Shown here in pieces: positions 1-64,000 of a stretch of DNA of 64,000 nt. A model generated the notes under the pieces. That model made no database searches and was not told the DNA's origin. It was given only the letters and a program-made list of their open reading frames with translations. How positions within the stretch are numbered: position 1 is the first letter of the stretch; every line of letters starts with the position of its first letter. The position numbers and the translations under genes were made by a program. Source of the DNA: a virus; the IMG/VR virus record IMGVR_UViG_3300022744_000026, positions 1-64,000 of that record, one strand, 5' to 3'.

Positions 1-111
1 AGGCCCAGCGCACCCTGCTGTCGACAGGCAGCATGCCGCGAGGGCAGGAGATGGCGACGATATGGACCCACAGGGCGGGGTCGTCGGGTTGTGGGCCTGG
101 TGCGCGCATGG

Positions 112-1002
112 TCAGCCTGGCTGCTTCTCGCCACCCAGCGCCGCCAGCACGTCGGCGATCAGCGGCGCGAGTTCACCCGTGGCAATCGCCACGTCGGCAT
201 CGAACTGCTCGGCGCCCTCGTCCTGGCGGCCCTCGAACACCACGTCCAGAAACTCGATGCCGCGCAGCCGCTTGGCGTGGTCCAGCGTGAACGACACCCG
301 GCCGCGCCACGTCAGTTCCAGCGATTGCGCTGCCATGCCCTGGCGCAGGTAGGCCTTCACCTCGTCGGTGTCGAGCGGCGCGCGGGCGTAGCGCACCGTG
401 CTTTTCCTCTCGTCGTTCGCCTTCAGTTCGCAGGCGCGGCCGATGGTGATGTTGGTCGGCAGGCTGTCGCCGTCCAGCAGCCAGCCGGTCATGATGGTGG
501 TCGGCGCGTCCAGGGTGTGCACCGGCACCACGTTGATCTGCTCGTGCAGGCACACCAGCATGGTGATCACGGTGTCGACGGCATTGGTCGACGTGGAGCC
601 GATCACCACCAGGCCATCCGGCGTGATCCACACCGGCACGTTCACCGCCTTGGGGAATGCGCGCGGCAGCAGATCGGTGGTGATCTGGTCCTTCAGCTCG
701 CGCTGCTGCTTCTTGCCGACCTTGCGGCCTTGCTCGGCCTCCAGTTTGGCGCAGGTCTCGGCCAGCGCCTTCTTCAGCGCCGGTCCCGGGACGGTGCGGG
801 TCTCGATGCGCGCGAGAAGGATGGTCTGGCCGGCGACGGTCTCGGCCATGTTGGCGAGGCCTGCGCTGCCGGGGCGCGGCGGGATCCAGCCGGCTGAGTG
901 CGGCTGCGTGGGGCCGCAGGGAGTGAACTCGTTGGCCTGCAGCGCGGCGTCGGTGATGCGGGCGGCGTTGATGATGCGGAAAATGGAGGCGGACTTGAAC
1001 AT
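112..1002 (-). CDS. rdgC: Recombination-associated protein RdgC
   Basis: MFKSASIFRI start, FTPCGPTQPHSAGWIPP, K..ITTDLLPRAF, LELTWRGRVSFTL and FDADVAIATGEL match the RdgC pattern; start moved to the ATG at 1002. Confidence 0.9.
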   Translation of the reverse strand: MFKSASIFRIINAARITDAALQANEFTPCGPTQPHSAGWIPPRPGSAGLANMAETVAGQTILLARIETRTVPGPALKKALAETCAKLEAEQGRKVGKKQQRELKDQITTDLLPRAFPKAVNVPVWITPDGLVVIGSTSTNAVDTVITMLVCLHEQINVVPVHTLDAPTTIMTGWLLDGDSLPTNITIGRACELKANDERKSTVRYARAPLDTDEVKAYLRQGMAAQSLELTWRGRVSFTLDHAKRLRGIEFLDVVFEGRQDEGAEQFDADVAIATGELAPLIADVLAALGGEKQPG

Positions 1003-1039
1003 GGTGGTGGGTGGTGACGGGCCTGACGGCCCGGGTTGA

Positions 1040-1480
1040 TCAGTAGGTCTTGCCACCCGCCGCGGCGCGCGCCTCGGGCTTGTGGTCCGCGCGCTGGGCG
1101 TTGTAGGCCAGCTTCTCGGCGATGGCGCCGCCCAGGTCCAGATTCATGGCGCCGGCCAAGTCGGCGATGCGGATGACGGCGTCGGCAAGCTCGACTTCGA
1201 GCATCGGACGGTGCGGGAGGTGGTCGTCCATCAGCCCCTTGCGGTGGCCTTCCATGCCTTCGCTGACCTCGCTGTGCGTGAGGCAGAGCTTCTGCGCCAC
1301 CAAGGCGCCGCCCAGCAGCTTCTGCAGGCTGTCTGCGGGGCTGTTGATGACCTGGCGCAGGTCCAGACCGGTGGCGGCATGCGTCCACCAGCCGGCTGCG
1401 AGGCTGGCGCCGTGGCAGGCGTCCTGAAGTTGCCGCGCGGCATTCGCCAGGAACATGGAATCAAGATTGCTGTCGGCCAT
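1040..1480 (-). CDS. MazG-like nucleotide pyrophosphohydrolase
   Basis: HSEVSEGMEG...EVELADAVIRIADL is the all-alpha NTP-PPase EXXE/EXXD signature, followed by EKLAYNAQR. Confidence 0.8.
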   Translation of the reverse strand: MADSNLDSMFLANAARQLQDACHGASLAAGWWTHAATGLDLRQVINSPADSLQKLLGGALVAQKLCLTHSEVSEGMEGHRKGLMDDHLPHRPMLEVELADAVIRIADLAGAMNLDLGGAIAEKLAYNAQRADHKPEARAAAGGKTY

Positions 1481-1667
1481 TGTTGTCCTCAGTTGTCGGT
1501 GACGTAGTGTAGTGAATTTCAAGCCCCGCATACGCCAGCGCCGTCTTTATTTCCTCAATCTGCTGGAGCAACAGGTCGATCTGCGCGACCTTGTTGCTCA
1601 GGCGCAAGCGCAGTGCCTGCACCTCCGCGCTGAGGCTAGCGATGGTGCGGTCGGTCTTGGCGCTCAT
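1461..1667 (-). CDS. Small coiled-coil hypothetical protein
   Basis: Overlap-coupled ORF MSAKTDRTIASL... within the operon. Confidence 0.55.
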   Translation of the reverse strand: MSAKTDRTIASLSAEVQALRLRLSNKVAQIDLLLQQIEEIKTALAYAGLEIHYTTSPTTEDNNGRQQS

Positions 1668-1963
1668 GCGATCAGGTCTTGCCAGTCGCCGGCCCAGCGC
1701 GCGAAGTTGGGGTGGCTGGCGGTCATGCGCTCCTCCTCCAGCGTGTTGCACGCGACAACCCACGCCTTGCCGCCGTCGATCATCACGGCGTTGCGCACGC
1801 GGATCGTGAGCGGCTTCAGTCGGTATGCGCAGTCGCGGTAGAAGTGCGGGCACTTCACGATGGTGGCGGCGGGCTCGATGTCGACCCAGCGGTCGCCGTC
1901 CATGTATTGCACGGCGCGTCCGTCGAGCCAGGCGCGGATGAGGGGGTCGTGGGGGTGGTTCAT
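1664..1963 (-). CDS. Hypothetical phage protein
   Basis: MNHPHDPLIRAWLDGRAVQY...; ATGA overlaps on both sides. Confidence 0.65.
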   Translation of the reverse strand: MNHPHDPLIRAWLDGRAVQYMDGDRWVDIEPAATIVKCPHFYRDCAYRLKPLTIRVRNAVMIDGGKAWVVACNTLEEERMTASHPNFARWAGDWQDLIA

Positions 1964-2316
1964 GGTGTCGCTCGTACTTTCCAGGCTGCTTCCAGCCCTT
2001 CGATTGCGGTCGGGAGGATGTCCAGCAGTTTGTCGCTGCTGATGCTGTACTCCTTGAACTGCACCCAGCGGTCTTGCCCGGCGCAGGCGGTCAACTCCAG
2101 CTCCCATCCCTCGTGCCGCGCGCCGTTGAGTTCGAAGCGGGATGGATGCAGCACCAGTTGAACTGGTTTCTCGTTTGACGCGCACTCCGGCAGGTCAGTG
2201 CGGCTGGTGCGCTTGCACAGGATGAATGGCGTTTCGTTGATTTCGCTGCACAGGTGGTCCGTGTACTTGTGCCACCCCTGCGCAATCAACTGCTCAGTGA
2301 GTTCTTCAATTTTCAT
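1960..2316 (-). CDS. Hypothetical phage protein
   Basis: MKIEELTEQLIAQGW...; coupled to neighbours. Confidence 0.6.
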   Translation of the reverse strand: MKIEELTEQLIAQGWHKYTDHLCSEINETPFILCKRTSRTDLPECASNEKPVQLVLHPSRFELNGARHEGWELELTACAGQDRWVQFKEYSISSDKLLDILPTAIEGLEAAWKVRATP

Positions 2317-2635
2317 TTTGCTTGGCTTGCCTGTACTTGTGAATCCGCATGCAGTCGTCGCGGATCCGGTCTGCCTCGGCCTGGCTGTGAAACCCGGCGA
2401 TGCCCTTCGAGACAACCTTCGTCGTCCCGTTCTGCTGCAACTCCTTGCGCCCGTAGAGGAATTCGTTGCGCGCGTCGCGGTCCGGCAGCACGTCCAGCAC
2501 GTGCAGGCATAGGCACTCGTGGCGCCATTCCTCGCTTGCGCGGTGAACGTGCTTGCCGGCCAGGATGCTGTAGGCCGGTCCGAGCTTGTCGGTGTCGTAG
2601 TCGTATGCCCACTGCAGGACGTTGACGGTGGGCAT
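2306..2635 (-). CDS. Hypothetical phage protein
   Basis: 109-aa ORF tiled within the operon. Confidence 0.6.
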   Translation of the reverse strand: MPTVNVLQWAYDYDTDKLGPAYSILAGKHVHRASEEWRHECLCLHVLDVLPDRDARNEFLYGRKELQQNGTTKVVSKGIAGFHSQAEADRIRDDCMRIHKYRQAKQNEN

Positions 2636-3738
2636 CAGTCGACCACCACAGTTACCCGATCGGCGGCTCGGGTAATGCCGGTGTAGAGATGGCGCGCCGC
2701 GTCTTCGCGGAAGGCGCTGGATTCATCGAACAGCAACACGCTCGGCCACTGACTGCCTTGCGACTTGTGCACCGTGATCGCATAGCCATAGGTGAACTCG
2801 TCCGAGTCCTTGCGCACCTTCCAGTGCAGTTCGGCCTGTCGGTCTTCGAAGTACAGGCCGGGCGTCTCGACGTCGAGCGGCGCCATGGTGGAGTCATCCA
2901 GGCTGGTGACGCGCATGTTGACGTTGCTGCCGCTGACGTGCACCCGGCTGGCCTCCCACAGTCCGCCGTTGAGCAACCCCTTCAGGTGGTTGTTGCGCAG
3001 GCAGATGAGCTTGTCGCCTTCGACCGGCGTCCAGTTCTCGCGGCCCTTGATCTGTCGCACGCGCTTGTTGAGCGCCGTGCGGGTGATGTTGCGGCCCACC
3101 AGAATCTGGTCGGCGCCCATGGCGAGTTCGCGCATCTCGTCGCGCGTGATGTCGCCGCGCTGGATGACGCGGCTGCCGCCGTACTCGCCTGGCACCAGCC
3201 GGCAGCCGGTGCGCACGGTCATGCTCATCTGGATGATCGGGTTGTCGAGCGCCTGGCGGTGTATCTCGGTCAGCATGATGTCAGGCTGGGCGTCGATGAA
3301 GAAGCCCGCGCCGTTGACTGGCGGCAGTTGCGCCGGATCACCCAGCACCAGCACCTTGGTGCCGTAGCTCAGGAGGTCGCGGCCGATCAGTTCATCGACC
3401 ATGGAAACCTCGTCCACGCAGATCAGCGGCGCTGTCGCCGCCGGGCTGTCGGGGTTCAGACGGTACTCGGCGGCGCCGGTGACATCGTCCTGCCGGACCT
3501 TGTAGATCATGCGGTGGATCGTGGATGCCGGGCAGCCCTTGAGCGAAAGCACCAGACTGGCCTTGCCGGTGAATGCCGCGAACAGCGTGCCGGGGATGGC
3601 CTCTGCGACGGCCTTCGCCAGCGTGGTCTTGCCGGCGCCTGCGTAGCCGAACAGCCGGAACACCTGCGGGCCGCCGCGCTGGCGCGCCCAGTCGATGACG
3701 CGCTTCACGGCCTCGCCCTGTTGCTGGCTGAACTTCAT
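2635..3738 (-). CDS. RecD/Dda-like SF1B helicase
   Basis: Walker A GYAGAGKTT, STIH, DEVSMV, GDPAQLPPV, YAITVHKSQGSQW, LYTGITRA. Confidence 0.92.
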   Translation of the reverse strand: MKFSQQQGEAVKRVIDWARQRGGPQVFRLFGYAGAGKTTLAKAVAEAIPGTLFAAFTGKASLVLSLKGCPASTIHRMIYKVRQDDVTGAAEYRLNPDSPAATAPLICVDEVSMVDELIGRDLLSYGTKVLVLGDPAQLPPVNGAGFFIDAQPDIMLTEIHRQALDNPIIQMSMTVRTGCRLVPGEYGGSRVIQRGDITRDEMRELAMGADQILVGRNITRTALNKRVRQIKGRENWTPVEGDKLICLRNNHLKGLLNGGLWEASRVHVSGSNVNMRVTSLDDSTMAPLDVETPGLYFEDRQAELHWKVRKDSDEFTYGYAITVHKSQGSQWPSVLLFDESSAFREDAARHLYTGITRAADRVTVVVD

Positions 3739-4061
3739 GCGCCTCCCACGGCCGACGCGAACTGCCAGACGCTGGCGGCGCGAACGCCCAGCACGCCGAA
3801 CGGCACGTTGCTGGTGCCGGTGCTGTCGCCGCCGAACTCTGCGCGCACGTCGTCGGCAGTGACGCCTGGCGCCAGTTGGTAGACCATCGCCATGCCGGCG
3901 CGGTGCTTGGCCTTCTCCACCAGTCCGGCGGCGATCAGGTCTTGCACGGCGTTCCATGCCGTCGTGTTCGACATGCCCAGCGGCCCGGTGATCTGCTGGA
4001 CCGTCGTTGAGCCGCCGCGGTTGGCGATGAATTCGCCGACCTTCAGTGCATTCGCGTTCAT
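3735..4061 (-). CDS. Winged-helix DNA-binding protein
   Basis: TVQQITGPLGMSNTTAWNAVQDLIAAGLV helix-turn-helix plus wing. Confidence 0.6.
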   Translation of the reverse strand: MNANALKVGEFIANRGGSTTVQQITGPLGMSNTTAWNAVQDLIAAGLVEKAKHRAGMAMVYQLAPGVTADDVRAEFGGDSTGTSNVPFGVLGVRAASVWQFASAVGGA

Positions 4062-4255
4062 CGTTGATACCCTCCGGTGTGCTGCACCGTGTGTTTCGAT
4101 TCCCACGCGAGGATCTCAGCGACCGGGTAAAGCACCCGGCCTCCTGCCCGCGTGAAGCGTGGTCCGATGCCCATGCAGCGCCAGTTGGCCAAAGTTCGAA
4201 CCGAGATGCGTCCCGCTAGTCGGTCCGAAAGCTGCTGGGGGGTGAGGTAGGTCAG
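4058..4255 (-). CDS. Excisionase/AlpA-like HTH protein with probable CTG start (absent from the ORF track)
   Basis: Hand translation LTYLTPQQLSDRLAGRISVRTLANWRCMGIGPRFTRAGGRVLYPVAEILAWE...; exactly fills the gap with 4-nt overlaps at both ends. Confidence 0.75.
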   Translation of the reverse strand: MTYLTPQQLSDRLAGRISVRTLANWRCMGIGPRFTRAGGRVLYPVAEILAWESKHTVQHTGGYQR

Positions 4256-5253
4256 AAGACTGGCTCGTCGTCAGAGGGCAGGATGCCAGGCTGGCTGGAC
4301 ACCTGTTGCGGCGCAGGTTGAGATTCCGCAATGCCACGAGAGTCGGATGACTCGGCCGGCGGCGGCGTGGCGGCGCGGCGGCGCGGTGCGGGGGCTTGCG
4401 CAGCCGGCGCCGGTGGTGCAGGTTGCGCGGCTGCGGCCTGCTGAATGGCGCCCATGACCTGGGTGGCGACCACGTCGACGGCGGCGGGCTTGGCGGCCAG
4501 TTCGAAGTACTCGCTTGGCTTGGCGCCTTCGCGCAGGGCGTTGAAGACGCCGACCAAGTCGGCGAGTTCATCGACGGTGACGTTGTCCAGCGAGTGGCCG
4601 ACGTACTCGCTCAGGTGCTTGACGCCCACGCCGTACTTGCCGAACGCCGTGACCATGTCGTTCACGCGCTGGCTGATCGACTTGTCATTCGTGCCGGCCA
4701 GCGTGGCGCGGCAGGCTGCCTGCCCAGCAGCCACCAGTGCCTTCGGAAGCAAAGCCGCGATGCGGCCACGCATTTGCTTGCTGGCGACGTTGGCGATCTT
4801 GTTGTCGATGTCGGCTTGATCGGTGAGCTTCTTGGGGCCGTTCTTGGTGTCGACCACATGCATCACGGTGACCTGGCGCGTGCTGAGGTTGTTGCGCTCC
4901 ACGTCCCAGGCGAACACCTCGATTTCGCTCTTGCCTTCGCCGCGGCTCAGTTCGCGGTGGCCGAAGGAGAAGTTGCCGTAGCAGCGGGCGCACTCCTCCA
5001 TGAACCGGATGCTCGGGCCGGTGCCGCGGTTGGGCACGGAGTAGAACGCAGTGGCGGCGAACTCGGTCGACTTGCAGGCGTCCATGAACTCGGCCATGGC
5101 CTGCGCCATGCTGCGCGGGAACATCTTGGCGATCTGGATCTTGCCGCGGACTTCGGCGATCGCGCGCTCGGACTCGATTGCGACTGCGCCAGCGTTGATT
5201 TGCGATTGCGCAATCATCGGGCGGAACGGATCTTGTGGGGTGATGTCGTTCAT
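4252..5253 (-). CDS. Candidate single-strand annealing protein/recombinase
   Basis: Conserved-looking core (AKMFPRS, GPSIRFMEE), Pro/Ala linker, acidic tail SDDEPVF; sits in the RecE-like exonuclease operon. Confidence 0.5.
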   Translation of the reverse strand: MNDITPQDPFRPMIAQSQINAGAVAIESERAIAEVRGKIQIAKMFPRSMAQAMAEFMDACKSTEFAATAFYSVPNRGTGPSIRFMEECARCYGNFSFGHRELSRGEGKSEIEVFAWDVERNNLSTRQVTVMHVVDTKNGPKKLTDQADIDNKIANVASKQMRGRIAALLPKALVAAGQAACRATLAGTNDKSISQRVNDMVTAFGKYGVGVKHLSEYVGHSLDNVTVDELADLVGVFNALREGAKPSEYFELAAKPAAVDVVATQVMGAIQQAAAAQPAPPAPAAQAPAPRRRAATPPPAESSDSRGIAESQPAPQQVSSQPGILPSDDEPVF

Positions 5254-5266
5254 GGGGTCAGTTGGC

Positions 5267-5743
5267 TTACTGGTTGGTGGGGCGGACGGTGTTGATCGCG
5301 CTCTGCACGCTGTCGCTCAGGTACTGGTAGCTCTCGGCGGCCATGGTGACGGCCTCTGGCATGCAGGCGGTCAGCGCCAGGTGGAAGCCCGGCGTGCCAT
5401 TGGGGCCGGTCACGGTCAGGCCGGTGAAGATGCGGCCGGCGACGGCGGCGGCCGACAGCAGCAGCTCGACGGGGGCTGCGACAACCTCATCGCCGCCAGG
5501 GATGCCGGGGGCGGTCATGGCCGGGACTTCCTTCGCCAGCGCCTTGAGCATGTCGCGCTCGGGCGCTTGGTAGTCGACCAGCAGGGCGTGCGATGAGAGG
5601 TCGGACCACTTCATGCCCATGATGGCCCACGCGGGCAGTTCCATCTGACCGCCAGCGGCTGCCATGTGGTCGGCCACCACCTGCGTCGGCAGTTGGTAGG
5701 TGTGCCCCGTGTCGGGGAAGCGGATTTGCATGTAGGTGTTCAT
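5267..5743 (-). CDS. Hypothetical protein
   Basis: 158-aa ORF preceded by TACACT-N6-ATG. Confidence 0.6.
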   Translation of the reverse strand: MNTYMQIRFPDTGHTYQLPTQVVADHMAAAGGQMELPAWAIMGMKWSDLSSHALLVDYQAPERDMLKALAKEVPAMTAPGIPGGDEVVAAPVELLLSAAAVAGRIFTGLTVTGPNGTPGFHLALTACMPEAVTMAAESYQYLSDSVQSAINTVRPTNQ

Positions 5744-5810
5744 GGGTTGAGTGTATTAGCTACGCGGTTGGGCGGGTGATTGGTTGTGGCTATCGGTTGT
5801 TGTGTGGCGA

Positions 5811-7112
5811 TTACGGCGCCGTCTCGATGCTCATCTCACCGCTGGTGACGCGCGTGACGAACAGTTGCAGGCCGGAGGCGATGGCCGACTCGCGGAATGC
5901 TTCGAAGGTGTCGGAACTCATCAACTCAAGTCCGTCGACGCAGCACACGCCGAGCCGGCCGGCGCGCACCTTGGCGAGGTCGACAGCGATCTGCACGCGC
6001 TGCGCGGTGTTCAGGCGATCGAACGGCACGTCGCCGCGGTAAATCTCGCCGTCGCGCACCTCCAGGCCGGGGATGGGCAGGGCGGACAGCAGGTCGAGCT
6101 TGTACTGCTCGATGTCGGCCAGGGCCTTGGTCTGGCGCTCGGCGTCGGCCTGAAGGTCGGCCAGTTGCTGCTGCATGGTCTTGATCGTCGCCTGGGTGGC
6201 CTCGCGGCGGGCGGCGGCGTCGCGGTTGGCGCGGATGGCGGCCAGGGCCTGGGTGATCGGCGCGGCGGCTGCAGTGCGGTCGGCGCGCGCCTTCTCGGCG
6301 GCAGCGCTGGCGCGCAGTTCGGTGGCTGCGAAGGCGGCGTTGGCCTCGGTCATCTTGGTGCGGATGGCGTCGATCTCGGCCTGTAGGGCGGCTTGGCCGG
6401 CTTGGTGGTCGGCGCGCATCTTGGCGAGCTGGCGGTCGATCTTGCCCAGCGTGGCGTCGCGTGCGGTGTCGATTGCGGCAAGCTGCGCGGTCAGTTCGTC
6501 CTCGCTGCCGCTCACGCCGGCCGGCGCGTCAGGCATCGCCGCGCGCAGTTGGTTGATGGTGGCGTCCTTCTCCCGCACCGCGCGGTTCGTGCCGGTGCGG
6601 TCGTCGTAGACCTGGCGGCGCACGGCGTCGATCGTCGCCAGCGCGTGTACACCCGGCTCGGCGGTGACGGTCACGCCAGAAATCTGCGACAGCCTCTCGG
6701 TGTCGGCCTGCAGCGGCATCGACTCCAGCAGCACGCGGGCGCGGTCGCCGGGGCGGGCCATCAGGAAATCGACGGGGTTGACGGACATGAGGTCCACCAG
6801 CGCAGCCAGGGCCTGGGCCGGCTTGGCGCTCGCCTTGCCGTCTGCCGCCTTCACTGCGCGCGTGGTGCCGCTGGGCGTGACGCGGGTGGTGATGCTGCCG
6901 CCGTTGTCCAGCACCAGCACCACCTCGCCCTTGTCGGCGCCAGCGCGCAGCAGGGTGGCGTCGTGTCCGCCCTTGAGTGCGCCGCGGATGGCGTCCAGCG
7001 CCGAGGTCTTGCCCTGGCCGTTGTCGCCGGTGAAGGCGGTGAACTGCCCGGCGTCGAATTCGAGCGAGTCGATGCCGAGGATGTTCGAGATTTTGACGTG
7101 GTTGATTTTCAT
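5811..7112 (-). CDS. SMC/SbcC-like coiled-coil ATPase
   Basis: ISNILGI, Walker A GDNGQGKTS, long coiled coil, C-terminal LNTAQR and CCVDGLE. Confidence 0.8.
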   Translation of the reverse strand: MKINHVKISNILGIDSLEFDAGQFTAFTGDNGQGKTSALDAIRGALKGGHDATLLRAGADKGEVVLVLDNGGSITTRVTPSGTTRAVKAADGKASAKPAQALAALVDLMSVNPVDFLMARPGDRARVLLESMPLQADTERLSQISGVTVTAEPGVHALATIDAVRRQVYDDRTGTNRAVREKDATINQLRAAMPDAPAGVSGSEDELTAQLAAIDTARDATLGKIDRQLAKMRADHQAGQAALQAEIDAIRTKMTEANAAFAATELRASAAAEKARADRTAAAAPITQALAAIRANRDAAARREATQATIKTMQQQLADLQADAERQTKALADIEQYKLDLLSALPIPGLEVRDGEIYRGDVPFDRLNTAQRVQIAVDLAKVRAGRLGVCCVDGLELMSSDTFEAFRESAIASGLQLFVTRVTSGEMSIETAP

Positions 7113-7160
7113 GATGTCGTGGCGTTGAGCGCCAGATAGACGAGATACACAATCACCCCA

Positions 7161-7439
7161 TCAGCGATGAGCGTGCAGATCAGAACCCACCCTAGGGGCG
7201 TGGGGCGAAGCATGGGCGGTATCCTTATGCTGGTGCCATGCGTTGAACAGCCGGCGCAGTGCGTATCCGCGCGCCACGCTGGCCAGGGTGAAAATTGCCG
7301 TGATGGCTGCGTTGTGAGAGACGCTGACGGGGTAGCCGAAGGCCGGGAATACGACAGCGGTCAGGGCCATGCTGACGAGGAATCCGACCGCCGTGCTGGT
7401 GACGGTCTCGGCAAGGCTGTGGCGGCGGGACTGGCTCAC
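7161..7439 (-). CDS. Small two-TM phage membrane protein
   Basis: QSRRHSLAE start, two hydrophobic helices, RGYALRRLFN. Confidence 0.7.
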   Translation of the reverse strand: MSQSRRHSLAETVTSTAVGFLVSMALTAVVFPAFGYPVSVSHNAAITAIFTLASVARGYALRRLFNAWHQHKDTAHASPHAPRVGSDLHAHR

Positions 7440-8350
7440 AGCAACCCCATCTCAATCTGCCTCACCCCCCACGCCGGCAACTCCAGCGCCCGCACCTCGT
7501 GGTCGCTGTAGCTCGGCCACTGGTCCAGCTTCTGAGCGGCCAGCAGGCGGGTGAGTAGCTGGCGGGCTTGGCGCCGGCCGAGGTCGAGTTGTTCTTGGGT
7601 GACGTAGTAGATGCCGATGGCATAGGGCGGCTTCTTCTCGACGGCAACGAACACCCACCAGGGCGGCGCCTCGCCGAATGCCGACTGCATCACGTCGAAG
7701 TACCAGGGCGGCTGCAGGTAGTACGAAAAGTTGAACGCAGCCCGGCCGAACCCGTCAGGGCTGGCGTCGTCGCAACTCTTGAGGTCGGCCGCCATGCCGC
7801 CGAGGTAGTCGAAGCGGCACTTGATGTGCGCGCCGGTCTCGGCGTCGATGGCGTGCACCGACTGTTCGGCCCGGCCGCCGGTGAAGATCGTCCGCGCGAT
7901 GGGATGGCGCCTGACGGCATCGCGCACGGCCAGCGTTGTGGTCCACTGTTCGGCGGTCAGCAGTTCCTTGCCGGCGTTGGCGGCCTCGAAGTCGCGCCAC
8001 CAGGCGATGGCGTTGAGCGTGTCGGCGCTGGGCTTGGCTGCGTTGACCTGGCGGTCAGTCGGGCGCTTCGGTGCGTCCTCGGGCAGGCTGGCGTAGGCGG
8101 ATGGGAACAGGTCCGGCTCCAGCACTGCGGAGTGGATGGCACTGCCCAGCACCAGCGCCGCGGCCGGCTCGGCGCGCTCGCGCTCCGGGTTGCGCTTGGC
8201 ATGCCACCAGTGCAGCGGGCTCTTGGCGAACAGCGACAGGTCGCTCTTACTGACCCCAGGCCCTTGGTGGTATTCGTCGTTCGTCTGTTCAACGAAACCA
8301 GGCTGTACGTCGGTCAAGACGCCGCCGTTGGTGATTGTCTGGATGGTCAT
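7436..8350 (-). CDS. RecE/exonuclease VIII-like PD-(D/E)XK nuclease
   Basis: YH...VSKSDL, GSAIHSAVLEP, KCRFDYL, DLKS, Y..Q..WY, FVAVEKKPPY. Confidence 0.9.
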   Translation of the reverse strand: MTIQTITNGGVLTDVQPGFVEQTNDEYHQGPGVSKSDLSLFAKSPLHWWHAKRNPERERAEPAAALVLGSAIHSAVLEPDLFPSAYASLPEDAPKRPTDRQVNAAKPSADTLNAIAWWRDFEAANAGKELLTAEQWTTTLAVRDAVRRHPIARTIFTGGRAEQSVHAIDAETGAHIKCRFDYLGGMAADLKSCDDASPDGFGRAAFNFSYYLQPPWYFDVMQSAFGEAPPWWVFVAVEKKPPYAIGIYYVTQEQLDLGRRQARQLLTRLLAAQKLDQWPSYSDHEVRALELPAWGVRQIEMGLL

Positions 8351-8518
8351 CTGTGCTGGCTGCTGTGGTGTTGATTGCGCAATTCTGCGCTATCCTTTGC
8401 CCGCCACGCAATGCACTTGCACTCGTTTTATCGCTATGTCATCGCGCATCACGATAGGTCACGGCTATTACGCAAAAACCATCCGGCGGGCGGTGGAAAA
8501 TAGCTACACTCTCGCCCC

Positions 8519-8764
8519 ATGAGCTACGAACTTGAATTCCAACAGAGGCTGGATGCGATCGACGCCCGAGCGAAGGCGGCGGGCACCAGCCTGACCGAGC
8601 TGTGCCGCAAGTCCGGCACGGCGCGCAGCACGCCTGACCGCTGGCGCAAGGTCACGCCGAAGACGGTGCTGATCGTCACGCAGTTGGAGGCCGAGTTGAC
8701 GGCGATCGAGAAGGCCAGGGCGCCAGCAGTGGTGCCGGATGACCAGCCGCCTGCCGTGTTCTGA
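8519..8764 (+). CDS. Cro-like HTH regulator
   Basis: SLTELCRKSGTARSTPDRWR; first gene of the divergent rightward operon. Confidence 0.65.
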   Translation: MSYELEFQQRLDAIDARAKAAGTSLTELCRKSGTARSTPDRWRKVTPKTVLIVTQLEAELTAIEKARAPAVVPDDQPPAVF

Positions 8765-8823
8765 CGGGCGTCACACCAATATTCCCTGCCGCTTAATCGT
8801 GGTGCGGTGGGGGCGGAGAAAGC

Positions 8824-10227
8824 ATGAGATTTGGAAGCGTGTGCAGCGGCATTGAGGCCGCATCTGTCGCATGGGGATCACTCGGATGGCGCGCGGCTTG
8901 GCTGGCGGAAATCGAGAAGTTCCCCTCCGCAGTGCTCGCACATCACTACCCGGATGCACCCAACCTGGGCGACATGACGGCGCTGCCGGATCGCATCCGG
9001 TCAGGAGAAATCGAGGCGCCGGACGTGTTCTGCGGCGGCACGCCTTGTCAGGCGTTCAGCGTGGCCGGCATGCGCCGCAGCCTGGACGACGCTCGCGGCA
9101 ACCTGTCGCTCACCTTCTGCACCATCGCCAATGAAATCGACGCAATTCGATCTGTTCGAGACGAGCAACCCTGCATCGTCTTTTGGGAAAACGTCCCAGG
9201 AGTCCTCAGCACCAAAGACAATGCATTCGGCTGCTTTCTGGCGGGACTTGCCGGCGAGGAGCTTCCACTACTCCCGCCAGGGGGTAAATGGACAAACGCA
9301 GGTGCTGTGTTTGGTCCCGCGCGAACAGTCGCGTGGCGGGTCACTGATGCCCAATATTTCGGAGTGGCCCAACGACGCCGTCGTGTGTTCGTTGTCGCAA
9401 GTGCTCGAAAGGGGTTCGATCCCTGCGCGGTACTTTTTGAGTTCGACGGCGTGCGCAGGGATACTGCGCCGAGCCGAGAAGCGGGGGAAGGCGCTGCCGG
9501 TGGCGCTGGAGCAGGCGCTACGTTCGGTTGCGAAGGCATAGGCGCCTACGCCACCAGCGCCACCAGCGCCACCAGCGCCACCAGCGCCACCAGCGCCACC
9601 AGCGCCACGCTACTAAAGACCGGGCAGGACTTGGGGCCTGGTTGCGAGGCTCTGGTGAGTGCGTATGGCGGCAACAACACCACCGGCCCCATTGATGTGG
9701 CGACCGCACGAAATGCGTGCGCCAGCGCCAGCGGTCGGATGGACTTCGAGTCTGAGACGTTCTTGGTGCAGGCCGCCGAGTGCATCACTGGCGCTGTCAC
9801 CCACACACTGAAGGCGGACGGGTTTGAGGCGTCGGAGGATGGGACTGGGCGGGGGGGGCCGATGGTGCGCAGCATGGGGCATGACGGCAGTCATGCGAAT
9901 GGTGGTGGTCAGGTGGCGGTGGCGTTTCAATCCAGTCAGTCCGGCGTTAGATTCGGCGACGCTCATGCAACGCTTGATAGCAACAACGGGAGCAGGCGCC
10001 ACAACGGCGTTGCAACCGCCATGCAAGTCCGCCGCCTGACCCCCATGGAATGCTGCCGCCTGCAGGGCTTCCCCGACGATTACCTGAGCCAGGTCACATG
10101 GCGCGGCAAGTGCCCGCCACCAGACGGGCCGATGTACAAGGCGCTCGGCAACTCCTGGGCTGTGCCGAACGTGGCGTGGATCGGCCGTCGCATTGTGGCT
10201 GAGCTGGAGCGCGGCAATGAGGCTTGA
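8824..10227 (+). CDS. DNA cytosine-5 methyltransferase
   Basis: Motifs SVCSGIEA, GGTPCQAFS, WENVPG, QRRRRVF, RRLTPMECCRLQGFPD, ALGNS. Confidence 0.95.
   Translation: MRFGSVCSGIEAASVAWGSLGWRAAWLAEIEKFPSAVLAHHYPDAPNLGDMTALPDRIRSGEIEAPDVFCGGTPCQAFSVAGMRRSLDDARGNLSLTFCTIANEIDAIRSVRDEQPCIVFWENVPGVLSTKDNAFGCFLAGLAGEELPLLPPGGKWTNAGAVFGPARTVAWRVTDAQYFGVAQRRRRVFVVASARKGFDPCAVLFEFDGVRRDTAPSREAGEGAAGGAGAGATFGCEGIGAYATSATSATSATSATSATSATLLKTGQDLGPGCEALVSAYGGNNTTGPIDVATARNACASASGRMDFESETFLVQAAECITGAVTHTLKADGFEASEDGTGRGGPMVRSMGHDGSHANGGGQVAVAFQSSQSGVRFGDAHATLDSNNGSRRHNGVATAMQVRRLTPMECCRLQGFPDDYLSQVTWRGKCPPPDGPMYKALGNSWAVPNVAWIGRRIVAELERGNEA
9131..9541 (+). CDS. Nested alternative-frame ORF resembling an M.EcoHK31I beta-type methyltransferase subunit
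   Basis: CSLSQVLE...RYFLSSTACAGILRRAEKRGK.LP..LE lies wholly inside the MTase gene in another frame. Confidence 0.7.
   Translation: MKSTQFDLFETSNPASSFGKTSQESSAPKTMHSAAFWRDLPARSFHYSRQGVNGQTQVLCLVPREQSRGGSLMPNISEWPNDAVVCSLSQVLERGSIPARYFLSSTACAGILRRAEKRGKALPVALEQALRSVAKA
9550..9608 (+). repeat. 9-bp tandem repeat (GCCACCAGC)x6 plus a partial copy, encoding (ATS)6
   Basis: Read directly from the sequence. Confidence 0.95.
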
Positions 10228-11794
10228 CCCGAGCCGCTACCCGGCCGTCCCTATCGCGCAATCTGTGACACTGCGAGACTATCAAGAGGGCTTTGTTTCC
10301 AAGGTCCGTGAACTGTTCGCGTCTGGGAGGTCGGCGCCACTGCTGGTGGCGGCCACCGGATCTGGAAAAACTGTTGTTTTCAGCTACATCGCCCGCAGCG
10401 CTGCCACCCTCGGCCGCCGCGTCCTGATCCTCGCCCACCGCGACACCCTCATCAAGCAGGCCAGCCGCAAGCTCACCGACTACGGCGTCGAGCATGGCGT
10501 CATCATGGCCGGCTTCACGCCGCAGCATCACTGCCGTGTTCAGGTCGCCAGCGTGCAGACCATCGTGCGGCGGCTGGATAAGTTGCCGTACCGGTTTGAT
10601 CTGGTGGTGATCGATGAGGCGCACCTGAGTGCGGCCAAGAGCTATCTCACCATCGTCGCCAAGCTGCGCGAGTCGAATCCAAAGCTGAAGATCCTCGGCG
10701 TCACCGGGTCACCAGTCCGTCTGGATGGCAAGGGGCTGGGGTCGCATGCTGGTGGGCTGTTCGATGACCTCGTGGAGGGCATCAGCATCAGAGACCTCAT
10801 CGATCAGGCGTATCTGGTGCAGCCGGCTGTCTTCGCGCCGGCCGAGCAGGTCGACTTGTCGCAGGTGAAAAAGGTCGGCGGCGACTACGACAGTGGCGCT
10901 CTGGCTGAGGTGATGGATCGCCCCATGATCACCGGAAGCGCTATCGACGCCTGGCGCAAGCACTGCCCAGGCGTGCCGGCCGTCGCCTGGTGCGCCAACG
11001 TGGCTCACGCGCAGCACGTGGCGGCCGAGTTCACGGCGGCCGGCATCCCCGCCGTGGCGCTGTCAGGCGATGACGACGGCGCTGAGCGCGAGCGCGCGCT
11101 GGCTGGGCTGGCATCTGGCGCTATCAAAATTATCACTTTTGCGATGCTTTTGGTCGAGGGGGTCGACCAGCCGGCCATCGGCGCAGTGATCCTGCTGCGC
11201 CCCACCATGAGCCTGAGCAGCTATCTGCAGGTGATCGGTCGCGGCCTGCGCACGATCTACGCGCCGGGCATGCCGATCGCCACGGTCGAGCAGCGGCGAG
11301 CAGCCATCCTGGCGGGGCCGAAGGGCGCGAAGTGCTACGTGCTGGACCACGCGGGGCTGACGTTCAAGCACGGGTTTGCTGACGACATCCGCGAATGGTC
11401 GCTGGATGGTGTGGTCAAGAAAAAGGGGAAGAAAAAAGACCCGAAGGAGGAGGGGCCGGCGGTGGCGCAGTGCCCGAAGTGCTACCACGTCCACCCCAAG
11501 GCGCCGGTCTGCCCATCCTGCGGCCACGTCTACGAGGTCCGCGGCGGCTCACCAGAGCATGTCGACGGTGAACTGGCCGAGATCACGCCAGAGATGCGCG
11601 CGCAGATGGCTGCGGTCAGGAAGACCGAGATCAAGAAAGCCAAGACCCTCGAAGACCTCCTGCGCATCGAAAAGGAGCGCGGCTACAAACCCGGCTGGGC
11701 GCAGGCCACGCACACGGCGAAGGCGCGCATCCGCGAGAAGTATCGCCGGCCGGAGCCGCCGTTGTCGGCTTATGAGAATGACTTCCGCCGCTGA
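10217..11794 (+). CDS. SF2 DEAH helicase with C-terminal Zn ribbon (RadD/YejH-like)
   Basis: LRDYQ, ATGSGKT, DEAH, TGSP, QVIGRGLR, CPKC...CPSC. Confidence 0.93.
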   Translation: MRLDPSRYPAVPIAQSVTLRDYQEGFVSKVRELFASGRSAPLLVAATGSGKTVVFSYIARSAATLGRRVLILAHRDTLIKQASRKLTDYGVEHGVIMAGFTPQHHCRVQVASVQTIVRRLDKLPYRFDLVVIDEAHLSAAKSYLTIVAKLRESNPKLKILGVTGSPVRLDGKGLGSHAGGLFDDLVEGISIRDLIDQAYLVQPAVFAPAEQVDLSQVKKVGGDYDSGALAEVMDRPMITGSAIDAWRKHCPGVPAVAWCANVAHAQHVAAEFTAAGIPAVALSGDDDGAERERALAGLASGAIKIITFAMLLVEGVDQPAIGAVILLRPTMSLSSYLQVIGRGLRTIYAPGMPIATVEQRRAAILAGPKGAKCYVLDHAGLTFKHGFADDIREWSLDGVVKKKGKKKDPKEEGPAVAQCPKCYHVHPKAPVCPSCGHVYEVRGGSPEHVDGELAEITPEMRAQMAAVRKTEIKKAKTLEDLLRIEKERGYKPGWAQATHTAKARIREKYRRPEPPLSAYENDFRR

Positions 11795-11831
11795 GCGGCA
11801 CAACTGAGCGGGTGACCGCAAGAAAGAGACC

Positions 11832-12302
11832 ATGGCTAGCTTAAATTCCTGTTCGTTCATCGGCAATATCGGCCGAGACCCCGAGACCAAGACGTTCCAG
11901 AACGGCGACAAGATCACCAACGCCAGCATCGCGTGCACCGAGACGTGGAAGGACAAGACCTCCGGCGAGCGCAAGGAGCGCACCGAGTGGGTCAGCCTGG
12001 TGTTCACCGGTGGGCTGGCCGACGTGGCGGGGCAATACCTGCGCAAGGGCTCGCAGGTCTACGTGTCGGGAAAGTTCACCACGCGCAAGTGGACGGACAA
12101 GGATGGCGTCGATCGCTACTCGACGGAGATCCGCGTGGGCGAGCTGGTGATGCTGGGCAAGCCGGGTGAGTCGGCTGGCGGTGGTGGCGGGCAGGCGGCG
12201 CCGCAGCAGCGCCAGGCGGCGCCGGCTCAGCAGCGGCAGGCGGCGGCTCCGCAGCGCCAGCAGCAGCGGCCGATGGATGACGACAGCGACGTACCCTTCT
12301 GA
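11832..12302 (+). CDS. ssb: Single-stranded DNA-binding protein
   Basis: IGNIGRDPE, ERTEW, YLRKGSQVYVSG, C-terminal DDDSDVPF. Confidence 0.97.
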   Translation: MASLNSCSFIGNIGRDPETKTFQNGDKITNASIACTETWKDKTSGERKERTEWVSLVFTGGLADVAGQYLRKGSQVYVSGKFTTRKWTDKDGVDRYSTEIRVGELVMLGKPGESAGGGGGQAAPQQRQAAPAQQRQAAAPQRQQQRPMDDDSDVPF

Positions 12303-12310
12303 GGTCTGAC

Positions 12311-12622
12311 ATGACCCGCAAATACAGCCACTACTTCCGCCCCATCCCACCCGGCGTCACTGCCATCGACCTCTACCGCGTCGCGGAGATGTTCGAGATC
12401 ACGGACCAGTGCCTGTTCCATGCGCTCAAGAAGATCGTCGCGGCCGGCAAGCGCGGCAGCAAGACGGTCGGGCAGGACGTGCAGGAGGCCATCGACTCGC
12501 TGGTGCGGTGGCAGGAGATGAGGGGGGAGGAGGTGCCGACTGCGTCTGGCGCAGTCGAGCAGAGCGTGGCCGGTGGCGCTGCGACGTGGGTGGCACCGGA
12601 CGTCAACTATGTCTCGCCTTGA
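12311..12622 (+). CDS. Conserved phage protein (possibly DUF3310-like)
   Basis: IDLYRV..HALKKIVAAGKRGSK...QDVQEAIDSL. Confidence 0.55.
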   Translation: MTRKYSHYFRPIPPGVTAIDLYRVAEMFEITDQCLFHALKKIVAAGKRGSKTVGQDVQEAIDSLVRWQEMRGEEVPTASGAVEQSVAGGAATWVAPDVNYVSP

Positions 12623-13052
12623 AGCCCCCAACCAGCGCGCGATCTGGCTCGCCACAGCGGCCCTGGCCGGCACCGTGCTGTTCCGCTGCAACAGCGGCAA
12701 GGCCTGGCTCGCCAGTGGCGGCAAGCCGCAGAGGCTGCAGGACGGCACCGTGCTGCTGCCTGGCGGCAGGCCAGTTGCGCTGGGCCTCGCGCTCACCAGC
12801 GGCGAGCCCGTCGTAGGGCAGTCTGACCTGATCGGCTGGCGGTCCATCGTCATCACGCCAGACATGGTCGGGTGCCGCGTCGCGGTCCTCACGGCCATCG
12901 AGTGCAAGCGCGAGAAGGGCGGCATCGTCACGCCCGACCAGCTTCATTTCGTGCAGCAGGTCACGCGCGCTGGCGGGATTGCCGGCGTCGCGCACTCTGA
13001 ATCTGTTGCGCAGGCGCTCATCCGCGACTGGAAGCCCATCCGCGTCGCATAG
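12609..13052 (+). CDS. VRR-NUC family nuclease
   Basis: LFRCNSG, GQSDLIG, AIECK, Q..F...V...GGIAGV. Confidence 0.85.
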   Translation: MSRLEAPNQRAIWLATAALAGTVLFRCNSGKAWLASGGKPQRLQDGTVLLPGGRPVALGLALTSGEPVVGQSDLIGWRSIVITPDMVGCRVAVLTAIECKREKGGIVTPDQLHFVQQVTRAGGIAGVAHSESVAQALIRDWKPIRVA

Positions 13053-13060
13053 ACTCAATC

Positions 13061-13087
13061 CCCCGGCCTAGCGCCGGGGTCTTCTTT
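13061..13087 (+). terminator. Probable intrinsic terminator/attenuator
   Basis: CCCCGGC-CTAGC-GCCGGGG followed by TCTTCTTT. Confidence 0.55.
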
Positions 13088-13163
13088 CGCGCGGGGTGGG
13101 TGGCCACCCGTGCCGGCCTACACCGGTAAACCCCGCGCACCTTTTTCCTGTAGGGGAACAGAT

Positions 13164-15962
13164 TTGTCAGACGTCACACTCGATATTGCTGAGTCAGCTT
13201 TGCAGGCGGTGTCGCCTGACTGTGACCGGAGAGAGTGGGCCCGAATGGCGCTGGCCATGTATGACGAGTTCGGCGACGCCGGGTTCGATGCGTGGGATCG
13301 GTGGAGCCAGGGTGGCAGCTGTTACAACGAGAAGGACGCCCGGTCGACGTGGCGGTCGTGCGCGAGGGCCGGCGGTGCGGTGCGGGTCACCATCTCGGCG
13401 GTCATATGGGCTGCGCAGAACGTCGGCTGGCGCATGCCGAACACCACGCGCGGCACGTCGCGGGCGGATGACGTCGAGCGGCTCGCGAGGGTGCGGCAGG
13501 CGATGGAGCGCGAGCGCGAGGAGCGGCGTCGCGCGCAGGATGCCGCTGTCGCCGAGGACCAGGCCGCCGCCGCCGCGCTGGCGAAGTCGATATGGGATGC
13601 CGCCAAGCCGGCGCCAGCCGATCACCCGTATCTAGTGCGCAAGGGTATCCCTGCGGAAGGGCTGCGCATCGGCGAGTGGAATGCCGACTATGTGACCGAT
13701 GACGGCGAGGTGGTCCGCCGCCGCGTGTCTGGTGCGCTGATCATCCCGATTTGGGCCGGACCCGGCCGACTGTCGAGTCTGCAGGGCATCTTCCGCGATG
13801 CATCCAACAAGCTCAAGCGCGACCGCGACTACTTGCGCAACGGGCGCAAGCAGGGCTGCTATACGGTCCTGGGCAGGATCACTGCCGACACCCACACCGT
13901 GGGCATCGGCGAGGGCTACGCGACCTGCTACAGCGTGCACGCGGCGATGGGCTGGCCTGTGGTGGTGGCGTTCGACGCCGGCAACCTCATGGCGGTGGCG
14001 CAGGCTCTGCGCGCCAAGCTGGGCGGCTGCCGCATCATCCTGGCGGCGGACAATGACCAGTGGCATGGCGACGGCAAGAATCCCGGCGTCGAGTCAGCCA
14101 AGCGCGCAGCCGAGGCGGTGGCTGGCATGTTGGTTGTCCCGGAGTTCGACCCCACCGAGCCCGGCGAGCCGACCGACTGGAATGACCTGGCGCAGAAGTC
14201 AGGGCTTGCCGCGGTGGTCGCGCAGTTCGACCTGGCGCTGAACCCGCCCGCCGCGCCGCCAGCGCCGGCCGTGCCCAGCGAGCCGCCGACTCTGCCGCCG
14301 CCACCGATGCCGGTGGCCGGCGACGAGCCGGACATGGAGCGCAACGGGTACTTCTCGGTCCTGGGGTATGACCACGACACCTATTACCTGTTCCAGCACG
14401 AGCGCCGGCAGATATCGAGGTACACCAAGGGCGACTTCGGCAAGGCTGGCCTGATCGAGCTGGCGCCGCTGAACTGGTGGGAGACATACTTCCCCGGCAA
14501 GCAGGGCCTGGACGCCAGTGCTGCCATGAACTGGCTCATCCGCGTGGCGGCGCGCCGCGGCATCTACGACATCAGCCGGATTCGCGGGCGCGGCGCGTGG
14601 ACGGACGACGGGCGCATTGTCTACCACCACGGCAGCAGTCTGACGGTGGACGGACAGGTGACGGATGTGACGCGGATTGTGAGCCGGTATGTCTACGAGC
14701 TGGACCGGCCGCTGCCGGATCCGGCGCCGGAGATGCTGACCAGCGATGAAGGCGAGGCGATCCTCGACCTGGCGATGAAGTTCAGGTGGTCGAAGCCTGG
14801 GAGCGCTGCGCTGGCGGCTGGATGGGCTGCGCTGGCGCCTGTTTGCGGGGCGCTGAAGTGGCGTCCGCATGTCTGGTTGGCGGGTGGCCCGGGGTCCGGG
14901 AAATCAACAGTTCTTAACGATTTTTTGTTTTTCCTTACAGGCGGACTGGCTTTGTTCGCACAAGGCAACTCGACCGAGGCCGGCATCCGCCAGTCCCTGC
15001 GCGCGGATGCGCTGCCAGTGCTCTACGACGAAAGCGAGCAGAACACCGATCAGGAGCGACACCGTGTGCAGGGCATCATCGCCCTGATTCGCCAGAGTTC
15101 AACCGAATCTCAGGCGCGCACACTGAAGGGCACGGCCGGCGGCGAGGCCAGCGCGTACCACATCCGCAGCATGTTCTGTCTCGCCTCCATCCAAGTCGGC
15201 CTGCGCAACCAGGCCGACACCGAACGCATCAGCCAACTCAACCTGCGCCCGAAGCACGAGGACCGAGACCCGGCCGCGACGTGGGCGGCGCTGTCGAAGG
15301 CGCTGGCGGCTCTGCGCGCCGACAAGGAACTGCCCGCCAGGCTGCTGCGCCGCTCGATCGACCTGCTGCCGGTGACACTGCAGAACATCGGCGTATTCAG
15401 TCGGGCCGCCAGCGAGCGGTTTGGCAGCGTGCGCGACGGCGACCAGTACGGGACATTGCTGGCGGGCGCATGGTCGCTGCAGTCCACAGAGGTTGCCGGG
15501 CATGACGAGGCGCTGGAGTGGATCGACCGATACGACTGGAGCGAGCACCGAGACCAGGCGGATGGCGACACCAGCGAGGATGCCCTTGCCGCCCTGCTGG
15601 AGCGCCGTGTGCGCGTGTCTGGCAGCATCGAGGCCACGGTGTACGAGTTGATCCGCGAGGCGCGCGGACAGTCGAACAACGGCCTGGACATCGGCAAGTC
15701 GATCGCCGAGGCTACGCTGACGCGCCATGGCATGCGCTTCACGCCGGACTGGCTGGTGTTCGCCAACAAGAGCCTTGGCCTGACCGAACTCATGCGCGGC
15801 ACGCCATACGAGCAGGACATGCGCGGCCTGCTGCTGCGCATCAAGGGCGCAGACCGCAACGACAACCAGCCGATGTCGATCAACGGCACGGCCACCAAGG
15901 TGGTTAGGGTGCCGCTGACGCGAGTGCTGGGGCAGCAGCGGTATCTGGACGAGCCGTTCTAG
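13164..15962 (+). CDS. Primase-helicase (PriCT-2-like + TOPRIM + P-loop ATPase)
   Basis: WARMALA..WDRWS; HPYLVRKG; GEGYAT, AFDAGNL, ADND, DWND; GGPGSGKS, YDESE; likely TTG start at 13164 after AGGGG. Confidence 0.9.
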   Translation: MSDVTLDIAESALQAVSPDCDRREWARMALAMYDEFGDAGFDAWDRWSQGGSCYNEKDARSTWRSCARAGGAVRVTISAVIWAAQNVGWRMPNTTRGTSRADDVERLARVRQAMEREREERRRAQDAAVAEDQAAAAALAKSIWDAAKPAPADHPYLVRKGIPAEGLRIGEWNADYVTDDGEVVRRRVSGALIIPIWAGPGRLSSLQGIFRDASNKLKRDRDYLRNGRKQGCYTVLGRITADTHTVGIGEGYATCYSVHAAMGWPVVVAFDAGNLMAVAQALRAKLGGCRIILAADNDQWHGDGKNPGVESAKRAAEAVAGMLVVPEFDPTEPGEPTDWNDLAQKSGLAAVVAQFDLALNPPAAPPAPAVPSEPPTLPPPPMPVAGDEPDMERNGYFSVLGYDHDTYYLFQHERRQISRYTKGDFGKAGLIELAPLNWWETYFPGKQGLDASAAMNWLIRVAARRGIYDISRIRGRGAWTDDGRIVYHHGSSLTVDGQVTDVTRIVSRYVYELDRPLPDPAPEMLTSDEGEAILDLAMKFRWSKPGSAALAAGWAALAPVCGALKWRPHVWLAGGPGSGKSTVLNDFLFFLTGGLALFAQGNSTEAGIRQSLRADALPVLYDESEQNTDQERHRVQGIIALIRQSSTESQARTLKGTAGGEASAYHIRSMFCLASIQVGLRNQADTERISQLNLRPKHEDRDPAATWAALSKALAALRADKELPARLLRRSIDLLPVTLQNIGVFSRAASERFGSVRDGDQYGTLLAGAWSLQSTEVAGHDEALEWIDRYDWSEHRDQADGDTSEDALAALLERRVRVSGSIEATVYELIREARGQSNNGLDIGKSIAEATLTRHGMRFTPDWLVFANKSLGLTELMRGTPYEQDMRGLLLRIKGADRNDNQPMSINGTATKVVRVPLTRVLGQQRYLDEPF

Positions 15963-16219
15963 CAGTGGCCTCGGCTACTGGGCGGGGGCTTGGCTGGCGC
16001 CGGTGGCGGTGCTGGCGCCAGCCCTCGGCGCTTGTGGAATAGGCCGATCCGGTCCCGGATATCGGCCACGCACTGATCGCCCGTCGCTATGCTCGGGCAC
16101 GCCTGGCGGTACTCGCTGCCGGAGTACGCGCGGACCACCACCTCCCTAGAGTCCGGCGCGTACCACACGGACTCAATGGCGCTGTAAAAAACAACCACGT
16201 CATTGATCTTGAGCCACAT
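15959..16219 (-). CDS. Hypothetical protein
   Basis: 86-aa convergent ORF. Confidence 0.5.
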   Translation of the reverse strand: MWLKINDVVVFYSAIESVWYAPDSREVVVRAYSGSEYRQACPSIATGDQCVADIRDRIGLFHKRRGLAPAPPPAPAKPPPSSRGHC

Positions 16220-16251
16220 GCGATATTTTTGCCGAATACGGGCGGTGGCGG

Positions 16252-16289
16252 AAACAAAAAAGCCCCGCGTGGGGGCTTGTTGTTTTTGA
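16252..16289. terminator. Bidirectional intrinsic terminator
   Basis: A-tract, AAGCCCC/GGGGCTT stem, T-rich tract. Confidence 0.7.
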
Positions 16290-16294
16290 GGGTT

Positions 16295-16651
16295 CTATGG
16301 CCCTGGCTGGCTGGTTGTTGGCGCGCTGGCAGCCCGTATCTGCCTGACCCTGGCCTCAGTTACCCCCGCCTCCAGCGCGGCCGACGTCGCCGTGCCACCC
16401 TGCTCCAGCAGGTGCAGCACCAGTTCCCGCGTCGACTCCGCGCGCTGGCGGGCTTTGATGCCTCGCTCGACCCGGCCGGCGCATTCCTTCACGCGAGCGG
16501 GTCCGATCGCCTTGACCACCGAGTCCACCAGTTCATAGGTCGACCAGCGGTGCCCATCGGCGCACTTGTAGCGGCGCCAGACGCCGTATTCCATGGTCCG
16601 GGTCTCAAGCACGCGCGACGTGGTGAGCCCGCAGGTTGTGCAGCGCATCAT
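16295..16651 (-). CDS. NrdR-N-like Zn-ribbon plus HTH protein
   Basis: MRCTTCG...SRVLETR...RRYKCADGHRWSTYE; C-terminal AALEAGVTEARVRQI. Confidence 0.7.
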   Translation of the reverse strand: MMRCTTCGLTTSRVLETRTMEYGVWRRYKCADGHRWSTYELVDSVVKAIGPARVKECAGRVERGIKARQRAESTRELVLHLLEQGGTATSAALEAGVTEARVRQIRAASAPTTSQPGP

Positions 16652-16953
16652 AGGAGTCGAGCGATTTCGCTGGTGAGCGTGGCGTCTTGGTCCGCGAGCC
16701 CGATCAGGCGCAGGAACCCCAAATAGCTCATCGAGCCGCGCTTTTGGTTGCACGGCAGGCATGACAGTACAAGGTTGCTGGACTCGTTGCCGCCGCCCTC
16801 GCAGATGGGTTTGATGTGGTCGAGTGTGATGCGACGACGGTGCACCACAACATCGCAGTAGTGGCACGGCGCCTCGCGCCGGCCGTCCATCAACACGTCG
16901 AGCTGGTTTTTCCGCTCGCCGATGCTCCATGGCTTCGTTGCGCGGTGAGACAT
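16648..16953 (-). CDS. HNH endonuclease
   Basis: CHYC...TLDHIKP..GG.N..SNLVLSCLPCNQKRG. Confidence 0.9.
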   Translation of the reverse strand: MSHRATKPWSIGERKNQLDVLMDGRREAPCHYCDVVVHRRRITLDHIKPICEGGGNESSNLVLSCLPCNQKRGSMSYLGFLRLIGLADQDATLTSEIARLL

Positions 16954-16955
16954 GT

Positions 16956-17273
16956 CTATGACTGCTTGCAGGGGTAGGCTGCCACCAGCCCGCGCATGAT
17001 GATGGGCGCTGCGGGGGCGTAGGGGCCTTCCTTTGAGTTGACCAGCGCGCGCTTGGCGGTGTTCATCGCCATGGCCAGCGTGGTGCCTTGAGGAGCGCAG
17101 ATCAGGAACCCGACTGCGGCATCCCACAGGCCGGCGACGTAGCCCATGGAGTCCACGAACTGCGGACTGGGCGGCTGGCTCATGTTGAACAGGACTTCGC
17201 CCGCTGAGCGGAACTGCGCGCTGGCTGTGGCGCAGGACAGGGCCAGGGTGGCGGCGATGAGGGTGGATTTCAT
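16956..17273 (-). CDS. Exported Rap1a/Tai-like immunity-family protein
   Basis: Signal peptide; GYVAGLWD...ICAPQGTT...A..IIMRGLVAAYPC. Confidence 0.65.
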   Translation of the reverse strand: MKSTLIAATLALSCATASAQFRSAGEVLFNMSQPPSPQFVDSMGYVAGLWDAAVGFLICAPQGTTLAMAMNTAKRALVNSKEGPYAPAAPIIMRGLVAAYPCKQS

Positions 17274-17277
17274 GGAG

Positions 17278-17514
17278 TCACTTTCTACCGCACAACCGGC
17301 GCGCGGTGTCCGCCTTGTGAGCGGGGTTGTCGTTGCCAAACCACCAGGCGGTGCAGATTTCGCCGCGCTCGGCAGTCGAGAGGAGCGCCTTGGCCGGCGC
17401 GGGTTTTGGCGCAATGCAGGCGCTGGCGGCGCCGTGCTGGCGGCCATCGGCTTGCCCGATCAGGTAGGCCGTCCAGCCGACCACCACGGCTGCGAGCAGG
17501 TGGCGGATGCGCAT
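17278..17514 (-). CDS. Small membrane-anchored protein
   Basis: N-terminal hydrophobic segment, CTAWWF. Confidence 0.55.
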   Translation of the reverse strand: MRIRHLLAAVVVGWTAYLIGQADGRQHGAASACIAPKPAPAKALLSTAERGEICTAWWFGNDNPAHKADTARRLCGRK

Positions 17515-17515
17515 G

Positions 17516-17821
17516 TCAGGAGGCGCGCAGGGCCGCGGACGCGAGTGTGCTGGCGGTGCCGACGACGGCGGCCAAGCAGATGCCGAAGATGATCGACTCG
17601 AAGGGCGTGGCGGTGGCTTCGCAGCCGAGGCGGGCGCGCAGTCGTTCGGCGGTGGCCTTGGCGGACGCCTCCTCGCGCTCCAGGGTGGCGAGCAGTGCGG
17701 CGTGCGCCTCGCTGCCGGGGTCGGTCAGCAGCAGGTCGGCGCTGAGGTCGGTGATCTCGTCCTCCAGCAGGGAGAGCTTGAGGCGGTCTTTGAATGTGAT
17801 GATGCGGGTGAGGAGGTTCAT
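17516..17821 (-). CDS. Coiled-coil protein with C-terminal TM
   Basis: MNLLTRIITF... with hydrophobic C-terminus. Confidence 0.55.
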   Translation of the reverse strand: MNLLTRIITFKDRLKLSLLEDEITDLSADLLLTDPGSEAHAALLATLEREEASAKATAERLRARLGCEATATPFESIIFGICLAAVVGTASTLASAALRAS

Positions 17822-18255
17822 GGTGGGGCTGCTTGTGGGGAGGTGCCGCCAGCCGGGCGGCGCGGGTGGTCGCACTGGTCAGCCCCTGGGGGAGGGGCTG
17901 AGCGGTGGGATCAGGAGGCGCGGGCGATCAGAGTGTGCCGACAGGAGTACCCGTGTCGTGATAGATCCAGCCGCACAGCGTGCCAGGCTGGCGACGGATG
18001 ATCTTGCGGCAGCCGGGGCCGCCAGCCCACAGGATCGATGTGTAGTTGGCCTCTGCCGGTGGCCGGTGCGCTGCCTCGATCTGTGTGTACGCCTGCCTCA
18101 ACACTCGATCGAGTACGACGCTGGCGCGGTGCTGTTTGCGGGTCATGATGGGCTCCTTGGTTGGTTGCGTTGTTCGATGACTGAATTCTGCTACGCGCAG
18201 CCGTTCTTGTGTTGTTAGATTTACCTATGGCACCACTCACGCCAATGCACTCAGC

Positions 18256-18540
18256 CTATCGTGCCTCCACGCCCGGCCCGTCCGCCTCCAGCCGATCCAG
18301 CTTCTCCTTGCGCCGCAGCGCCAGGTCGCGCCAGATGTCGCGCTCGGCTTCCAACTCGGCCTCGCGCTCGGCTGCGCGACGGCGGGGGATTAGCTCCCAC
18401 ACCTGGGGGTTGTCGCGGCGTTGCTGGCGGACTTCCTCGGCAGCGTCGGCGGTGCGCGCCAGGCTGGGGCCGAACTGCTCGACCCATCCGTTGCAGATGA
18501 GGTAGCCGGATGTGGGGATGTCGCGGATGGGGGTGGGCAT
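18256..18540 (-). CDS. Hypothetical protein
   Basis: MPTPIRDIPTSGYL... Confidence 0.5.
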   Translation of the reverse strand: MPTPIRDIPTSGYLICNGWVEQFGPSLARTADAAEEVRQQRRDNPQVWELIPRRRAAEREAELEAERDIWRDLALRRKEKLDRLEADGPGVEAR

Positions 18541-18541
18541 G

Positions 18542-18847
18542 TCAGTCTTTGGTGGTGGCGGCTGCGATGGCTGCGCGAAGTTGCTTGATTGACTCAATAT
18601 AAAGCTCATCATCTGCTAACTTTCTTCTGTAGATTGGAGTGTCAAAAAGACCTCGCATATTTAGCAGAGCATCCAGCAGATCAGGCGCCGCGGCGATCAG
18701 GCGAGCGTTTGCCCTGCGCTCGTCCAGTGGACCTATTGGCGCAACGAATGCAATGGGCGAGCAGCCACGCGACTTGCTGTCGCTGTCGCATACCTGCGTC
18801 TTGTCGAGGTGGTTTAATTGCCACGGCCCTGGTGTGTGCTTGCTCAT
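18542..18847 (-). CDS. Conserved phage protein (HTPGPW...ANARLIAAAPDLL family)
   Basis: Both hallmark motifs present. Confidence 0.8.
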   Translation of the reverse strand: MSKHTPGPWQLNHLDKTQVCDSDSKSRGCSPIAFVAPIGPLDERRANARLIAAAPDLLDALLNMRGLFDTPIYRRKLADDELYIESIKQLRAAIAAATTKD

Positions 18848-19143
18848 GATTGCAACTCCAATACAGCCAACTCCAACCGGAGCTTGCGCACCACAGCCCG
18901 CAGGCTGGCGATGCGTGGCAGGAACTCGGGACCGCCACGCAGCAGCGTGCAGCGGTATGAAAGGTCGGCGGCCAGGTGATCGGCGTCGGTGGCGTCGATG
19001 GTCTGGTGGCCGGCGGTGAACGACAGGCCGCGCCAGTGCGCGCGGTACTGCTCAGACGTGCTGGTGTCCTCGGCGCGGCGTGCCGCGGCTTCCTGGCAGG
19101 CTTGCGCCTGCAGGGTGGTGAGGTTGATGCGGATGGTGGTCAT
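18844..19143 (-). CDS. Hypothetical protein
   Basis: ATGA-coupled 99-aa ORF. Confidence 0.55.
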   Translation of the reverse strand: MTTIRINLTTLQAQACQEAAARRAEDTSTSEQYRAHWRGLSFTAGHQTIDATDADHLAADLSYRCTLLRGGPEFLPRIASLRAVVRKLRLELAVLELQS

Positions 19144-19892
19144 ACGGGCGGGAACTGGTGCTGCTGGCTGCGCTGGCGGTAGGTTGGCGCGGCATCGCTA
19201 GGCTGCTTGCCGGGCAGCGGCGTGCCGATGGCGGGGCGGGTCGCTTTGCGGCGCTCCAGCTTTGCCAGCAGGTCGAAGCCGCAGGCATCGTCTCGCATCG
19301 GCATGATGATCATCAGCGCCTCGTGGATGTGCATGAACTGCACGGCGACGGCGCTTTGCGGGTTTTCAGACCACAGGCGAACGCCAGAGAATCGGCCTGC
19401 ACCGATAGACGCCAGGTCGTTGGCCTGGGACAGGTATTTCGGATTGACGGCGCCAGCGGTGCAGGGCTTGAGCTTCGAAAACTCGGGGATGACCCGGATG
19501 ATGTCGGGGAATTTGCCCGTCATCTGTGCAGGCCCTGGCGACACGAACTGCTCGGTCTCGTCGTGAGCTGCACCGTGCCTGGAGTTGATGCTCAGGCGCT
19601 GGCCGTCCAGCACGGCGATCATGTCCGGCTTGCTCTTGACGCGAGCAGCCGCGGCGAGCAGGCCAGGCTTGATCGCGATGGTGATGTCGGACGCGCCGAC
19701 GATGTCGCCATCGGCGTCGTGCACGATAGCTGCGGCGTGGCCGTCGCAGCCGCAGACGAGCACGCCGGGGCCATCGGGGTACTTCAGGACGTGGATGCCG
19801 TTGAGGTAGTACCGGATGTCGGCGATCGCACGGCAGGTGGCGGCCATGCGCAGGGCGCGCAGGCTGAATTTGGCGCGGATGGTGGTGGTCAT
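19140..19892 (-). CDS. DNA polymerase III beta-clamp-like protein (partial clamp)
   Basis: DIRYYLNGI, CGCDGH, GKFPDIIRVIP, IIMPMR parallel DnaN motifs DVRYYLNG, ATDGHR, GRFPDYRRVLP, VVMPMR. Confidence 0.75.
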   Translation of the reverse strand: MTTTIRAKFSLRALRMAATCRAIADIRYYLNGIHVLKYPDGPGVLVCGCDGHAAAIVHDADGDIVGASDITIAIKPGLLAAAARVKSKPDMIAVLDGQRLSINSRHGAAHDETEQFVSPGPAQMTGKFPDIIRVIPEFSKLKPCTAGAVNPKYLSQANDLASIGAGRFSGVRLWSENPQSAVAVQFMHIHEALMIIMPMRDDACGFDLLAKLERRKATRPAIGTPLPGKQPSDAAPTYRQRSQQHQFPPV

Positions 19893-20177
19893 GTCGGTTG
19901 TGCCGGTGGTGCCGGCGTTGTGGTGGTGGCGATGGGTTGGCGACGCGCCAGGATGTCCGCAGCGCCCGCATAGCACTGCCAGACGACGGCAGCGCAGCAG
20001 CAGGCGCTGATGAGTTGCATGAGGATGGTGGCGCGCGTGGTCATGGCGATACCAGGCGAAGCACCCGCACCCAGTAATGCACACGCGAGCGTGCGGTGGG
20101 GTCGCTGTGGCGCATGGCGTAGAGGGCGGGTATCTTGTTGCGGGCCATGAGGGCGGCGCATTGGCGTTCGAGGGTGG

Positions 20178-20504
20178 TCACTGCACCACCACCATGGCAG
20201 CCGAGCCACCCGAGCGCTGCGCGCCGCACCAGCCGGTGGAGATGTGCCACACGCCGGCCTCCAGCACGGCTTCCACGTACTGGATCTGGCAGCGGTTGCG
20301 GTAGCTGTTGGGGACGAAGCCCCAGGCGCTGTACACGCGCACGCGGCGCTTGGCTGTGCCCAGGTGCGTCACCAGGGTGGCGACCTCGTCGGCATCGATC
20401 GCACGCTTGGTGCGCAGGCCGGGCTTGCCGAAGGCGGGCGCCAGGGCTGCGATGGCGGGCGCGGGGATAGCTCCGGCAGAGGCGAATTCGGGGATGAGGT
20501 ACAT
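20178..20504 (-). CDS. Hypothetical protein
   Basis: AAGGAG SD upstream; GFVPNSYR motif. Confidence 0.6.
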   Translation of the reverse strand: MYLIPEFASAGAIPAPAIAALAPAFGKPGLRTKRAIDADEVATLVTHLGTAKRRVRVYSAWGFVPNSYRNRCQIQYVEAVLEAGVWHISTGWCGAQRSGGSAAMVVVQ

Positions 20505-20550
20505 GGTGCGGCTCCTTGTGCATTGCGTAGCGACCCATCCGCCACACCTA

Positions 20551-20590
20551 AAATTTACTACAGCCACACCCACGCATCATGAGGGTTTGC
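20551..20590 (-). promoter_or_regulatory. Early/middle-type promoter motif, copy 1
   Basis: GCAAACCCTCAT-N17-GTAGTAAATTT on the minus strand. Confidence 0.6.
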
Positions 20591-20785
20591 TATCAGGTCC
20601 AGTGACTCGATAGCGGCTGCAATGCTGGCGCAGGCGTCGATGGCGGCGGTCGCGTCAGCGGCGGGTGTCAGGCCCATCTGCTGGTCGAGCTGCAGGCGCA
20701 CGTCGACGGGCAGGGTGAGCCAGTCGGCGTGCACTTGCTGTGACCACAGCAGGAGGGGGTCGGCGGTGAGGTAGTCGGCTTGCAT
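20558..20785 (-). CDS. Hypothetical protein (probably leaderless)
   Basis: TAAATT-N6-ATG. Confidence 0.55.
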   Translation of the reverse strand: MQADYLTADPLLLWSQQVHADWLTLPVDVRLQLDQQMGLTPAADATAAIDACASIAAAIESLDLIANPHDAWVWL

Positions 20786-20790
20786 GACTG

Positions 20791-20829
20791 AAATTTACTA
20801 CATTGCAGCCACCCGGGATGAGGGGTTGC
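20791..20829 (-). promoter_or_regulatory. Early/middle-type promoter motif, copy 2
   Basis: GCAACCCCTCAT-N16-GTAGTAAATTT on the minus strand. Confidence 0.6.
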
Positions 20830-20871
20830 ACTGTAAGTTGCTATGTGTCTGTGCAAGTCGATTGCCGGAGG

Positions 20872-21492
20872 CTATTGGTCGATGGCGGCGGTCAGGGCTT
20901 CCATCTGCGCGGCTTCGAATGCCTCGCGCGAGCCCCAGGAGGCGTGCTGCTCGTTGCTGGGGTCGTAGTCGATCCAGCCGTGGGGGCGGTAGGGGGCTGG
21001 AGCCGGCGCCGCGACGGGCTTGACTGGTGCGGGAGCCGGCGCCTCGCGCAGTCGCTCGATGGTCATCAGGCTGGTGCGCATGCTGTAGCTGGTGGTGAAC
21101 CTGCGGCCGATCCGCATGCCGGTGTTGCTGATGTGGGAGCGGGTCGTGGGCACCTTGTGCGGCTCGATCGTCAGCGTCATCCGGCCGCCAGGCGGTAGCA
21201 GGTCGATGCCGGCGAGTGCGCCGGTGACCTTGCTGGCGACCTCGGCGGTGGTGCTCTGCGCGGTCGGCGTGAGGCCGCAGGAGCGCAGCACGTTGGCAGC
21301 GAAGGCCGGGCTGAGCCACATGAGATAGGCCAAGGCCAGCTCGCGCGTGGCGTGGGTGGTGCTGGCTTCGCAGCGCAGTTCAGCCACCAGGGCGGTCGTC
21401 TGGCGCAGCGCCAGGAACCGTTCAGGGCGCTGCGCGTCGTTCGCGCCGATGGCTGAGTGGATGTCGAGCAGGTTGTGGGTGGTGGTTGGCAT
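20872..21492 (-). CDS. Hypothetical protein
   Basis: First gene of the leftward accessory block. Confidence 0.55.
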   Translation of the reverse strand: MPTTTHNLLDIHSAIGANDAQRPERFLALRQTTALVAELRCEASTTHATRELALAYLMWLSPAFAANVLRSCGLTPTAQSTTAEVASKVTGALAGIDLLPPGGRMTLTIEPHKVPTTRSHISNTGMRIGRRFTTSYSMRTSLMTIERLREAPAPAPVKPVAAPAPAPYRPHGWIDYDPSNEQHASWGSREAFEAAQMEALTAAIDQ

Positions 21493-21599
21493 ACATGCAT
21501 TCACTTGATGAGGAGGAGTGAGTGTATGAGCTTTCGACATTCACTGGATGGCTTGTGAATGAATGTTTTTGGCTGGTCGGTAATAGATTCAGGGCGAAA

Positions 21600-21910
21600 T
21601 CGTTGAGCAAATACCATCAACGGTTAGGAAAGTTATCAATGAAATCAACGACTTAGCTCTAACCCTACCAAATTACCTGTTACCGGCCAAAAAGACATAT
21701 AGAGAGAGAAAGACATATAAACATTCATTCATTTATACAGTGAATGAATGAATGAATATATTTCTCTCATAGTGTTTATATCTATGGTAATATTGGTAAG
21801 GTAAGTAGTAAGTAGAAAAAATTCTTCTTCAAGATCAACAACTTAGCGTCATTACCTGAAGTATTACTTGAACCGAACCGGTATTACCGTTGCTGACCTG
21901 CACGGTAATT
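21600..21910. other. AT-rich origin-like element A (TTACC/GGTAA pentamer arrays, two IHF-consensus sites)
   Basis: AATCAACGACTTA at 21643-21655 and GATCAACAACTTA at 21833-21845; central CATTCATTCA...TGAATGAATG inverted repeat. Confidence 0.6.
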
Positions 21911-21980
21911 CACGGGTTCTCCTGGGTGGATTGCGCAGAAAACAGGCACAATGAGGGGAGCGGATAGAAGGCTAGCTAAA

Positions 21981-22520
21981 ATGCACAAAGTCACCTACTT
22001 CACCCCGGAATGGGCGCCCCAAGGGCGCTTGTTTTTCCGGTGCGACCGCCTGGCGGCGACGCTGGGGCCCGAGCAGTGCGCGACGAACTGGGGGCGCGCT
22101 ACGGCGGGCGACGGGATGCTGAGGTGCAAGGGGTGCAGGGTCGGGGCGGAGCATGCGGGGCAGGACCGCGCCAACGCTCACCCGCTGCGGGGGATGATGA
22201 TCTGCGCTAGGTGCCAGCGTGGCTGCAGCCGGCTGGTCGAAGGCTGGACGTGTGTGAGCTGCTATAACCGCGGCCGCGAGTGGCGCATGCAGCGCAACGC
22301 CAAGGGCAGCTTCCCGAGCCGCATGAAGCCGCTGGTGCCGATGACGATCACCTACACCGAGGCCGGCGTCCCCGGCGTGCTGCGGCGCCAGTGGACGCAG
22401 AGCCGCGAGGAACTGGTGTTCGGCTTGTTGCGCGACGCTACCGGCGAGGTGGCGATTGCGTTCAACGGCAAGCCGAACCTGTCCGGCGCTACCGGAACCC
22501 CGCAGGGGTCGCTCTGGTGA
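21981..22520 (+). CDS. Cys-rich Zn-finger protein
   Basis: CKGC, CARC, CVSC pairs. Confidence 0.65.
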   Translation: MHKVTYFTPEWAPQGRLFFRCDRLAATLGPEQCATNWGRATAGDGMLRCKGCRVGAEHAGQDRANAHPLRGMMICARCQRGCSRLVEGWTCVSCYNRGREWRMQRNAKGSFPSRMKPLVPMTITYTEAGVPGVLRRQWTQSREELVFGLLRDATGEVAIAFNGKPNLSGATGTPQGSLW

Positions 22521-22783
22521 GCGGCTGGACGATCGAGCCGCACGTCTGCCGCGCCTGCGGTGGCCGCGTGCTGAGCCAGGACACGGAAGGCGAGGAAACC
22601 CGCTACCGCTGCAGCAACTGCGGAACCGAGGCGCTGGGGCGTCGGCCATGGGTGGTGTGCGGGTGCGGGATCAGGATTCGCGGCGCGGTGGATGCTGGAC
22701 TGAGGTGCCGGCAGAACCCTGATCGGTCGATCGAGGTGCCCGCGGAGATTGTGGTGATGCAATCGATTGAGCGGGCCCGATAG
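22517..22783 (+). CDS. Zn-ribbon protein
   Basis: CRACG, CSNCG, CGCG; GTGA overlap start. Confidence 0.6.
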   Translation: MSGWTIEPHVCRACGGRVLSQDTEGEETRYRCSNCGTEALGRRPWVVCGCGIRIRGAVDAGLRCRQNPDRSIEVPAEIVVMQSIERAR

Positions 22784-22823
22784 CCAACCCCAATCCACAC
22801 CCCACCCGCCACGTAGTAAATTT
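22783..22823 (+). promoter_or_regulatory. Early/middle-type promoter motif, copy 3
   Basis: GCCAACCCCAAT-N18-GTAGTAAATTT. Confidence 0.55.
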
Positions 22824-22854
22824 GAGGCTCTACTAACCAACCAGCCCCACTGCC

Positions 22855-23157
22855 ATGCATCCCCTCTTCCTCCTCGTCGCAAGCGCCCCGCCCACCGTCC
22901 CCGCGTGGTTCCGCGACCCCACCCCCGCCCCAGTCCGCCCCGTCGTCTGCCAGCAGGCCGAGTATGCGCTCGATGCCGAATGGGATGCCTGCGATGTCGA
23001 CGAGCAGTACCGCGCCGATTACCTGCGCCTGCTGGAGTGGCGCGGGCACCTGATGAACTGGTCTGCCGGCATGGATCAGCGCCGCGCCATCGCCTGGCCG
23101 CTGGCGTGGGCGCAGATGCAGATGGAGCAACTGAAGGCCGCGGGGGTGGAGTTGTGA
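22855..23157 (+). CDS. Hypothetical phage protein
   Basis: 100-aa ORF, WPLAWA motif. Confidence 0.6.
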   Translation: MHPLFLLVASAPPTVPAWFRDPTPAPVRPVVCQQAEYALDAEWDACDVDEQYRADYLRLLEWRGHLMNWSAGMDQRRAIAWPLAWAQMQMEQLKAAGVEL

Positions 23158-23369
23158 GCCGCATCCCTGCCCTGGCGGCCGTCTGCATCGGCTGGCTGCT
23201 GGTGTTCTCCGGCTATCTGTGGGGCTTGGCCGACCTCGGCTGGTACGTCGCCACAGGCGCCACGCTGACCGGCTTTGACTGGCTGGATGTCACCGGCGCT
23301 GCCGTGCTTGGCGTGCAGACTGGGGTGATGCTGCTGATCGGGTGGATGGCTTGGGGGGATGAGGTATGA
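23154..23369 (+). CDS. Small membrane protein
   Basis: Two hydrophobic segments; 4-nt overlaps. Confidence 0.55.
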   Translation: MSRIPALAAVCIGWLLVFSGYLWGLADLGWYVATGATLTGFDWLDVTGAAVLGVQTGVMLLIGWMAWGDEV

Positions 23370-23815
23370 CGGTCACGGCCAGAGCCCGCGTCAAACTCGT
23401 CACCCGCAAGCAGCGCACCGGCTCGCTTCCCGAGCGGATCATCGCCACACTGCGCGAGCACGGCCCGATGACGGCGATCGTCCTGCACGAGGTGCACTTC
23501 CCCACGTGCCTGCGGTCCGGCATTTCACGCGCGCTGAACCAGCTCATGAGCAGCGAGACGTGGCGCGGCACGAAGCGGCATCGCCGGGCCTACATCAAAG
23601 CTTGGGAGCGCAGCGACGCGGACGGCAGGCTCTACCTGCGCGCGGTGTATGCGTCGGGCATCAACCGGCCGAACGCCGAGAAGCCGCCGATGCTGACGCA
23701 GGCTGAGCGGCGGGCGCGAGTCGCCGAGCGCAAGCTGGAGAAGCAGCGCATGGAGGCTGCAAATCTGGTGGCTCGCGTCCCCGCCAGCATCTTCCACCTC
23801 GGCGCCACACTGTGA
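23366..23815 (+). CDS. Putative winged-helix DNA-binding protein
   Basis: IIATLREHGPMT...ISRALNQL; basic composition. Confidence 0.5.
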   Translation: MTVTARARVKLVTRKQRTGSLPERIIATLREHGPMTAIVLHEVHFPTCLRSGISRALNQLMSSETWRGTKRHRRAYIKAWERSDADGRLYLRAVYASGINRPNAEKPPMLTQAERRARVAERKLEKQRMEAANLVARVPASIFHLGATL

Positions 23816-23868
23816 GCGCCGGCCCGGTCGTGGCGCGTAAGCTGTGGCTGGGACCAACAAGGGATGAA

Positions 23869-24273
23869 ATGGACGCAACTAACCCTTTCCTTCTGGCCGG
23901 CTCTGGCGCCCTGATGGGCATGGCCGTGTCGTTCGCCGTGTCGGCGTTCATCGATCGGCGGCGCGAGCGCGCCATCGATGACAGCTTTGAAAGCCTGTTC
24001 GAGACCGACCCCTGGCACACCCTGCCTGACGGCAGGATCGAACTCGGCGCCACGGGCTACGCCATCAAGCACCTGCCCGGCAGCGATGCGGCGTTTCAGT
24101 TGTTCAGTCCGGAGGGCGTGCGCGTGGCGACTGGTCAGCCCGGCTCGCTGGACCAGCTCAAGGGCTATGCCGAGACGCTGGCCGACGAGCGCCAGCAGTT
24201 CGAGCCGCTGGACGACGTGGCCGGGCTGGCGGCCCGCGTCGATGCCCTGGTGGCGCGGGTGCGCAAGCCATGA
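23869..24273 (+). CDS. Membrane-anchored hypothetical protein
   Basis: N-terminal TM segment. Confidence 0.55.
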   Translation: MDATNPFLLAGSGALMGMAVSFAVSAFIDRRRERAIDDSFESLFETDPWHTLPDGRIELGATGYAIKHLPGSDAAFQLFSPEGVRVATGQPGSLDQLKGYAETLADERQQFEPLDDVAGLAARVDALVARVRKP

Positions 24274-24770
24274 GCTTTACCATCCCCGCCCGCCCGGGCC
24301 CGGCCGAGATCGCCGACCGCCTGCTGCGCCTGCCCGAGTTCGAGCACCTGCGCGCTGGCGAGGCCCGCGTGGTGTACCTGATGCGGGTGGATCCGGTCAT
24401 CAAAGCCGGCCGCCAGGTTCTGGGCACCTGCTACCTGCCGACCGTGCAGGGATCGCTCAAGCCGCTGTTCGACTGGCTGCTGGCGGACCGGTTCGGCAAT
24501 GACCCGCCGATCGACTTCCTGATCGTGCTGGACACCGAGTACTGGCAAGCCGCCAGCGAGCTGCAGCGGGAAATTCTGGTCTATCACGAACTCATGCACT
24601 GCGGACAGGCCGTGGACAAGCACGGCGCCGACCGGTTCGACCCGGTGACGGGCCAGCCGATCTGGTGCATCCGCGGACATGACGTGGAGGAATTCGTGGC
24701 CGTGGTCGAGCGCTACGGCCAGCACAACGACGACATCCGCCGCTTTGTCGCGGCAGCGAAGGGGGAATGA
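24270..24770 (+). CDS. Phage putative metallopeptidase
   Basis: LVYHELMHC (HEXXH) and HDVEEF..VVERYG. Confidence 0.8.
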   Translation: MSFTIPARPGPAEIADRLLRLPEFEHLRAGEARVVYLMRVDPVIKAGRQVLGTCYLPTVQGSLKPLFDWLLADRFGNDPPIDFLIVLDTEYWQAASELQREILVYHELMHCGQAVDKHGADRFDPVTGQPIWCIRGHDVEEFVAVVERYGQHNDDIRRFVAAAKGE

Positions 24771-25018
24771 TGAAAGACCTTGTTGCCCGCCCTGTGCGGC
24801 CAGGTGATCTGGTGGTGGTCGCGGTCCCCGAGGGGTTCCCGGCCTGGATGCTGCAGGACACGGTGCGCGCCATGCGTGGCCGACTGCCGCGCGACGTGGC
24901 GATGACGTTCCTGCCTGCAGGCCTGGGCGTAGAGGTGCGCCGGCCGCCGGAGGGCGATCGCACGCCCGCGCACTTCGAGCTTCCCGAGGTTGAGTGGCGC
25001 GCTATCAACAGTGATTGA
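24767..25018 (+). CDS. Hypothetical protein
   Basis: ATGA-coupled 83-aa ORF. Confidence 0.5.
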   Translation: MMKDLVARPVRPGDLVVVAVPEGFPAWMLQDTVRAMRGRLPRDVAMTFLPAGLGVEVRRPPEGDRTPAHFELPEVEWRAINSD

Positions 25019-25053
25019 CAGTGGGTTGATAGTTGATAGTGCGCATTGATAGA

Positions 25054-25073
25054 CGTGACACCACCATTAACGC
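25054..25073 (+). promoter_or_regulatory. Late-type promoter motif (first of 11 copies)
   Basis: CGTGAC-AC-CACCAT-N6-ATG; other CGTGAC copies at 28198, 29980, 37279, 38423, 40036, 48583, 53664, 57130, 63598 (minus strand) and 63605. Confidence 0.75.
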
Positions 25074-25736
25074 ATGGCGACAAAACACCCCCGCAGGGCC
25101 GAGGCTGAGGCCGCAATCCGAGTCCACCTGAGCACGCGCGGCAATGGTGACTGGGAGGCCGTGCTTACGCAATTTCCAGACGTGTCGGCGCCGAGCATGT
25201 GGCGGTGGATCCGCGAGGTAAAGGCGGGCGCACCGGAGGGCGCGCAGCTCAAGACCGCCGTCAGCCGCATCCGCCGGTCGCTCAAGGACGACAAGGTGTA
25301 TCGCACCGAGGAGGCCAGCCAGCAGGCCGTGCGGCACATCGCCGATCAACTGCCGGCGGCGCCGCGGCCGGAGTACATCGCCAGGACCGGGTCAGCCGGC
25401 CTGGAGAACATCGACTTCGTGCGCGAGATCCGGCACCTGTACTCCGACGCCCTGATGCTGCGCGCGTACTGCACAAAGGTCGACGCCGAGACCGGGCAGG
25501 AGAGCATCAAGCAGCCGATGCTGTTCGAAAAGCAGATCGCGCGGCGTGCCAGCCTGATCGAGACCAGCATCAAGACCGTGCAGGAGCTTTGGGACTTGCG
25601 CACGATGCAGGGGTTTTATCAGGCGATCATCGAGGAGATCGGCAAAGAGGCGCCCGATGTCCAGCACCGCATCATGGACAGGTTGCGGGCGCTGAACAAC
25701 GAGCGCGGCATGACGATGTTCACCACGGCGTTCTGA
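25074..25736 (+). CDS. Terminase small subunit (putative)
   Basis: N-terminal HTH-like region (SAPSMWRWI), helical; directly upstream of TerL. Confidence 0.7.
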   Translation: MATKHPRRAEAEAAIRVHLSTRGNGDWEAVLTQFPDVSAPSMWRWIREVKAGAPEGAQLKTAVSRIRRSLKDDKVYRTEEASQQAVRHIADQLPAAPRPEYIARTGSAGLENIDFVREIRHLYSDALMLRAYCTKVDAETGQESIKQPMLFEKQIARRASLIETSIKTVQELWDLRTMQGFYQAIIEEIGKEAPDVQHRIMDRLRALNNERGMTMFTTAF

Positions 25737-25737
25737 C

Positions 25738-27834
25738 GTGCGCGGGGTTGTGCAGAGGCGTAGGGGCCTGCCGGACTACCGCAGCGGCCTGTCGAGCCTG
25801 ATCTCGAAGCTGGAGGAGAAGACCGGCTATCGGGTGGCAAAGGTCGGCATCGAGGCGGGCGTGACGTTCCGCGACTGGTGCGAGGAGCTTGGCCGCAAGG
25901 GCATGAAAGTCGACGGAAAGCCGTTCAAGCTGGACGACCGCCCGGCCATGGCATGGATCTACGATCAAGTGCCCAGCACTGAGGATGAGGCCTACCGCCT
26001 GGTGCTGGTGCTGATGAAATGCGCGCAGGTGGGTTTTACGGTCATGGAGATGCTTGCGTGCATCTACCTGGGCCTGCGCTTCGGGCCGGCAATCGTCGGC
26101 ATGTTCCTGCCGGACATGAACCTCGCCGGCCTGAAGTCGACCGAGCGGTTCATGCCCATCGTGCGCTCCACGCCGAGCGTGCACGAGCTGATGACTCAGG
26201 ACGCGCCGGACGGCAGCGGGCGCAAGCAGGGCGAGGGCAACGTCAACCGCCGCCGCATTGGTGAAGCGCTGTTCGTGTTCAGTTGGACATCTGGCCGGGC
26301 CACCACCGAGTCTGTGCCCATGGACGTCCTGAGCTTCGATGAAGTGCAGGAAATGACGCTGGAGCAGATGGAGAAGACCATCGAGCGCCTGAGCGCCAGC
26401 CCGCTGCGTTTCGTGCTGATGGGGTCGACCGCCAACTGGCCTGATGCCGACATCCACCACTGGTACAAGCGCGGCAGTCGGCGGCGCTTCCATACCCGCT
26501 GCCGCACATGCGGTGTGGCTGAGCCCATCGATGAGTACTTTCCGCAGTGCTTCAAGTTCGATGAGGCCACGGGTGTGCATCGGTACACCTGCCGGGCAGG
26601 GCACGTGATCGATGACCCGCAGGACGGCGAGTGGATCGCCGAAAACCCGGATGCCGACCCGCCGGTGAATCTGGACATCCCCAAGAAAGACCGGCCGCTG
26701 CGGATCCGCAGCATCCACTTCCCGCAGATGCTGAGCCCGACGATCAGCCCGACTGAAATTTGGGACGCCTACCGGTTCGCGGAGTCGATGAAGAACTTCT
26801 TCAACCGCAAGTTGGGGAAGCCGTATCTGGATCCGAGCCAGGTTCCGGTGACGCTGGAGCACCTGCGCGAGGCCGAGCGCCAGGGCATCGCCATGGGCCT
26901 GCAGTGGGAGTCCCGCGGCAAGGGTTGCTTCATGGGCATCGACCAGATGGGCAACTTCAATGTCGTGGTGATCAAGCGTCGGCTGGACGATGGCCGGCAG
27001 GCGCTGGTGCACGCCGAGCTGGTCTACGACGCCGACCCTTTCCAGCGGTGCAGCGCGCTCATGGAGGCATTCGGCGTCTATGCGTGCGTGGTCGAAATCA
27101 ACCCGAACTACAACGACGCGAAGCGCTTCGCCAACCGCCACCCTGGTCGGGTGTTCATCTGCGACAGCTTCGGCAAGGTGGCGGAAGGCATGATCCAGTG
27201 GGGCGACGCCATGAAGCTGGACACCAGCGAAAGGCGCACCAGCGAGGATGCGCGCGACCGCTACACGCTGCGCATGGACCAGTTCAAGTGCATGCAGGTC
27301 AGCATGGCGCGGTTCACGCACACTGACCCACGCACCGGCGCGCCCGCCCCGCTGTGCCTGTTCCCGGACGCGCAGGGGCTGGTGCAGGATGTGGTCGAGT
27401 CAGGCGCCAGGCAGCAAAAGCCAGTCCTGCCGATCGCGTGGCACCACTTCACGAAGACCGCGCTGGTGTCCGAGAAGGACGACGAGACGAACAAGTACAA
27501 GCGCGTCGTCAAGAAAATCGGCATCGACCCGCACTTCAGTTATGCGAACATGCTGTGCGATGTCGCATGGGCCCGCGCGCATGGGACGACGCTTTTCATC
27601 ATGCCCGAGGAGTCGTCCACCATGAGCGCGAAACTGGACAACGACATGGCGAGGCTCGACCTCTCCAAAGTCCCATCCGCCCACGCCGCCCGCGTCGTGG
27701 AGATCATGACCGCCCCGACCGTCACCGGCACCTGCGGCACCTGCACGGCCTACATGGACGGCCAGTGCACCGAGCGAGGCTTCAACGTGGCGGCGCGCGA
27801 CACGGCGTGTGACCTGTACGCGGCTGAGGCGTGA
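25738..27834 (+). CDS. terL: Terminase large subunit, GpA-like
   Basis: KCAQVGFT Walker A variant, SFDEVQEM Walker B, GST coupling motif, Zn ribbon, MGIDQ nuclease Asp, DPHF. Confidence 0.9.
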   Translation: MRGVVQRRRGLPDYRSGLSSLISKLEEKTGYRVAKVGIEAGVTFRDWCEELGRKGMKVDGKPFKLDDRPAMAWIYDQVPSTEDEAYRLVLVLMKCAQVGFTVMEMLACIYLGLRFGPAIVGMFLPDMNLAGLKSTERFMPIVRSTPSVHELMTQDAPDGSGRKQGEGNVNRRRIGEALFVFSWTSGRATTESVPMDVLSFDEVQEMTLEQMEKTIERLSASPLRFVLMGSTANWPDADIHHWYKRGSRRRFHTRCRTCGVAEPIDEYFPQCFKFDEATGVHRYTCRAGHVIDDPQDGEWIAENPDADPPVNLDIPKKDRPLRIRSIHFPQMLSPTISPTEIWDAYRFAESMKNFFNRKLGKPYLDPSQVPVTLEHLREAERQGIAMGLQWESRGKGCFMGIDQMGNFNVVVIKRRLDDGRQALVHAELVYDADPFQRCSALMEAFGVYACVVEINPNYNDAKRFANRHPGRVFICDSFGKVAEGMIQWGDAMKLDTSERRTSEDARDRYTLRMDQFKCMQVSMARFTHTDPRTGAPAPLCLFPDAQGLVQDVVESGARQQKPVLPIAWHHFTKTALVSEKDDETNKYKRVVKKIGIDPHFSYANMLCDVAWARAHGTTLFIMPEESSTMSAKLDNDMARLDLSKVPSAHAARVVEIMTAPTVTGTCGTCTAYMDGQCTERGFNVAARDTACDLYAAEA

Positions 27835-27836
27835 CC

Positions 27837-28202
27837 ATGCGCATCCTAGTCACCGGAGGGCGCTCCTACGCTGACCGCGATGCCGTCTGGTCAGCGCTTG
27901 ACCGTGTGCACGCCAAGCGCGGTCTGACCTGTGTCATCCATGGGGCAGCCACCGGCGCCGATGAGCACGCCAGGGCCTGGTGCATCGCTCGCCGCATTCC
28001 CATGGAGGTCTACCCGGCCAACTGGCGCCCCGTGGTTGGCGGTGGCATCGACCGTAGCGCTGGGCCGCGGCGCAACGCTGACATGCTGGAGCGTGGGCGC
28101 CCTGACGGCGTGGTGGCCTTCCCAGGCGGCACAGGCACTGCCGACATGGTGCGTCGAGCCGAAGCCGCAGGCATCAAGGTGTGGCGCCCAACCGCGGCGT
28201 GA
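27837..28202 (+). CDS. DUF2493/YspA-like SLOG protein
   Basis: ILVTGGRSY, IHGAATGAD, AGPRRNADM, FPGGTGTADMV. Confidence 0.88.
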   Translation: MRILVTGGRSYADRDAVWSALDRVHAKRGLTCVIHGAATGADEHARAWCIARRIPMEVYPANWRPVVGGGIDRSAGPRRNADMLERGRPDGVVAFPGGTGTADMVRRAEAAGIKVWRPTAA

Positions 28203-28217
28203 CGGCATCATGCCCCC

Positions 28218-29852
28218 ATGGCTAACCTGACCCCCACCCCCGGCTGGGACAACGTCCCGCAGCATGAAATCAGCACCGTAGCCATCGGCGGGCCTGGCGG
28301 CACGGCGAATGCGCAGGCGCAGGCGTTGCTGAATCGGCTGGAGGCGCTGCGGGGGACTGCGGCGGGTCAGGGTGGGGCGCTGGTGGGATTGCAGGATGCC
28401 CGGGGGTATTTTGCGACCGACAATGTTGAGGCGGCAACTCAGCTTCTCGGATCGCGCACATCTGCTATCGGCGTCAGCATCACTGATGCGGCGTACGGGG
28501 CTGTGTCTGGCGCCGACTGCACTGCGGCGATCATTGCTGCTGATGCCGCCGTGGCAGCCGCTGGCGGGGGTGTCGTGCTGATCCCGGCGGGGACCTGGAA
28601 GTACAACAGCACCATCTCAAGGTCGACCAATGTGACCTGGCGCGGGGTGTCGTCGCTGGCGTCAAAGCTGCAGTGCACGAATGGCACTGCGCAGATCATC
28701 AACTCTGGTGGGCGCGGTGGCCTAGAAGACCTGTATATCGAAGGCCCTTATCTGACGCAGGCGACTCGTATCGCTGCGGCCTCTACGTCCATCGGCGTGG
28801 TCGATGGTGGTGCAACGATTTGGGTGCGCAATGTCCGTATCAAGTATTTCAAGAAGGGATATTCCAAAACCATTGGTTATTGGTGCGAGTATCACAAACT
28901 GTGGCTGGAGGAAAACGGCACGGGTTTTAGTTGGGATAACACTGGCGCAGATTTTTGCAACCTGATTGCGTTCTACTCTTGCACGTTCCGGCAGAATGAC
29001 CGCAATGGTATTGCAAGCACAGCCGTCAATAACAACACCACCATCAATTACATTGGCTGTGACGTTGAGGCGAACTGCTCTGAAGACCCGGCCACATACC
29101 CGCAGATTGCGATTGGTTTCGCCCGCAATGTGAACTGGTTCGGAGGGTATGCAGAACCAGGAACGGTATCTCCAGCACCTGATTTTTGGGTGTTGTCAAA
29201 TACATCGATCTGGAACATTACAGGGCTATACCTCGGTGGCGCAAGGAAGGCATTTACATCCAGCAGCAACGGTACTGGGACTGGGCGCATCGCCAATGTT
29301 TATTTTGCTGGCGGCACTGCACTCATAACGTCGGCGGTCTACGATTTCCCGTCGTGCTTGAATATCACGGTTTATGACCGCAATACGCACACGGCGGCTA
29401 TCACGCTGGACGGCGCAGGCTCGCAGCGCATCGCCAGCGGTGATCAGTTGGCCACGCGCACGGCTCCGGCTAGCTTCACGCCAGTGCTGTCCGGCACCGG
29501 TACAGCCGGCACGTTTACTTATACGGTACAGGTCGCACGCAGTTCAAAAAACGGCAACATGCGCACGTATGCTGGACGGATCACTATTTCTGCCATTACA
29601 GTAGCGCCGACAGGTAATATTCAGATCAGCCTGCCGTCCACCTGCATTAATGCTACCAATATCAGATATACCGGCGTACTGGATTGCTCAGGTGTCACAC
29701 TGAGCGGTGCAAATACGTATTTCTACGGCCGGATTGATCCGAACACCTCACAGATGACCCTATTCCAGGGCGGCTCGTCGTCCACGGCGCTGCAGGCTGC
29801 AAACATTACAGCCACCTCGCAGATCATCTGGTCGATTACGTACGAGGAGTGA
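28218..29852 (+). CDS. Tail fibre/tailspike with pectate-lyase-like beta-helix
   Basis: Fibre N-terminus (ANL..W..VPQ.E...GG..G.AN.QAQAL); YGA...DCTAAI.AA...GGGVVLIPAGTW; lower GC body. Confidence 0.8.
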   Translation: MANLTPTPGWDNVPQHEISTVAIGGPGGTANAQAQALLNRLEALRGTAAGQGGALVGLQDARGYFATDNVEAATQLLGSRTSAIGVSITDAAYGAVSGADCTAAIIAADAAVAAAGGGVVLIPAGTWKYNSTISRSTNVTWRGVSSLASKLQCTNGTAQIINSGGRGGLEDLYIEGPYLTQATRIAAASTSIGVVDGGATIWVRNVRIKYFKKGYSKTIGYWCEYHKLWLEENGTGFSWDNTGADFCNLIAFYSCTFRQNDRNGIASTAVNNNTTINYIGCDVEANCSEDPATYPQIAIGFARNVNWFGGYAEPGTVSPAPDFWVLSNTSIWNITGLYLGGARKAFTSSSNGTGTGRIANVYFAGGTALITSAVYDFPSCLNITVYDRNTHTAAITLDGAGSQRIASGDQLATRTAPASFTPVLSGTGTAGTFTYTVQVARSSKNGNMRTYAGRITISAITVAPTGNIQISLPSTCINATNIRYTGVLDCSGVTLSGANTYFYGRIDPNTSQMTLFQGGSSSTALQAANITATSQIIWSITYEE

Positions 29853-29999
29853 TCATTGATGACGCACATACTCGACTGGCTCAAGCGATGGGCCGACCTC
29901 ACCATGGGGCGGCCGACTTCTTTCTGTCTCTCAGAGTGTGCGGCATGATCCCGTCGATCCGGCGCTAACCCACTCCCATCGTGACGCTACCCTCCCCCA

Positions 30000-31742
30000 A
30001 TGGACACCGCACGCCACGTCGCCTTCAACCCTGCCGCTCCTGACGACGAGCGGCAGGACGCCCTGAGCGAGCTGACGAAGGCGCACATGCCGTCAGCGGC
30101 GCCAAGCTCCAACATGCTGGAGCTGGTGCAGTACGTGCGCGAGCAGTACGAGGCCGACAGCATGGAGAAGGCCATGCATGCGCAGAACGTGGTGCCTTTC
30201 CCCAGCATGGCGGCGCGCGAGCACAAGCCCGGCCAGCAGTCTGTGTGGCTGGATGACGTGCAACTGAACATCCAGGGCAACTGGTACGAGCGGCCGACCG
30301 GGTTCAGCTTCGACGCCATGCGCGCCATGGTGCACGGCACGCCGTTGCTGAATGCGATCATCATGACGCGCCAGCGCCAGGTGGCGCGGTTCTGCCGTCA
30401 GAACGTGGTGGGCCGCGGGGAGGGCTTTCGCATCGCGCTGAAAGACCCCAAGGCCAACCCCGACAGCAGCCAGCAGGCAGCCATCGGTCTGATGCAGGAC
30501 TTCTTCCAGAATTGCGGCTGGGAGCGCAAGGCGCGTCAGCGCATGCGGCTGCGGCGCGACAGCTTTGCGGGATTCATGACGAAATCCCTGCGCGAGACCC
30601 TGACGCTCGACAGCATGCCGATCGAGACCGAATGGAAGCGCGACAAGCGCCTGGGACTCGACGGCATCTATGCCGTCGACGGCAGCACCATTCGCCTGTG
30701 CACAGAGCAGGGCTACGACGGCGACGACGAGATTTTCGCGCTGCAGGTGGTGCAGGGGCAGGTGCGCAGCGCGTACACCTACGACGACCTGATCTATGTG
30801 CCGCGAAACCTGCGCGCCGACGTCACTGCTGGCGGCTACGGGCTGAGCGAGACGGAGATCCTCATCAAGGTGGTGACGGGCTTCCTGAACGCCTTCACCT
30901 ACAACACGGGGTACTTCGACAACAACAAGATCCCCAAGGGGATGCTGCACCTGACCGGCAACTACAGCGAGCAGGACATCAACGCCTTCAAGAGGCAATG
31001 GAACGCCATGGTGAAGGGCGTGAACAACGCCTGGACGCTGCCGGTGATGGTGAGCAAGGATCAGGAGTCGAAGGCTGCCTTCGAGAACTTCGGCGCCGAG
31101 CAGAACGAAATCATGTTCGCCAAGTGGATGACCTTCCTGGCGAGCCTGGCGTGCGCAATCTACGCCATCGACCCGACCGAGATCAACTTCGAAGCGTTCA
31201 CTGCCGGCACGTCGAGCCTCAGCGGCAGCGACACCGAGGAGAAGATCGCCCACAGCACCGACAAGGGCCTGCGGCCGATCCTGAGCTACTACGAAAGCCT
31301 GTTCACCGACTACGTGGTGAGCGAGTGGGGCGACGAGTACGTCTTCCGCTGGACCGGCCTGGACGACGAGGCGCCCGAGCAGATTTTCGAGCGCCAGAAG
31401 CTGGTGATGACCGTCAACGAGATGCGCGCGCTCGACAACATGGAGTCGATCGATGACCCATGGGGCGACTCGCCGATCAACCCGTCACTGCAGTCGGCCT
31501 GGCAGATGAGCCAGCAGCAGGGGCAGGAGGACTACGGCCAGCCAGGGGCGCCGCAGCCTGGCGCCGAGCAGCAGGGCGACGAGGACGGCCAGGACTTCGG
31601 CCAACCGCAGGCCGGCGACTTCGGGCAGCCGAAGCCTGACCAGCCCGAGCAGGCCGCGCCTGCCGAGCAGCCGCAGGACGCCGACACCGTCGCCAAGGCA
31701 TTCGGCCTGCCGGCGCTGCCGATCTACGGGATCAACGAGTGA
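30000..31742 (+). CDS. Portal protein
   Basis: VDGSTIR, GYGLSETE, YFDNNKIPKGML, MTVNEMR; acidic Q/P-rich tail; follows terminase. Confidence 0.9.
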   Translation: MDTARHVAFNPAAPDDERQDALSELTKAHMPSAAPSSNMLELVQYVREQYEADSMEKAMHAQNVVPFPSMAAREHKPGQQSVWLDDVQLNIQGNWYERPTGFSFDAMRAMVHGTPLLNAIIMTRQRQVARFCRQNVVGRGEGFRIALKDPKANPDSSQQAAIGLMQDFFQNCGWERKARQRMRLRRDSFAGFMTKSLRETLTLDSMPIETEWKRDKRLGLDGIYAVDGSTIRLCTEQGYDGDDEIFALQVVQGQVRSAYTYDDLIYVPRNLRADVTAGGYGLSETEILIKVVTGFLNAFTYNTGYFDNNKIPKGMLHLTGNYSEQDINAFKRQWNAMVKGVNNAWTLPVMVSKDQESKAAFENFGAEQNEIMFAKWMTFLASLACAIYAIDPTEINFEAFTAGTSSLSGSDTEEKIAHSTDKGLRPILSYYESLFTDYVVSEWGDEYVFRWTGLDDEAPEQIFERQKLVMTVNEMRALDNMESIDDPWGDSPINPSLQSAWQMSQQQGQEDYGQPGAPQPGAEQQGDEDGQDFGQPQAGDFGQPKPDQPEQAAPAEQPQDADTVAKAFGLPALPIYGINE

Positions 31743-32467
31743 AGACCGCCGCGCAGCAGCAGGCCCAGCCGATCCCCGGCTGCGCGCCTGGCGACGAGGT
31801 GTGGCTCAAGCACCCGGACGGGCCCGTGACCGCGAAAGTCCTGGCGCACGGGCAGCACGGTCTGACCGTCGACGTCGGCGGCAAGCAGCACCGCGTGAAG
31901 TGGGACAAGGTGCACGGGCACAAGCGGCGCACGGCCATCAACATGCAGGTCGAGGACGAGGGCGAGGATGGAATGGTGGTGCGCGACCAGCTCGGCCGGC
32001 GGCATTTCGTGGCAGTGCCTCCCGAGGCACGCGAGGAGCGGATGGTGGTGAAATCACATGGTGGCGGCGCCAGGCTGCTGGTGTTCGCAAAGGCGCTGAA
32101 GCAGCCCGAGAACGAGCAAGGCGGCTGGACCGAGGCGGGCAAGGCGCCGGCAAGCAAGGGCCATCACGTGGCGTTCCAGCACGGCGAGCACGCCGGCCGC
32201 GGCGAGGTGCAGGCGGCGGGCCGGGATGGCGTGACCGTGAAGGACGGCGCTGGCGCCAGCCATCAGGTGCCGCACAAGGCTATCACGCACCGGTGGGAAG
32301 GCAAAGAGGCGCCGACCGCTGGCCCTGGTGAGCCGGCCAGCCCGTCAGACGAGCTGCGCGAGTTCCTGGCCGGGCTGCTGAAAGACGCGCCGGACGACGT
32401 GCAAAAGTGGATCGGCCAGTACGTGCAGAGCCAGTCGAGCGAAGAAAAAGCCGATCGGCCTGGTTGA
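31739..32467 (+). CDS. Head-associated protein with repeated SH3-like beta units
   Basis: Two similar G..V....V.A.G..G.TV....H.V units separated by VVKS...LLVFAKA. Confidence 0.6.
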   Translation: MKTAAQQQAQPIPGCAPGDEVWLKHPDGPVTAKVLAHGQHGLTVDVGGKQHRVKWDKVHGHKRRTAINMQVEDEGEDGMVVRDQLGRRHFVAVPPEAREERMVVKSHGGGARLLVFAKALKQPENEQGGWTEAGKAPASKGHHVAFQHGEHAGRGEVQAAGRDGVTVKDGAGASHQVPHKAITHRWEGKEAPTAGPGEPASPSDELREFLAGLLKDAPDDVQKWIGQYVQSQSSEEKADRPG

Positions 32468-32517
32468 AAGAGGTTAGAGTAGTGTCTCTGCTAAACCTCA
32501 ACTCACCAGCAACTCAC

Positions 32518-32694
32518 ATGGCAACCACTTTCACCATCGGCCAAAAGGTCACCTACAAGCTGCACACCGGCCGCACCGGTTCGGGCGTCATCGACAGCAT
32601 CAGCAACGGTGCGCGCGGCGCGTTCTACGCTGTCAAGCACGACGACGGTACGATCCTGAAGCTGCGTGCTGCGCAGATCACGTCGGCGGCCTGA
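32518..32694 (+). CDS. Small SH3/KOW-like protein
   Basis: FTIGQKVTY...G.I...YAVKHDDG. Confidence 0.55.
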   Translation: MATTFTIGQKVTYKLHTGRTGSGVIDSISNGARGAFYAVKHDDGTILKLRAAQITSAA

Positions 32695-32712
32695 GCAGGC
32701 AGCGAGCGAGCC

Positions 32713-32955
32713 ATGATCATTCGCACTTCGCGGCACAGGTTCAATCTGCCGGTTTCACTGTGGGTCAGCCTCGCAGTAGCAGTCGTGGTGTCTGTGCTGG
32801 CCTTCTGGCTACCCATCCATGGGCGCGGCGATGTGTGGTGCAGCATCTGCGGATGCATTGCATGGCTCTGGTGCTTCGCTGAGCGCGACAAGCGCGCGGC
32901 TACCGTCTACGAACCGATGATCCAGCGCATCGATACGTTTGACCACCGATGGTGA
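32713..32955 (+). CDS. Small two-TM membrane protein
   Basis: Hydrophobic segments. Confidence 0.5.
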   Translation: MIIRTSRHRFNLPVSLWVSLAVAVVVSVLAFWLPIHGRGDVWCSICGCIAWLWCFAERDKRAATVYEPMIQRIDTFDHRW

Positions 32956-32959
32956 GCAA

Positions 32960-33990
32960 AGCGCCCGGCACCCGCCGGGCCATCAAGTCAGCCGGCGTAT
33001 GCCCGTTGACTTGATGGCCCCACATCCAAGGCTTGGCCCCTTGGAGTTCCCAGCGATGGGGAGATACACGAGACACGCTGCCTTATGCGAGTGTGGGGCC
33101 GTCAGCTATCACAGATGCGCCAGCCGGAAAGCCCGGCAACTGCGCGACAAACAGTCCCAAGCCTGGGGCATCTGTGATGGTTGCACGCAGAAATGCGCAC
33201 ATAGACCGACGAGGGAAGGCGTCTGCTGGACGACGCCGGAAGACGATACGCGGATCATCACCGCCCCTGCGACTCGGGTCTCAGTCTTCACCGACCATCA
33301 CCAAATTCCGGACCGCGGCCCACAGCGCGATGGGAATCAAAACAGGCTTTCTGTGGGCGAGCTGAGGCGCGCGAGATAAGCGCCACCGTGAGGCGGACCG
33401 TTAAGTCGTCAACACCTGGGGCAGCCCGGGGCGCGCAGGGGTAGTGCCTGACAAACCACCCGGGGGAAGGGCCCGGGGCCACCGGATTGCGAGCAGCACT
33501 GGCGACTGCAGCAGACTGTAAATCTGTAGCCCCTAGGGGCAACGGGGTTCGACTCCCTGGCAATCCACCACTGACCATCATCACAGCGGGTGAGCGCCTG
33601 CTGCGATGATGGCCGGCGCAGTCTTGGCCTCTGCGCATCGAGCCGCACACCCCGTGCGCGCCCGCGGTAAGCACCCTGCCTCATGGGATCGGTCGTCAAC
33701 AGCCGTTGTAACGGATGCCGCTGGGCCTACGGCCGGAGTGCATCGCCGCAGTCTACGTAAGCGGCACAATCAACAAGCGGTGGGTAATCGGCCTAGAGTC
33801 GTCATCATCCCCCACTGGCCGGGAAACCGGCTGACGCGAATAGCCGATCTGCGGCGGTCTCGCGCCACAAGGTCGCCGCAGACTTCAGCGCCACCCCCGG
33901 GTGGCGTTGTCGTTTGTAACGTGCATCCTCCTCAGCGCCCCGTGGCGCCGTTGCCTACCCCCGCGCCTAGGCGGGTCACAAGCCCGGCCT
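32960..33990 (+). ncRNA. Candidate large structured ncRNA(s) flanking the tRNA
   Basis: Consecutive 10-21 bp stems with G-U pairs and GNRA loops; no convincing ORF. Confidence 0.6.
33484..33570 (+). tRNA. tRNA-Tyr(GTA), class II, encoded CCA
   Basis: GGATTGC/GCAATCC acceptor stem plus ACCA; GCAGA-CTGTAAA-TCTGT anticodon arm; long variable arm; TTCGACT T-loop. Confidence 0.92.
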
Positions 33991-34038
33991 GATAAATTAA
34001 ATTTGCGTCATCAACTACCGCGCTTCGGCGCTAATGTC

Positions 34039-34644
34039 ATGACGCAGATCAAACACCTCCTGGCCGCCGCCCTGTGCGGCATTTCGTTCGCTGCCGCCGC
34101 TGGCGGCTCTGGCGAGTACCGCACCAGCGGCACGGCCTCGGGCAGCACCAGCGGCACGGCAACCGCCGTCGCGCGCACCGCGCCGGGCCAGATGGGCAGC
34201 TCGTACAGCTTCGCCAGCGGCGAGGGCCGCGCCACATACAGCGCCACCCCTGGCGCCGGCTCGTTCGACGTGTCGAGCAGCGGCATCGCGTGGAACCAGT
34301 CGACCGGCGGCGCCACTGGGCAAGCCACATCGCTCGGCGACTCCCGCGCCACCATTGCCAGCGGCACGCGCGCAGTCGGCGGGAGCGGTGTAGGGCAAGC
34401 CGGCTACAGCATCGCTGCCGGCGACAACCAGGGCATTACCGCCAGCGGGCAGGCCACGGGCAACTACACAGCCAGTGCGGTGCCTGGGTCTGCGCGGGTG
34501 ACCTACACGGCTGACGCCCTGGCGGGCAAGGGCGGTGTAACCGTCGACGGCACGCCCCTGGCGGCCGGCACCGGCACGTCCATGGCCTCGGCTGTGGCAA
34601 ACGCCGTCGCTGGCGTGGCCGTTCGTACCCACGGCGAGGACTGA
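34039..34644 (+). CDS. Exported Gly/Ala/Ser-rich protein
   Basis: Signal peptide MTQIKHLLAAALCGISFAAAA. Confidence 0.7.
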   Translation: MTQIKHLLAAALCGISFAAAAGGSGEYRTSGTASGSTSGTATAVARTAPGQMGSSYSFASGEGRATYSATPGAGSFDVSSSGIAWNQSTGGATGQATSLGDSRATIASGTRAVGGSGVGQAGYSIAAGDNQGITASGQATGNYTASAVPGSARVTYTADALAGKGGVTVDGTPLAAGTGTSMASAVANAVAGVAVRTHGED

Positions 34645-34647
34645 TCC

Positions 34648-35550
34648 ATGAAGCGCATCCTTGCAGTGATCTGCCTGGGTGTCGCTTCGGCGGCATCCTG
34701 GGCGCAGTCCAGCGCGACGCAGCAAGCGGACGCGGCGGCGAGCAATGCCGGCGTGAGCACCGGCGTGCAGTCGCAGTCGAGCGCGCAGACGTGGGTGTTC
34801 CCGGCACCGGTGGCCCCGGGCATGGTTGTGGCGGCCAAGTGCACGAATGCCGGCGTCAAGTCGGCCGCGCTGCTGTTCAACTTGGTTTCGTGGTCCGTGC
34901 CTGACCGCGAGGTGTCGCTCGGCTGTCAGGCTGCGGCTGACATCGACATGCTGGTGCGGCTGTGCCAGTTCGGCGCCGCGGCGCGCGTGCAAGCGCATTA
35001 CCTGCGCGCGGCATACGGCATCGAGGTGGCGCCACACCCAGGCGCGGTCGACCTGGGGCCGGACGAGTGCTTCAAGCCGAAGGCGGCGCCAGCGCCTGTG
35101 CCCATCGAGGCGCTGCCGCCGACGTCGGCCGGGCCGGCGCCCGTGGCGCAGCCGGTGGTGGAGGTGCACCCGTTGCCGCCGGCACCGGCGCCTGCGCCGC
35201 CAGCGCCACCCGCCGCGGCGCAGCGCCAGCCGTTCGAAGTGACCGTCCTGTTCCCGTTCGACAAGTCAACTCTCGACGCGAACGCCCGCACAGCCCTGGA
35301 CGTCGCTGCCAGGTACGTGCAAGCCACGCCAGCCGCCAAGCTGGTGCTGACCATCGGACACGCCGACCGCAAGGGCGCCGCCGCCTACAACGTCGACCTG
35401 TCGCGGCGTCGCGCCGAGTCCGTGAGCGCATTCCTCTTGGCGGCCGGCGTGCGCCCCGAGATGATGCGCATCGAGTACCGAGGCAGCACCGAGCCCGTGT
35501 CACCGCAGGATGAGCGAAACCGACGCGCCACCTTGCAGGTGATTGAGTAA
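34648..35550 (+). CDS. OmpA C-terminal (peptidoglycan-binding) domain protein
   Basis: Signal peptide, Pro linker, FPFDKSTL, GHADRKG..YN..LSRRRAESV, NRRA. Confidence 0.9.
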   Translation: MKRILAVICLGVASAASWAQSSATQQADAAASNAGVSTGVQSQSSAQTWVFPAPVAPGMVVAAKCTNAGVKSAALLFNLVSWSVPDREVSLGCQAAADIDMLVRLCQFGAAARVQAHYLRAAYGIEVAPHPGAVDLGPDECFKPKAAPAPVPIEALPPTSAGPAPVAQPVVEVHPLPPAPAPAPPAPPAAAQRQPFEVTVLFPFDKSTLDANARTALDVAARYVQATPAAKLVLTIGHADRKGAAAYNVDLSRRRAESVSAFLLAAGVRPEMMRIEYRGSTEPVSPQDERNRRATLQVIE

Positions 35551-35610
35551 AACTATCAGCAAAAATGAGTAAGAGCAACTAGAATGGGCGCTCTTTTACT
35601 GGGGGATGTG

Positions 35611-36312
35611 ATGAGTGATGTGACTTACTCGCAGTGGCTCGAAATGGGCTACACGAAGGTTTTGCTGGAGCAGATCAAGGGTATGGCAGGCGACTGCCCT
35701 GACCCTGGTGCCTGCGAGGCTGGCATGATCTGCCAGGCGGCTGCGGAGAGGTTGACGTCGGCGCAGCATGCCGACCATCTGCCGCCCGGCCACCCCGATC
35801 GCGCCAAGGCATTCTTCGCCAGCCGGCCGATGCCGACCACTGCTCCGGTGGCGCCTCTGGCGGACACCATCCGCGCGATCGCAGAGAACGTCGATGTCAC
35901 CGGCGCAGATGGGTATGGCAGTCTATGGCAAGCGCAGCCTGGCGACCCCGACGATCAGTGCACCACCCGTGAAGATGGCAAGCGCATGTACTTCGCGCCG
36001 ACAACGGATTGGATCCCGACGTCGCATTCATCGGCTATTGATGCGACCGGCGCTCCCGACACCCAGTGCACCACCCACGGGGACGGCGAGTGCGACGCGC
36101 AGGGGTCTTGCATGCATGCCCCGCCCGCCGCATCGCGGGTGCCGCTGACGCCGGCACAGCAACATGCGGATGAACTGCGCAGCCTGCTGTCCGGCTGGGT
36201 CGACAGCTTTGCCGACTGCATCGAAGGCGGCGAGTCCGACGAGATGGTGGTGGCGACCCGCGCCGCGCTCGCAAAGACTGAGGCCTCCAGCCAGGAAGGC
36301 GGTGCAGCATGA
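35611..36312 (+). CDS. Mosaic hypothetical protein
   Basis: Internal repeat DDQCTTREDG/DTQCTTHGDG. Confidence 0.55.
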   Translation: MSDVTYSQWLEMGYTKVLLEQIKGMAGDCPDPGACEAGMICQAAAERLTSAQHADHLPPGHPDRAKAFFASRPMPTTAPVAPLADTIRAIAENVDVTGADGYGSLWQAQPGDPDDQCTTREDGKRMYFAPTTDWIPTSHSSAIDATGAPDTQCTTHGDGECDAQGSCMHAPPAASRVPLTPAQQHADELRSLLSGWVDSFADCIEGGESDEMVVATRAALAKTEASSQEGGAA

Positions 36313-36602
36313 CCCACCGCGTCTACAAATACCAGCTACCCGGGCTGAGCGACTGGATCACCATGTGGATGCCCGCTGGCGCCGAGCCGCTGTGCGTTCA
36401 GGTGCAGAACGACCAGCCATGCATGTGGGCGCGGGTGGATATCAGCCAGCCACCCACAGTGTACCACTTCCGCGTCGCTGGCACGGGACACGACCTGGGG
36501 AGCAACGTTGGCAGGCACATCGGCAGTTTTCAGATGCACGGCGGCGCGCTGGTGTTCCACGTTTTTGCGGATGGGGTTGAGCAGAAAGGCGGTGCAGCAT
36601 GA
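36309..36602 (+). CDS. Conserved phage protein
   Basis: VYKY.L...MPAGA..L.VQ.Q...WA.VD...GTGH...IGSFQ...LVFHVF. Confidence 0.75.
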   Translation: MTHRVYKYQLPGLSDWITMWMPAGAEPLCVQVQNDQPCMWARVDISQPPTVYHFRVAGTGHDLGSNVGRHIGSFQMHGGALVFHVFADGVEQKGGAA

Positions 36603-36823
36603 GCACGGACAAGCCGCTGGCGTTGGCGCTGGCCGATAGCGCGCACCTTGGGTATCGCGTGGGGTGGCAAAAGCAGGCTCAGTCCGAACTGCGCCGTCTG
36701 CATGCGCGAGTGCAGGAGTTGGAGGCCGCCACAGATCCGGGTAAACGGTGCCCATGCGGCTACCCAATGCCGTGCGCCATAAATGTCCCCATCGGGTTCT
36801 GCAGGAATGGCGGTGCAGCATGA
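36599..36823 (+). CDS. Hypothetical protein (P.ALxLAD...ELxRLH family)
   Basis: N-terminus paralogous to the next gene. Confidence 0.6.
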   Translation: MSTDKPLALALADSAHLGYRVGWQKQAQSELRRLHARVQELEAATDPGKRCPCGYPMPCAINVPIGFCRNGGAA

Positions 36824-37095
36824 GCGCCGACAAGCAACCCAAGGCGCTACGGCTGGCTGATGCGCTCAAAAGCCGGACGCGCTGGCATGACTTGACCGAC
36901 GACCAGTGCGATGCGGCAGCCGCAGAGCTGCAACGCCTGCACGAGCTGAATGCGCAGTTGCTGGCGGCGCTGCGCGGCTGCATCAGCGAGGCTGAACATG
37001 TCGGCGCTGACGGCTGGATGACTGGCGGAATGCACTCTGACGAGTATCGCGCGGCAGTCGCAGCCATCGCAGCCGCAACGCAGGCCACCCTATGA
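36820..37095 (+). CDS. Hypothetical protein (P.ALxLAD...ELxRLH family)
   Basis: QPKALRLADAL...AAAELQRLH. Confidence 0.6.
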   Translation: MSADKQPKALRLADALKSRTRWHDLTDDQCDAAAAELQRLHELNAQLLAALRGCISEAEHVGADGWMTGGMHSDEYRAAVAAIAAATQATL

Positions 37096-37283
37096 CCACC
37101 GACACCTTCCTCCACCAAGCCGAGTCCTTCCTCACCCGCCACGGCCGCCGCGCCTGGTGGCAGGTGATGGGTGACCACGGTGTCGATACGCTAGCTGGTG
37201 CGATCGAGAAGCGGGACAGGATCGCGGAGACGATGCGCGATATCGACGCCATCACCAGCGGGCTTCCCGGCCCCGAGGCGTGA
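37092..37283 (+). CDS. Hypothetical protein
   Basis: ATGA-coupled 63-aa ORF. Confidence 0.5.
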   Translation: MTTDTFLHQAESFLTRHGRRAWWQVMGDHGVDTLAGAIEKRDRIAETMRDIDAITSGLPGPEA

Positions 37284-37298
37284 CCCCACACTCCCCGC

Positions 37299-38438
37299 AT
37301 GGCCCTACTTTTCGACCTCGCAGCCCTATCCGCACGCCAGACCGACGCGGTCCTGCATGACATTTTCTGCAAGGCCCACGGGCACGAGGGCGACGGCGAT
37401 GGGATATGGGCACCGGTCGACAACCCGTTTCTGGAGCGGATCGTTCAGCTATTCAGCGACCGTGGCCTGATGCGGATCGGAAGGCTGCGCGACGAGCTGC
37501 AGGCGTGGCTGGCTGGGGACCGGCACCAGGCCGGCGAGGCGAAGCCGCGCCCGCCGACAGATCGCGTCGTCTGGACGGATCAGGAGCTTGGCGTGGTGCG
37601 CCTGTACCTGCGCTCTCTGCCGCCAGACGCATGGACGATTGACGATCACATGCTGCTGGTGGACTTCCTGCACCAGCGCTACATGAGCCCGGACGACCTG
37701 CGCACGGAGGCCGATTGGCTGGCGAGCCGGTCCGTCCTCATGGGGCGCGTGCAGTCGCAGATGGACACGCTGACGACCAAGCAGGCTGACGCCGTACTGG
37801 CGGCAGAGTCCGTCCCGGCATGGCCTGAACTCGCCGGGCAGGTGCTGTCATTCGCCCGCAACCGCTGCGCCGATGCCGTCACCAGGGTGAGCGAAGGCAT
37901 GCGGCTGCAACTGCGCCAGACGATCGCTCAGGAGGTGGAGCAGGCGCACCTGGCGGGGCGGCCGGTGTGGTCGACGGCGCTTCAGACGAGGCTGCAGGAT
38001 GAGTACATGGTGCAGAACAGGGACTGGCGGCGCGTGGCGCTCACCGAGTCAGCCGAGGCGCTGAATCAGGGGTTCGTGGCCTGCCAGGAGCCGGGCCAGA
38101 AGCTCAAGCGGGTGGAGCAGTACAAGGGCGTCTGCGCGTGGTGCGCGAAGATCGACGGGCGGGTGATGGAGGTGGTTGACCCGAGTGAGCCGGAGAAGGA
38201 TGGGGAGAGGCAAATTTGGGTCGGGAAAACGAACGTCGGCCGAAGCGTGGCGCCTCGCAAGCGCGTGGGTGATCTGCTGGTGGAGCGTGAGCCGGATGAG
38301 CTATACCATATCGCTTCCGGCGCCCAACATCCAAATTGCAGAGGCAGATGGGTTCCCGTCATCACCGACAAGCCCGGTGACGACCCTCAGTTCGGAGACT
38401 GGTTGCGGGCTACTTTGCAGGGCGTGACGGCAGCATAG
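37299..38438 (+). CDS. Head morphogenesis protein (MuF/SPP1 gp7-like)
   Basis: RDWRRVALTE, CAWC, HPNCRG; late motif upstream. Confidence 0.8.
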   Translation: MALLFDLAALSARQTDAVLHDIFCKAHGHEGDGDGIWAPVDNPFLERIVQLFSDRGLMRIGRLRDELQAWLAGDRHQAGEAKPRPPTDRVVWTDQELGVVRLYLRSLPPDAWTIDDHMLLVDFLHQRYMSPDDLRTEADWLASRSVLMGRVQSQMDTLTTKQADAVLAAESVPAWPELAGQVLSFARNRCADAVTRVSEGMRLQLRQTIAQEVEQAHLAGRPVWSTALQTRLQDEYMVQNRDWRRVALTESAEALNQGFVACQEPGQKLKRVEQYKGVCAWCAKIDGRVMEVVDPSEPEKDGERQIWVGKTNVGRSVAPRKRVGDLLVEREPDELYHIASGAQHPNCRGRWVPVITDKPGDDPQFGDWLRATLQGVTAA

Positions 38439-38442
38439 GGCT

Positions 38443-39837
38443 ATGGCCAAGCCCGCCCCTCTCTACGTCCACCGCCCTGTCACCAACGCTGCGGACTTGG
38501 TGGCGTGGGCCCGCTCGCAGGGATTCAAGAGCCCCATGCCAGCCGAGAAGTGGCACGTGACGCAGGCATACAGCCGCAAGCCGGTGGACTGGCACGCGGC
38601 TGGTGACTCGTTCGACAAGTTGAAGGCCAGCGGCGGCGCGCGCACCGTGTCGCCTCTCGGCAAAGACGGCGCCGTGGTGCTGCACTTCGATAGCGCCGAC
38701 CTGCGCCGCCGCTGGCGCGAGTTCCGCGACGCTGGCGCCTCATGGGACTACGATGCCTACCGGCCGCACGTGACCATCACCTACGACGGCGGCGACGTGG
38801 ATCTGTCCAAGGTCGAACCCTACACAGGGCCGATCGAGTTCGGCCCCGAGGTGTTCGAGGCACTGAAGGAGAACCCGATGGCGAAGGCCCTTCCGTTGGT
38901 ACTGCTCTTCAAGTCCATGGTCCCCACCTACACCCGCCACGACGGCACCGTAGTCCAGGCCCACAGCACCAAGGTCCAGCGCCGAGCCAGCGCGCACCCT
39001 GGGCAAGGCGACCTGTTCCGCGAACCGTCCAAGCCGCTGGGGCCGAACCCCTACAAAGGCAAAGGCCCTGTGAAAGACACTGGTGATCTATTCGCTGACA
39101 CGGATGAGCGGCAAGCCAAACCACGGGCGCCTGCCACGGAAACGCCGGAGTTTAAGAAGTGGTTCGGCAATTCAAAGGTTGTGGACAAGGATGGGAAGCC
39201 GCTGGTGGTGTATCACGGCACCAAGTCAGATTTTGGTGCTTTCGATCTGAAGCGCGCAGGAGCAAGCGATGATGGACTGGCTGGCCGAGCTTTTTACCTG
39301 ACCTACAACCCGGAAGAAGCAAGCGGATACGCGGAGGGTGATAACTTCGGCAGAGGTGACTCACCGAACGTGATGCCTGTTTTTGTGTCCATGCAAAACC
39401 CTTTGCGTATCGTTGACGGCAAGCTGCCGGATGGGCGGAGTGTTATGTCTGTGCATAATGGGTTTGGCTCTGGCATCAATAGCAAAGGCGGCGCAGAGGT
39501 GCAGCGCATCGCCAATGAAGGCGGACATGACGGCGTCATGTGGGTCCGCCGCGATGGCGGTGTCGGGCATGTTGCTGTTTTTAGACCCAACCAAATCAAA
39601 TCTGCAACCGGCAACCGTGGCACCTTCGACCCCAGTGAGGCCGACATAACCAAGGCCCTTGCTGGCGCCAGGGTGGTGCTGCGCAAGTCAGGCGACCAGC
39701 AACTGGATGCACTGATCGCCGAGCACGAGCGGCTGGTGGGTGTGCTGAATTCGCCAGACCACGCCGACGACCGGCGAGAGGCCAAGAAGCAGGCGCGCGA
39801 GCTGGCGGGCTATCGGCGCGAGCGGCAGGCGCAATGA
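38443..39837 (+). CDS. Fusion: Acb1/T4 gp57B-like 2H phosphoesterase + polyvalent-type ADP-ribosyltransferase
   Basis: HVTQAYS and PHVTITY (two HxT motifs); ETPEFKKWFGNSKVVD.DG.PLVVYHGT...FY.T...A.GYA...NQIKSATGNRGTFD. Confidence 0.8.
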   Translation: MAKPAPLYVHRPVTNAADLVAWARSQGFKSPMPAEKWHVTQAYSRKPVDWHAAGDSFDKLKASGGARTVSPLGKDGAVVLHFDSADLRRRWREFRDAGASWDYDAYRPHVTITYDGGDVDLSKVEPYTGPIEFGPEVFEALKENPMAKALPLVLLFKSMVPTYTRHDGTVVQAHSTKVQRRASAHPGQGDLFREPSKPLGPNPYKGKGPVKDTGDLFADTDERQAKPRAPATETPEFKKWFGNSKVVDKDGKPLVVYHGTKSDFGAFDLKRAGASDDGLAGRAFYLTYNPEEASGYAEGDNFGRGDSPNVMPVFVSMQNPLRIVDGKLPDGRSVMSVHNGFGSGINSKGGAEVQRIANEGGHDGVMWVRRDGGVGHVAVFRPNQIKSATGNRGTFDPSEADITKALAGARVVLRKSGDQQLDALIAEHERLVGVLNSPDHADDRREAKKQARELAGYRRERQAQ

Positions 39838-40040
39838 CGCAGGGCTGGCACCCGCGCGAAGTCACCCAAGCCTGGGCCGTCATCTGGCCGGACGGGCGAA
39901 TGCTTGCAGACACCAGCTTCAACGACGAGCAGCACGCTTGGCAGGTCTGCCTGGGTTGGCCGGATGCCGACGAGATCGAAGCGGCCAAGCGCAGGGGCGC
40001 AAGAGCAGTTCGAGTGACCGTCGTCGCGCCGGCATCGTGA
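39834..40040 (+). CDS. Hypothetical protein
   Basis: 68-aa coupled ORF. Confidence 0.5.
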   Translation: MTQGWHPREVTQAWAVIWPDGRMLADTSFNDEQHAWQVCLGWPDADEIEAAKRRGARAVRVTVVAPAS

Positions 40041-40075
40041 CCCCACACTAGGCCCCGCACCAAGCGAGGCCACGC

Positions 40076-43000
40076 ATGCTCATCCTGTTCGCCAAGTCCC
40101 AGCAGTCCCTGTTCGTCAACATCCCCGTGCACGTCAAGGGCACCGTCCGCAAGGACGGCACGCGGGTGGCGGACCACATGAGCATGCGGCGCAAGAAGCT
40201 GGAGCCGCACCAGGCGGCTGAGCACCACCAGGCAGGGCTGTTCGGGGACGCAGAGCACCACGCCGCGCCGGCTGGGCCGAAGCTGGGCGCCAAGCTGACT
40301 AAGTTCCTGCAGCGCCACGGCGGCGCGGCCCGCATGGCGGACACGCTGGCGGGGTTCACGCCTGAGCAGCGCGCGAAGATGCTGGACATGATGGCGGTGC
40401 TGGGGGGTGTGTCGGCGAATGAGGTGCATCAGGCGCTGAGTGCGCATGGCGCAGATCAGCCCACTGGCCACACCGAGCCCACCAGCCCTGCCGAGCCCGA
40501 CCTGTTCTCCCAACCCGCCGAGGCCAGCGCCCAGGCGCCCGCCGCACCCGCGGCCACCACCCCGGAGTCCACCCCCACCCATGTGCCCGAACCTGCGAAA
40601 GCTGCAGAAGAAACAAGCGCGGCGCCTGCGCCGAAAGCAGACCCTGAAGGCGGCGTCGTCAGCAATGGGACTGGTGCAGCGGCAGTAGCCGACCATGGCC
40701 CGCGCGACGGCGACCGCAATGCGGAAGGGTTGGTGTTCAAGGATGGCCGCTGGCACAGGGAGGAGCCCGCGGCCGAGCAACATGCACCAACCACGCCGGC
40801 CACCCCCGCCCTGACCACCTACACCACCGCCAAAGGCAAGACCCTAACCGGCGTGGTGCGCGCCGACCTGACCAAGGAGCAGGCGCAGGCGATCGATCCG
40901 TACACGTTCCGGCACCAGGGCGGATGGTTCATCCGCGAGAAGCACCTGAGCGCAGCGCCGGCCACGTCAGCCGCGCCCGCCACCGATATCGCCACTGCGC
41001 CGGCTGCTGCCGCCCCCGCCGCACCTCCCGAACCAGCCCGCCCCTCCGGCGCCAAGCTCCGCACCGCCGGCCAAGCCCTGACCGAGAAGGCCGAAGCCGA
41101 AGCCAACCGCGACCGCAACACCAACACCGCGCGGCGCGCCCGCATGGCATCCAGCGCCGAGGCCGACGCCCGCGCGCAAGCCGCCATCGGCCGCACTATG
41201 GTCAACCTCGCCGACGCCATCGACGCCGGCCAGGCTCACCACCTGAACGGTGTGACAAGCCGCGCGGCTGTCGAGACGCTGGACCTGATCCTGCGCCGGG
41301 CGATGCATGCGGCCGACCGCAATCTGAGCTACGCCGACTCGCAGGCTCGCAAGGGCCGCCCGCCCGAGCCCGACGACATCCGCGCTGCCGTGATGCCGAC
41401 GATCACGCTGCACCCGAGCGTGGCCGCTGACCTGGCGAAGGCGCTGGCGGGCGTGAAGGGTGCGGCAAAGGTAGCAGGCCGGCTACACCGGAGTGCCACG
41501 GATGGCGGATCTCTGGTGTGGCTGTCGCAGGATGACGCGCAAGAGCTTTCCGACAAGCTCAAGGCGGCCGGCAAGGAAAGCCTGGCCAAGTGGCACCTGG
41601 GCGAGCAACTGAGCACCGTGAAGCGCCTGGGCGCCATGGGCATCAAGACCGACGCCGACCTGCGCCTGGCGCTGGCCGAGTACGTCATGTACCGCGACGG
41701 CCCGAAGGCTGCCGACCCGATCAAGGCGGCCGAGCGCGCCCTGGTGGGTCAGAAGGTTGGCGTGGACTTCTTCCCGACGCCGAAGGCGCTGGCCGGGCGC
41801 ATGGCTGAGCTGGCGGGCGTGAAGCCGGGCATGTCGGTGCTGGAGCCGAGCGCCGGATCGGGCAACTTGGCCGACGCGGCGCGCGAGGCCGGCGGCGATG
41901 TGCACGCGATCGAGGTGTCGGACCGGTTGCGCAACCTGCTGGGCGCGAAGGGGCACAAGCTGGTGGGGCGCGACTTCTTGGAGCATGCGGCGCCAGGGCA
42001 GTACGGCGCGGTCCTGATGAACCCGCCGTTCGGCAACCGCCAAGATGCAGCCCACATCATGCACGCCTGGGACATGGTGGCGCCCGGAGGCAAGCTGGTG
42101 GCGATCGCCGGTGAAGGCGTGTTCGGTGGCAGCGACCGCAAGGCCGTCGAGTTCCGCGAGTGGCTGGAGGAGCACGGCGCCGACGTCGAGAAGCTGCCGG
42201 AGAACACGTTCCGCGACGCCGGCCTGCTGGCGCAGACGGGAGCAAATGCGCGGCTGGTGGTGTTGACGAAGCCGGAGGCTACGGCGGCGGCGCAGGCTGA
42301 CGCCGGGCCGCAGGAAGGCGAGCGCAACGCTGAGGGGCTGGTGTTCAGGGATGGGAGGTGGCATCGGGAGGAGGCTGAGCAGACCGCCGCGCCAGCCCCT
42401 GCCACCCCCGACCCCGCCATCACCCACGCCGAAGACAAAGCCGACCTCGCCGAGGAGTTGATGCGCAACCCGGAGTCGGAGCGGGCGAAGGAGTTGATTC
42501 AGAGGGTGGCGGCTGGGCCGAAGGCTGTGGAGCCTGCCGCGCCCGACCCGCTGACGATGACTCCAAAGCAGTACCACGAGGCCAAGCTGCGCCAGATGGC
42601 GGCGGGCAACGACATTGACTTGTCGGAGGTCCGTGAGATGTACGACACCGAAGCGGGCAAGAAGGCCAACGAACAAGAATGGGTCGACGGCATCATGTCG
42701 GCTGCGAAGGCTGGCAAGCCGTTGACTCGTGCTGCGCTGGACAAACTTCATGAGGCGAGGCCTGGGGCGGTTGGTCAGTTGGCCCACGACTATCCCGAGG
42801 CAAAAATTCCTTCTGGCTATCAAGTCCCTGACGCGCGCAAGTCAGAAGCAGATGAGCAAGCCGCTCGCGTGGCGAATCGGAAAGCCATCAAGCAGGAAAG
42901 CAAGGCTCGACGGGGTGGTGCACCCACCCCCGACGACCTCGACCCCACCAGCCCCAACTACCGCTACCGCGACACCGGCCAGATCGCCGGCAGCCGCAAG

Positions 43001-45079
43001 GAGCAGGCTGCAGCGCAGATCCGCGCCGCCGGCCGCACTGGTGCGCGCCTGCGGATGACGGACGTGGACTGGAACGAGATCGAGGCCAACCCGCGCGAGG
43101 CCGAGGAGTTGATCACCAAGTCGAACCTGTTCGGCAAGGTCGACTGGACCGGCCTGCGCGAGCAGGGCATGGAGCCGGGCGCGGGGTTCTTGTTGGACCG
43201 CGTGTATGCCAGCGTGGGCACCGAGCCCAGCGAAGCCACGCCGCAGGCCCGCAAGGACTACGCCCTTGGCCTGGAGACGCTGCGCGACCGCATGGAGCGC
43301 TGCAAGACGCCGGACGAGGTTACCAAAGTCCTGAACGACATCCGTGAAGAAATTCAGGGTGTGATGATGTCGGCGGGTGAGTCTGAGGAGTATCAGGCTG
43401 CGGTCGCCGAGGCGCGTGCACTGGGGGACAAGGCGAAGGCGGCTGAAGAAGCCAAGAATGCGGTATACAAAGAGTGGAGCAACGCTCAGAGCGCCGCCAG
43501 CAGCGCGAAGTACGAGCAGGAGAAGCGCCAGCGCCGCGGCTGGAAGCCAGACCCTGAGCTTGACGCCAGGGTCACCAGCCTGACCAAGCTCACCGAGGAC
43601 AAGCACGCAGCTTACATGGCGTACATCGCCGATCACCCCGAGCTAAGCGCCACCAAGCGCGACCACGGCGGCGGCTTCGTGTCCTATGACAACGACATGG
43701 AGTGGGCTGCCAGGCAGGCATGGTCTCGCGTGGCCGCTGTGAAGGCTGCCGCCAAGTCGCGCAACCTGATCGAGAACCCCATGACTCGCGCATGGTCGCG
43801 CCTGGGCGAAAAGTTCCTGCGCGTCGTCCACTACCGCACCCACAAGGGCAGCGAGGCATTCCAAGGCCACGTTGCCAGCGCCAAGCTGGGCAAGGTGAAG
43901 GACTGGTCCTGGGCCGAGAAGGACACAGCAGCGCCGGCACCGCGCGCCAACAAGCGCGAGCAGGGATTCCAACTGGCCGTGGCCGAGAAGTTCGACCGCA
44001 AGGGCGGCCGGGCGGTGAAGGCCGACAGCAGCATGGGGCTGAAGTCGGCGTTCGGCCTGCGCGACGTGCAGTCAGGCAACTGGGTCTTGAATGACCCTGC
44101 GTCGGCCGCGTGGCACCACCAGAAGACCGCCGAGGCGTTCGCTGACCTGGCGGACCTGCTGGGTGTGCCCGACGCGCACGTGAGCGCGAATGGCCGACTG
44201 GCGATCGCGTTCGGCGCGCGAGGCAAGGGCAATGCAGGGTTCGGTGGCGCAGCGCGGGCTCATTACGAGCCGGTGCAGCGCGTCATCAACCTGACGAAGA
44301 TGGGCGGCGGCGGCGCCCTGGGCCACGAGTGGTTCCACGCCATCGACAACATGGCGAAGGAGGCCGAAGGCAGCGGCGCGGCGGGCGCTGGTGAGTTCGC
44401 CAGCGAGAACCCCAGCCTGCTGCCGCCGGGCGAGCTGCGCGACGCCTTCACGGCCCTGCGCGACGCCATCACCACGGGACCGCACCAGCACGCGCAGGAG
44501 GTGACCTACACCGACCGCGACGTGAAGCTGGCGCGCTACAACATCGACCACCAGACCTACGGCAGCAGCATCGCCAGGTCGATCAAGGTGGCAGGCGGCG
44601 CCGATGCCGCGGTGAAGGCCGTTGAGGACCACTTCTCCAGCCGCTACCCGAAGGGTCTGGACAAGAAGGCCACCAAGCAGCGAGACCAATGGGTGACGCT
44701 GGCGGCTGCGTACCACGGCGGGCAAGAGGCCGGCGGGTCGGTGGTGGTGAAGCGTGGCCGCTCGATGAGCAGCTTCCAGCTTGAGGCGCAGAAGCTCGAC
44801 GGCGGGCAAGCCGGCAAGTACTGGAGCGAGCACCGCGAGATGGCCGCGCGGGCGTTCCAGTCATGGTGCGAGGACCGGCTTGCGGCGCGCGGTCAGCAGA
44901 ACGATTACCTGTCCGTCTACGCCGACAACAAGTACCACGTCGACCCGCTGTTCGGCCCGCAGTACCCGTACCCTGCCGGCGAGGAGCGCGAGCGCATCAA
45001 CGCGGCGTTTGATCGGGTGGCGGCGGCGATGCGCAAGAGTGGGACGCTGGCGAAAGCGTGGGGGTTGCAGGCTGCGTGA
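40076..45079 (+). CDS. Large polyvalent protein: N6-adenine MTase + zincin-like/LPD1 region
   Basis: FFPTP, VLEPSAGSG, MNPPF; LGHEWFHAID; YW...EMAARAF...YP.GEER..IN.AFD. Confidence 0.85.
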   Translation: MLILFAKSQQSLFVNIPVHVKGTVRKDGTRVADHMSMRRKKLEPHQAAEHHQAGLFGDAEHHAAPAGPKLGAKLTKFLQRHGGAARMADTLAGFTPEQRAKMLDMMAVLGGVSANEVHQALSAHGADQPTGHTEPTSPAEPDLFSQPAEASAQAPAAPAATTPESTPTHVPEPAKAAEETSAAPAPKADPEGGVVSNGTGAAAVADHGPRDGDRNAEGLVFKDGRWHREEPAAEQHAPTTPATPALTTYTTAKGKTLTGVVRADLTKEQAQAIDPYTFRHQGGWFIREKHLSAAPATSAAPATDIATAPAAAAPAAPPEPARPSGAKLRTAGQALTEKAEAEANRDRNTNTARRARMASSAEADARAQAAIGRTMVNLADAIDAGQAHHLNGVTSRAAVETLDLILRRAMHAADRNLSYADSQARKGRPPEPDDIRAAVMPTITLHPSVAADLAKALAGVKGAAKVAGRLHRSATDGGSLVWLSQDDAQELSDKLKAAGKESLAKWHLGEQLSTVKRLGAMGIKTDADLRLALAEYVMYRDGPKAADPIKAAERALVGQKVGVDFFPTPKALAGRMAELAGVKPGMSVLEPSAGSGNLADAAREAGGDVHAIEVSDRLRNLLGAKGHKLVGRDFLEHAAPGQYGAVLMNPPFGNRQDAAHIMHAWDMVAPGGKLVAIAGEGVFGGSDRKAVEFREWLEEHGADVEKLPENTFRDAGLLAQTGANARLVVLTKPEATAAAQADAGPQEGERNAEGLVFRDGRWHREEAEQTAAPAPATPDPAITHAEDKADLAEELMRNPESERAKELIQRVAAGPKAVEPAAPDPLTMTPKQYHEAKLRQMAAGNDIDLSEVREMYDTEAGKKANEQEWVDGIMSAAKAGKPLTRAALDKLHEARPGAVGQLAHDYPEAKIPSGYQVPDARKSEADEQAARVANRKAIKQESKARRGGAPTPDDLDPTSPNYRYRDTGQIAGSRKEQAAAQIRAAGRTGARLRMTDVDWNEIEANPREAEELITKSNLFGKVDWTGLREQGMEPGAGFLLDRVYASVGTEPSEATPQARKDYALGLETLRDRMERCKTPDEVTKVLNDIREEIQGVMMSAGESEEYQAAVAEARALGDKAKAAEEAKNAVYKEWSNAQSAASSAKYEQEKRQRRGWKPDPELDARVTSLTKLTEDKHAAYMAYIADHPELSATKRDHGGGFVSYDNDMEWAARQAWSRVAAVKAAAKSRNLIENPMTRAWSRLGEKFLRVVHYRTHKGSEAFQGHVASAKLGKVKDWSWAEKDTAAPAPRANKREQGFQLAVAEKFDRKGGRAVKADSSMGLKSAFGLRDVQSGNWVLNDPASAAWHHQKTAEAFADLADLLGVPDAHVSANGRLAIAFGARGKGNAGFGGAARAHYEPVQRVINLTKMGGGGALGHEWFHAIDNMAKEAEGSGAAGAGEFASENPSLLPPGELRDAFTALRDAITTGPHQHAQEVTYTDRDVKLARYNIDHQTYGSSIARSIKVAGGADAAVKAVEDHFSSRYPKGLDKKATKQRDQWVTLAAAYHGGQEAGGSVVVKRGRSMSSFQLEAQKLDGGQAGKYWSEHREMAARAFQSWCEDRLAARGQQNDYLSVYADNKYHVDPLFGPQYPYPAGEERERINAAFDRVAAAMRKSGTLAKAWGLQAA

Positions 45080-45284
45080 CAGCCTCCAGCGCCGCCATCA
45101 TCCGCTCGAACTCTGCCACCAGCTCCAGCACTGCGCTGGCGCGCAGGCTGACCATCGCCGAGCCGCGCGCAGCGGCCCTGGCGGTGGATCTGCTGCGACC
45201 CTGAAGCAGGCCCACGTCGAAGGCGCTCTCGATCTCCGCGCGGGCCTTGGCGCGCATGCGGATCAGGTCGGCGCGGGATGTCAT
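44997..45284 (-). CDS. Hypothetical protein
   Basis: Last gene of the leftward island; 3' end overlaps the convergent gene. Confidence 0.45.
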
Positions 45285-45607
45285 GGGATGGGCCAGCCAT
45301 CGCCGAAAAGCACCTCGATCATGTCCGCTGCCTGCAGCCTGGCAGCGCGCACATGATTCTCGCTGAGTCCGTGGGGGTTGCGCAGCGTGTGCAGCAGCGT
45401 TGCCTTGTCCATCGTAATCTCCGGCTCGCGCACCGCATGCAGCGCCTTCACCGGGTAAATCTGCACCGAGCCCGGGTGCGCGAAGCTCTCGACGGCGACG
45501 CCTTCGCTGGTCAGGTTGGTGTTGTAGTTGCCGACGACGCGGCCGACCCAGTCGCTGCCGCTTGACTTTGAGACAAAGGTGCCAGGGTGGAATTTGGGGG
45601 TGGTCAT
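45281..45607 (-). CDS. DfrB (R67 type II dihydrofolate reductase) homologue with C-terminal extension
   Basis: [45 protein letters not shown] aligns by eye to R67 [45 protein letters not shown]. Confidence 0.85.
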
Positions 45608-45620
45608 GGGGATCTGCTGG

Positions 45621-46277
45621 CTAAGCTGCGTGGGAGACTGCAGTTTTGGATTTGTCGTATTGCTCGACAGCCCACACCAGCGCAAAGCAGCACCACATGA
45701 AGCTGTGCGTATAGCGCTTGAAAGCGTGTTCACTGTCAAAAATATCATCGAACTGGCATCTGGCGCTGCCATCGCGCCAACTGAAGTCGTAGGCCGCCAC
45801 GGGGCCGCGATGCTCATCGTCGGAGTAATCCAGCACACTGCGGTCGACCGACTCCCATAGATCGCGCCGCTGGTCCTTGGTGGTGCTATACCAGTTGTCG
45901 CGCACCCATTCTCGGCGGTGTCGGCGGATCTCGTCAGCAAAGCCATCGGGGTCGTACTCGCGGGCGCCGCCGCGTTCTGACGCCTTGAGCTTTTCGGCCC
46001 AGTACCGCAGATCGATGCGGTACTTCCGCTCGCCGGCCGGTCGGCGGAAGAATTCGAGCATGTCATGCGTGCGCTCGAACACGAAGTCACCCATATCTCC
46101 GCGGTACAGCAGTCCACCAGGGTAGGTGATCAGGTGAAAGCTGTATGGTGTGCCACCGTCCGCATGACCGAACCGAAGATGGCGGTACACGCCAGCATCG
46201 TGCAGGACTGTCATTTGGTGGTCGTAGGTGTCTCTCCGAAAGTTGGTCAGGACCTTGTCGTATCTGTCTTGCTTCAT
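45621..46277 (-). CDS. Conserved phage protein
   Basis: [15 protein letters not shown]...[15 protein letters not shown]...YWAEK. Confidence 0.75.
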
Positions 46278-46630
46278 GGTGTCGGTGTTGTGAGGTAGGT
46301 AGTGGCTCGGTATGGATCGGGCGTCAAATGCGCCCGCGTGGTGTAGCTCAGCCAGCCGTTGACCGAGTGCATGGGGATGTCGTAGCCGGCCGCCAGCATG
46401 GCAGCGTGCACGGCGTTCGGCGGCATCCTGGCGCCGAGCCGGCGCACCTCCAGCACGACGGCGTCGGGGAACTTGACGGCAGGATGCGCGCCAGCGGCGC
46501 GAACCTTGGGGCCGTGCACCACAGTGGGCTTGCGTGGCGCCTTGGGCTCGGAGAGTGCTTCCGATAGGCTCGGGCGGATCTCGGGTAGGGCGCGGAACTG
46601 GCGGTGGGTGCCTTGAGGGGAGCGGCTCAT
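46274..46630 (-). CDS. Hypothetical, possible HTH
   Basis: HPAVKFPD..VLEVRRL...SVNGWL. Confidence 0.5.
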   Translation of the reverse strand: MSRSPQGTHRQFRALPEIRPSLSEALSEPKAPRKPTVVHGPKVRAAGAHPAVKFPDAVVLEVRRLGARMPPNAVHAAMLAAGYDIPMHSVNGWLSYTTRAHLTPDPYRATTYLTTPTP

Positions 46631-46950
46631 GGCATCGCTGCGCCGATCTCGGCGGCGGCGCGGAGGATGGCGAGGCGGGTAGCGGCCGTTGGGTCGTTGC
46701 CGTGGTCTTCCGTCAGGTTGTCTCCAGAGTCAGGCCCGGTTCGATAGCCGACCATCACATGCGGCGGGTAGCTCGTGTTGATCCACTGCGTGACGCACAT
46801 GCTGAGCCTCACCGCCAGCCGCAGCGCGTCGCCGTCATCGTCGCGTGGGTTCCACCCAGCGCGCGGCAAGTCGGACGCACATTCGAACTCCTCGGACCAG
46901 TACCCCGCAGCCTTCGCAGCCAAATCCAGCATCTCCCGCTCAGTCCTCAT
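46627..46950 (-). CDS. Conserved phage protein
   Basis: REMLDLAAKAAG...WNP..DDGDALRLAV...ATRLAILRAAAEIG. Confidence 0.75.
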   Translation of the reverse strand: MRTEREMLDLAAKAAGYWSEEFECASDLPRAGWNPRDDDGDALRLAVRLSMCVTQWINTSYPPHVMVGYRTGPDSGDNLTEDHGNDPTAATRLAILRAAAEIGAAMP

Positions 46951-47117
46951 TTCCTACCTCCAGTCACCCGCACATTCACCACCCGCACCACCAGTCCCGC
47001 CAAGATGCAGGCATAGAAGTACAGCGTTCCCAGCGCCTTGTTGCCGAACAGGCTGGCGCCGCCAAACATCACTGCCAGCACGAGGGCGCCGGCCACCAGT
47101 TGGTCAGTCCGGCGCAT
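46947..47117 (-). CDS. Small two-TM membrane protein
   Basis: Hydrophobic ORF. Confidence 0.45.
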   Translation of the reverse strand: MRRTDQLVAGALVLAVMFGGASLFGNKALGTLYFYACILAGLVVRVVNVRVTGGRK

Positions 47118-47239
47118 TGCCTTCATCCTGCGGCTCGTAGCCGTCTTCGTCCTTCGGATCGGGGTCCATGTGTGCCTCCATGTTGTGTGGGTGCAGTGTA
47201 GCGATTTTGATGATGTTGTGCGGCTTGTTACAAGTTGAC

Positions 47240-47560
47240 GCAAGGCCGGTAATGGCTGGCAGGGGCAGAACTGACCCCGGTTAGACACTCGGTAATTTGA
47301 AAACGGCCCGTCTACACTAGGCGTTTTCAATTGCTGCGCTGCACCATTACCGGATTACCAGTTACCCGCACAAGACATATAGAAAGACACATAGAACATT
47401 CACTACATTCATTCATATTGTAGTTAGTGAATGAATATATAAATCTCTCATAGTATCTAGTATTATGGTAATAATGGTAATTTGGTATTGGTATAGAAGA
47501 AAAGACAATGAAATCAACAACTTAGCGAATTACCGGCAACCTAACCAAGCCTAACCGACG
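47240..47560. other. AT-rich origin-like element B, homologous to element A
   Basis: Same block order: TTACC x3, AAGACATATAGA, CATTCA..TGAATG, TCTCTCATAGT, GGTAA array, IHF consensus at 47512-47524. Confidence 0.6.
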
Positions 47561-47775
47561 TTCCGCACCACAACCGGCGGAAAGCTGCTACAGTGCGGGC
47601 TGTGCACGGCGAGCTGCACTGGTGCTGAAAGCGGGTACACTGCATCGGTCGACTTTGGTTGACCCGGCGTGACACCCGGAAATTTGGATGTAAACAAGGG
47701 CTGATGCTCTGCGGGTAGGCTTACCAAAGCCTGTGTCACACCTGCTGAGCGTCAGTCCTTTTTTGCTTTTGCACT

Positions 47776-48567
47776 ATGAACAACCTTATCCCTTTTGAGT
47801 TCGACGGCGCTGCCGTGCGTGTTGTGACTGGAGGCGACGGCGAACACCAGTTCGTCGCGTCCGATGTCCTTGGTGTTCTCGCTCTTGACCGCAAAGCGCT
47901 GGAACGCCTGGATGACGATGAGAAGGGTGTGAGTTCAATTCACACCCCTGGTGGCCACCAGCAGATGACCACCATCAACGAGTCCGGCCTCTACAGCCTG
48001 ATCCTCGGCAGCCGCAAGCCCGAAGCCAAGCGGTTCAAGAAGTGGGTCACCAGCGAGGTGCTGCCGGCCATCCGCAAGACCGGCGTCTACGCCACGCCGG
48101 CCGCCGCTGCGCCGACCGGTGATGATCTAAAGCTGTCGCTGCTTGAGTCCGCCGTGCGTCGCGGTCTGGTGAGCGCCCCGGCTGCGGAGATTGCCGCCCT
48201 GCGGATCATTGGCGTGGAGCCCGAGCCTGCGGTGCCAGCCGCCATCCTGCCGAGGATCGAGTCTTCGGACGTTCGTGTGGTGCCGTCTCCGCGCAAGCCG
48301 CGCGCACCGGCCGCGCCGAAGCCGAAGATCCAGCTCACGGCGAGTGTTTACGGCAGGATGCACTGGCCAGATGCGGCGCTGCGCGTTGAGTTGCACCAAG
48401 CGGAGGAGTGGTTGACGCAGAGTGAAAGCACGCTCTTGGCCGCAATGAAGGAGCGTGGCTATCTGGACGGCGAATTCGAGCCGACGCCAAAGGCCAAGAA
48501 TCTGCGCGACAAGTACGGTTGGAAGCTGAGGGCGCTGCTCGGCGCGCTGGGCGTCTCGGCGTACTGA
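47776..48567 (+). CDS. Bro-N domain antirepressor-like protein
   Basis: FVASDV, INESGLYSLILGSRKPEAKRFKKWVTSEVLPAIRKTG. Confidence 0.92.
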   Translation: MNNLIPFEFDGAAVRVVTGGDGEHQFVASDVLGVLALDRKALERLDDDEKGVSSIHTPGGHQQMTTINESGLYSLILGSRKPEAKRFKKWVTSEVLPAIRKTGVYATPAAAAPTGDDLKLSLLESAVRRGLVSAPAAEIAALRIIGVEPEPAVPAAILPRIESSDVRVVPSPRKPRAPAAPKPKIQLTASVYGRMHWPDAALRVELHQAEEWLTQSESTLLAAMKERGYLDGEFEPTPKAKNLRDKYGWKLRALLGALGVSAY

Positions 48568-48602
48568 TGCCGCTAATGCCATCGTGACCCCATCATGGCG
48601 CG

Positions 48603-51600
48603 ATGGCACTCATCCTGTTCCTCAAGGCATCGTCTATTCCGGCTGGCGCGCGCTGGATCAGCGTGCACCCCAATGGCGATGCTGGCCCGGCCCAGCCCAT
48701 CCTGATCCAGCCGCAAGCTGACGGCAGCGCGAAGGTCATCGGCGGCGCAGGTGGCAGCCTCAACCACATGCGCATCCGCGCCGTGCGCAGCGAGGCCGAG
48801 TACAAGGCTGAGGCCGAGAAGTCCCGCGCCGAGAAGACCGCACAGAAGAAGGCGCAGACCCTGGCGGACAAAGCCGCCGGCATCCACGAGTCCAAGAAGA
48901 AGGCGCGCGACGCCGTGACTGCGCAGCGGCGCAAGGCACAGCAGGAGTTCGTGCAGACGGTCGCGGAGGCTGCCGGGTGGAAGCCGGAGCAACTGGCGCC
49001 GCCCGATGTGTCCGGCCTGAGCGAAGGCGCCGCGCGCAAAGCGGTCGACCAGCACCACCGTGAGATTTTCCAGAAGGCCCGGGAGGTCGTTGAGCAGCAG
49101 CGCCAGCGGCTGGTGCACGACTCGGACGCCCGCGCGCAGGCTGGTCTGGGCGAGGTGCCGCTTGAGTCCAGCAAGCCCGAAGACCTGTCCGTGCAGGATC
49201 TGGCGCCGGTGCAGACGGGCAACAGCGGGCTGGGGTTCTCTGCCGAGTACGGCAAGCGCGCCGCGGCGGCCGGGCTGACTGCCGAGGAGAAGTCCGCCGA
49301 GGCCGGCGCTGCCAAGCCGCCGCTCACCGACGAGCAGCGCAAGGCGGCCGTCGAGCGCGGCGAGGCAAAGAAGCTCATCAAGAAGGAGCTTGAGGGCATC
49401 AAGCAGGCCGAGCGGCCCAAGGTGGCTGTCGACCTGATCGACGCGAAGAAGGCGGCCGACCTGCTGCGCGCCGAGAAGAAGATGCAGGCGCTGGAGAAGC
49501 AGGCTCGGCAGGCCACCAAGCAGATTGACGACTCGAAGACCGAGCCCAAGGCGTTTGTTCTGGAGTACACGGCCGACGATGACGTCGACGCGAAGATCAA
49601 GCAGGACATCGATGACGAACTCGCCACGGTAGCGACCACGTCATTTCTCAACGAAGTCGGCAAACTCGCAGACGGCGACCCGCGCGATCGCCTGGGCAAG
49701 CACGTCGGCCACGGCGCCTACAACGCGATCAACGCTGTGTCGCTGGCTGTTGGTGGCGACGCGCTGATCGACCGCTCTGTCGTGGACGTGCTGGGCATTG
49801 ATGCAGCCACGCAGATCCTGGCGCGCCGCGTGCAGCGCGACATGCCCGACCAGGCTGAGCGGATTGCGGAAGGCGTCAAGGCGTTCCATGCTGACACGCA
49901 CGCCGCCACCACGGCCCGCGCGCTGACGCAGGCCGCGCAGCTCACTGATGCCGCGAAGGCGATCGAGCTGCCGGACGGCGAGACGGCCACGGACCTGCAG
50001 ACCGCGCAGGAGTTGAACGCCAAGCGCCGCGCCGCGGTCGGCGACGCGCAGCGCATCCTGGGGCAGGTCTACGGCGAGCAGGAGGCCAATGCGAGCATGG
50101 TGATGGCGCTGAGCCGCAAGGCGCGCGACAAGTTGGATGTGCCGATGGGCAAGGGCAGCATCGAGTCGGCGATCACGCAGGCTCGGGCGCTGGGCCTGCA
50201 GCGCGGCGAGTACACCATCGAGCAGCGCGCCGGCCAGACGTGGCTGACTGTGCACGATACCGGCATGGACCGGCTGGCGAAGCCGATCCAGCGCGCGGAC
50301 GTCGAGCAACTGCGCGACAACCTCGACATCATGTCCGGTGCACATGACGAGGACGGATGGATGCCGAAGGGCGTGGCGGACAGGCCGGACTTGGACTTGA
50401 GGCCTGAGCCTGGCGTGGCGCCGCGGCTGGGGAGTGAGTTCGCCCCCGAGGCTGGAGGCGACATTGAGCAGCACCTGCGCGACTACATCGGCGGGCGGGC
50501 GGCGGATGGGGACACGCCGTCTGACATCCTGGCGGATGTCCAGTCGGCCGAATTCTTCCGCAAGGCTGGCGACACGGCCGCCTACCGGGCAGCGCTGGAT
50601 GCCGTGGCGCCGAACGACAACGGACAGGTGCGCGCGGAGGCCATGGGCCCGGCGTTCGATCGCTATGCCGACGACTTCGTGAAGCGCGAGTATGGCGGCG
50701 CGCGCAGCGCGCTGAACAGCCAGCAGGTGAAGGTTGACGACGTTGCCGGCGAGGCGCTGCACCGCGCCCTGGCCGAGCACCCGGACGGCGTGGCGGCGTT
50801 CAAGGCGATCGGCGACCTGACGAACAAGGACCAGCGCACCCTGCGAGAGTTCTTTCACCGCGAGATTGCGAAAGAGGATCCCGAGGCGGCGGCCACCCGC
50901 CACCAGTTGGAGGCGCATACTGCCGCCGAGCCCGAGCGCGAAACCGAAGACATGTTCGGCGAGCGCACCGAAAACCCCGAGTGGTCGGAGTGGCGCAGCA
51001 AGCGCGACGAGCTGGCGGGAAAGCTAAGCGCCGGCAGCCTGGACTGGGCGAAGTACGCCGACACGCACCGTGGCCATGAGAAAGCCTACGAGTCGATTCA
51101 GGACATCATCCGTGGCCGCGTGAGCGAGGCATTCGCGCGGCACCACAACACGCTGCGGCCCAATGAGCCGGTCAAGGTCGGCCGGTCGGTCATCCGCAAC
51201 AACCTGAACCACCTCGATGCCACGGACCCGGCTGCGCGCGCCGATCGGGAGCGCAAGGAAAGCGAGTTGCGCGACAGCCTGCGCGAGCGCGTGCAGGGCC
51301 GGTACGCGGCCGGCGGCGTCAGCGACAAGCTGGATGCGGCGCGCGACCAGCGCGAGGCATTCGAGCAGGCGCAGATGGGGTTCTTCGGTGGCGACGAGCC
51401 GGCGGCAGGCGCGCAGGCTGGAAAGCTGGCGCCTGACCTGAAGGCCGGCGACGAGCGCCACACCCTAGGACACGCCGCCGAGCGCCAACTCGCCGGCCTG
51501 GTGGCACGCATGGGCGGCAACTTCAAGCCCGGCCAGCCGGTCAAACTGTTCCGCCCCACCATGTCCGGCGGCGACAACTACGCGCGCCAGCGCGCCATCA

Positions 51601-53132
51601 AGCTGATCGAGAAAAACAAGCGCATGGGCCTGCACCTGGGTGCCGGGTCAGGCAAGACCCTGGTGAGCCTGGGTGCGTTCACGCACATGAAGGCACAGGG
51701 CAAGGCCAGCCGCGCGATCTACGCCGTGCCCAGCATCGTGCAGGGGCAGATGGGCGCGGAGGCGCTGCGGTTTCTGGAGCCAGGCAAGTACAACTGGCAC
51801 TGCCAGCCTGGCGCCAGCCGGGATGAGCGGATCGCGGCTTACAAGAATCCTGCGCACGATTTCTGCGTGGTCACGCACCAGTCGCTGCGCGACGACCTGA
51901 TCCACCTTGGTGCTGAGCATGCCGGCATCGAGCCGGACGCCATGCGCGAGAAGCTGGGCACGATGCGCCGCGGCGAGCGCAAGGAGTGGGCCAGCAAGGT
52001 GCTGGAGCATCACGGCATCCACTTCGACTTCTCGGCAGTGGATGAGGGGCACAACCTGCTGGACCGCGCCGGCAAGGCCGACTCTGCGATGTCGGTTGCG
52101 ATCGGCGGGCTGACGGATCACACGCCGTACCACCTCAGCATGACTGCCGACCCGGTGCGCAACAACGACGCCAGCGAAGTGTTTTCTGCCCTGCAGAAGG
52201 TCGCACCAGACCGCTACACCGACCGCGCCGAGTTCATGCGCCGCTACGGCCCGGACACCGTGGCATCGAAGGACGGCCTGCAGCGCGAGATGGCGCGCTA
52301 CTTCTACGCGCACAGCATCACGCCGGACGTGAAGGCCACCAGCCAGGAAATCAAAGTGCCGCTGCACGAGGAGCAGAAGACCGCCATGGCGCAGCTCGAC
52401 CGCGACATCTCGACCATGAGGCTGGCGCGCATGCGCAAGACCGTGGACGTGGAGACCGCCAAGCGGGTGAGCCCGGGTGCGTTCGAGGGCGTGCCAGAGG
52501 ACAAGCACGAGGCCGTCGCCAAGGGGCTGCAGGACTCCATCGGCATCGTGCGCGAGACCGCGACGCAGCGCGTCATCAACGCCCACCCGAAGGCCGAGAA
52601 GATGACCGAGCTGGTCAAGCAGATCAAGGCGCGCCCCGGCAAGGCCGGCGTGGTGTTTGTGCACAGCCTGGAAAGCGTGGAAGCCATCAAGCAGCGGCTC
52701 GAAGGCGAGGGCATGCGCGTGGTGACGATCAGCGGGTCCGACTCCAGCGAGGAGAAGGACCGCAAGCGCAAGATGTTCAGCCCGGACTCAGGCGAGGCGC
52801 AGGCCGATGTGCTGGTGGCGAGCGATGCCGCCAGCACGGGGCTGAATGCGCAGAGGGGGCAGTATCTGGTGCAGTACGACACGCCCGCGACGGCGGTGAC
52901 ACACGCTCAGAGGCGGGCCCGCATCCATCGCACGGGACAGAAGCAAGACATCGACCTCATCGACTTGGTGGCGGACCATCCGTCCGAGCGCAAGGCGCGC
53001 GACCGGCTGGCGAAGAAGTACAGCATGCGGCAGGTGATGACCTCACCCCTGGAGAAGGTGGACGATACCGGCGTGGCTGCGTATCTGAACGCGCGCAAGG
53101 TGCAACAGGACGAGCAGAGCGGGTTGTTTTGA
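48603..53132 (+). CDS. Large polyvalent protein with C-terminal SNF2-like helicase
   Basis: GAGSGKT, VDEGH, MTADP, TGLNAQ, QRRARIHRTGQ. Confidence 0.88.
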   Translation: MALILFLKASSIPAGARWISVHPNGDAGPAQPILIQPQADGSAKVIGGAGGSLNHMRIRAVRSEAEYKAEAEKSRAEKTAQKKAQTLADKAAGIHESKKKARDAVTAQRRKAQQEFVQTVAEAAGWKPEQLAPPDVSGLSEGAARKAVDQHHREIFQKAREVVEQQRQRLVHDSDARAQAGLGEVPLESSKPEDLSVQDLAPVQTGNSGLGFSAEYGKRAAAAGLTAEEKSAEAGAAKPPLTDEQRKAAVERGEAKKLIKKELEGIKQAERPKVAVDLIDAKKAADLLRAEKKMQALEKQARQATKQIDDSKTEPKAFVLEYTADDDVDAKIKQDIDDELATVATTSFLNEVGKLADGDPRDRLGKHVGHGAYNAINAVSLAVGGDALIDRSVVDVLGIDAATQILARRVQRDMPDQAERIAEGVKAFHADTHAATTARALTQAAQLTDAAKAIELPDGETATDLQTAQELNAKRRAAVGDAQRILGQVYGEQEANASMVMALSRKARDKLDVPMGKGSIESAITQARALGLQRGEYTIEQRAGQTWLTVHDTGMDRLAKPIQRADVEQLRDNLDIMSGAHDEDGWMPKGVADRPDLDLRPEPGVAPRLGSEFAPEAGGDIEQHLRDYIGGRAADGDTPSDILADVQSAEFFRKAGDTAAYRAALDAVAPNDNGQVRAEAMGPAFDRYADDFVKREYGGARSALNSQQVKVDDVAGEALHRALAEHPDGVAAFKAIGDLTNKDQRTLREFFHREIAKEDPEAAATRHQLEAHTAAEPERETEDMFGERTENPEWSEWRSKRDELAGKLSAGSLDWAKYADTHRGHEKAYESIQDIIRGRVSEAFARHHNTLRPNEPVKVGRSVIRNNLNHLDATDPAARADRERKESELRDSLRERVQGRYAAGGVSDKLDAARDQREAFEQAQMGFFGGDEPAAGAQAGKLAPDLKAGDERHTLGHAAERQLAGLVARMGGNFKPGQPVKLFRPTMSGGDNYARQRAIKLIEKNKRMGLHLGAGSGKTLVSLGAFTHMKAQGKASRAIYAVPSIVQGQMGAEALRFLEPGKYNWHCQPGASRDERIAAYKNPAHDFCVVTHQSLRDDLIHLGAEHAGIEPDAMREKLGTMRRGERKEWASKVLEHHGIHFDFSAVDEGHNLLDRAGKADSAMSVAIGGLTDHTPYHLSMTADPVRNNDASEVFSALQKVAPDRYTDRAEFMRRYGPDTVASKDGLQREMARYFYAHSITPDVKATSQEIKVPLHEEQKTAMAQLDRDISTMRLARMRKTVDVETAKRVSPGAFEGVPEDKHEAVAKGLQDSIGIVRETATQRVINAHPKAEKMTELVKQIKARPGKAGVVFVHSLESVEAIKQRLEGEGMRVVTISGSDSSEEKDRKRKMFSPDSGEAQADVLVASDAASTGLNAQRGQYLVQYDTPATAVTHAQRRARIHRTGQKQDIDLIDLVADHPSERKARDRLAKKYSMRQVMTSPLEKVDDTGVAAYLNARKVQQDEQSGLF

Positions 53133-53146
53133 GCTAAATTGCGACC

Positions 53147-53401
53147 ATGACCCACCCACGCCAACACCTAGCCGACCTCGCCGCCCTGTCCCACAAGACC
53201 GAGCAGGCCGAGCGCAACATCCTGGCGCGCGCCGAGTCGGCGCTTGCGCGGTGCCAGTCCGACATTGACCGGCTGCGGCCGGCTGCGCTGGTGCCTGGCG
53301 CCAGCGAGGCGATGGAGTATCAGCAGGCGGTGATGGACCGCGGGCGGCTGCAGGTGGTGATTGCGCAGGCGAGGAAGCTGCTGGAGAAGGCGAATGGCTG
53401 A
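53147..53401 (+). CDS. Hypothetical coiled-coil protein
   Basis: TAAATT-N6-ATG. Confidence 0.55.
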   Translation: MTHPRQHLADLAALSHKTEQAERNILARAESALARCQSDIDRLRPAALVPGASEAMEYQQAVMDRGRLQVVIAQARKLLEKANG

Positions 53402-53651
53402 TCGGTGCACGCGGTGTGGCGGGGAGATGAGGCCGGGTGTCGCCATGGGGCAGACGTACACGGGGTCGGCTGACTTCGCTGGCGGCGAGGTGGTGACGAT
53501 GTCGCCGGGTGGGCCTGGGCGGCTGGTGGCGTGCCTGAAGTGTGTGGGTTGCGGGCACTCGGTGTCGGCGCCCGCTGGGATGGTCAAGTCGGGGCCGGCG
53601 GGGTGCTGGGATGCGCCTGAGCTGGGGGCAGGGCGCTGGAGCGCCGAGTAA
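53394..53651 (+). CDS. Zn-ribbon protein
   Basis: CTRCGGEMRPG...KCVGCGHS. Confidence 0.6.
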   Translation: MADRCTRCGGEMRPGVAMGQTYTGSADFAGGEVVTMSPGGPGRLVACLKCVGCGHSVSAPAGMVKSGPAGCWDAPELGAGRWSAE

Positions 53652-53684
53652 CCGCCCCTGCGTCGTGACCGCACATTTGCGGTC

Positions 53685-54608
53685 ATGCACGATGCATCCA
53701 GCCTGCCCGACTTCATCAGCATCTCGGGCTTGTTCAAGGCGATGCCCCAGTCCGAGGGTGGGCAGCGCTTCGTGTACTTCGAGGCATCGAACGAAGGTCT
53801 GGACCAGCAGAACGAGATCGTGAGTGCGAAAGCGCTGGGTGAGTCGAAAGACTACTACCTCCGCTACGGCAACATTGACATAGATCATTTGACCCTGACC
53901 GGCCGCCCGAACCCGGCGAAGGGCTATCCCGGCATCCCGGACTACATGAGCTACGAGATTGGCGTGCCCGTTGAGGTGCGCCAGTCCGGCAAGACGACGT
54001 TCGTCAAGAGCCAGATCAAGTCCGGCGAGGGCCCTGCGGCCGAGAAGGCGAACCAGTTCTGGAACAGCCTGATGACGAACCCGCCGACCCGCTGGTATCC
54101 CAGTGTCGGCGGCGCCATCGACCCCGAAGGGCGGATTGTCGAACTGGACCCGGCCACCGGCGCCAAGAAGGTGATCATCACCAAGGTGCGCTGGACGAAC
54201 ATCGGCGTGAGCCTCACGCCCGTCAACCAGCATGTCCCCGGCTGCGCCACGGTGCCGATCGGCGCCTTCGCCAAGTGCCACACGCCTGGTGGCGGATTAG
54301 ACCTGACCAAGGCCCTGACCGCCGGCTACGGCTCCGATTCCGCCACCCTCACCGGCGGCGCAGCCCTGCGCATGCAGTCGCTCGACGGCGCCGTGCGCGA
54401 CACCACCGTGCCCACGCCCCAATACTGGACATGGCGCGACAAGATGGCCGGCGCCATTCGTGACGGCAGCATTCGCATACCGAACGCTGAGGGCTTGATT
54501 GCCCACAGCGCCACTACCTACGGCATGCCCCTGTCCGATGCCGCGGAATACGTGGAGCGCTTTTTGCGCGACCTGAAACACGGACTATCTCGACGGAGAA
54601 ACGCATGA
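53685..54608 (+). CDS. Prohead maturation protease
   Basis: ASNEGLDQQNEIV, NIDIDH, PSVGG, LTPVN; directly upstream of scaffold and capsid genes. Confidence 0.8.
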   Translation: MHDASSLPDFISISGLFKAMPQSEGGQRFVYFEASNEGLDQQNEIVSAKALGESKDYYLRYGNIDIDHLTLTGRPNPAKGYPGIPDYMSYEIGVPVEVRQSGKTTFVKSQIKSGEGPAAEKANQFWNSLMTNPPTRWYPSVGGAIDPEGRIVELDPATGAKKVIITKVRWTNIGVSLTPVNQHVPGCATVPIGAFAKCHTPGGGLDLTKALTAGYGSDSATLTGGAALRMQSLDGAVRDTTVPTPQYWTWRDKMAGAIRDGSIRIPNAEGLIAHSATTYGMPLSDAAEYVERFLRDLKHGLSRRRNA

Positions 54609-55261
54609 GCGGCAACTTTGACGCCCTTCTGGCCGAACTGAATGACGAAGTGGCTGGCATGGCCAAGGCGATGCCGGCTGGTGACGATCTGGACGACGAG
54701 GACGAAGACAGCAACACCGTCGACACGGCCGACACCGACAAGAAGGTGATGGCTGCTGGTGACGGCGACGCCGACGACGCTGGCGGCGATCCCGATGGCG
54801 ACGAAGACGACAAGCCGATGATGGGCAAGAGCATGACCGTCGAAATCGACGGCAAGCAAGTCGAAGCCATCGACGGCACCGAACTGGTGAAGTCGCTGAT
54901 GGGCCAGGTCGAGCAGTTGGGCGGCAAGCTCGGCGCTACCGAAGCCAGCCTCGCCAAGGCTCTGTCGGACACGCTGGCCGTGGTGAAGGGCCAGGGCGCC
55001 GTCATCAAGTCGCTGCAGGAGACCGTCACCAAGCTGGCCGCTGCCGGCCGTGGCCGCAAGTCGGTCGTCACCGTCGCCGACCCGGCGCCGATGGCGAAGT
55101 CGGCCGGCGCCGCCGCCCCGCTGCAGGGCCGTGAACTCATGGCCAAGGCCCTTGCTGCACAGCAGGCCGGACGCCTGACCGGATTGGACGTCGCCCGCGT
55201 CGAGTCTGCAATCAACCAGGGCGCGCCGGCTCCTGCCGACGTTCTTTCTCGCATCAACTGA
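54605..55261 (+). CDS. Scaffold protein
   Basis: Acidic N-half, coiled coil, many K-A/K-S sites; lies between protease and capsid genes. Confidence 0.7.
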   Translation: MSGNFDALLAELNDEVAGMAKAMPAGDDLDDEDEDSNTVDTADTDKKVMAAGDGDADDAGGDPDGDEDDKPMMGKSMTVEIDGKQVEAIDGTELVKSLMGQVEQLGGKLGATEASLAKALSDTLAVVKGQGAVIKSLQETVTKLAAAGRGRKSVVTVADPAPMAKSAGAAAPLQGRELMAKALAAQQAGRLTGLDVARVESAINQGAPAPADVLSRIN

Positions 55262-55273
55262 CCAGGAGGCCCC

Positions 55274-56734
55274 ATGGCACTCGAAGACATTGTGAACAGC
55301 TCTGTGCCCGGCGGCTCGACCGTGATGGGCGAGATGGGCGACGCTGACCTGCAGGCGCTGCACAAGGCGCTGACGGCCGGCTACGGTTCGGACACCAACG
55401 GCCTGACGGGTGGCTCTGCCTTCCGCATCCAGTCGCTGGACACCACGCTCAAGGCGACGGTGCAGGACAACAGCCACTTCGCGCTGTTCAATGCCCTGAG
55501 CAAGCCGCGTGCGACCGCGGTGGTCGATGAATGGACCGAACAGGATTCCATCGGCGGCTTCCTGGGCGGCACGTTCAACGATCAGGACGGTACGGCGCAG
55601 GAAACGAATGGTTCCTACACCCGCCGGACCGCGAACGTGAAGTACCTGATGACGTACCGCAAGGTGCCCATCGTGCTGCAGCAGCAGAGCAACATCACCG
55701 ACGTGGTCGCCATCGAGACGGTCAACGGCACCAAGCAGCTCCTGACCGACATCGAGCACGGCCTGTTCGAGGGCGATTCGTCCATCCTGCCGAAGTCGTT
55801 CGACGGCATCTATGCGCAGATGGCCGGCTTCAATGGTGGCGCGAACATCTTCGACATGGCTGGCCAGCCGCTGAACACCATCGACCCGATCAGCCGCGCT
55901 GCTGAACAGGTCTTCGGCTACGGCTCGTTTGGCAAGCTGACCCACCTGTACCTGCCGCCGGCCATCCAGTCGGACCTGAATGCAGGCCTGGACCCCGCCT
56001 TCCGCGTCGCGCTGGACAACAGCCCGAACAGCGTGATGCTGGGCACCCACGTGTCGGGCATCCGCACCAGCTATGGCAACATCGCCACCACGACGGACGT
56101 TTTCGTGCGCGACGAGCGCATGAAGAAGCCCTTCGAAGTGCGCAATGCGACCCACCTGGCTGTGTCGGCTGCGAACATCGCGTTCAAGCCTGCCTCGTTC
56201 ACGGCTGTGGCTGGCGTCGGCGCCAGTGATTCCGCCTGGGGTTCGACCCATGCCGGCAACTACTTCTACGCCGTGACCGGCATCAACCACAACGGCGAGA
56301 CCGCCGCTCTGGTGTCGGCCAGCGTGACCGTGGCGGCCACCCAGCAGGTGACCATCACCATCACGCAGTCGGCCAGCGGCACGGAAACCGGCTACGTCAT
56401 CTACCGCAGCCGCAAGAACGGCACCAGCGCACTGACCGACCTGCGCGAGATGACCAAGGTCGCCAAGGCCGGCGCCACCACCACGTTCATCGACAAGAAT
56501 CGCGTGATCCCGGGCTCGACCCGCGCCTACGCGCTGAACCTGTCGCCGAGCGATGGCAGCATCGACTGGAAGCAGTACCTGCCGATGATGAAGATCCCGA
56601 TGGCCGCGGTGCAGTCGCCGATCATCCCGTGGCTGCAGATGATCTGTGGCTACATGCGCGTGACCAAGCGCGCGCACCATGTTGTCTTCGACAACGTCGT
56701 GCCCAGCGGCGCGAGCTGGAAGCCGTTCGTCTAA
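55274..56734 (+). CDS. Major capsid protein (SPO1/Twort-like type, with FN3-like insertion)
   Basis: KALTAGYG...GSAFRIQSLD, IEHGLFEGDS, FDGI. Confidence 0.88.
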   Translation: MALEDIVNSSVPGGSTVMGEMGDADLQALHKALTAGYGSDTNGLTGGSAFRIQSLDTTLKATVQDNSHFALFNALSKPRATAVVDEWTEQDSIGGFLGGTFNDQDGTAQETNGSYTRRTANVKYLMTYRKVPIVLQQQSNITDVVAIETVNGTKQLLTDIEHGLFEGDSSILPKSFDGIYAQMAGFNGGANIFDMAGQPLNTIDPISRAAEQVFGYGSFGKLTHLYLPPAIQSDLNAGLDPAFRVALDNSPNSVMLGTHVSGIRTSYGNIATTTDVFVRDERMKKPFEVRNATHLAVSAANIAFKPASFTAVAGVGASDSAWGSTHAGNYFYAVTGINHNGETAALVSASVTVAATQQVTITITQSASGTETGYVIYRSRKNGTSALTDLREMTKVAKAGATTTFIDKNRVIPGSTRAYALNLSPSDGSIDWKQYLPMMKIPMAAVQSPIIPWLQMICGYMRVTKRAHHVVFDNVVPSGASWKPFV

Positions 56735-56813
56735 GACGGCGGCGTCAGGGGTGACCCTGTCCTGACATGGCGGGGCCCTAGCGGCCCCGCTTCACCGATC
56801 ACCGGAGACTGAA

Positions 56814-57113
56814 ATGCGCCTTGTCTGCACCATCCCCACCGCCACCAGCCCGATCAACGGCCACGACTTCGACGGCCAGCCCGGCAACTTGGTGTCGGTC
56901 AACGACATCCCCGATGAAGAAGCCGCGATCTTCCTGACCGTGCCCGGTTACTTCGAGTTCGGCGCCGAGCCGGCCAGTGCCGCCCAGCAGGATGACACCG
57001 CCACGATTGACGCCCTGCGCGGCGAGTTGTCGTCATATGGTGTCGAGCCCAAGAGCACCTGGCGCGCCGCCCGCCTGCAGGCCGAGATCGCCAAGGCCAA
57101 GGCCAGCGCCTGA
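56814..57113 (+). CDS. Small head-associated protein with HeH-like C-terminus
   Basis: GGAG SD; LRGELSSYGVEP...W...RLQAEI. Confidence 0.6.
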   Translation: MRLVCTIPTATSPINGHDFDGQPGNLVSVNDIPDEEAAIFLTVPGYFEFGAEPASAAQQDDTATIDALRGELSSYGVEPKSTWRAARLQAEIAKAKASA

Positions 57114-57169
57114 CCTCGCCTGGCGGCGTCGTGACCCGACACTAAGGTCTACCGACCAAAGGAGCCGCA

Positions 57170-57349
57170 ATGGCGCTTGCCGAAGGCCAACGGGTGCGCC
57201 TTGTCGCACCCGTGATCGAGGGGCCGATCCTCGACACCCGCTACAACAAAGATGCCGGCGAGCTGGAGCATCTGGTGTCGTTCACGGCGCCCGATGGCGA
57301 TGCCGCCGAGCGGTGGTTTCTGCAGTCCCAACTGGAGCCCACCGAATGA
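57170..57349 (+). CDS. Small hypothetical protein (absent from the ORF track)
   Basis: AAGGAG SD, late motif upstream, MALAEGQRVRLVAPVIEG...RWF, ATGA overlap with the next gene. Confidence 0.6.
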   Translation: MALAEGQRVRLVAPVIEGPILDTRYNKDAGELEHLVSFTAPDGDAAERWFLQSQLEPTE

Positions 57350-57909
57350 GCCGCTACGCTGAAGCCGCCAATGCCGCTGACGGCGCCACGGCGGGCGTCA
57401 TCCGCAACTCTGGCATGGCCGAGCAGGCGCATGCCGAGGGCTACTACACCGCCACCTGCTACGGCCCGGATGGCGCGGTGAAGTGGACGGACGACATCCA
57501 CAATCTGGTGCTGACGGCCGGCAAGAATCACGCCCTGGACAACTACCTCGCCGGCAGCGCCTACACTGCGACGTGGTTCATGGGCCTGGTGGGCTCGACC
57601 AGCTTCACGGCCATCGCCGCGGCGGACACCGCTGCATCGCACGCCGGCTGGACCGAGGAGACCAACTACAGCGCTGGCGCGCGCCCTACCGCGGCGTTCT
57701 CCGCTGCGGCCTCTGGCGCCAAGGCGCTGAGCGCCGCCCTGACCTTCACCATGTCGGCTGGCGCCACCGTCAAGGGCGCATTCTTGGTCAGCAACTCCAC
57801 CAAGGGCGGCACCACGGGCACCATCTACTCGGCGGGCCTGTTCACCGGTGGCGACAAGGTGCTGGCATCTGGCGACTCGTTGGCGATCAGCTACTCGGCG
57901 TCGCTGTAA
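57346..57909 (+). CDS. Virion fibre/structural protein
   Basis: KWTD..HNLV..GKNHALD...WFMGL; small-residue-rich. Confidence 0.7.
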   Translation: MSRYAEAANAADGATAGVIRNSGMAEQAHAEGYYTATCYGPDGAVKWTDDIHNLVLTAGKNHALDNYLAGSAYTATWFMGLVGSTSFTAIAAADTAASHAGWTEETNYSAGARPTAAFSAAASGAKALSAALTFTMSAGATVKGAFLVSNSTKGGTTGTIYSAGLFTGGDKVLASGDSLAISYSASL

Positions 57910-57925
57910 CACGCTGCTGGGCATG

Positions 57926-57960
57926 AAAGCCGCGACTGGCTGGGCTGGCGCGGCTTTTTG
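57926..57960 (+). terminator. Intrinsic terminator
   Basis: AAAGCCGCG...CGCGGCTTT running into a T tract. Confidence 0.65.
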
Positions 57961-57976
57961 TATTTGAGGGCTGGGT

Positions 57977-59008
57977 ATGACTACGCTGTTTGCTTGTGGT
58001 GAGGATGTTGGGTTCGCCGTGGTGGGAGCGGGGACTGCGGTTGATACTGCCACTACGGCTGCTCGGCGGACGTCGTTTTCGCGTTGTGCGCTGGCATGTG
58101 GAAGTGGTGGCACCCCTTCAAACGGGGACGGTTGGCTCGGTGCGTTTTCCTCCACGTCGAACTCGTTCTGGTTTACGGCCCGTTTCTACACGAATAACAA
58201 CGTCAACTTGGTCGCTGGTTTCCGCTTGATGAATTTCAGGGATGGCACGACATCAAGGATCGAGCTGCGGAATAAAACTACTGGAACTGGTGATATCGGA
58301 ATATACAAGGTCACCGCCGCTGGCGTTGCGACCCTTTTGGCGACGGCATCAACAAACATAACTAGTACTACGTTATTCAGGATTGATATCCAGATAAACT
58401 ACAGTGCATCTGGTTTTGTAAGACTGTACTATAATGGTGGGCTAGTTGCAGACACTGGCGTCGTTGACGTTACTACTGACTCCGCGACGAATTTGAGTTC
58501 GTTTGTGTTGAGTGTGCCGCATAACATTTCAGGAAGAATCGGATATTGGTCCGAAATCATCGTCACCGACGTCGACACCCGCAGCCTGAGCCTGATCACC
58601 GTCGCCCCACTCGCAGCCGGCGCCGCGAACACCTTCTCGACCCCGGGTGCAGTCGGCAACATCAACGAGGTGACGATCAACGACACCACGCTGATCAGCA
58701 GCGCCACGGCCAACCAGATCGCCGAGTACACCGCTGACACGAGCCTGATCACCTCGGCTGGCGGCAACCCGGCCGTCCGCGCGGTGTCCACGTACAGCCG
58801 CAGCCAGCGTGGCGCCACGGGGCCGCAGAACATGCAGCACGTGGTGCGCGTGGGCGGCACGGACTTCACCAGCGCGACCAAGAGCCTGATCACCTCCTTC
58901 GGCCAGGTGTCGCACGTCTTCGAGCTGAACCCCGCCACGTCAGCCGCTTGGGCCATGTCCGACATTACGACGGCAGGCTTCAACATCGGCGTGAAGTCCA
59001 TCGCGTAA
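57977..59008 (+). CDS. Beta-sandwich (lectin/LamG-like) virion protein
   Basis: Thr/Ser/aromatic beta pattern; C-terminal NPATSAAW; lower-GC central segment. Confidence 0.55.
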   Translation: MTTLFACGEDVGFAVVGAGTAVDTATTAARRTSFSRCALACGSGGTPSNGDGWLGAFSSTSNSFWFTARFYTNNNVNLVAGFRLMNFRDGTTSRIELRNKTTGTGDIGIYKVTAAGVATLLATASTNITSTTLFRIDIQINYSASGFVRLYYNGGLVADTGVVDVTTDSATNLSSFVLSVPHNISGRIGYWSEIIVTDVDTRSLSLITVAPLAAGAANTFSTPGAVGNINEVTINDTTLISSATANQIAEYTADTSLITSAGGNPAVRAVSTYSRSQRGATGPQNMQHVVRVGGTDFTSATKSLITSFGQVSHVFELNPATSAAWAMSDITTAGFNIGVKSIA

Positions 59009-59014
59009 CGCGCC

Positions 59015-60268
59015 ATGGATGTCTCAAAGTTCCTAGCGTTTGCGGTCGCGGGCCCGGCCGACACGGCTGTCACCGTCAGCAAGCTAGCGACTTTTGCCGT
59101 TGTCGGCCCGGCTGACACCGACACCACCGTCAGCAAGTTCGTCGCCTTCGTGGTGGCTGACTTCTCCGCGCCGCAGACGGATGGTGTCACGGAGGCTGCA
59201 TCTGCTGCTGATGCCGTCTCGGCGATTCAGGTGCTGCTGGCGTCGGTCAGCGAGTCCGCGACGGCGAGCGATACGGCATCCGGCGTCCAGTCCGCGGCCG
59301 GCGACCTGACTGAGGCGGGTACTGCGGTCGATACGCAGTCGACGTCCTCTGTCGTGCCTGGGCAGGTGTCGGAGGCGGCTGGCGCCGCTGACGCGGCCAC
59401 GGCGGCCAACGCGCTCGGGGTCAGTGTTGCCGAGACCGCCAGTGCGGCCGATGTGCCGTCAGCGGCTCAGACCACGCCGGCCGCGCTGGCTGAGACCGCG
59501 GCAGCCACCGACCTGCTGTCGACCGTCCTGGCGGCTGTTGCGGCACTGTCTGAGGCGGCAGCGTCGGCGGACGCCGTGACGGCTGGCCTGCGGCTGTCCG
59601 TGCTGGTGTCGGAGGCGGCTGCTGCGACTGACGCCGTTGCGGCGGCGTTTGCAGCCACGGCCAGCCTCGCTGAGTCGGCCGGCGCGGCAGACGCGCAGAG
59701 CGCCGCCCAGCAGCTCAACGTGGTCATTCTGGAGGCCGGCGCTGCGGATGATCTGGTGTCGGGCGTCCAGGCGGCCATTGCGGCGCTGAGTGAAGCGGCT
59801 GCTGCCGGCGACGTGGCGGCCGGCGCTGCGACTCTGGTGACGTCGGTGGCCGAGCCCGTGGCTGCGCTGGATGATGCCGCGGCGGTGCTGCTGGCTGTTG
59901 CTGGCGTGGACGAGCCCGCCGCGGCCTTGGACGACGCCAGCGGCGAGGCGATCGAGAACGCCAGCCTGACCGAGCAGGCGCAGTCATCCGACGACTGGTC
60001 TGGCGTGCGGCATCTGGTGGCGGCCTTGGCAGAGCAGGCGGCTGCTGGTGACCTGATCATCATCATCAGCGATCTGCCTGCCCACGGCGACCGCGCCTTC
60101 ACCATCACCGACACGCCCGGCGCGCGGGTGATGGTGGCGACGACGCCTGGCGGCGGGCGGGTGTTCCGCGTCGACACGCCAGACGGCGGCCGGGTTCTGG
60201 TGGTCGAGCCGGCAGCGCCGAGAAATTTCATCGTCGGCCCGCGTCGTGTGTTCATCATCAAGCCCTGA
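59015..60268 (+). CDS. Repeat-built fibre protein
   Basis: About 15 x 20-aa [VL]xExAxAxD repeats, plus terminal 18-aa and roughly 11-aa repeats. Confidence 0.7.
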   Translation: MDVSKFLAFAVAGPADTAVTVSKLATFAVVGPADTDTTVSKFVAFVVADFSAPQTDGVTEAASAADAVSAIQVLLASVSESATASDTASGVQSAAGDLTEAGTAVDTQSTSSVVPGQVSEAAGAADAATAANALGVSVAETASAADVPSAAQTTPAALAETAAATDLLSTVLAAVAALSEAAASADAVTAGLRLSVLVSEAAAATDAVAAAFAATASLAESAGAADAQSAAQQLNVVILEAGAADDLVSGVQAAIAALSEAAAAGDVAAGAATLVTSVAEPVAALDDAAAVLLAVAGVDEPAAALDDASGEAIENASLTEQAQSSDDWSGVRHLVAALAEQAAAGDLIIIISDLPAHGDRAFTITDTPGARVMVATTPGGGRVFRVDTPDGGRVLVVEPAAPRNFIVGPRRVFIIKP

Positions 60269-60280
60269 CCTAGAGGCACC

Positions 60281-61405
60281 ATGGCAACGCAACTACAAAC
60301 CGACAACCGCGGCCTGTGGGCTGAGCAAGACAAAGACGAGTTCCTCGACTACTCGATGGACTGGTCGGACTGGCTCGACGTCGGCGACACGATCGCCACC
60401 AGCGTGTGGGATGACGTGCCTGGCTTGGTGCTGAGCCAGTCGTCGCACTCCGACACCCTGGCAAAGATTTGGGTGCAAGGCGGCGCGCCGACGACGTGGT
60501 ACGCGGTGGTCAACCGGATCACCACGGCGATGGGGCGCACCGGTGACCGCGCGTTCCGGCTGTTCATCACCGATCAGGCGCCCACCCTGGCGGACATGAG
60601 TTCGGCGCTGTTCCCGAACTTGCCCGCAGCGGTTGACCAACTCAAGCGCGACCGGCTGGTGCTGGTGGGGCAGTCCATCGGGCTGTCCGTGGCGGACATG
60701 ACCACGGATTTCCTGCGCGGCAAGCTGCTGGCTGCTGAGGCGAAAGCCCAGCGCGAACTGCGCTGCTACTTCGCGCCGACTGTCATCATCCCTGAAGATG
60801 CGCCGCAGGACGAGATTGACGCCCTGGTGACCGCCGGCACGCGCTACGCGCAGGAGCCGGCCTACGACTACGAGCCGGGCTGGCTCATGCCGGACAGCTA
60901 CGGCTACCTCGCGGCCCGCCAACGGCCGATCATCAGCGTGCAGTCGATCCGGCTGGTGTACCCAGTGCCGACGCGCTCGGTGTTCGAGATCCCCATCGAC
61001 TGGGTGCGGCTCGACCGCAAGTATGGGCAGATCAGGCTGGTGCCGAGTTCGTCGGCGTTCCTGGCGCCGCTCTCGGTGTTCCTGCTGCCGGCAGTCGGCG
61101 CTGGCGGCCGGGCCGTGCCGAACATGATCCAACTCCGGTACACCGCCGGCCTGTCCAATGCTGCGCGCGACTTCCCTGACCTGATCGACGTCGTCATGAA
61201 GATGGCGGCCGTCAGTATCATTGAGGACGCCATGATGCCCGGCAGCGGCAGCATCTCGGCGGATGGTCTGTCGCAGTCGCTGAGCGTGGATGTGTCGAAG
61301 TATCAGGACACCATCGACCGGCTGATGAACGGCCCGCCAGGCAGCAACGGCGGCCTTCGCACGGCGATCCATGGTGTGGTGGTTGGGTTCATGGGGGGTG
61401 CGTGA
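60281..61405 (+). CDS. Head-tail adaptor with N-terminal fibre-adaptor-like domain
   Basis: DEFLDYSMDWSDWL..GDTI N-domain; RPIISV, YTAG, SISADGLSQS adaptor motifs. Confidence 0.7.
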   Translation: MATQLQTDNRGLWAEQDKDEFLDYSMDWSDWLDVGDTIATSVWDDVPGLVLSQSSHSDTLAKIWVQGGAPTTWYAVVNRITTAMGRTGDRAFRLFITDQAPTLADMSSALFPNLPAAVDQLKRDRLVLVGQSIGLSVADMTTDFLRGKLLAAEAKAQRELRCYFAPTVIIPEDAPQDEIDALVTAGTRYAQEPAYDYEPGWLMPDSYGYLAARQRPIISVQSIRLVYPVPTRSVFEIPIDWVRLDRKYGQIRLVPSSSAFLAPLSVFLLPAVGAGGRAVPNMIQLRYTAGLSNAARDFPDLIDVVMKMAAVSIIEDAMMPGSGSISADGLSQSLSVDVSKYQDTIDRLMNGPPGSNGGLRTAIHGVVVGFMGGA

Positions 61406-62037
61406 TGCGACTCAACCCGGCGGCGTTCAACGCGCACTTGAGCCACATGGGGCAGCGCGTGCTGTGGCAGCGCGCGACGGCGTGTCCGTGCGTCGAGACG
61501 CACAGCGGCGCAGCCAAGCCTGGGTGCCCGCTGTGCCACGGCAAGGGGCAAATTTACGGTGCCGAAGTCGCCACGGTCGTCGGCGTGGCGAGCCAGAAGG
61601 TGGTGAAGGCTTGGGCGCAGTTCGGGATGTACGAATCTGGTGACGCGATCCTCGTCATTCCTAGCGACTCGCCGATGTACGACGCCGGGCGATTCGACAA
61701 AATCACGATGCTCAATGGATCGGACAGGTTCTCGCGCGTGCTGGTGCGTGGTCGCAATGACAGGCTGTTCGAGCGCGCGCTGTCCGTCGACCGCGTGTTC
61801 TGGCTGAACACGGCTGGCGATGCGGTGGTCGAAGGCGGGATTCCGGCTGTGGCGCAAGACGGGTCGCTGACGTGGGCGGCAGGCGAGCCGCCGGCTGGCA
61901 CCAAGTACACGATCGAAGGGCAGCGGCAGCCGACGTACTATGTGTTTGACAATATGCCATCGGACCGCAACGAGCACCAAGGCGCGCTGCTGCCGAAGAA
62001 CTTGGTGGCCAGGCGCTGGGACGTGATGAGTAGGTAG
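61402..62037 (+). CDS. Neck/head-closure protein
   Basis: W..AT.CPC...CPLCHGKG, FDKIT. Confidence 0.65.
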   Translation: MMRLNPAAFNAHLSHMGQRVLWQRATACPCVETHSGAAKPGCPLCHGKGQIYGAEVATVVGVASQKVVKAWAQFGMYESGDAILVIPSDSPMYDAGRFDKITMLNGSDRFSRVLVRGRNDRLFERALSVDRVFWLNTAGDAVVEGGIPAVAQDGSLTWAAGEPPAGTKYTIEGQRQPTYYVFDNMPSDRNEHQGALLPKNLVARRWDVMSR

Positions 62038-62049
62038 TATAATAGATAC

Positions 62050-62757
62050 ATGACTAACGCCGGAATTTATCTGATTACTGTAGATAGGCCAAACAATCTG
62101 CCTCTTTACTATATTGGTCAATCTCAGAATATAAGCTTAAGATTTAACCAGCATAAATCATCATTGCGCAACAGCAAACACCACAACAAGCGCTTGCAAC
62201 TTGCCATTAACAAATATGGCTTTGATTCATTGAGTTTTGTTGTACTTGAAACGTGCTGCGTTGAAGAACTCGATGAGAGAGAGCATTGGTGGCTCGAACA
62301 GGTGGTTGGATTTGACCGGGTTTGTAATTATTGTATTGACCCGGCAGCCCCATTAAGAGGACGTAAATTCTCTGATGAACATCGAAGTAAGATAGCGGCG
62401 GCATTATCTGGTGAGCGGCACTACAGCAGGTCAAGAGGCGCTATGCCAATCGAGCATCGCCAAGCCATATCGCGCGGCGTGAAGGGGAAAACCAGATCAG
62501 AAGAAAGTCGGCGCAGGATATCCAATTCCACTAGGGGTGAGGCTAACCCTATGTTTGGCTTGAGCGGTGACAAAAGTGCGAGATCTCAAGCGGTACGCGG
62601 TACGCATTCAATAACCGGTGAAATCGTAGAATTCGAAAGCATGAACCTGGCTGAATTGTCTGGATTTATTCAGGAATGCATTTCTAGGTGTTGCGCTGGA
62701 AAACAAAAACTCCATAGCGGTTTTGCTTGGGAGCGCATTAACCGCCACGCTTCATAG
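62050..62757 (+). mobile_element. Free-standing GIY-YIG homing endonuclease with NUMOD3/NUMOD1-like repeats
   Basis: GIYLI...YYIGQS...RF..H; SDEHRSKI, SEESRRRIS, NPMFG, ISRCC.GK; markedly lower GC. Confidence 0.88.
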
Positions 62758-63577
62758 CTTCAGCAAAGACGTTTTCCGCCAGCGGCTTCATTTTCTCAAC
62801 AACACTTCTGGCAATGTGTTGCCCTGGCTGCGGTGGAATAATCCAGCCATTTGAGCCCTCCATGAGCACACGGAACGTCATGTACTGGCTGTAGTTTTTC
62901 CCGCCCATGCTGGTGTCGAACCTCACCATGCCCTCATAACGGCTGTGCTGCTTGGGCAGTCCCACCAGCTTCTCACCCCACTGGTACAGGTTGCGCGGCA
63001 CCATCACATGCTGCCGCGTGGCCTGGTTGAACAGGAATGGCGTCTGGTGCTTCTTCCCCATCACCTGGGTGCCCCACCTGGGGTGCAGTGAAGTCACCTC
63101 GCCAGCCGGGCGCTGGCCCTGGCCGGCGACCGTGCTGGCCTTCAGCAGCTTCGCGGCATCGTAGACCGCATCAGGCATGGCCTTCGCATGCGCCTCATTC
63201 CCTGGCGTGTTGTGCCTGAACGGGATGATGAGGAACCGGCGACCGTCCTTCGTCCGGCGCACCTTGCTGCTGGTGTCGAGATACTTCTTAAGGTCGCGCG
63301 CCGGTCGGCCGTCGTCAATCTCCTTGGCGTACTTGTATTCGCTCCAGACGAGGCCTTCAAAGTCGCCGGTCATCTTGGCCTGGATGCTGGCCGCGTAGGC
63401 GTCTTTCTCACCAGACCACAGCTTGGCGCGCTGCACCGACTCCATCCAGCTTGACTGCGTGGCAGTCACCACGGCGCGCACGGCCTGATTCAACCTCGGC
63501 AGCACGGCAGCATTGATGATCGCGCCGGCCTGGGCGCCGACGTCTGTCAGGTCGACGCGGATCTGGAATTGGCTCAT
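62738..63577 (-). CDS. Neck/tail-completion-type virion protein (inverted orientation)
   Basis: YA..I..GRP..DLK, LIIPFRH, YMTFR..WI.P; own late motif upstream fixes the start at 63577. Confidence 0.65.
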   Translation of the reverse strand: MSQFQIRVDLTDVGAQAGAIINAAVLPRLNQAVRAVVTATQSSWMESVQRAKLWSGEKDAYAASIQAKMTGDFEGLVWSEYKYAKEIDDGRPARDLKKYLDTSSKVRRTKDGRRFLIIPFRHNTPGNEAHAKAMPDAVYDAAKLLKASTVAGQGQRPAGEVTSLHPRWGTQVMGKKHQTPFLFNQATRQHVMVPRNLYQWGEKLVGLPKQHSRYEGMVRFDTSMGGKNYSQYMTFRVLMEGSNGWIIPPQPGQHIARSVVEKMKPLAENVFAEAMKRGG

Positions 63578-63624
63578 GCGTAGCATCCTGCCGTCACGCC
63601 TCGTCGTGACCGCACCATTCACTC

Positions 63625-64000
63625 ATGTCGATCACAGCCATCACGCCGATTCCGTCAGGGTCTGCGCTCAGGGTCTACCTGAGCCCACCCGCTGGCGCCG
63701 TCGCGTGGCGCATCCTGCGCAAGGCTGCTGATACCTTCACGGGGCCCAACGATGTCGATGCTCTGGTTGTGCACGCCGGCACTGCTCGCAGCGCACTGGA
63801 TGACGTGGGCCTGGTGGATGGCTCCACCTACTTCTACCGCGTCTATTACTGGTCCGGCACGACGTGGACTGCCAGTGCGAGCCTGAGCGCCACGCCTGGC
63901 GCGACGTACTCGGACGAGTCCGCTGACGCGCTCACGGTGTTCCGCGACCGCATCGACGCCGGCCTGACGGTCGAAGTGGCGCGCGGCGCACTGAAGCACG
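63625..64000 (+). CDS. Virion protein with FN3-like N-terminus (truncated by the window end)
   Basis: Late motif-N6-ATG; MSITAITPIPSGSALRVYL...GLVDGSTYFYRVYY; open to the edge. Confidence 0.65.
   Translation, partial: MSITAITPIPSGSALRVYLSPPAGAVAWRILRKAADTFTGPNDVDALVVHAGTARSALDDVGLVDGSTYFYRVYYWSGTTWTASASLSATPGATYSDESADALTVFRDRIDAGLTVEVARGALKH

Follow-up and report, generated by a model that had tools for sequence, protein, structure and literature searches.

The late genes of this phage are preceded by a recurrent 16-bp element, which overall is best explained as the late promoter of the phage and of its clade, an explanation that we consider probable; that the element functions as a promoter at all is highly probable. 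The element was analyzed in a window of 64,000 nucleotides (the whole stretch of DNA under study) and in the 78,097-bp record to which it belongs, together with related genomes. As discussed below, the reading of a phage-specific promoter draws on position, orientation, rigid spacing to the ATG, and occurrence of a Shine-Dalgarno (SD) sequence only where there is a leader, and further on conservation at orthologous genes, clade specificity, copies that precede tRNA genes in related phages, and an RNA hint that is weak.

Composite signal and its spacing to the start codon

The signal consists of GTCGTGAC, 2 bases, and a minimal -10 box (16 bases in all), and its form across the clade is (G)T-CGTGA(C/T)-N2-YAnnmT. 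The window contained 12 matches to CGTGAC-N2-BANNNT versus 1.38 ± 1.19 expected (100 shuffles, none of which reached 12), and the record contained 15 copies, 14 on the plus strand and 1 on the minus strand, versus 1 for a reversed control pattern; about 1–2 chance matches to the pattern are expected per genome. Beyond the window, three copies are found, at 67089, 72822, and 77373. By itself, CGTGAC showed no enrichment (39 versus 57 expected), in contrast to the full pattern, and the signal is thus a composite one. The coupling of box and hexamer was supported by an unbiased check on five complete clade genomes, which hold 32 GTCGTGAC octamers: 30 have A at +9, 29 have T at +13, and 28 have both. 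A preliminary description of the window had listed 11 copies, all at correct coordinates, and had understated the enrichment; its total fell one short, a twelfth copy at 54459, inside the protease gene, having been overlooked. Of the 15 copies in the record, 14 lie at gene boundaries, the downstream gene is co-oriented with the motif in every case, and the 25-kb early region has no copy.

The conserved bases of the box occupy -22 to -15. No conserved base was found at positions matching a -35 element among 123 unique sites from relatives, and the sigma-70-type -35/-10 consensus was absent from 44001–64000 (0 versus 2.9 expected). The element resembles the canonical extended -10 promoter (TGnTATAAT) in its independence of a -35 element and in the additional contacts made immediately 5′ of the hexamer, but lacks the TG at -15/-14, and the two bases preceding the hexamer (-14/-13) are variable, mostly G/C, among the 123 sites. 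A phage-specific promoter, as originally suggested, is thus supported, in a form without a -35 element, whereas its designation as an extended -10 promoter is not. The hexamer often has C at -8 or -13, like RpoS-type -10 boxes, and T-tracts immediately upstream occur at only 17 of 135 sites.

In 11 of the 15 copies in the record, an ATG, which is the start codon in all 11, is located at +20 or +21 with no SD sequence, and each of the four copies with longer leaders has a GAGG/GGAG SD; genes without the motif have ordinary SD sequences. At the 123 sites from relatives, the ATG is at +20 in 59, +21 in 10, and +22 in 2, and the base preceding it is C in 43 of the 59 sites with +20 spacing. The ATG comes 6–7 nt past the final T of the hexamer, a distance from which transcription is predicted, with good probability, to start on the A of the ATG. 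Gamma-proteobacteria generally translate leaderless mRNAs with low efficiency, and, in agreement with this, the E. coli-type members of the clade retain the box and have mostly added leaders. Leaderless copies were fewer in lower-GC members (39% vs 60%), a difference that was not significant (p = 0.06).

Predicted promoter copies along the late region

Nine copies in the window have the ATG 14–15 nt past CGTGAC with no SD, exactly as had been described (25054, 28198, 29980, 37279, 38423, 48583, 53664, 63598 on the minus strand, and 63605). On the plus strand, the predicted late promoter of terS (25052..25067; CGTGAC at 25054–25059, -10-like CACCAT; ATG 25074) is followed by those of a 544-aa low-GC gene (28196..28211; CATCAT; ATG 28218) and the portal gene (29978..29993; TACCCT; ATG 30000), all in the leaderless register. 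The product of the 544-aa gene (28218–29852), previously labeled a tailspike, had no Pfam or PHROG match. The polyvalent and cargo genes come next: the MuF-like minor head gene (37277..37292, plus strand; ATG 37299), with orthologous sites in PHB04 (34449) and Dolphis (6470), the Acb1 + ART-PolyVal gene (38421..38436, plus strand; ATG 38443), and the gene for a 1509-aa helicase-domain virion protein (48581..48596, plus strand; ATG 48603), with an orthologous site in PHB04 (25654), are again in the leaderless register, and the gene for the 1667-aa polyvalent protein (40034..40049, plus strand; predicted start 40056; ATG 40076) has a 20-nt leader with GAGG. Because each of these four genes has its own predicted promoter, they are assigned to the same regulon, in agreement with the preliminary description.

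The prohead protease gene (ATG 53685, 15-nt spacing) has its predicted promoter at 53662..53677 on the plus strand; the corresponding sites of orthologs are at 20517 in PHB04 and at 8005 in Dolphis, where the gene is annotated as capsid maturation protease. The putative promoter within this gene (54457..54472, plus strand; predicted start 54479) would give a 126-nt leader to the scaffold gene (54605), with the major capsid gene at 55274, and has no counterpart in PHB04 or Dolphis. In the metatranscriptomes of two studies, contigs start at 54487 and 54493, that is, 8 and 14 nt past the predicted start, and there was no RNA cover upstream of them over 53685–54486; since these contigs are low-depth assemblies from which true 5′ ends are not readable, they provide a weak hint for the promoter at 54459. 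Another RNA contig begins at 57165, near the predicted start (~57150) of the promoter for a 59-aa gene and head-completion genes (57128..57143, plus strand; ATG 57170), which has a 20-nt leader with AAGGAG, as noted earlier. The remaining promoters in 44001–64000 had no RNA cover, at a depth too low to prove anything.

At the end of the window, two predicted late promoters are arranged back to back, as the preliminary description had pointed out, GTCACG (63593–63598) being separated by 6 nt from CGTGAC (63605–63610). One (63585..63600, minus strand) faces the leftward gene 62738–63577 (ATG 63577) and the other (63603..63618, plus strand) faces the rightward tail operon (ATG 63625, leaderless register). 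This divergent pair is kept in PHB04, Dolphis, G003, and ECML-606-1.

Clade distribution and candidate reader of the element

In the mechanism that we propose, the hexamer, whose A at -11 and T at -7 hardly vary, would serve as a sigma-70-family -10 element, and the box at -22 to -15 would stand in for the -35 element. Transcription would start 7 nt past the conserved T, mostly at the A of the ATG, yielding an mRNA with neither leader nor SD; where the start lies further upstream of the ATG, a leader with a normal SD would result. About 15 such promoters would split the 53-kb late region into short units for packaging, portal, cargo proteins, protease, scaffold and capsid, head completion, tail, and baseplate.

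As to the polymerase, six-frame searches of the record gave no match to Sigma70_r2 (PF04542) or Sigma70_r4_2 (PF08281), and PF04542 had no match in five complete relatives; the earlier remark that no sigma factor is evident in the window thus holds and extends to these relatives. T7-type single-subunit RNA polymerase (PF00940) gave no match in the five relatives, nor in the control genomes, which makes this negative uninformative, and is not listed in the annotations of Dolphis and PHB04. With no recognizable phage sigma or RNA polymerase gene, transcription would be carried out by the host core RNA polymerase; presumably, the -10 hexamer is read by the host primary sigma, and the box is recognized by a phage protein made earlier. 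Regarding known activators, Ogr_Delta (PF04606; P2 Ogr/Delta-type activation) had no match in the six-frame search of the record, and P1 Lpa (150 aa), used as a tblastn query on five clade genomes, reached an E of 1.8 at best, with no PHROG match of the Lpa kind. For ten ORFs in 21951–25018 and 45621–47330, Pfam and PHROGs yielded nothing beyond a metallopeptidase-like protein and families without a known function, and protein Atlas searches returned only 'hypothetical' clusters.

The best candidate for the reader is a pair of zinc proteins encoded on the plus strand behind a sigma-70-like promoter: a clade-conserved 179-aa Cys-rich protein (21981..22520), whose gene heads a rightward operon after an AT-rich control region, and an 88-aa protein with two zinc sites (22517..22783), whose start overlaps the stop of the former. 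Both had been among three suggested activators, and they are indeed a conserved, clade-specific pair; the third, a winged-helix-like ORF (23366–23815) that relatives do not conserve, is improbable as a reader. All 10 genomes checked encode the 179-aa protein, which in a set of 50,697 phage records was confined to the 9 clade phages; its family comprises 972 clusters in metagenomes, and in some genomes the two proteins are naturally fused, in both orders. Loci picked solely by a homolog of the 179-aa protein contained 140 co-oriented motifs, versus 24 on the opposite strand and 33 for the control. The confident model of the 179-aa protein (pLDDT 84) is a mixed alpha/beta zinc protein with no solved analog in the fold search (nothing above Z 2.7), and that of the 88-aa protein (pLDDT 91) matched only generic zinc ribbons, e.g., Elf1 and TFIIS (Z at most 5), and its profile matches, again to generic zinc ribbons, were all sub-threshold; neither resembled a known DNA-binding or sigma fold in these searches, and neither result points to a function. 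The N-terminal extensions of two long homologs showed weak MarR/HTH_11 matches, below the family cut-offs and of use as a lead only. The link between the pair and the box is a co-occurrence within one lineage, no member of which has one without the other, and on this correlation we tentatively propose that the pair reads the box. It is somewhat more speculative that the pair constitutes a new promoter-specificity module that retargets host RNA polymerase to GTCGTGAY-N2-(-10) promoters.

Alternatively, a cryptic phage sigma-like protein, too divergent for Pfam, might read the whole 16 bp with no separate activator, as gp55 of T4 does on TATAAATA. Phage sigmas such as gp55 do escape standard profiles, and a single contiguous reader would suit a box and hexamer that are held rigidly 2 nt apart. 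We regard this as unlikely, however, in view of the negative sigma searches above, the small number of candidates (the only small non-replication genes conserved clade-wide encode the zinc pair, an 81-aa HTH protein, and a 333-aa protein of unknown function), and the predicted fold of the 179-aa protein, which is not a helical sigma-2 domain.

Across the clade, which is a large one of ~90-kb myoviruses infecting Pseudomonas, Bordetella, E. coli, Yersinia, Aeromonas, and Morganella, orthologous genes retain the signal, and the sequence flanking it diverges freely. When portal orthologs were picked by protein similarity alone, 28 of 31 distinct regions had the box upstream within unrelated flanks. 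The promoter positions shared with PHB04 and Dolphis are those of the portal, MuF-like, protease, 1509-aa, and baseplate genes and of the divergent pair. A pattern scan of 2.9 million viral contigs in IMG/VR yielded, among the matches listed, almost only this clade; 67 of 79 new loci examined among them encode clade proteins, and 52 carry the motif at the start of an ortholog. This distribution bears on whether the host holoenzyme alone, with a primary or stationary-phase-type sigma, might use the element as a strong promoter that needs neither a -35 element nor a phage factor. The A-11/T-7 signature and the frequent RpoS-type C would agree with such use, but the box is invariant even though the hosts span Enterobacterales to Burkholderiales, the scan found it in almost no other phages among the matches listed, and the motif is missing from the early region of the phage, whose structural and lysis genes would lose temporal control; this explanation appears distinctly improbable. 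Literature searches covering the clade phages, leaderless late promoters, and the octamer turned up no description of the signal.

In distant relatives, namely at three low-GC (0.41–0.44) loci that encode a 179-aa-protein homolog, a tRNA-Asn/Ala cluster begins 2–10 nt past the motif, which rules out a purely translational role and shows that the motif acts in transcription. Accordingly, an RNA-level signal for translation initiation or processing of polycistronic late transcripts is scarcely credible: the fixed ATG distance without an SD and the partial complementarity of GUGAU/C to the GAUCAC stretch in the 16S rRNA tail beside the anti-SD (tail sequence from PMC9503643) would favor it, but copies with 20–126-nt leaders carry their own SD, the divergent boxes are only 6 nt apart, the conserved A and T at -10-type positions serve no RNA role, and the pairing, which would need the ATG within a few nt and not 14, is rejected on this spacing and on the tRNA-driving copies.

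Comparison with known late promoters and biological meaning

The closest known architecture to the proposed late promoter is that of the Lpa-dependent late promoters of P1, 11 per genome (PMC10695390), although the element appears not to be a member of that class. Both systems have multiple late promoters (LPpac, LPhot, and others in P1) with a -10 hexamer, a short upstream box, and no -35, in similar genomes (P1 being a ~93-kb myovirus with headful packaging), and Lpa is expressed from a sigma-70 promoter, as the zinc pair may be. LPpac is ATGTGACTT-N4-TACCCT; its hexamer is identical to that of the portal promoter in this phage, and the two have a GTGAC core in common. In the two of the 11 P1 promoters for which sequence, length, and spacing were compared, the box, a 9-bp inverted repeat (AAGTTACTT / ATGTGACTT) that carries the annotation '-22 region', lies 4–9 nt from the hexamer, unlike the 8-bp GTCGTGAY at exactly 2 nt. 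Moreover, P1 late mRNAs have leaders (35 nt ahead of pacA for LPpac), and the five clade genomes lack an Lpa homolog.

Thermus phage Lalka27a has ~16 dense late promoters with no -35, a class-specific -10, and one conserved upstream position, including divergent pairs; most of the transcripts are leaderless, and the phage factor involved is unidentified; late promoters of phiYS40 are cited alongside (bioRxiv 10.64898/2026.04.20.719267). Dense late promoters without a -35, a divergent pair, and predicted leaderless starts are likewise seen here, and the portal proteins of Lalka and the present phage share 35% identity. The Thermus phage motif is different (TAGGGT with C at -25), as is the host: leaderless mRNAs are routine in Thermus, whereas the clade studied here infects Proteobacteria. 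None of the Thermus phage records searched contained a 179-aa-protein homolog. The late promoters of T4 have a single compact element near -10 with no -35, and are read by the gp55 sigma with the gp33 co-activator and the sliding clamp, gp55 and gp33 being a small phage-encoded pair of RNA-polymerase-binding proteins. The T4 element differs in having nothing at -22 to -15, and T4 late mRNAs have leaders.

Leaderless late starts are unusual for phages of Proteobacteria, and the predicted leaderless expression of major virion genes would not be confined to phages of Thermus or Actinobacteria. Cultured members of the clade grow on E. coli, Pseudomonas putida, Yersinia, and Bordetella. For this widespread, barely studied ~90-kb phage group, the element offers a complete, testable transcription map, and it allows start codons to be corrected where gene callers overlook them for want of an SD; gp15 and gp25 of Dolphis, for example, probably start at 14320 and 23688. 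A short, portable, and probably factor-dependent promoter together with a two-gene candidate activator could reveal a new way of redirecting RNA polymerase. If the zinc pair is indeed the proposed module, its family (>900 metagenome clusters) may control late transcription, with largely leaderless transcripts, in a very large, mostly uncultured group of Proteobacteria phages.

Distribution of the motif in the phage genome

The window makes up the first 64 kb of the IMG/VR record, which is linear, 78,097 bp long, about 85% complete and of 65.5% G+C. The stretch at 1–21.5 kb encodes replication and recombination functions (RdgC, helicases, exonuclease, cytosine methylase, SSB, and primase), and packaging, head, cargo, and tail genes follow from 25 kb onward on the + strand, except for a short leftward island at 45.3–47.3 kb. 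The closest cultured relatives of the phage are ~86–95-kb myoviruses, the portals of which are 49–66% identical to that of the present phage: Bordetella phage PHB04 (genus Phabquatrovirus), Pseudomonas phages Dolphis, Jeremy, and Touem01, Aeromonas ST4, Yersinia fHe-Yen8-01, Enterobacter phiT5282EW, Escherichia ECML-606-1, and, at a greater distance, Morganella Mecenats66.

The composite motif CGTGACNNBANNNT, that is, a CGTGAC box followed after 2 nt by a −10-like hexamer (copies are hereafter named by the position of CGTGAC), has 12 matches in the window, where 1.38 are expected and none of 100 shuffles attained that count, and 15 in the whole record, where the reversed control pattern matches once. 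Since the bare hexamer CGTGAC is under-represented (39 versus 57 expected), it is the composite that matters. The 11 window copies listed in the preliminary description are all real and correctly placed, although the list was one short, lacking copy 54459 inside the protease gene. The early 25 kb is free of copies, each of the 15 is co-oriented with the next gene, and 14 are located at gene boundaries, intergenic DNA being very scarce in this genome.

Several features of the late region were observed alongside. Three exact TTGATAG repeats (25026, 25033, and 25046) and a TTGACAG at 25015 abut the terS promoter box on its upstream side (25015–25052) and may represent a packaging-initiation or regulator site; in PHB04, the terS promoter is flanked on both sides by TTGAGAC repeats. 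A YspA/SLOG-family gene (PF10686, E 1.5e-20; 27831–28202) lies directly 3′ of the large terminase in the packaging operon. The 544-aa gene at 28218–29852, a low-GC stretch (0.59) with its own promoter, gave no Pfam or PHROG match and no tblastn match in four relatives, and looks recently acquired; the tailspike label given to it in the preliminary description is putative. A tRNA-Tyr (GTA) gene at 33484–33570, among the portal-operon genes, has no promoter motif of its own nearby.

Consensus, start-codon spacing, and leaders

In 11 of the 15 copies, nine within the window and two beyond it (72822 and 77373), ATG follows CGTGAC after exactly 14 nt (15 nt in two), which bears out both the count and the spacing given earlier for the window. 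This ATG is mostly the earliest start available to a long ORF with GC3 bias and is not preceded by a Shine–Dalgarno (SD) sequence. For the other four copies in the record (40036, 54459, 57130, and 67089), the predicted transcription start lies 20–126 nt upstream of ATG, and each leader contains GAGG or GGAG, as had been proposed for the longer leaders. Ordinary SD sequences also precede genes without the motif. An SD sequence at the copies with a leader and none at the others is what a transcription start about 7 nt past the conserved T would predict.

The consensus was extended with 123 distinct sites from the present genome, 36 IMG/VR loci found through their portals, and the first 50 kb of Dolphis. 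Over these sites, ATG is at +20 in 59, +21 in 10, and +22 in 2; the box is preceded by G in 89 and by T in 98; and the hexamer reads Y-A-Y-(A/C/G)-(A/C)-T. C directly precedes ATG in 43 of the 59 sites, and a pyrimidine–purine step is the favoured start dinucleotide. Moreover, when the hexamer was not imposed, A at +9 and T at +13 were seen after 28 of the 32 GTCGTGAC octamers present in five complete genomes. No base is conserved at −35 in the 123 sites. The element had been taken for an extended −10 promoter; its reading as a promoter is upheld, whereas the TG positions of an extended −10 are not conserved in the set. A sigma-70-type −35/−10 consensus is present upstream of the operon starting at 21981 and occurs in the late region, scanned over 44001–64000, 0 times versus 2.9 expected.

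A signal acting on the ribosome was considered as an alternative, because the 16S tail contains a complement of GUGAU/C beside the anti-SD. The 14-nt distance to ATG is wrong for such pairing. Furthermore, among loci chosen solely for encoding a homolog of a 179-aa protein of the present phage, three of low G+C (0.41–0.44) carry the motif 2–10 nt before a tRNA-Asn/Ala(/Thr) cluster (viral loci L227, 19615–19864; L230, 12484–12733; L234, 8074–8397). Since a ribosome signal could not drive tRNA genes, a purely translational role is ruled out, and the element is taken to act in transcription.

Parts of the present phage were also found in two freshwater metatranscriptomes from different studies. 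On 44001–64000, RNA contigs cover only the scaffold, the major capsid, and the 57170 region (54487–57368). The contigs reaching farthest left start at 54487 and 54493, 8 and 14 nt past the predicted start (54479) of copy 54459, and another begins at 57165, 15 nt past that of copy 57130, these contigs being low-depth assemblies whose ends do not define 5′ ends. The protease gene upstream of 54487 is covered by DNA runs and has no RNA cover. These observations give a weak but independent hint that the intragenic copy 54459 is active.

Conservation and lineage specificity

Among portal orthologs picked by protein similarity only, 28 of the 31 distinct upstream regions contain CGTGA(C/T), which in 25 cases stands at the spacing of the leaderless copies, with unrelated flanking bases. 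Promoter positions shared with PHB04 and Dolphis are those of the portal, MuF-like gene, protease, 1509-aa protein, divergent pair, and a baseplate gene, and the box variants CGTGAT and CGTGAG were found. The E. coli-type members (ECML-606-1 and a 96-kb IMG/VR genome) retain the box, mostly as GTCGTGAT, with 9–64-nt leaders at most copies and SD sequences at several; the overall trend with G+C across members is not significant. When 2.9 million viral contigs were scanned with the pattern GTCGTGACNNYANNNTNNNNNCATG, 67 of the 79 new loci examined among the matches listed were found to encode clade proteins, and 52 carry the motif where an ortholog of one of the same few genes begins. Judged by these loci, the element is a signature of the present phage lineage and not of a host, which argues for a phage-encoded reader.

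In Dolphis (L009), leaderless ATGs at 14320 and 23688 stand in exact register with box variants and precede the annotated starts of gp15 (14482) and gp25 (23748), respectively; judging from this register, the deposited starts are probably too short.

Candidate reader and comparison with known systems

As stated in the preliminary description, no sigma factor is evident in the window; neither the record nor five complete relatives gave a sigma-70 region 2 or 4 signal. Searches for homologs of Ogr/Delta in the record and of P1 Lpa in five clade genomes found none, and that for a T7-type polymerase gave no match, with an uninformative control for the same search. None of the large virion proteins is a polymerase; they are polyvalent or helicase proteins. 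Outside the structural and replication functions, only four genes are common to all relatives compared: those for an 81-aa HTH protein, a 333-aa protein encoded in the recombination module and of unknown function, and the 179-aa (21981–22520, +) and 88-aa (22517–22783, +) proteins, hereafter designated the zinc pair.

The zinc-pair genes, present together in 10 of 10 genomes checked and overlapping at their stop and start codons in every genome examined, come first in a rightward operon behind an AT-rich control region. A search of 50,697 phage records placed the 179-aa gene in the nine clade phages only, and its family comprises 972 clusters in metagenomes, some members being naturally fused to the 88-aa domain in either order (P0147, P0136, P0086, and P0110). 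In loci chosen only for a 179-aa homolog, 140 motifs are co-oriented, compared with 24 on the other strand and 33 for the control. The 179-aa protein was modelled with confidence (pLDDT 84), and no solved structure is analogous to its model; the 88-aa protein (pLDDT 91) has two zinc sites and a ribbon only weakly resembling those of polymerase-associated factors. Conservation, clade restriction, fusions, co-oriented motifs, and models make the zinc pair the best candidate reader; from co-occurrence within one lineage, we tentatively suggest that it reads the box.

Two longer homologs (P0053 and P0079) show weak winged-helix matches in N-terminal extensions. The control region (21540–21950), between a leftward KilA-N gene and the zinc pair, contains a palindrome with a 15-bp stem (21722–21754) together with repeats of GAATGAATGAATG and AGACATATA, and both of its strands carry sigma-70-like promoters.

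By analogy, the closest known architecture is that of the P1 late promoters, given in the P1 record as ATGTGACTT-N4-TACCCT (LPpac) and AAGTTACTT-N9-AATAAT (LPhot), which likewise combine a box with a −10 and lack a −35, but differ in box, spacing, presence of leaders, and an activator without a homolog in the present phage. Thermus phage Lalka27a, whose portal is 35% identical to the present one, has about 16 late promoters without a −35 (TAGGGT, C at −25), with divergent pairs, leaderless transcripts, and an unknown factor (bioRxiv 10.64898/2026.04.20.719267). The logic is the same, whereas the motif differs, as does the Thermus host, which uses leaderless mRNAs routinely. Promoters are not analysed in the only genome paper located for the clade, and no description of the signal was found in the literature searched.

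The element is very probably a real, strongly conserved, and clade-specific late promoter without a −35, from which most virion operons are most likely expressed as leaderless mRNAs, and the search for its reader is now narrowed to a tractable candidate, the zinc pair.

Follow-up and report, generated by a model that had tools for sequence, protein, structure and literature searches.

A lysine motif shared by head proteins and four anti-defence enzymes suggests capsid loading, release by cutting and injection with phage DNA

Introduction

How polyvalent proteins are selected, loaded and separated is still an open question outside T4 and P1. In T4, the capsid-targeting sequence (CTS) of IPI–III and Alt is removed by gp21 at a motif, L/I-x-E↓, that is shared with the capsid proteins. 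For P1, the first 30 residues of DarB have proved sufficient for taking a reporter into capsids, and the P1 authors found no common N-terminal consensus among the Dar proteins (PMC9024508). Head packaging and possible proteolytic release of polyvalent proteins were predicted in 2017 by Iyer, Burroughs, Anand, de Souza and Aravind; in the passages of that article considered here, processing is proposed to be carried out by metallopeptidase domains within the same proteins (PMC5512222).

Do phage enzymes encoded among head genes carry the cut site of the head proteins themselves, and would it bring them into the capsid? The locus comes from IMG/VR record IMGVR_UViG_3300022744_000026. The window comprises positions 1–64,000 of this record (full genome, 78 kb), of which 30,000–56,734 are shown. 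A sequence-only reading had pointed to a hydrophobic-x-K-[A/S] tag, short in structural proteins and longer in non-structural enzymes, and had proposed a packaging and release code.

Results

Enzyme genes lie within a head-assembly block

Positions 30000–56734 are best explained as the block in which a myophage, a relative of Bordetella phage PHB04, keeps its head-assembly genes, an assignment that we hold jointly with the loading account given below and consider somewhat better than evenly probable. The features are as follows; arrows mark putative cut sites, Φ is a hydrophobic residue, and gene calls carry the caveat that ORFs and start codons were picked by a simple GC3-based method.

30000..31742, + strand: portal, 580 aa (Pfam Phage_portal and PHROG portal families); Φ-x-K-[AS]-Φ sites at residues 55–59 (nt 30162–30176), 193–197 and 564–568 (nt 31689–31703)
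31739..32467, + strand: post-portal protein, function unassigned, 242 aa; double lysine site VVK↓S...LLVFAK↓A at residues 103–119 (nt 32045–32095)
37299..38438, + strand: MuF/SPP1 gp7-like minor head protein (weak PHROG minor head protein match)
38423..38436, + strand: promoter-like motif, one of 12 copies
38443..39837, + strand: Acb1–ART protein, probable polyprotein (Pfam Acb1 5e-40, ART-PolyVal 2e-27)
38878..39018, + strand: cassette of 38443 (MAK↓A, spacer ALPLVLLFK↓S, hairpin V160–H174, QGDLF at 188–192)
39646..39690, + strand: second double site of 38443, ITK↓A...VVLRK↓S (residues 402–416), between ART domain and C-terminal tail
40076..45079, + strand: giant polyvalent protein, 1667 aa (Pfam LPD1 1.6e-18, C-terminal; weak MTS match)
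40076..40243, + strand: cassette of 40076 (leader MLILFAK↓S, QQSLF, hairpin V17–H34, QAGLF at 52–56)
45029..45058, + strand: terminal double site of 40076, MRK↓S..LAK↓A
48603..53132, + strand: giant SNF2/SF2 helicase-type polyvalent protein, 1509 aa (Pfam Helicase_C, ResIII, DEAD)
48603..48629, + strand: leader of 48603, MALILFLK↓A; the C-terminal QSGLF lies at nt 53115–53129
53685..54608, + strand: prohead serine protease, 307 aa (PHROG head maturation protease); sites LFK↓AM (nt 53730–53744) and LTK↓AL (nt 54303–54317)
54605..55261, + strand: scaffold, 218 aa, seven Φ-x-K-[AS]-Φ sites
55274..56734, + strand: major capsid protein, SPO1/Twort type; predicted maturation site LHK↓AL (nt 55358–55372)

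Four proteins, named here by their start positions and called cargo for short, concern us most: the 31739 post-portal protein, the 38443 Acb1–ART protein, the 40076 methyltransferase–LPD1 giant and the 48603 SNF2 giant. The genes of the last three all lie between the portal (30000) and protease (53685) genes on the same strand. The 38443 protein consists of Acb1 (a 2H phosphoesterase, residues 6–144), a cassette, ART-PolyVal (248–395), the second double site and a conserved helical tail; in 40076, Pfam points weakly to a methyltransferase-like region and identifies the C-terminal LPD1 domain. Cargo genes come directly after the MuF-like gene, whose product is without a lysine tag. The MuF-like protein is kept in phages PHB04, Touem01, Dolphis, ST4 and Mecenats66.

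A promoter-like motif, CGTGAC-N2-BANNNT, has 12 matches against 1.38 expected, a number reached in 0 of 100 shuffles. Apart from the copy listed above, copies at 29980, 37279, 40036, 48583 and 53664 precede the portal, MuF, 40076, 48603 and protease genes, and most copies end 7 nt upstream of the start codon. Being common to cargo and head genes, this predicted element supports their co-expression.

Head proteins are enriched in a conserved lysine motif

In the portal, protease, scaffold and capsid proteins, hydrophobic-x-K-[A/S]-hydrophobic occurs 14 times against 1.16 expected, and none of 1000 shuffles of the residues within each protein reached 14. The scaffold holds seven sites (0.34 expected): six that had been quoted before and a seventh, MAKAL, at residue 179. 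All 20 peptides quoted in the sequence-only reading are present in the proteins and at the positions given there, including capsid LHKAL at residue 29, protease LFKAM at 16 and LTKAL at 207, MLILFAKS and MALILFLKA at residue 1 of 40076 and 48603, and the internal tags of 38443 and 31739. The enrichment of the short form in head proteins does not extend to the cargo proteins as wholes, where within-protein shuffles give a non-significant 6 against 3.68 expected. The remaining 68 proteins show a mild background excess (17 versus 9.18 expected). The short motif is by itself no marker of giant proteins.

The head-protein sites are conserved in relatives. Related scaffolds (n = 60) have a mean of 5.4 sites versus 0.33, with a minimum of 3, and 76 related proteases have a mean of 3.3 versus 0.33. 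Every one of 69 related capsid proteins contains [LM]xK[AS]L within its first 60 residues, and the N-proximal and C-terminal portal sites are found in all six phages compared. Both protease and scaffold have a lysine site about 18–20 residues from their own N-terminus; among the 76 protease relatives listed, an N-terminal ..M-L-K-A-T-P is near-universal. Site positions are conserved between phages that differ in GC content and host, and the short and long motif forms both recur in five cultured phages, PHB04 among them, and in 80 uncultured relatives.

Capsid homology and protease fold point to cleavage after lysine

The capsid protein matches PDB entries 9vel (SPO1 Gp6.1; 1.5e-31), 5lii (4e-15) and 9row (3e-14), the last two being the Staphylococcus Twort-like capsid protein, which bears out its proposed assignment to the SPO1/Twort type. 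The 9row chain (439 residues) is identical to that of 5lii (463 residues) except that the first 24 are missing, and it begins at S25, after K24. The capsid K31↓A32 junction aligns with K24/S25 of this Staphylococcus protein; as the boundary of a chain deposited for a homologue, the latter is an indirect pointer to the maturation site. The protease adopts a predicted fold whose best Foldseek match is T4 gp21 (5jbl; E 5e-5, probability 1.00), with herpesvirus proteases next; His68 and Ser140 are invariant in 30 sequences. Protease residues ~205–235 mimic the capsid N-arm, and a PHROG capsid-family match covers 206–252. Judged from these sequences, hydrophobic-x-K↓[A/S] is most likely cleaved after the lysine by the prohead protease.

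Cargo proteins carry a long hydrophobic leader

Each cargo protein contains a run of four or five hydrophobic residues ending in a K↓[A/S] site, located at the extreme N-terminus or between modules; where it lies between modules, a second site flanks it. Three hydrophobics-x-K-[A/S] is found five times in the four cargo proteins against 0.39 expected (0 of 1000 shuffles reach 5) and nowhere else in the 78-kb genome. The proposed split between a short structural and a long cargo form is thereby upheld statistically (14 versus 1.16; 5 versus 0.39).

In relatives, the leader begins 44 of 925 plus-strand ORFs in the portal-to-protease interval, compared with 2 of 984 downstream of the capsid gene and 3–4 per ~1000 on minus strands. 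By this count of predicted ORFs, the leader is a clade-wide feature of genes between portal and protease. The location differs in Jeremy, ST4, Mecenats66 and L090, where tagged genes are found upstream of the terminase and not in the portal-to-protease interval. One and the same leader stands before no fewer than five kinds of downstream peptide and before enzymes unrelated to one another (HD hydrolase, NUDIX, ART, methyltransferase and helicase). The double site of 31739 is kept at the equivalent position in its orthologues from PHB04, L004 and L005. The N-terminal 290 residues of 40076 are homologous to PHB04 gp027 (1e-33), and its cassette layout recurs in PHB04, L004, L005 and L027. The leader of 48603 and, behind it, IP.GA.W.TVHPNG are retained by orthologues in PHB04, Mecenats66 and ~20 uncultured relatives.

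Could the motif be a by-product of composition, that is, of an Ala/Leu-rich, high-GC proteome and L-x-K-A-L-type helices, with no common function? The mild excess outside the head block and the lack of enrichment across cargo proteins would fit. Yet the shuffles preserve composition and still give the excesses reported above, positions are conserved across differing GC content and hosts, ORF starts in one genomic interval show a 20-fold enrichment of the leader, and a profile of the cassette described below reaches E 7e-31 in a library of 1.84 billion proteins. We regard this explanation as very improbable; the conservation data contradict it.

A leader–hairpin cassette recurs in polyvalent proteins

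Two tags had been noted to precede a similar V..(Y/T).R.DGT.V..H peptide, and it is indeed present in 38443 (residues 160–174) and 40076 (20–34). Leader and hairpin, Y-x-R-x-D-G-T-x-V-x-x-H, together form a cassette whose profile matches 1,210 protein clusters in the above library (E ≤ 0.001), many of them polyvalent and often with several copies; the carriers hold the polyvalent-protein domains InPase, PBECR3, LPD3 and Acb1. Aligning on the core motif was possible for 185 of the 289 copies in the best 150 cassette proteins; of these, 184 have K at P1 and 180 have S, A or T at P1′, and P3 is occupied by L, F or M. A second lysine site lies 4–18 residues upstream in 60/103 internal copies, against 2/103 in a control window. 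Pfam returned no family at a meaningful E-value for 13 cassette sequences, and six typical hairpin strings were found in none of the searchable papers. The cassette thus appears to be uncatalogued. The earlier claim of an undescribed system holds to that extent, and not for head packaging of polyvalent proteins, which had already been predicted, or for capsid-targeting peptides, which were already known.

AlphaFold predicts a small β-sheet for a 13-sequence cassette alignment (pLDDT 82–92 over residues 11–30). The sheet includes the hairpin, and L-F-K-S-M-V forms a confident strand. Because the K↓S bond lies inside this strand, the lysine could be structural rather than a cut site. The hairpin-carrying repeat proteins P0016 and P0035 have a signal-peptide-like N-terminus and are without the leader, which shows that the hairpin also exists outside phage cargo.

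These predictions bring up a different reading: leader and hairpin may be a folded, three-stranded adaptor that binds DNA, the portal/MuF or the capsid interior, with cargo packaged and injected uncut and the conserved K-[A/S]-H merely resembling a protease site. It fits the predicted sheet and the fact that the H-V of the hairpin directly follows K-[AS] in most database copies, and there is a precedent in the N4 virion RNA polymerase, a large cargo protein packaged unprocessed according to the passages of PMC5512222 considered here. However, the leader also occurs without the hairpin, before at least four other peptides; 9–13 residues part the two in 40076 and its orthologues; P3, P1 and P1′ agree with the capsid, scaffold and protease sites; and the upstream second site is hard to ascribe to folding alone. 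We consider an uncut adaptor unlikely.

There is also an enrichment of Q-x-x-[LM]-F peptides, similar to clamp-binding motifs (36 versus 6.1 expected), and they tend to follow the cassette (20/289 versus 1/289). Such peptides would suit proteins that are not virion cargo at all. The cassettes could then be polyprotein junctions or docking peptides for late intracellular action, for example recruiting partners to the sliding clamp or replicating DNA, and cutting would merely free the enzymes in the cytoplasm. The tagged genes upstream of the terminase in four phages also fit, and T4 Acb1 is not known to be a virion protein. Against this stands the established activity of assemblin-fold prohead proteases, T4 gp21 and HK97 gp4, inside procapsids. 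Moreover, the tagged genes share operon and promoter-like motif with head genes, entry is the stage at which anti-restriction and anti-CBASS enzymes help most, and the homologous P1 DarB and Ulx are virion proteins encoded beside portal and protease (PMC9024508). A purely intracellular role is, in our estimate, decidedly improbable.

Discussion

The shared cut motif on four anti-defence enzymes suggests that they would be loaded into the capsid, released by cutting and injected with the DNA. Motif statistics, conservation, folds and capsid-site homology were computed; from them we infer cargo cutting, loading and injection, and we judge this whole explanation a little more probable than the contrary. 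The protease would trim the capsid N-arm at K31↓A32 and would cut the scaffold at seven sites, both portal ends and itself. Cargo genes, lying between portal and protease, would be expressed together with head genes. The hydrophobic peptide would bring the precursor into the assembling procapsid, as do the T4 CTS and the first 30 residues of P1 DarB, and would then be excised, separating the modules. Matured modules would often start with a small basic β-hairpin, sometimes with Q-x-x-L-F nearby. Freed modules would exit together with the DNA and be the first to act in the next host, countering CBASS and restriction.

Like the T4 CTS, the tag is found as an N-terminal peptide on non-structural proteins that are probably co-expressed with head genes, and it ends in the presumed prohead-protease motif of the capsid and scaffold proteins; the protease fold is that of gp21. 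In contrast to T4, the putative cut motif is Φ-x-K↓A/S, after lysine, rather than L/I-x-E↓, after glutamate. The leader, a hydrophobic run, does not resemble the T4 CTS in sequence; internal copies with two flanking sites exist in multi-enzyme proteins, and a basic hairpin often follows.

The P1 Dar system comprises DarB, Ulx, DarA, DdrA, DdrB and Hdf, of which the DarB-like layout and Ulx were compared here. In both phages the portal and prohead protease genes have giant methyltransferase and helicase functions encoded next to them. These functions reside on two proteins here but on one giant DarB in P1; cleavage of the P1 capsid protein follows a glutamate (E120↓S121); and the tagged proteins here share an N-terminal consensus. 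PHB04 has an annotated Ulx-like gene between its two giants; no Ulx homologue was found in the window, where the ORF at 45278–45565 has no likeness to the PHB04 gene.

By Pfam, 38443, 40076 and 48603 carry the signature ART-PolyVal, LPD1 and methylase–helicase pair of polyvalent proteins, in the portal–terminase context. The proteases of SPN3US and phiKZ, jumbo phages with an inner body, cut after glutamate. SPN3US gp245 and phiKZ gp175 are prohead-protease-processed ejection proteins of giant phages, in which, as proposed here, many head-internal proteins and the capsid protein have one protease motif in common and the former enter the host by ejection; the abstracts considered describe no portable leader-plus-hairpin cassette (PMC10052503, PMC7411985). 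Nor do the passages of PMC5512222 contain the leader/lysine-site/hairpin cassette or a use of the prohead protease. Capsid targeting and packaged polyvalent proteins are older ideas (T4 CTS, the P1 DarB leader, the 2017 prediction), and the particular cassette seems to be uncatalogued.

More broadly, phages with SPO1-type heads may possess a portable address-and-release code made up of leader, lysine site and basic hairpin, a possibility to which we give slightly less than even chances. Whatever protein carried it, the leader or a twice-cut spacer would provide docking to the procapsid core, or straight to the protease, which would excise this peptide; the hairpin would hold the enzyme, once released, together with the DNA that is to be ejected. 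Such a code would be in use in at least 1,200 protein clusters and could be transplanted so that chosen proteins are loaded into capsids.

A sequence-defined cassette would make the question of polyvalent-protein loading directly testable, with a cut site common to capsid, scaffold and protease. Tractable phages in culture carry this one, namely Pseudomonas putida phage Jeremy, Morganella phage Mecenats66, Aeromonas phage ST4 and Bordetella phage PHB04. If the explanation is true, injected anti-defence enzymes would be predictable from sequence; the predicted set here consists of the anti-CBASS Acb1, the ADP-ribosyltransferase, and the DarB-like methyltransferase and helicase proteins. The cassette might then also offer a handle for putting proteins into capsids.

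Two lysine motifs in the head-assembly block

The source is a single contig of 78,097 bp with 65% GC, the first 64 kb of which make up the window. Positions 30000-56734 are a myophage head-assembly block. Gene calls and start codons were taken from a GC3-based ORF picker, and the features of the block are as follows:

30000-31742: portal, first gene of the block
After the portal: protein of 242 residues, function not assigned
33484-33570: tRNA-Tyr (anticodon GTA)
Between tRNA-Tyr and the MuF-like gene: OmpA-like protein
37299-38438: MuF-like minor head protein
38443-39837: Acb1 and ART-PolyVal fusion
40076-45079: methyltransferase-like protein of 1667 residues with LPD1 at its end
46274-46950, minus strand: two ORFs
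47776-48567: Bro-N antirepressor, between the two giant cargo genes
48603-53132: SNF2-type protein of 1509 residues
53685-56734: protease, scaffold and major capsid protein

A stretch of ~1 kb without a convincing ORF surrounds the tRNA gene. The two giant cargo genes are separated by 45080-48567, a stretch of lower GC (0.586 in 46001-48000) that holds the Bro-N gene and the minus-strand ORFs and looks like an inserted regulatory cassette. The closest cultured relatives are Bordetella phage PHB04 (genus Phabquatrovirus), Pseudomonas phages Touem01, Dolphis and Jeremy, Aeromonas phage ST4 and Morganella phage Mecenats66. The gene order of PHB04 matches: portal, minor head protein, giant methyltransferase, giant helicase, protease, scaffold and capsid. 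Portal and protease genes lie just a few kilobases apart in Touem01, Dolphis and ST4, which identifies the gap between them as a variable cargo slot.

The sequence-only reading had proposed one hydrophobic-x-K-[A/S] tag shared by structural proteins and enzymes, and all of the peptides it quoted were found where it had placed them. Residue shuffling within each protein (1000 shuffles) resolved two motif forms, both real, each marking a different protein set; the regular expressions were picked after examples had been seen, which makes the enrichment figures descriptive. The short form, hydrophobic-x-K-[A/S]-hydrophobic, occurs 14 times in the portal, protease, scaffold and capsid proteins against 1.16 expected, a count reached by none of the 1000 shuffles. 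Its frequency is not significant (6 against 3.68 expected) in the four whole cargo proteins, namely the post-portal protein (31739), the Acb1-ART fusion (38443), the methyltransferase-LPD1 giant (40076) and the SNF2 giant (48603), and the remaining 68 proteins show a mild excess (17 against 9.18). The long form, three hydrophobic residues followed by x-K-[A/S], was observed five times (0.39 expected), is confined to the four cargo proteins and is absent from the rest of the genome; two of the five copies lie at residues 2-4 of giant proteins. Composition as the sole cause is ruled out by the within-protein shuffles and by conservation.

The short form as a probable prohead protease site

The short form looks like the site of the prohead protease. 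Homologues of the capsid protein are SPO1 Gp6.1 (PDB 9vel, 1.5e-31) and the Twort-like Staphylococcus phage capsid protein 5lii. A later deposit of the 463-residue 5lii chain, 9row (439 residues), is missing the first 24 residues and starts at S25, right after K24, in V-V-K↓S-F-Q-T-G-Y-G (↓, putative cut). This start aligns with L-H-K31↓A32-L-T-A-G-Y-G of the window capsid protein and fits the N-proximal K-S maturation that had been taken as established for such capsids, the support being indirect, from the deposited chain boundary of a homologue.

A protease alignment search of IMG/VR yielded 80 related loci, and a single-protein search with the MuF-like protein yielded two. Among the 80 loci, [LM]-x-K-[AS]-L is present in the first 60 residues of all 69 recognisable capsid proteins. 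Scaffolds of the related loci (n=60) carry a mean of 5.4 sites, with a minimum of 3, and proteases (n=76) a mean of 3.3, against 0.33 expected in either set. In nearly all of the 76 listed proteases, M-L-K-A-T-P or a close variant closes an opening stretch of ~15-20 residues. At protease residues ~205-235 (window 54303-54390) the capsid N-arm is copied, cut site included, as K↓A-L-x-A-G-Y-G-S-D...L-T-G-G...Q-S-L-D (K↓A-L-T-A-G-Y-G-S-D...L-T-G-G...Q-S-L-D in the window), possibly as a way to co-assemble the protease with the capsid protein. The AlphaFold model of the protease (30 sequences, mean pLDDT 79) has a confident core at residues 21-185 and a helical tail, and is disordered around both lysine sites. 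The best fold match of the core is T4 gp21 (5jbl, Foldseek E 5e-5), followed by herpesvirus assemblins, and His68 and Ser140 are invariant in the 30 sequences. Cleavage-site data were absent from the literature examined on Felix O1, fRuSau02 and a Listeria phage, and no virion proteomics of PHB04, Dolphis or Mecenats66 came up in a literature search.

The long form as a leader on putative cargo across the clade

Judged by where it recurs in related sequences, the long form is a clade-wide cargo leader. A greasy run ending in K-[A/S] opens the HD phosphohydrolase, gp028, methyltransferase and helicase of PHB04, a 128-residue protein and a 1213-residue ADP-ribosyltransferase of Jeremy, the helicase, ORF50 and NUDIX hydrolase of Mecenats66, and the NUDIX hydrolase of ST4. 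When ORFs of 100 residues or more from the 80 loci were scanned for the long form at most 14 residues after the start codon, 44 of 925 plus-strand ORFs upstream of the protease carried it, compared with 2 of 984 downstream of the capsid gene; minus-strand ORFs gave 4/1157 and 3/823, all of these controls sharing one regular expression with the test set. About nine of the 44 upstream matches are the internal helicase motif I-I-V-V-P-K-S; the remainder are true N-termini.

At least five different peptides follow the leader: the hairpin Y-x-R-x-D-G-T-x-V-x-x-H, I-P-x-G-A-x-W-I-T-V-H-P-N-G in helicases, two peptides of the G-R-F/G-E-F type and an alanine-rich helix. The leader therefore behaves as an independent module. 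A signal peptide was rejected as its identity because the hydrophobic run spans merely 4-5 residues, lacks a basic n-region and also has internal copies. A nucleotide-level cause, conservation of the 5' coding ends of leaderless mRNAs, was also rejected, since the peptide turns up internally and in distant hosts as well. In the uncultured related locus L090 (portal 59% identical), three successive genes upstream of the terminase (7591-13708) each open with a leader that is longer, terminates in K↓A and precedes the hairpin.

A widespread cassette with double sites

Leader, lysine site and hairpin form a cassette. Thirteen such peptides from the window and related loci were aligned, giving the consensus M-x-I-L-F-x-K-S-H-V-x-x-Y-[VT]-R-K-D-G-T-x-V-x-x-H, and the profile was searched against 1.84 billion cluster representatives. 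It matched 1,210 proteins at E<=0.001 and 90 at E<=1e-10 (best 7e-31). In the best 150 of the 1,210 there are 289 copies, of which 91 are N-terminal and 198 internal; a single protein can have as many as six. Five of nine scanned carriers have polyvalent-protein or counter-defence domains (InPase, PBECR3, LPD3, Acb1, RadC, RelA_SpoT). In these 150 proteins it was possible to place 185 copies in register on the core motif: the residue before the putative cut (P1) is lysine in 184, the one after it (P1') is S (92), A (63) or T (25), and 162 have L, F or M at P3.

With the 55-residue cassette region of 38443 as query, a word-indexed homologue search matched nothing beyond that query, and tblastn of two cassette peptides against cultured phages gave useful scores for PHB04 and Jeremy only. 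No Pfam family was found for the cassette, and six typical hairpin strings are not present in the searchable literature. Locus searches with two database carriers gave one informative contig, of the same clade (P0015), and no matches (P0007). The hairpin also occurs leaderless, as 3-6 tandem repeats of V-x-V-x-x-Y-T-R-x-D-G-T-x-V-x-x-H, in the database proteins P0016, P0035 and P0009. The N-termini of P0016 and P0035 resemble signal peptides; the hairpin thus extends beyond phage cargo. P0016 lies barely above the Pfam PBCV_basic_adap threshold, at a different site from the hairpin.

A second hydrophobic-x-K-[A/S] site lies 4-18 residues upstream in 60 of 103 internal copies, compared with 2 of 103 in a control window. 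Double sites in the cargo proteins are:

M-A-K↓A...L-L-F-K↓S: in 38443, separating Acb1 from the hairpin-ART part
I-T-K↓A...V-L-R-K↓S: in 38443, downstream of the ART domain
V-V-K↓S...V-F-A-K↓A: within the post-portal protein
M-R-K↓S..L-A-K↓A: C-terminal end of 40076

The greasy peptide of 5-13 residues enclosed by the two sites has the look of a segment that serves its purpose and is then cut out. Such double sites, like the modular use of the leader, speak against the cassette being a folded adaptor that is left uncut, a reading we consider unlikely even though the K↓S bond of a 40-residue cassette is placed within a strand of a small sheet by AlphaFold (pLDDT 82-92) and N4 polymerase is reported to be packaged without cutting (PMC5512222).

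Beyond the second double site of 38443 lies a highly conserved helical tail of ~35 residues (window 39700-39830, residues ~420-462), L-I-A-E-H-E-R-L-V-x-V-L-N-S-P-x-H-x-D-D-x-x-E-A-K-K-Q. Of the 150 best cassette carriers, 10 share it almost unchanged, and it is without a Pfam match.

A candidate late promoter and clamp-like peptides

There are 12 copies of the motif CGTGAC-N2-BANNNT where 1.38 would be expected (window 25054-63618; for example at 29980, 37279, 38423, 48583 and 53664). It ends 7-8 nt ahead of the start codons of the portal, MuF-like protein, 38443, 48603 and protease genes, and 27 nt ahead of that of 40076. In most copies the spacing is exactly 7 nt, which suggests leaderless late mRNAs. 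The spacing supports the start codons, and with them the N-terminal place of M-A-L-I-L-F-L-K-A. As a candidate promoter, the motif has a distribution compatible with cargo and head genes being expressed together at a late stage.

Q-x-x-L-F peptides like sliding-clamp-binding motifs are found at 40100-40114 (QQSLF), 40229-40243 (QAGLF), 39004-39018 (QGDLF) and 53115-53129 (QSGLF), the last being the final five residues of the SNF2 giant. In the 150 database carriers, Q..[LM]F is enriched (36 against 6.1 expected) and tends to come after the cassette. This enrichment, together with the position of tagged genes upstream of the terminase in Jeremy, ST4, Mecenats66 and L090, would suit tagged proteins that act in the cytoplasm and not as cargo, which we regard as improbable.

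Proposed route of cargo into and out of the head

Several elements of the scheme are already published concepts: polyvalent protein packaging (proposed in PMC5512222), the cleaved capsid-targeting peptide of T4 and the N-terminal packaging signal on the DarB-type giant of P1 (PMC9024508). The latter two are known precedents for the leader idea.

The sequence-only reading had proposed a capsid-targeting and cleavage code that loads anti-defence enzymes into the head. We modestly favour, as the most likely mechanism, cargo that is loaded via the leader, cut after lysine by the protease and ejected with the DNA. Its early steps draw on motif sharing, conservation and analogy to T4 and the P1 DarB leader. 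Cargo precursors would be produced alongside the head proteins, and the greasy leader or spacer would carry them into the procapsid. There the protease would cleave capsid, scaffold, portal and cargo proteins as well as itself, in each case after lysine, so that 38443 would give rise to Acb1 (~residues 1-148), a hairpin-ART module (~158-404) and the helical tail. The released modules would then exit with the DNA.

Follow-up and report, generated by a model that had tools for sequence, protein, structure and literature searches.

A non-coding RNA island around tRNA-Tyr in a hypervariable slot of a PHB04-like freshwater phage

Genomic setting

The stretch analysed here, referred to as the window, comprises 64,000 nucleotides of a 78-kb IMG/VR virus record from an uncultured freshwater phage, with an estimated completeness of 85%. 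Near-identical DNA is present in freshwater and wastewater metagenomes; sequencing runs X5-X7 hold small shares only of the sequence. The gap under study lies 3' of a large terminase gene (25738-27834) and a portal gene (30000-31742) whose relatives are found in Bordetella phage vB_BbrM_PHB04 (66% identity) and in Pseudomonas, Aeromonas and Yersinia phages of 90-95 kb. It is preceded by an 80-aa open reading frame (32713-32955), the stop codon of which is located 22 nt before the first hairpin, H1. The features of the gap, together with two RNA motifs of its relatives, are collected in Table 1.

The order of portal gene, p31739 homologue, variable DNA and homologue of the MuF-like p37299 is kept in 36 related viral contigs. 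In most relatives the variable DNA contains a tRNA-Met, and other contents are an added tRNA-Gly, a tRNA-Thr, or a tmRNA with an anti-hemB sRNA (L016), while the slot is almost empty in L026, L028 and L037. With contents that differ among relatives, the slot is thus a hypervariable one for RNA genes. It is here, with the portal module on one side and the MuF-like head gene on the other, that the gap of this PHB04-like phage forms a non-coding RNA island; a similarity search of the gap against GenBank phages returned no match. Note that the slot of L016 (5682-7299) combines tRNA-Met and the M2 motif described below with a beta-proteobacterial tmRNA (85-106 bits) and an anti-hemB match of 54.7 bits versus a gathering score of 49.5, contents that point to probable Burkholderiales-type hosts for this phage group. 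In the window, ARAGORN finds no tmRNA, and no Rfam tmRNA match was obtained at E<=10.

Table 1. Position and predicted structure of the features in the gap, and of two motifs in related loci
Feature	Position	Strand	Description
Hairpin H1	32977-33020	+	20-nt arms, 18 paired (90% complementary), 4-nt loop, no U tail
Stem competing with H1	33012-33104	+	arms 33012-33024/33092-33104, 13 nt, 92%
Unit U1	33068-33212	+	M3, long hairpin 33103-33183 closing a multibranch, small CGCA-GAAA-UGCG hairpin
Motif M3	33075-33091	+	ACGCUGCC-NN-AUGCGAG; single copy in the window
Domain A	33200-33290	+	bulged 7-bp closing stem, inner stem, two hairpins
Insert INS1	33304-33695	+	392 nt, missing from L039; holds tRNA-Tyr and H2
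tRNA-Tyr	33484-33570	+	anticodon GTA, long variable arm, encoded CCA (ARAGORN)
Hairpin H2	33574-33614	+	begins 4 nt after CCA; 8 bp, 1x1 internal loop, 8 bp, tetraloop
Domain B	33696-33766	+	long irregular hairpin; 89% identical to L039:106-177
Replaceable cassette	33767-33885	+	117 nt; module M1 and 13-bp hairpin 33848-33882
Module M1	33777-33831	+	55 nt; 7-bp stem around a 4-bp hairpin and a 9-nt single strand, then a GNRA-capped hairpin
Intrinsic terminator	33886-33915	+	10-bp stem (hairpin 33886-33909), then UCGUUUGU
Spacer and 5' leader of gene 34039-34644	33916-34038	+	last 35 nt conserved with L039
Motif M2 (relatives)	L004:13915-13972; L005:14098-14155; L025:4061-4118; L007, L016, L038, L027, L030, L032; L035	L035: minus	38 nt; see text
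LH type-1 hairpin (relatives)	L004:13975-14082; L005:14143-14287, 14331-14448; L030:14233-14341; L032:14153-14280; L040:5398-5501; L042-L058		see text

Coding potential and overall folding

An earlier, sequence-only reading of this DNA had described the ~1 kb around the tRNA as non-coding, and this view is upheld by our analysis. The difference between maximum and minimum codon-position GC is at most 0.16 throughout 32956-34010, as opposed to 0.2-0.58 in the flanking genes, and none of the open reading frames of the gap matched a family in Pfam or PHROG. Conserved protein coding across the region was thus found neither by GC periodicity nor by either family collection.

Folding was compared with dinucleotide shuffles, as that reading had proposed. 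The z-scores were -2.87 (plus strand) versus -1.87 (minus strand) for the upstream half, -2.30 versus -1.82 for the downstream half and -3.07 versus -1.71 for 33075-33915, i.e. the plus strand folds 2.3-3.1 and the minus strand 1.7-1.9 standard deviations better than shuffled sequence. When 400-nt windows were taken at 16 spaced positions of the genome, the plus-strand z-score was most negative at 33000, the other positions ranging from -2.67 to +3.83. Raw folding energies are about equal on both strands (-386.9 kcal/mol for plus, -388.1 kcal/mol for minus). The structure signal of the gap is real and of moderate size. The proposal that wobble pairs favour the plus strand stands with respect to z-scores, covariation and the G-U pairs themselves, which, like the G-C to G-U changes, are compatible with the plus strand alone, but it finds no echo in the raw energies.

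All stems listed earlier were located in the sequence, and so were the GNRA loops (GCGA near 33053, GAAA at 33190 and GAAA at 33822). The perfect 14 bp of 32977-32990/33007-33020 continue into the longer arms of H1, the GCCCACAG/CTGTGGGC stem is found at 33319/33351, and the stem 33848-33860/33870-33882 consists of 13 bp with two G-U pairs. The description of the stems as lacking U tails is correct for H1, but not for the last hairpin, 33886-33909, which has a U-rich tail and scores as a terminator.

Upstream modules

Inside the stem competing with H1 lie two small hairpins, one of them with the GCGA loop, and motif M3. Over ~530 otherwise identical bases, the near-identical strains of runs X2 and X3 deviate by four substitutions and the deletion of 1 nt, every one of them within the predicted single-stranded 10-nt patch 33062-33071. 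M3 recurs in the RNA islands of L005 and L032 (two copies each), L030 and L004 (spacer 1 nt shorter). Considered as a promoter of the sigma-70, sigma-54 or late type, it showed no fit by eye and occurs only once in the window.

Within unit U1, the arms of the long hairpin (33103-33123/33163-33183) extend over 21 nt with 86% complementarity and include two G-U pairs on the plus strand. U1 is homologous to L005:15356-15510. The global alignment of the two scores 41, as opposed to 10.4 +/- 4.5 in 500 shuffles, none of which exceeded 27 (z = 6.7), and seven further non-coding pieces gave scores of 6-17. The order of M3, long hairpin and small hairpin is common to the window and L005.

The islands of L004, L005, L030 and L032 resemble that of the window in that they occupy the same slot on the same strand, contain M3 and match no Rfam family. 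They differ in combining M3 with tRNA-Met, M2 and long LH hairpins, where the window has tRNA-Tyr and no M2, and in missing domains A, B and M1.

The M2 motif is built from two 4-bp helices around an invariant GGAGACGU, and it is found in the islands of ten relatives without matching an Rfam family. Compensatory changes occur in both helices, and the covariation was matched by none of 500 shuffles. In L025, M2 stands directly upstream of M1. Searched with the corresponding model (R1), the window gave a best match of E=0.53 in coding DNA, and the candidate string GCCGGAAGACGAUACGCGG was ruled out by the same model.

The LH type-1 hairpins share the stem UCACG-CA-UGCG ... CGCA-GU-CGUGA with a fixed 2x2 internal loop and a variable top of 44-85 nt. 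We count 20 distinct instances on ~18 contigs, including several that lie within tRNA arrays (L045, L049, L054). Unconstrained stem pairs have 42 double-change cells versus 15 +/- 3 in shuffles, pairing amounts to 94% versus 32-42% when the partners are slid, U-G pairs fix the strand, and Rfam holds no match. Of the hairpins of the gap, 33103-33183 was not listed at E<=10 with the LH model (R3) in spite of its likeness by eye, H2 reached E=0.28 on the minus strand, and H1 E=3.8 to 6.2. Elsewhere in the window, the LH model gives 26 bits (E = 4.5e-5) to the short palindromic hairpin ACCAUCAC ... GUGAUGGUGAA at 60075-60161.

Domain A

Domain A, with the conserved sequence GACGAGGRAAGGCGU (model R2), recurs in three other phages, L039, L026 and L060. 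The match in L026 (nhmmer, E=8e-4) is on the strand of the tRNA-Asn of that contig. A pattern scan added L060, a phage contig with ~50% GC and another set of genes. Its copy reaches 85.8 bits with a model to which it had not contributed, and all 21 pairs are retained. Over the four sequences, which are all that the covariation of domain A draws on, standard pairs fill 83 of 84 pair cells and four pairs have compensatory changes, one of them reading CG, CG, GC and UA; a second alignment (A11) was fitted to the model, and the other modules have two sequences each. When the partners were moved by 1-3 columns as a control, pairing decreased to 38-56%. Several of the G-U pairs are possible on the plus strand alone. 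These sequence comparisons show domain A to be a structured, conserved RNA module without a match in Rfam. Covariation, which the earlier reading had put forward as a check, is thereby seen in parts of the island such as domain A, and no conserved helix between modules was found.

The distance from domain A to the tRNA downstream of it is 190 nt for tRNA-Tyr in the window, 88 nt for tRNA-Arg in L039 and 148 nt for tRNA-Asn in L026. No tRNA was found in the 1.9-kb piece of L060; here the domain stands alone between genes, followed by what by eye is a hairpin with a U-run and then by a good promoter for the next genes. Both the solitary position of domain A in L060 and its conservation above the level of the flanking genes argue that at least some modules may have a role in their own right.

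Directly upstream of domain A in L026, positions 9404-9440 (minus strand) resemble the 3' half of a tRNA with T-arm, acceptor strand and CCA. The piece was called by neither ARAGORN nor the Rfam tRNA model and is possibly a decayed tRNA cassette.

tRNA-Tyr and the modules downstream

The Rfam tRNA model scores 40.2 bits on tRNA-Tyr, versus a gathering score of 29. Inside INS1 the gene is surrounded by a 19-nt long-range stem (33429-33447/33645-33663) and followed by H2, the arms of which (33575-33590/33597-33612) measure 16 nt each. The borders of INS1 are similar linker words, CATCACCA and CGTCAACA, of 8-13 nt. The word GTCGTCA has three copies in the 1.08-kb gap versus 0.16 per kb genome-wide. 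CAUCA-type words are only ~4-fold enriched, on the plus strand, and TGATGGCC, considered as a genome-wide repeat, has 7 copies versus 3.6 expected.

For domain B a scan of viral contigs gave no match, and its similarity to L026 was not convincing. M1, in turn, is 93% identical to L025:4113-4167, although the portal of that phage is only 61% identical, and it is also present with unrelated flanks in a wastewater contig from run X3. Three of the differences are within the predicted structure and keep the fold (G-U to G-C, a hairpin-loop base, and GAAA to GCAA, again a GNRA loop), and the fourth is in the 9-nt single strand. Scans of viral contigs with both halves of M1 found L025 as the sole match, and the scan of genome contigs for M1 found none.

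Terminator, promoters and downstream genes

The island ends in an intrinsic terminator on the plus strand, with a GC-rich stem (33886-33909) and the U-run TCGTTTGT. It is conserved in L039 and L040, and one stem pair of L040 is changed on both sides. In 32400-34400 no sigma-70-like promoter was found. The late promoter-like sequence CGTGACNNBANNNT has 12 copies versus 1.4 expected, just upstream of virion genes (25054, 28198, 29980, 37279, 38423, 40036, 48583, 53664, 54459, 57130, 63585 on the minus strand, and 63605). The copies at 29980 and 37279 precede the portal and the MuF-like gene, respectively, with no further copy between them.

Downstream, gene 34039-34644 encodes a protein of 201 aa with a signal-peptide-like N-terminus and no family match; relatives of this family were found neither in viral contigs and genome contigs nor in GenBank phages. 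L039 and L040 are metagenomic loci that were reached via this gene. With a gene for an OmpA-domain protein it forms a two-gene unit (window 34039-35550; L039:411-1874; L040:5998-7416) that, along with the terminator before it, travels among phage backbones unrelated to one another and looks like moron-type cargo. L040 is another phage, temperate in appearance, whose genes include a repressor-like one, O-like and DnaB-like replication genes and RecT. Before the same terminator it has ~0.8-0.9 kb of non-coding DNA (5066-5880) with z = -5.3 on the plus and -2.6 on the minus strand (-395 versus -347 kcal/mol), no tRNA and one LH type-1 hairpin, and after it follow homologues of window genes 34039-34644 and 34648-35550. 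As a homologue of the gap this region was rejected, the terminator alone being common to both.

Comparison with close relatives

The closest relative found is L039, with a p37299 homologue that is 78% identical. Its contig begins at window position 33193, and the comparison covers the island from there on. L039:3-111 matches window 33195-33303, that is domain A, at 89% identity, and domain A is joined directly to domain B (L039:106-177). L039 is without 33304-33695, and the window therefore carries an extra 392 nt relative to it. In place of 33767-33885 L039 has a tRNA-Arg(TCT) at 186-262, and the terminator comes next in both. In the strain of run X2, 33766-33882 are replaced by 30 other bases, with the same boundary as the swap in L039.

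Identity to L039 amounts to 89% in domains A and B versus 69-77% in the neighbouring coding DNA, and the few substitutions keep the predicted pairs, often by changing G-C to G-U. Note that this degree of identity could reflect recent recombination rather than selection. Homologues of the modules are scattered, with U1 in L005, domain A in L039, L026 and L060, and M1 in L025 and the contig from run X3; a search of 58 loci yielded no module homologues beyond those named here. A helix conserved between distant modules was not found, and each conserved module is self-closing in the predicted folds. Phages gain, lose and exchange modules at the linkers, which makes the island a mosaic instead of a single large RNA that is conserved as a whole.

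Relation to known RNA families

That the region cannot be assigned to GOLLD or ROOL, as had been supposed from the sequence, was confirmed with Rfam 15, which gave no match to either in 32600-34400 at the gathering threshold or at E<=10. In this region the tRNA alone exceeds a gathering threshold, and matches at E 0.2-10 are at chance level. The covariance model of GOLLD, representing its conserved 3' domain, was run with permissive filters and gave no match at E<=10, nor did the model of ROOL at the same cutoff. GOLLD and ROOL are large ornate RNAs of phages and prophages that occur near tRNA islands, and tRNAs are sometimes found inside the GOLLD linker (Weinberg 2017, PMC5737381; cryo-EM preprint 10.1101/2024.12.08.627333). 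The context in the window, a phage with terminase and portal and a tRNA in the gap, is the one in which these RNAs occur, but context alone does not confer membership. Like GOLLD and ROOL, the gap is phage-borne, non-coding and hairpin-dense, with GNRA loops; unlike them, it is without a large conserved core, its conserved units extend over 55-140 nt only, and between close relatives its modules change order, disappear or give way to others.

In the tRNA cluster of phage T4, small stable RNAs of unknown function (species 1 and 2) are co-transcribed with the tRNAs and matured from a common precursor. With tRNA and small structured RNAs in one non-coding unit, this cluster is the nearest functional analogue of the island. 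There is however no sequence relation, and the island, with its putative transcript, contains one tRNA and several unrelated modules.

Interpretation

The locus is a tRNA-island-associated structured phage RNA. In the reading that we favour, and consider probable, the gap encodes a plus-strand precursor that is processed into tRNA-Tyr and small structured RNAs and that is built from swappable modules; transcription, processing and module roles are what we infer here. Rightward transcription would either run through from the late promoter-like site at 29980 or start at an internal promoter, and would end at the conserved intrinsic terminator 33886-33915. The precursor would fold into a chain of self-contained domains with short CAUCA-rich linkers between them, in the order H1, M3 domain, long hairpin, small GAAA hairpin, domain A, tRNA-Tyr in its long-range stem, H2, domain B, M1 with its adjoining hairpin, and terminator. 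Host RNase P and enzymes of the RNase E/III type would presumably release tRNA-Tyr, and the other domains could be small stable RNAs or else cis-acting elements for processing or stability. The long stems of 16-20 bp, which pair almost perfectly and have no U tail, would fit double-strand-specific processing or protection of 3' ends. Between phages, the modules are exchanged at the linkers.

The sequence-only reading had instead considered the ~1 kb as a single new RNA class. Stated fully, this is one large structured RNA of ~0.85-1 kb, from ~33070 or 32960 to the terminator, with the tRNA in a linker, that would act as a single folded unit. Structured sequence on both sides of the tRNA, the single terminator at the end, the full-length plus-strand z-score of -3.07 and the conservation of some modules with covariation are all in line with it, as is the strongly folded ~0.8 kb before the same terminator in L040, but the terminator is all that this region has in common with the window. 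Nor did GOLLD, ROOL or any other large RNA give a match at E<=10. L039 dispenses with 392 nt and has a swapped cassette, strain X2 swaps 117 nt, and the homologues of the modules occur in different phages, orders and contexts. The conserved pieces are short, self-closing and scattered over different phages, no conserved long-range pairing was found, and we regard the single class as unlikely.

A second alternative, which we hold to be quite unlikely, is that most of the region is functionless spacer, that only tRNA-Tyr and the terminator matter and that the hairpins arose by chance from GC-rich DNA or decayed cassettes. The z-scores of only about -2 to -3, the equal energies of both strands, a slot that is hypervariable and empty in some relatives, and the lack of a detectable homologue for most of the region in 36 relatives would all be expected of a spacer. 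It is less easily reconciled with domains A and B being more conserved than the flanking genes, with the 83 of 84 pair cells of domain A kept in four phages, one of them of ~50% GC and with unrelated context, with the homology of U1 to L005 (z = 6.7), or with the 93% identity of M1 to L025, where the portals are 61% identical.

The hairpins might also act on the DNA level, as folded single-strand recombination or insertion sites that capture tRNA and RNA cassettes, much as integron attC sites or hairpin-recognising transposases do. Cassettes are indeed gained and lost at fixed boundaries (33303/33304, 33695/33696 and 33766/33883), INS1 is placed between similar words of 8-13 nt, and GTCGTCA is concentrated in the gap. 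However, the boundaries are in linkers and not at hairpins, no recombinase or transposase gene was found adjoining the island, the hairpin sequences do not appear to fit attC core sites, and the terminator and the shared orientation with the tRNA fit transcription, so that we regard this explanation as very improbable. Hidden small protein genes, finally, are hardly credible: open reading frames of 96-146 codons do exist on both strands, but GC3 periodicity is flat, Pfam and PHROG gave no match, the 13 substitutions that separate domain A from L039 are distributed as 5, 6 and 2 over the three codon-position classes (our own count), so that no frame concentrates them at its third position, and relatives are set apart from the window by indels of 392 and 87 nt, the former not a multiple of three.

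The locus adds several conserved folded modules that are missing from Rfam 15, among them domain A with compensatory changes across four phage contexts unrelated to one another, in addition to the hairpin family and the two-helix motif of its relatives, and it shows modules exchanged as cassettes between close relatives. Phage tRNA islands are now regarded as tools for translation takeover and counter-defence, and we know of no function for GOLLD or ROOL. More tentatively, domain A, U1 and M1, along with LH and M2 of the relatives, may be undescribed cassette-borne small structured phage RNAs with functions of their own and not mere spacers, a possibility to which we lend some, if limited, weight. 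If so, such RNAs could be, for example, decoys or regulators of host RNases, of tRNA-targeting defences or of the translation apparatus. Should the modules be stable RNAs, they would provide a small and tractable set for addressing the role of non-tRNA RNAs in phage tRNA islands.
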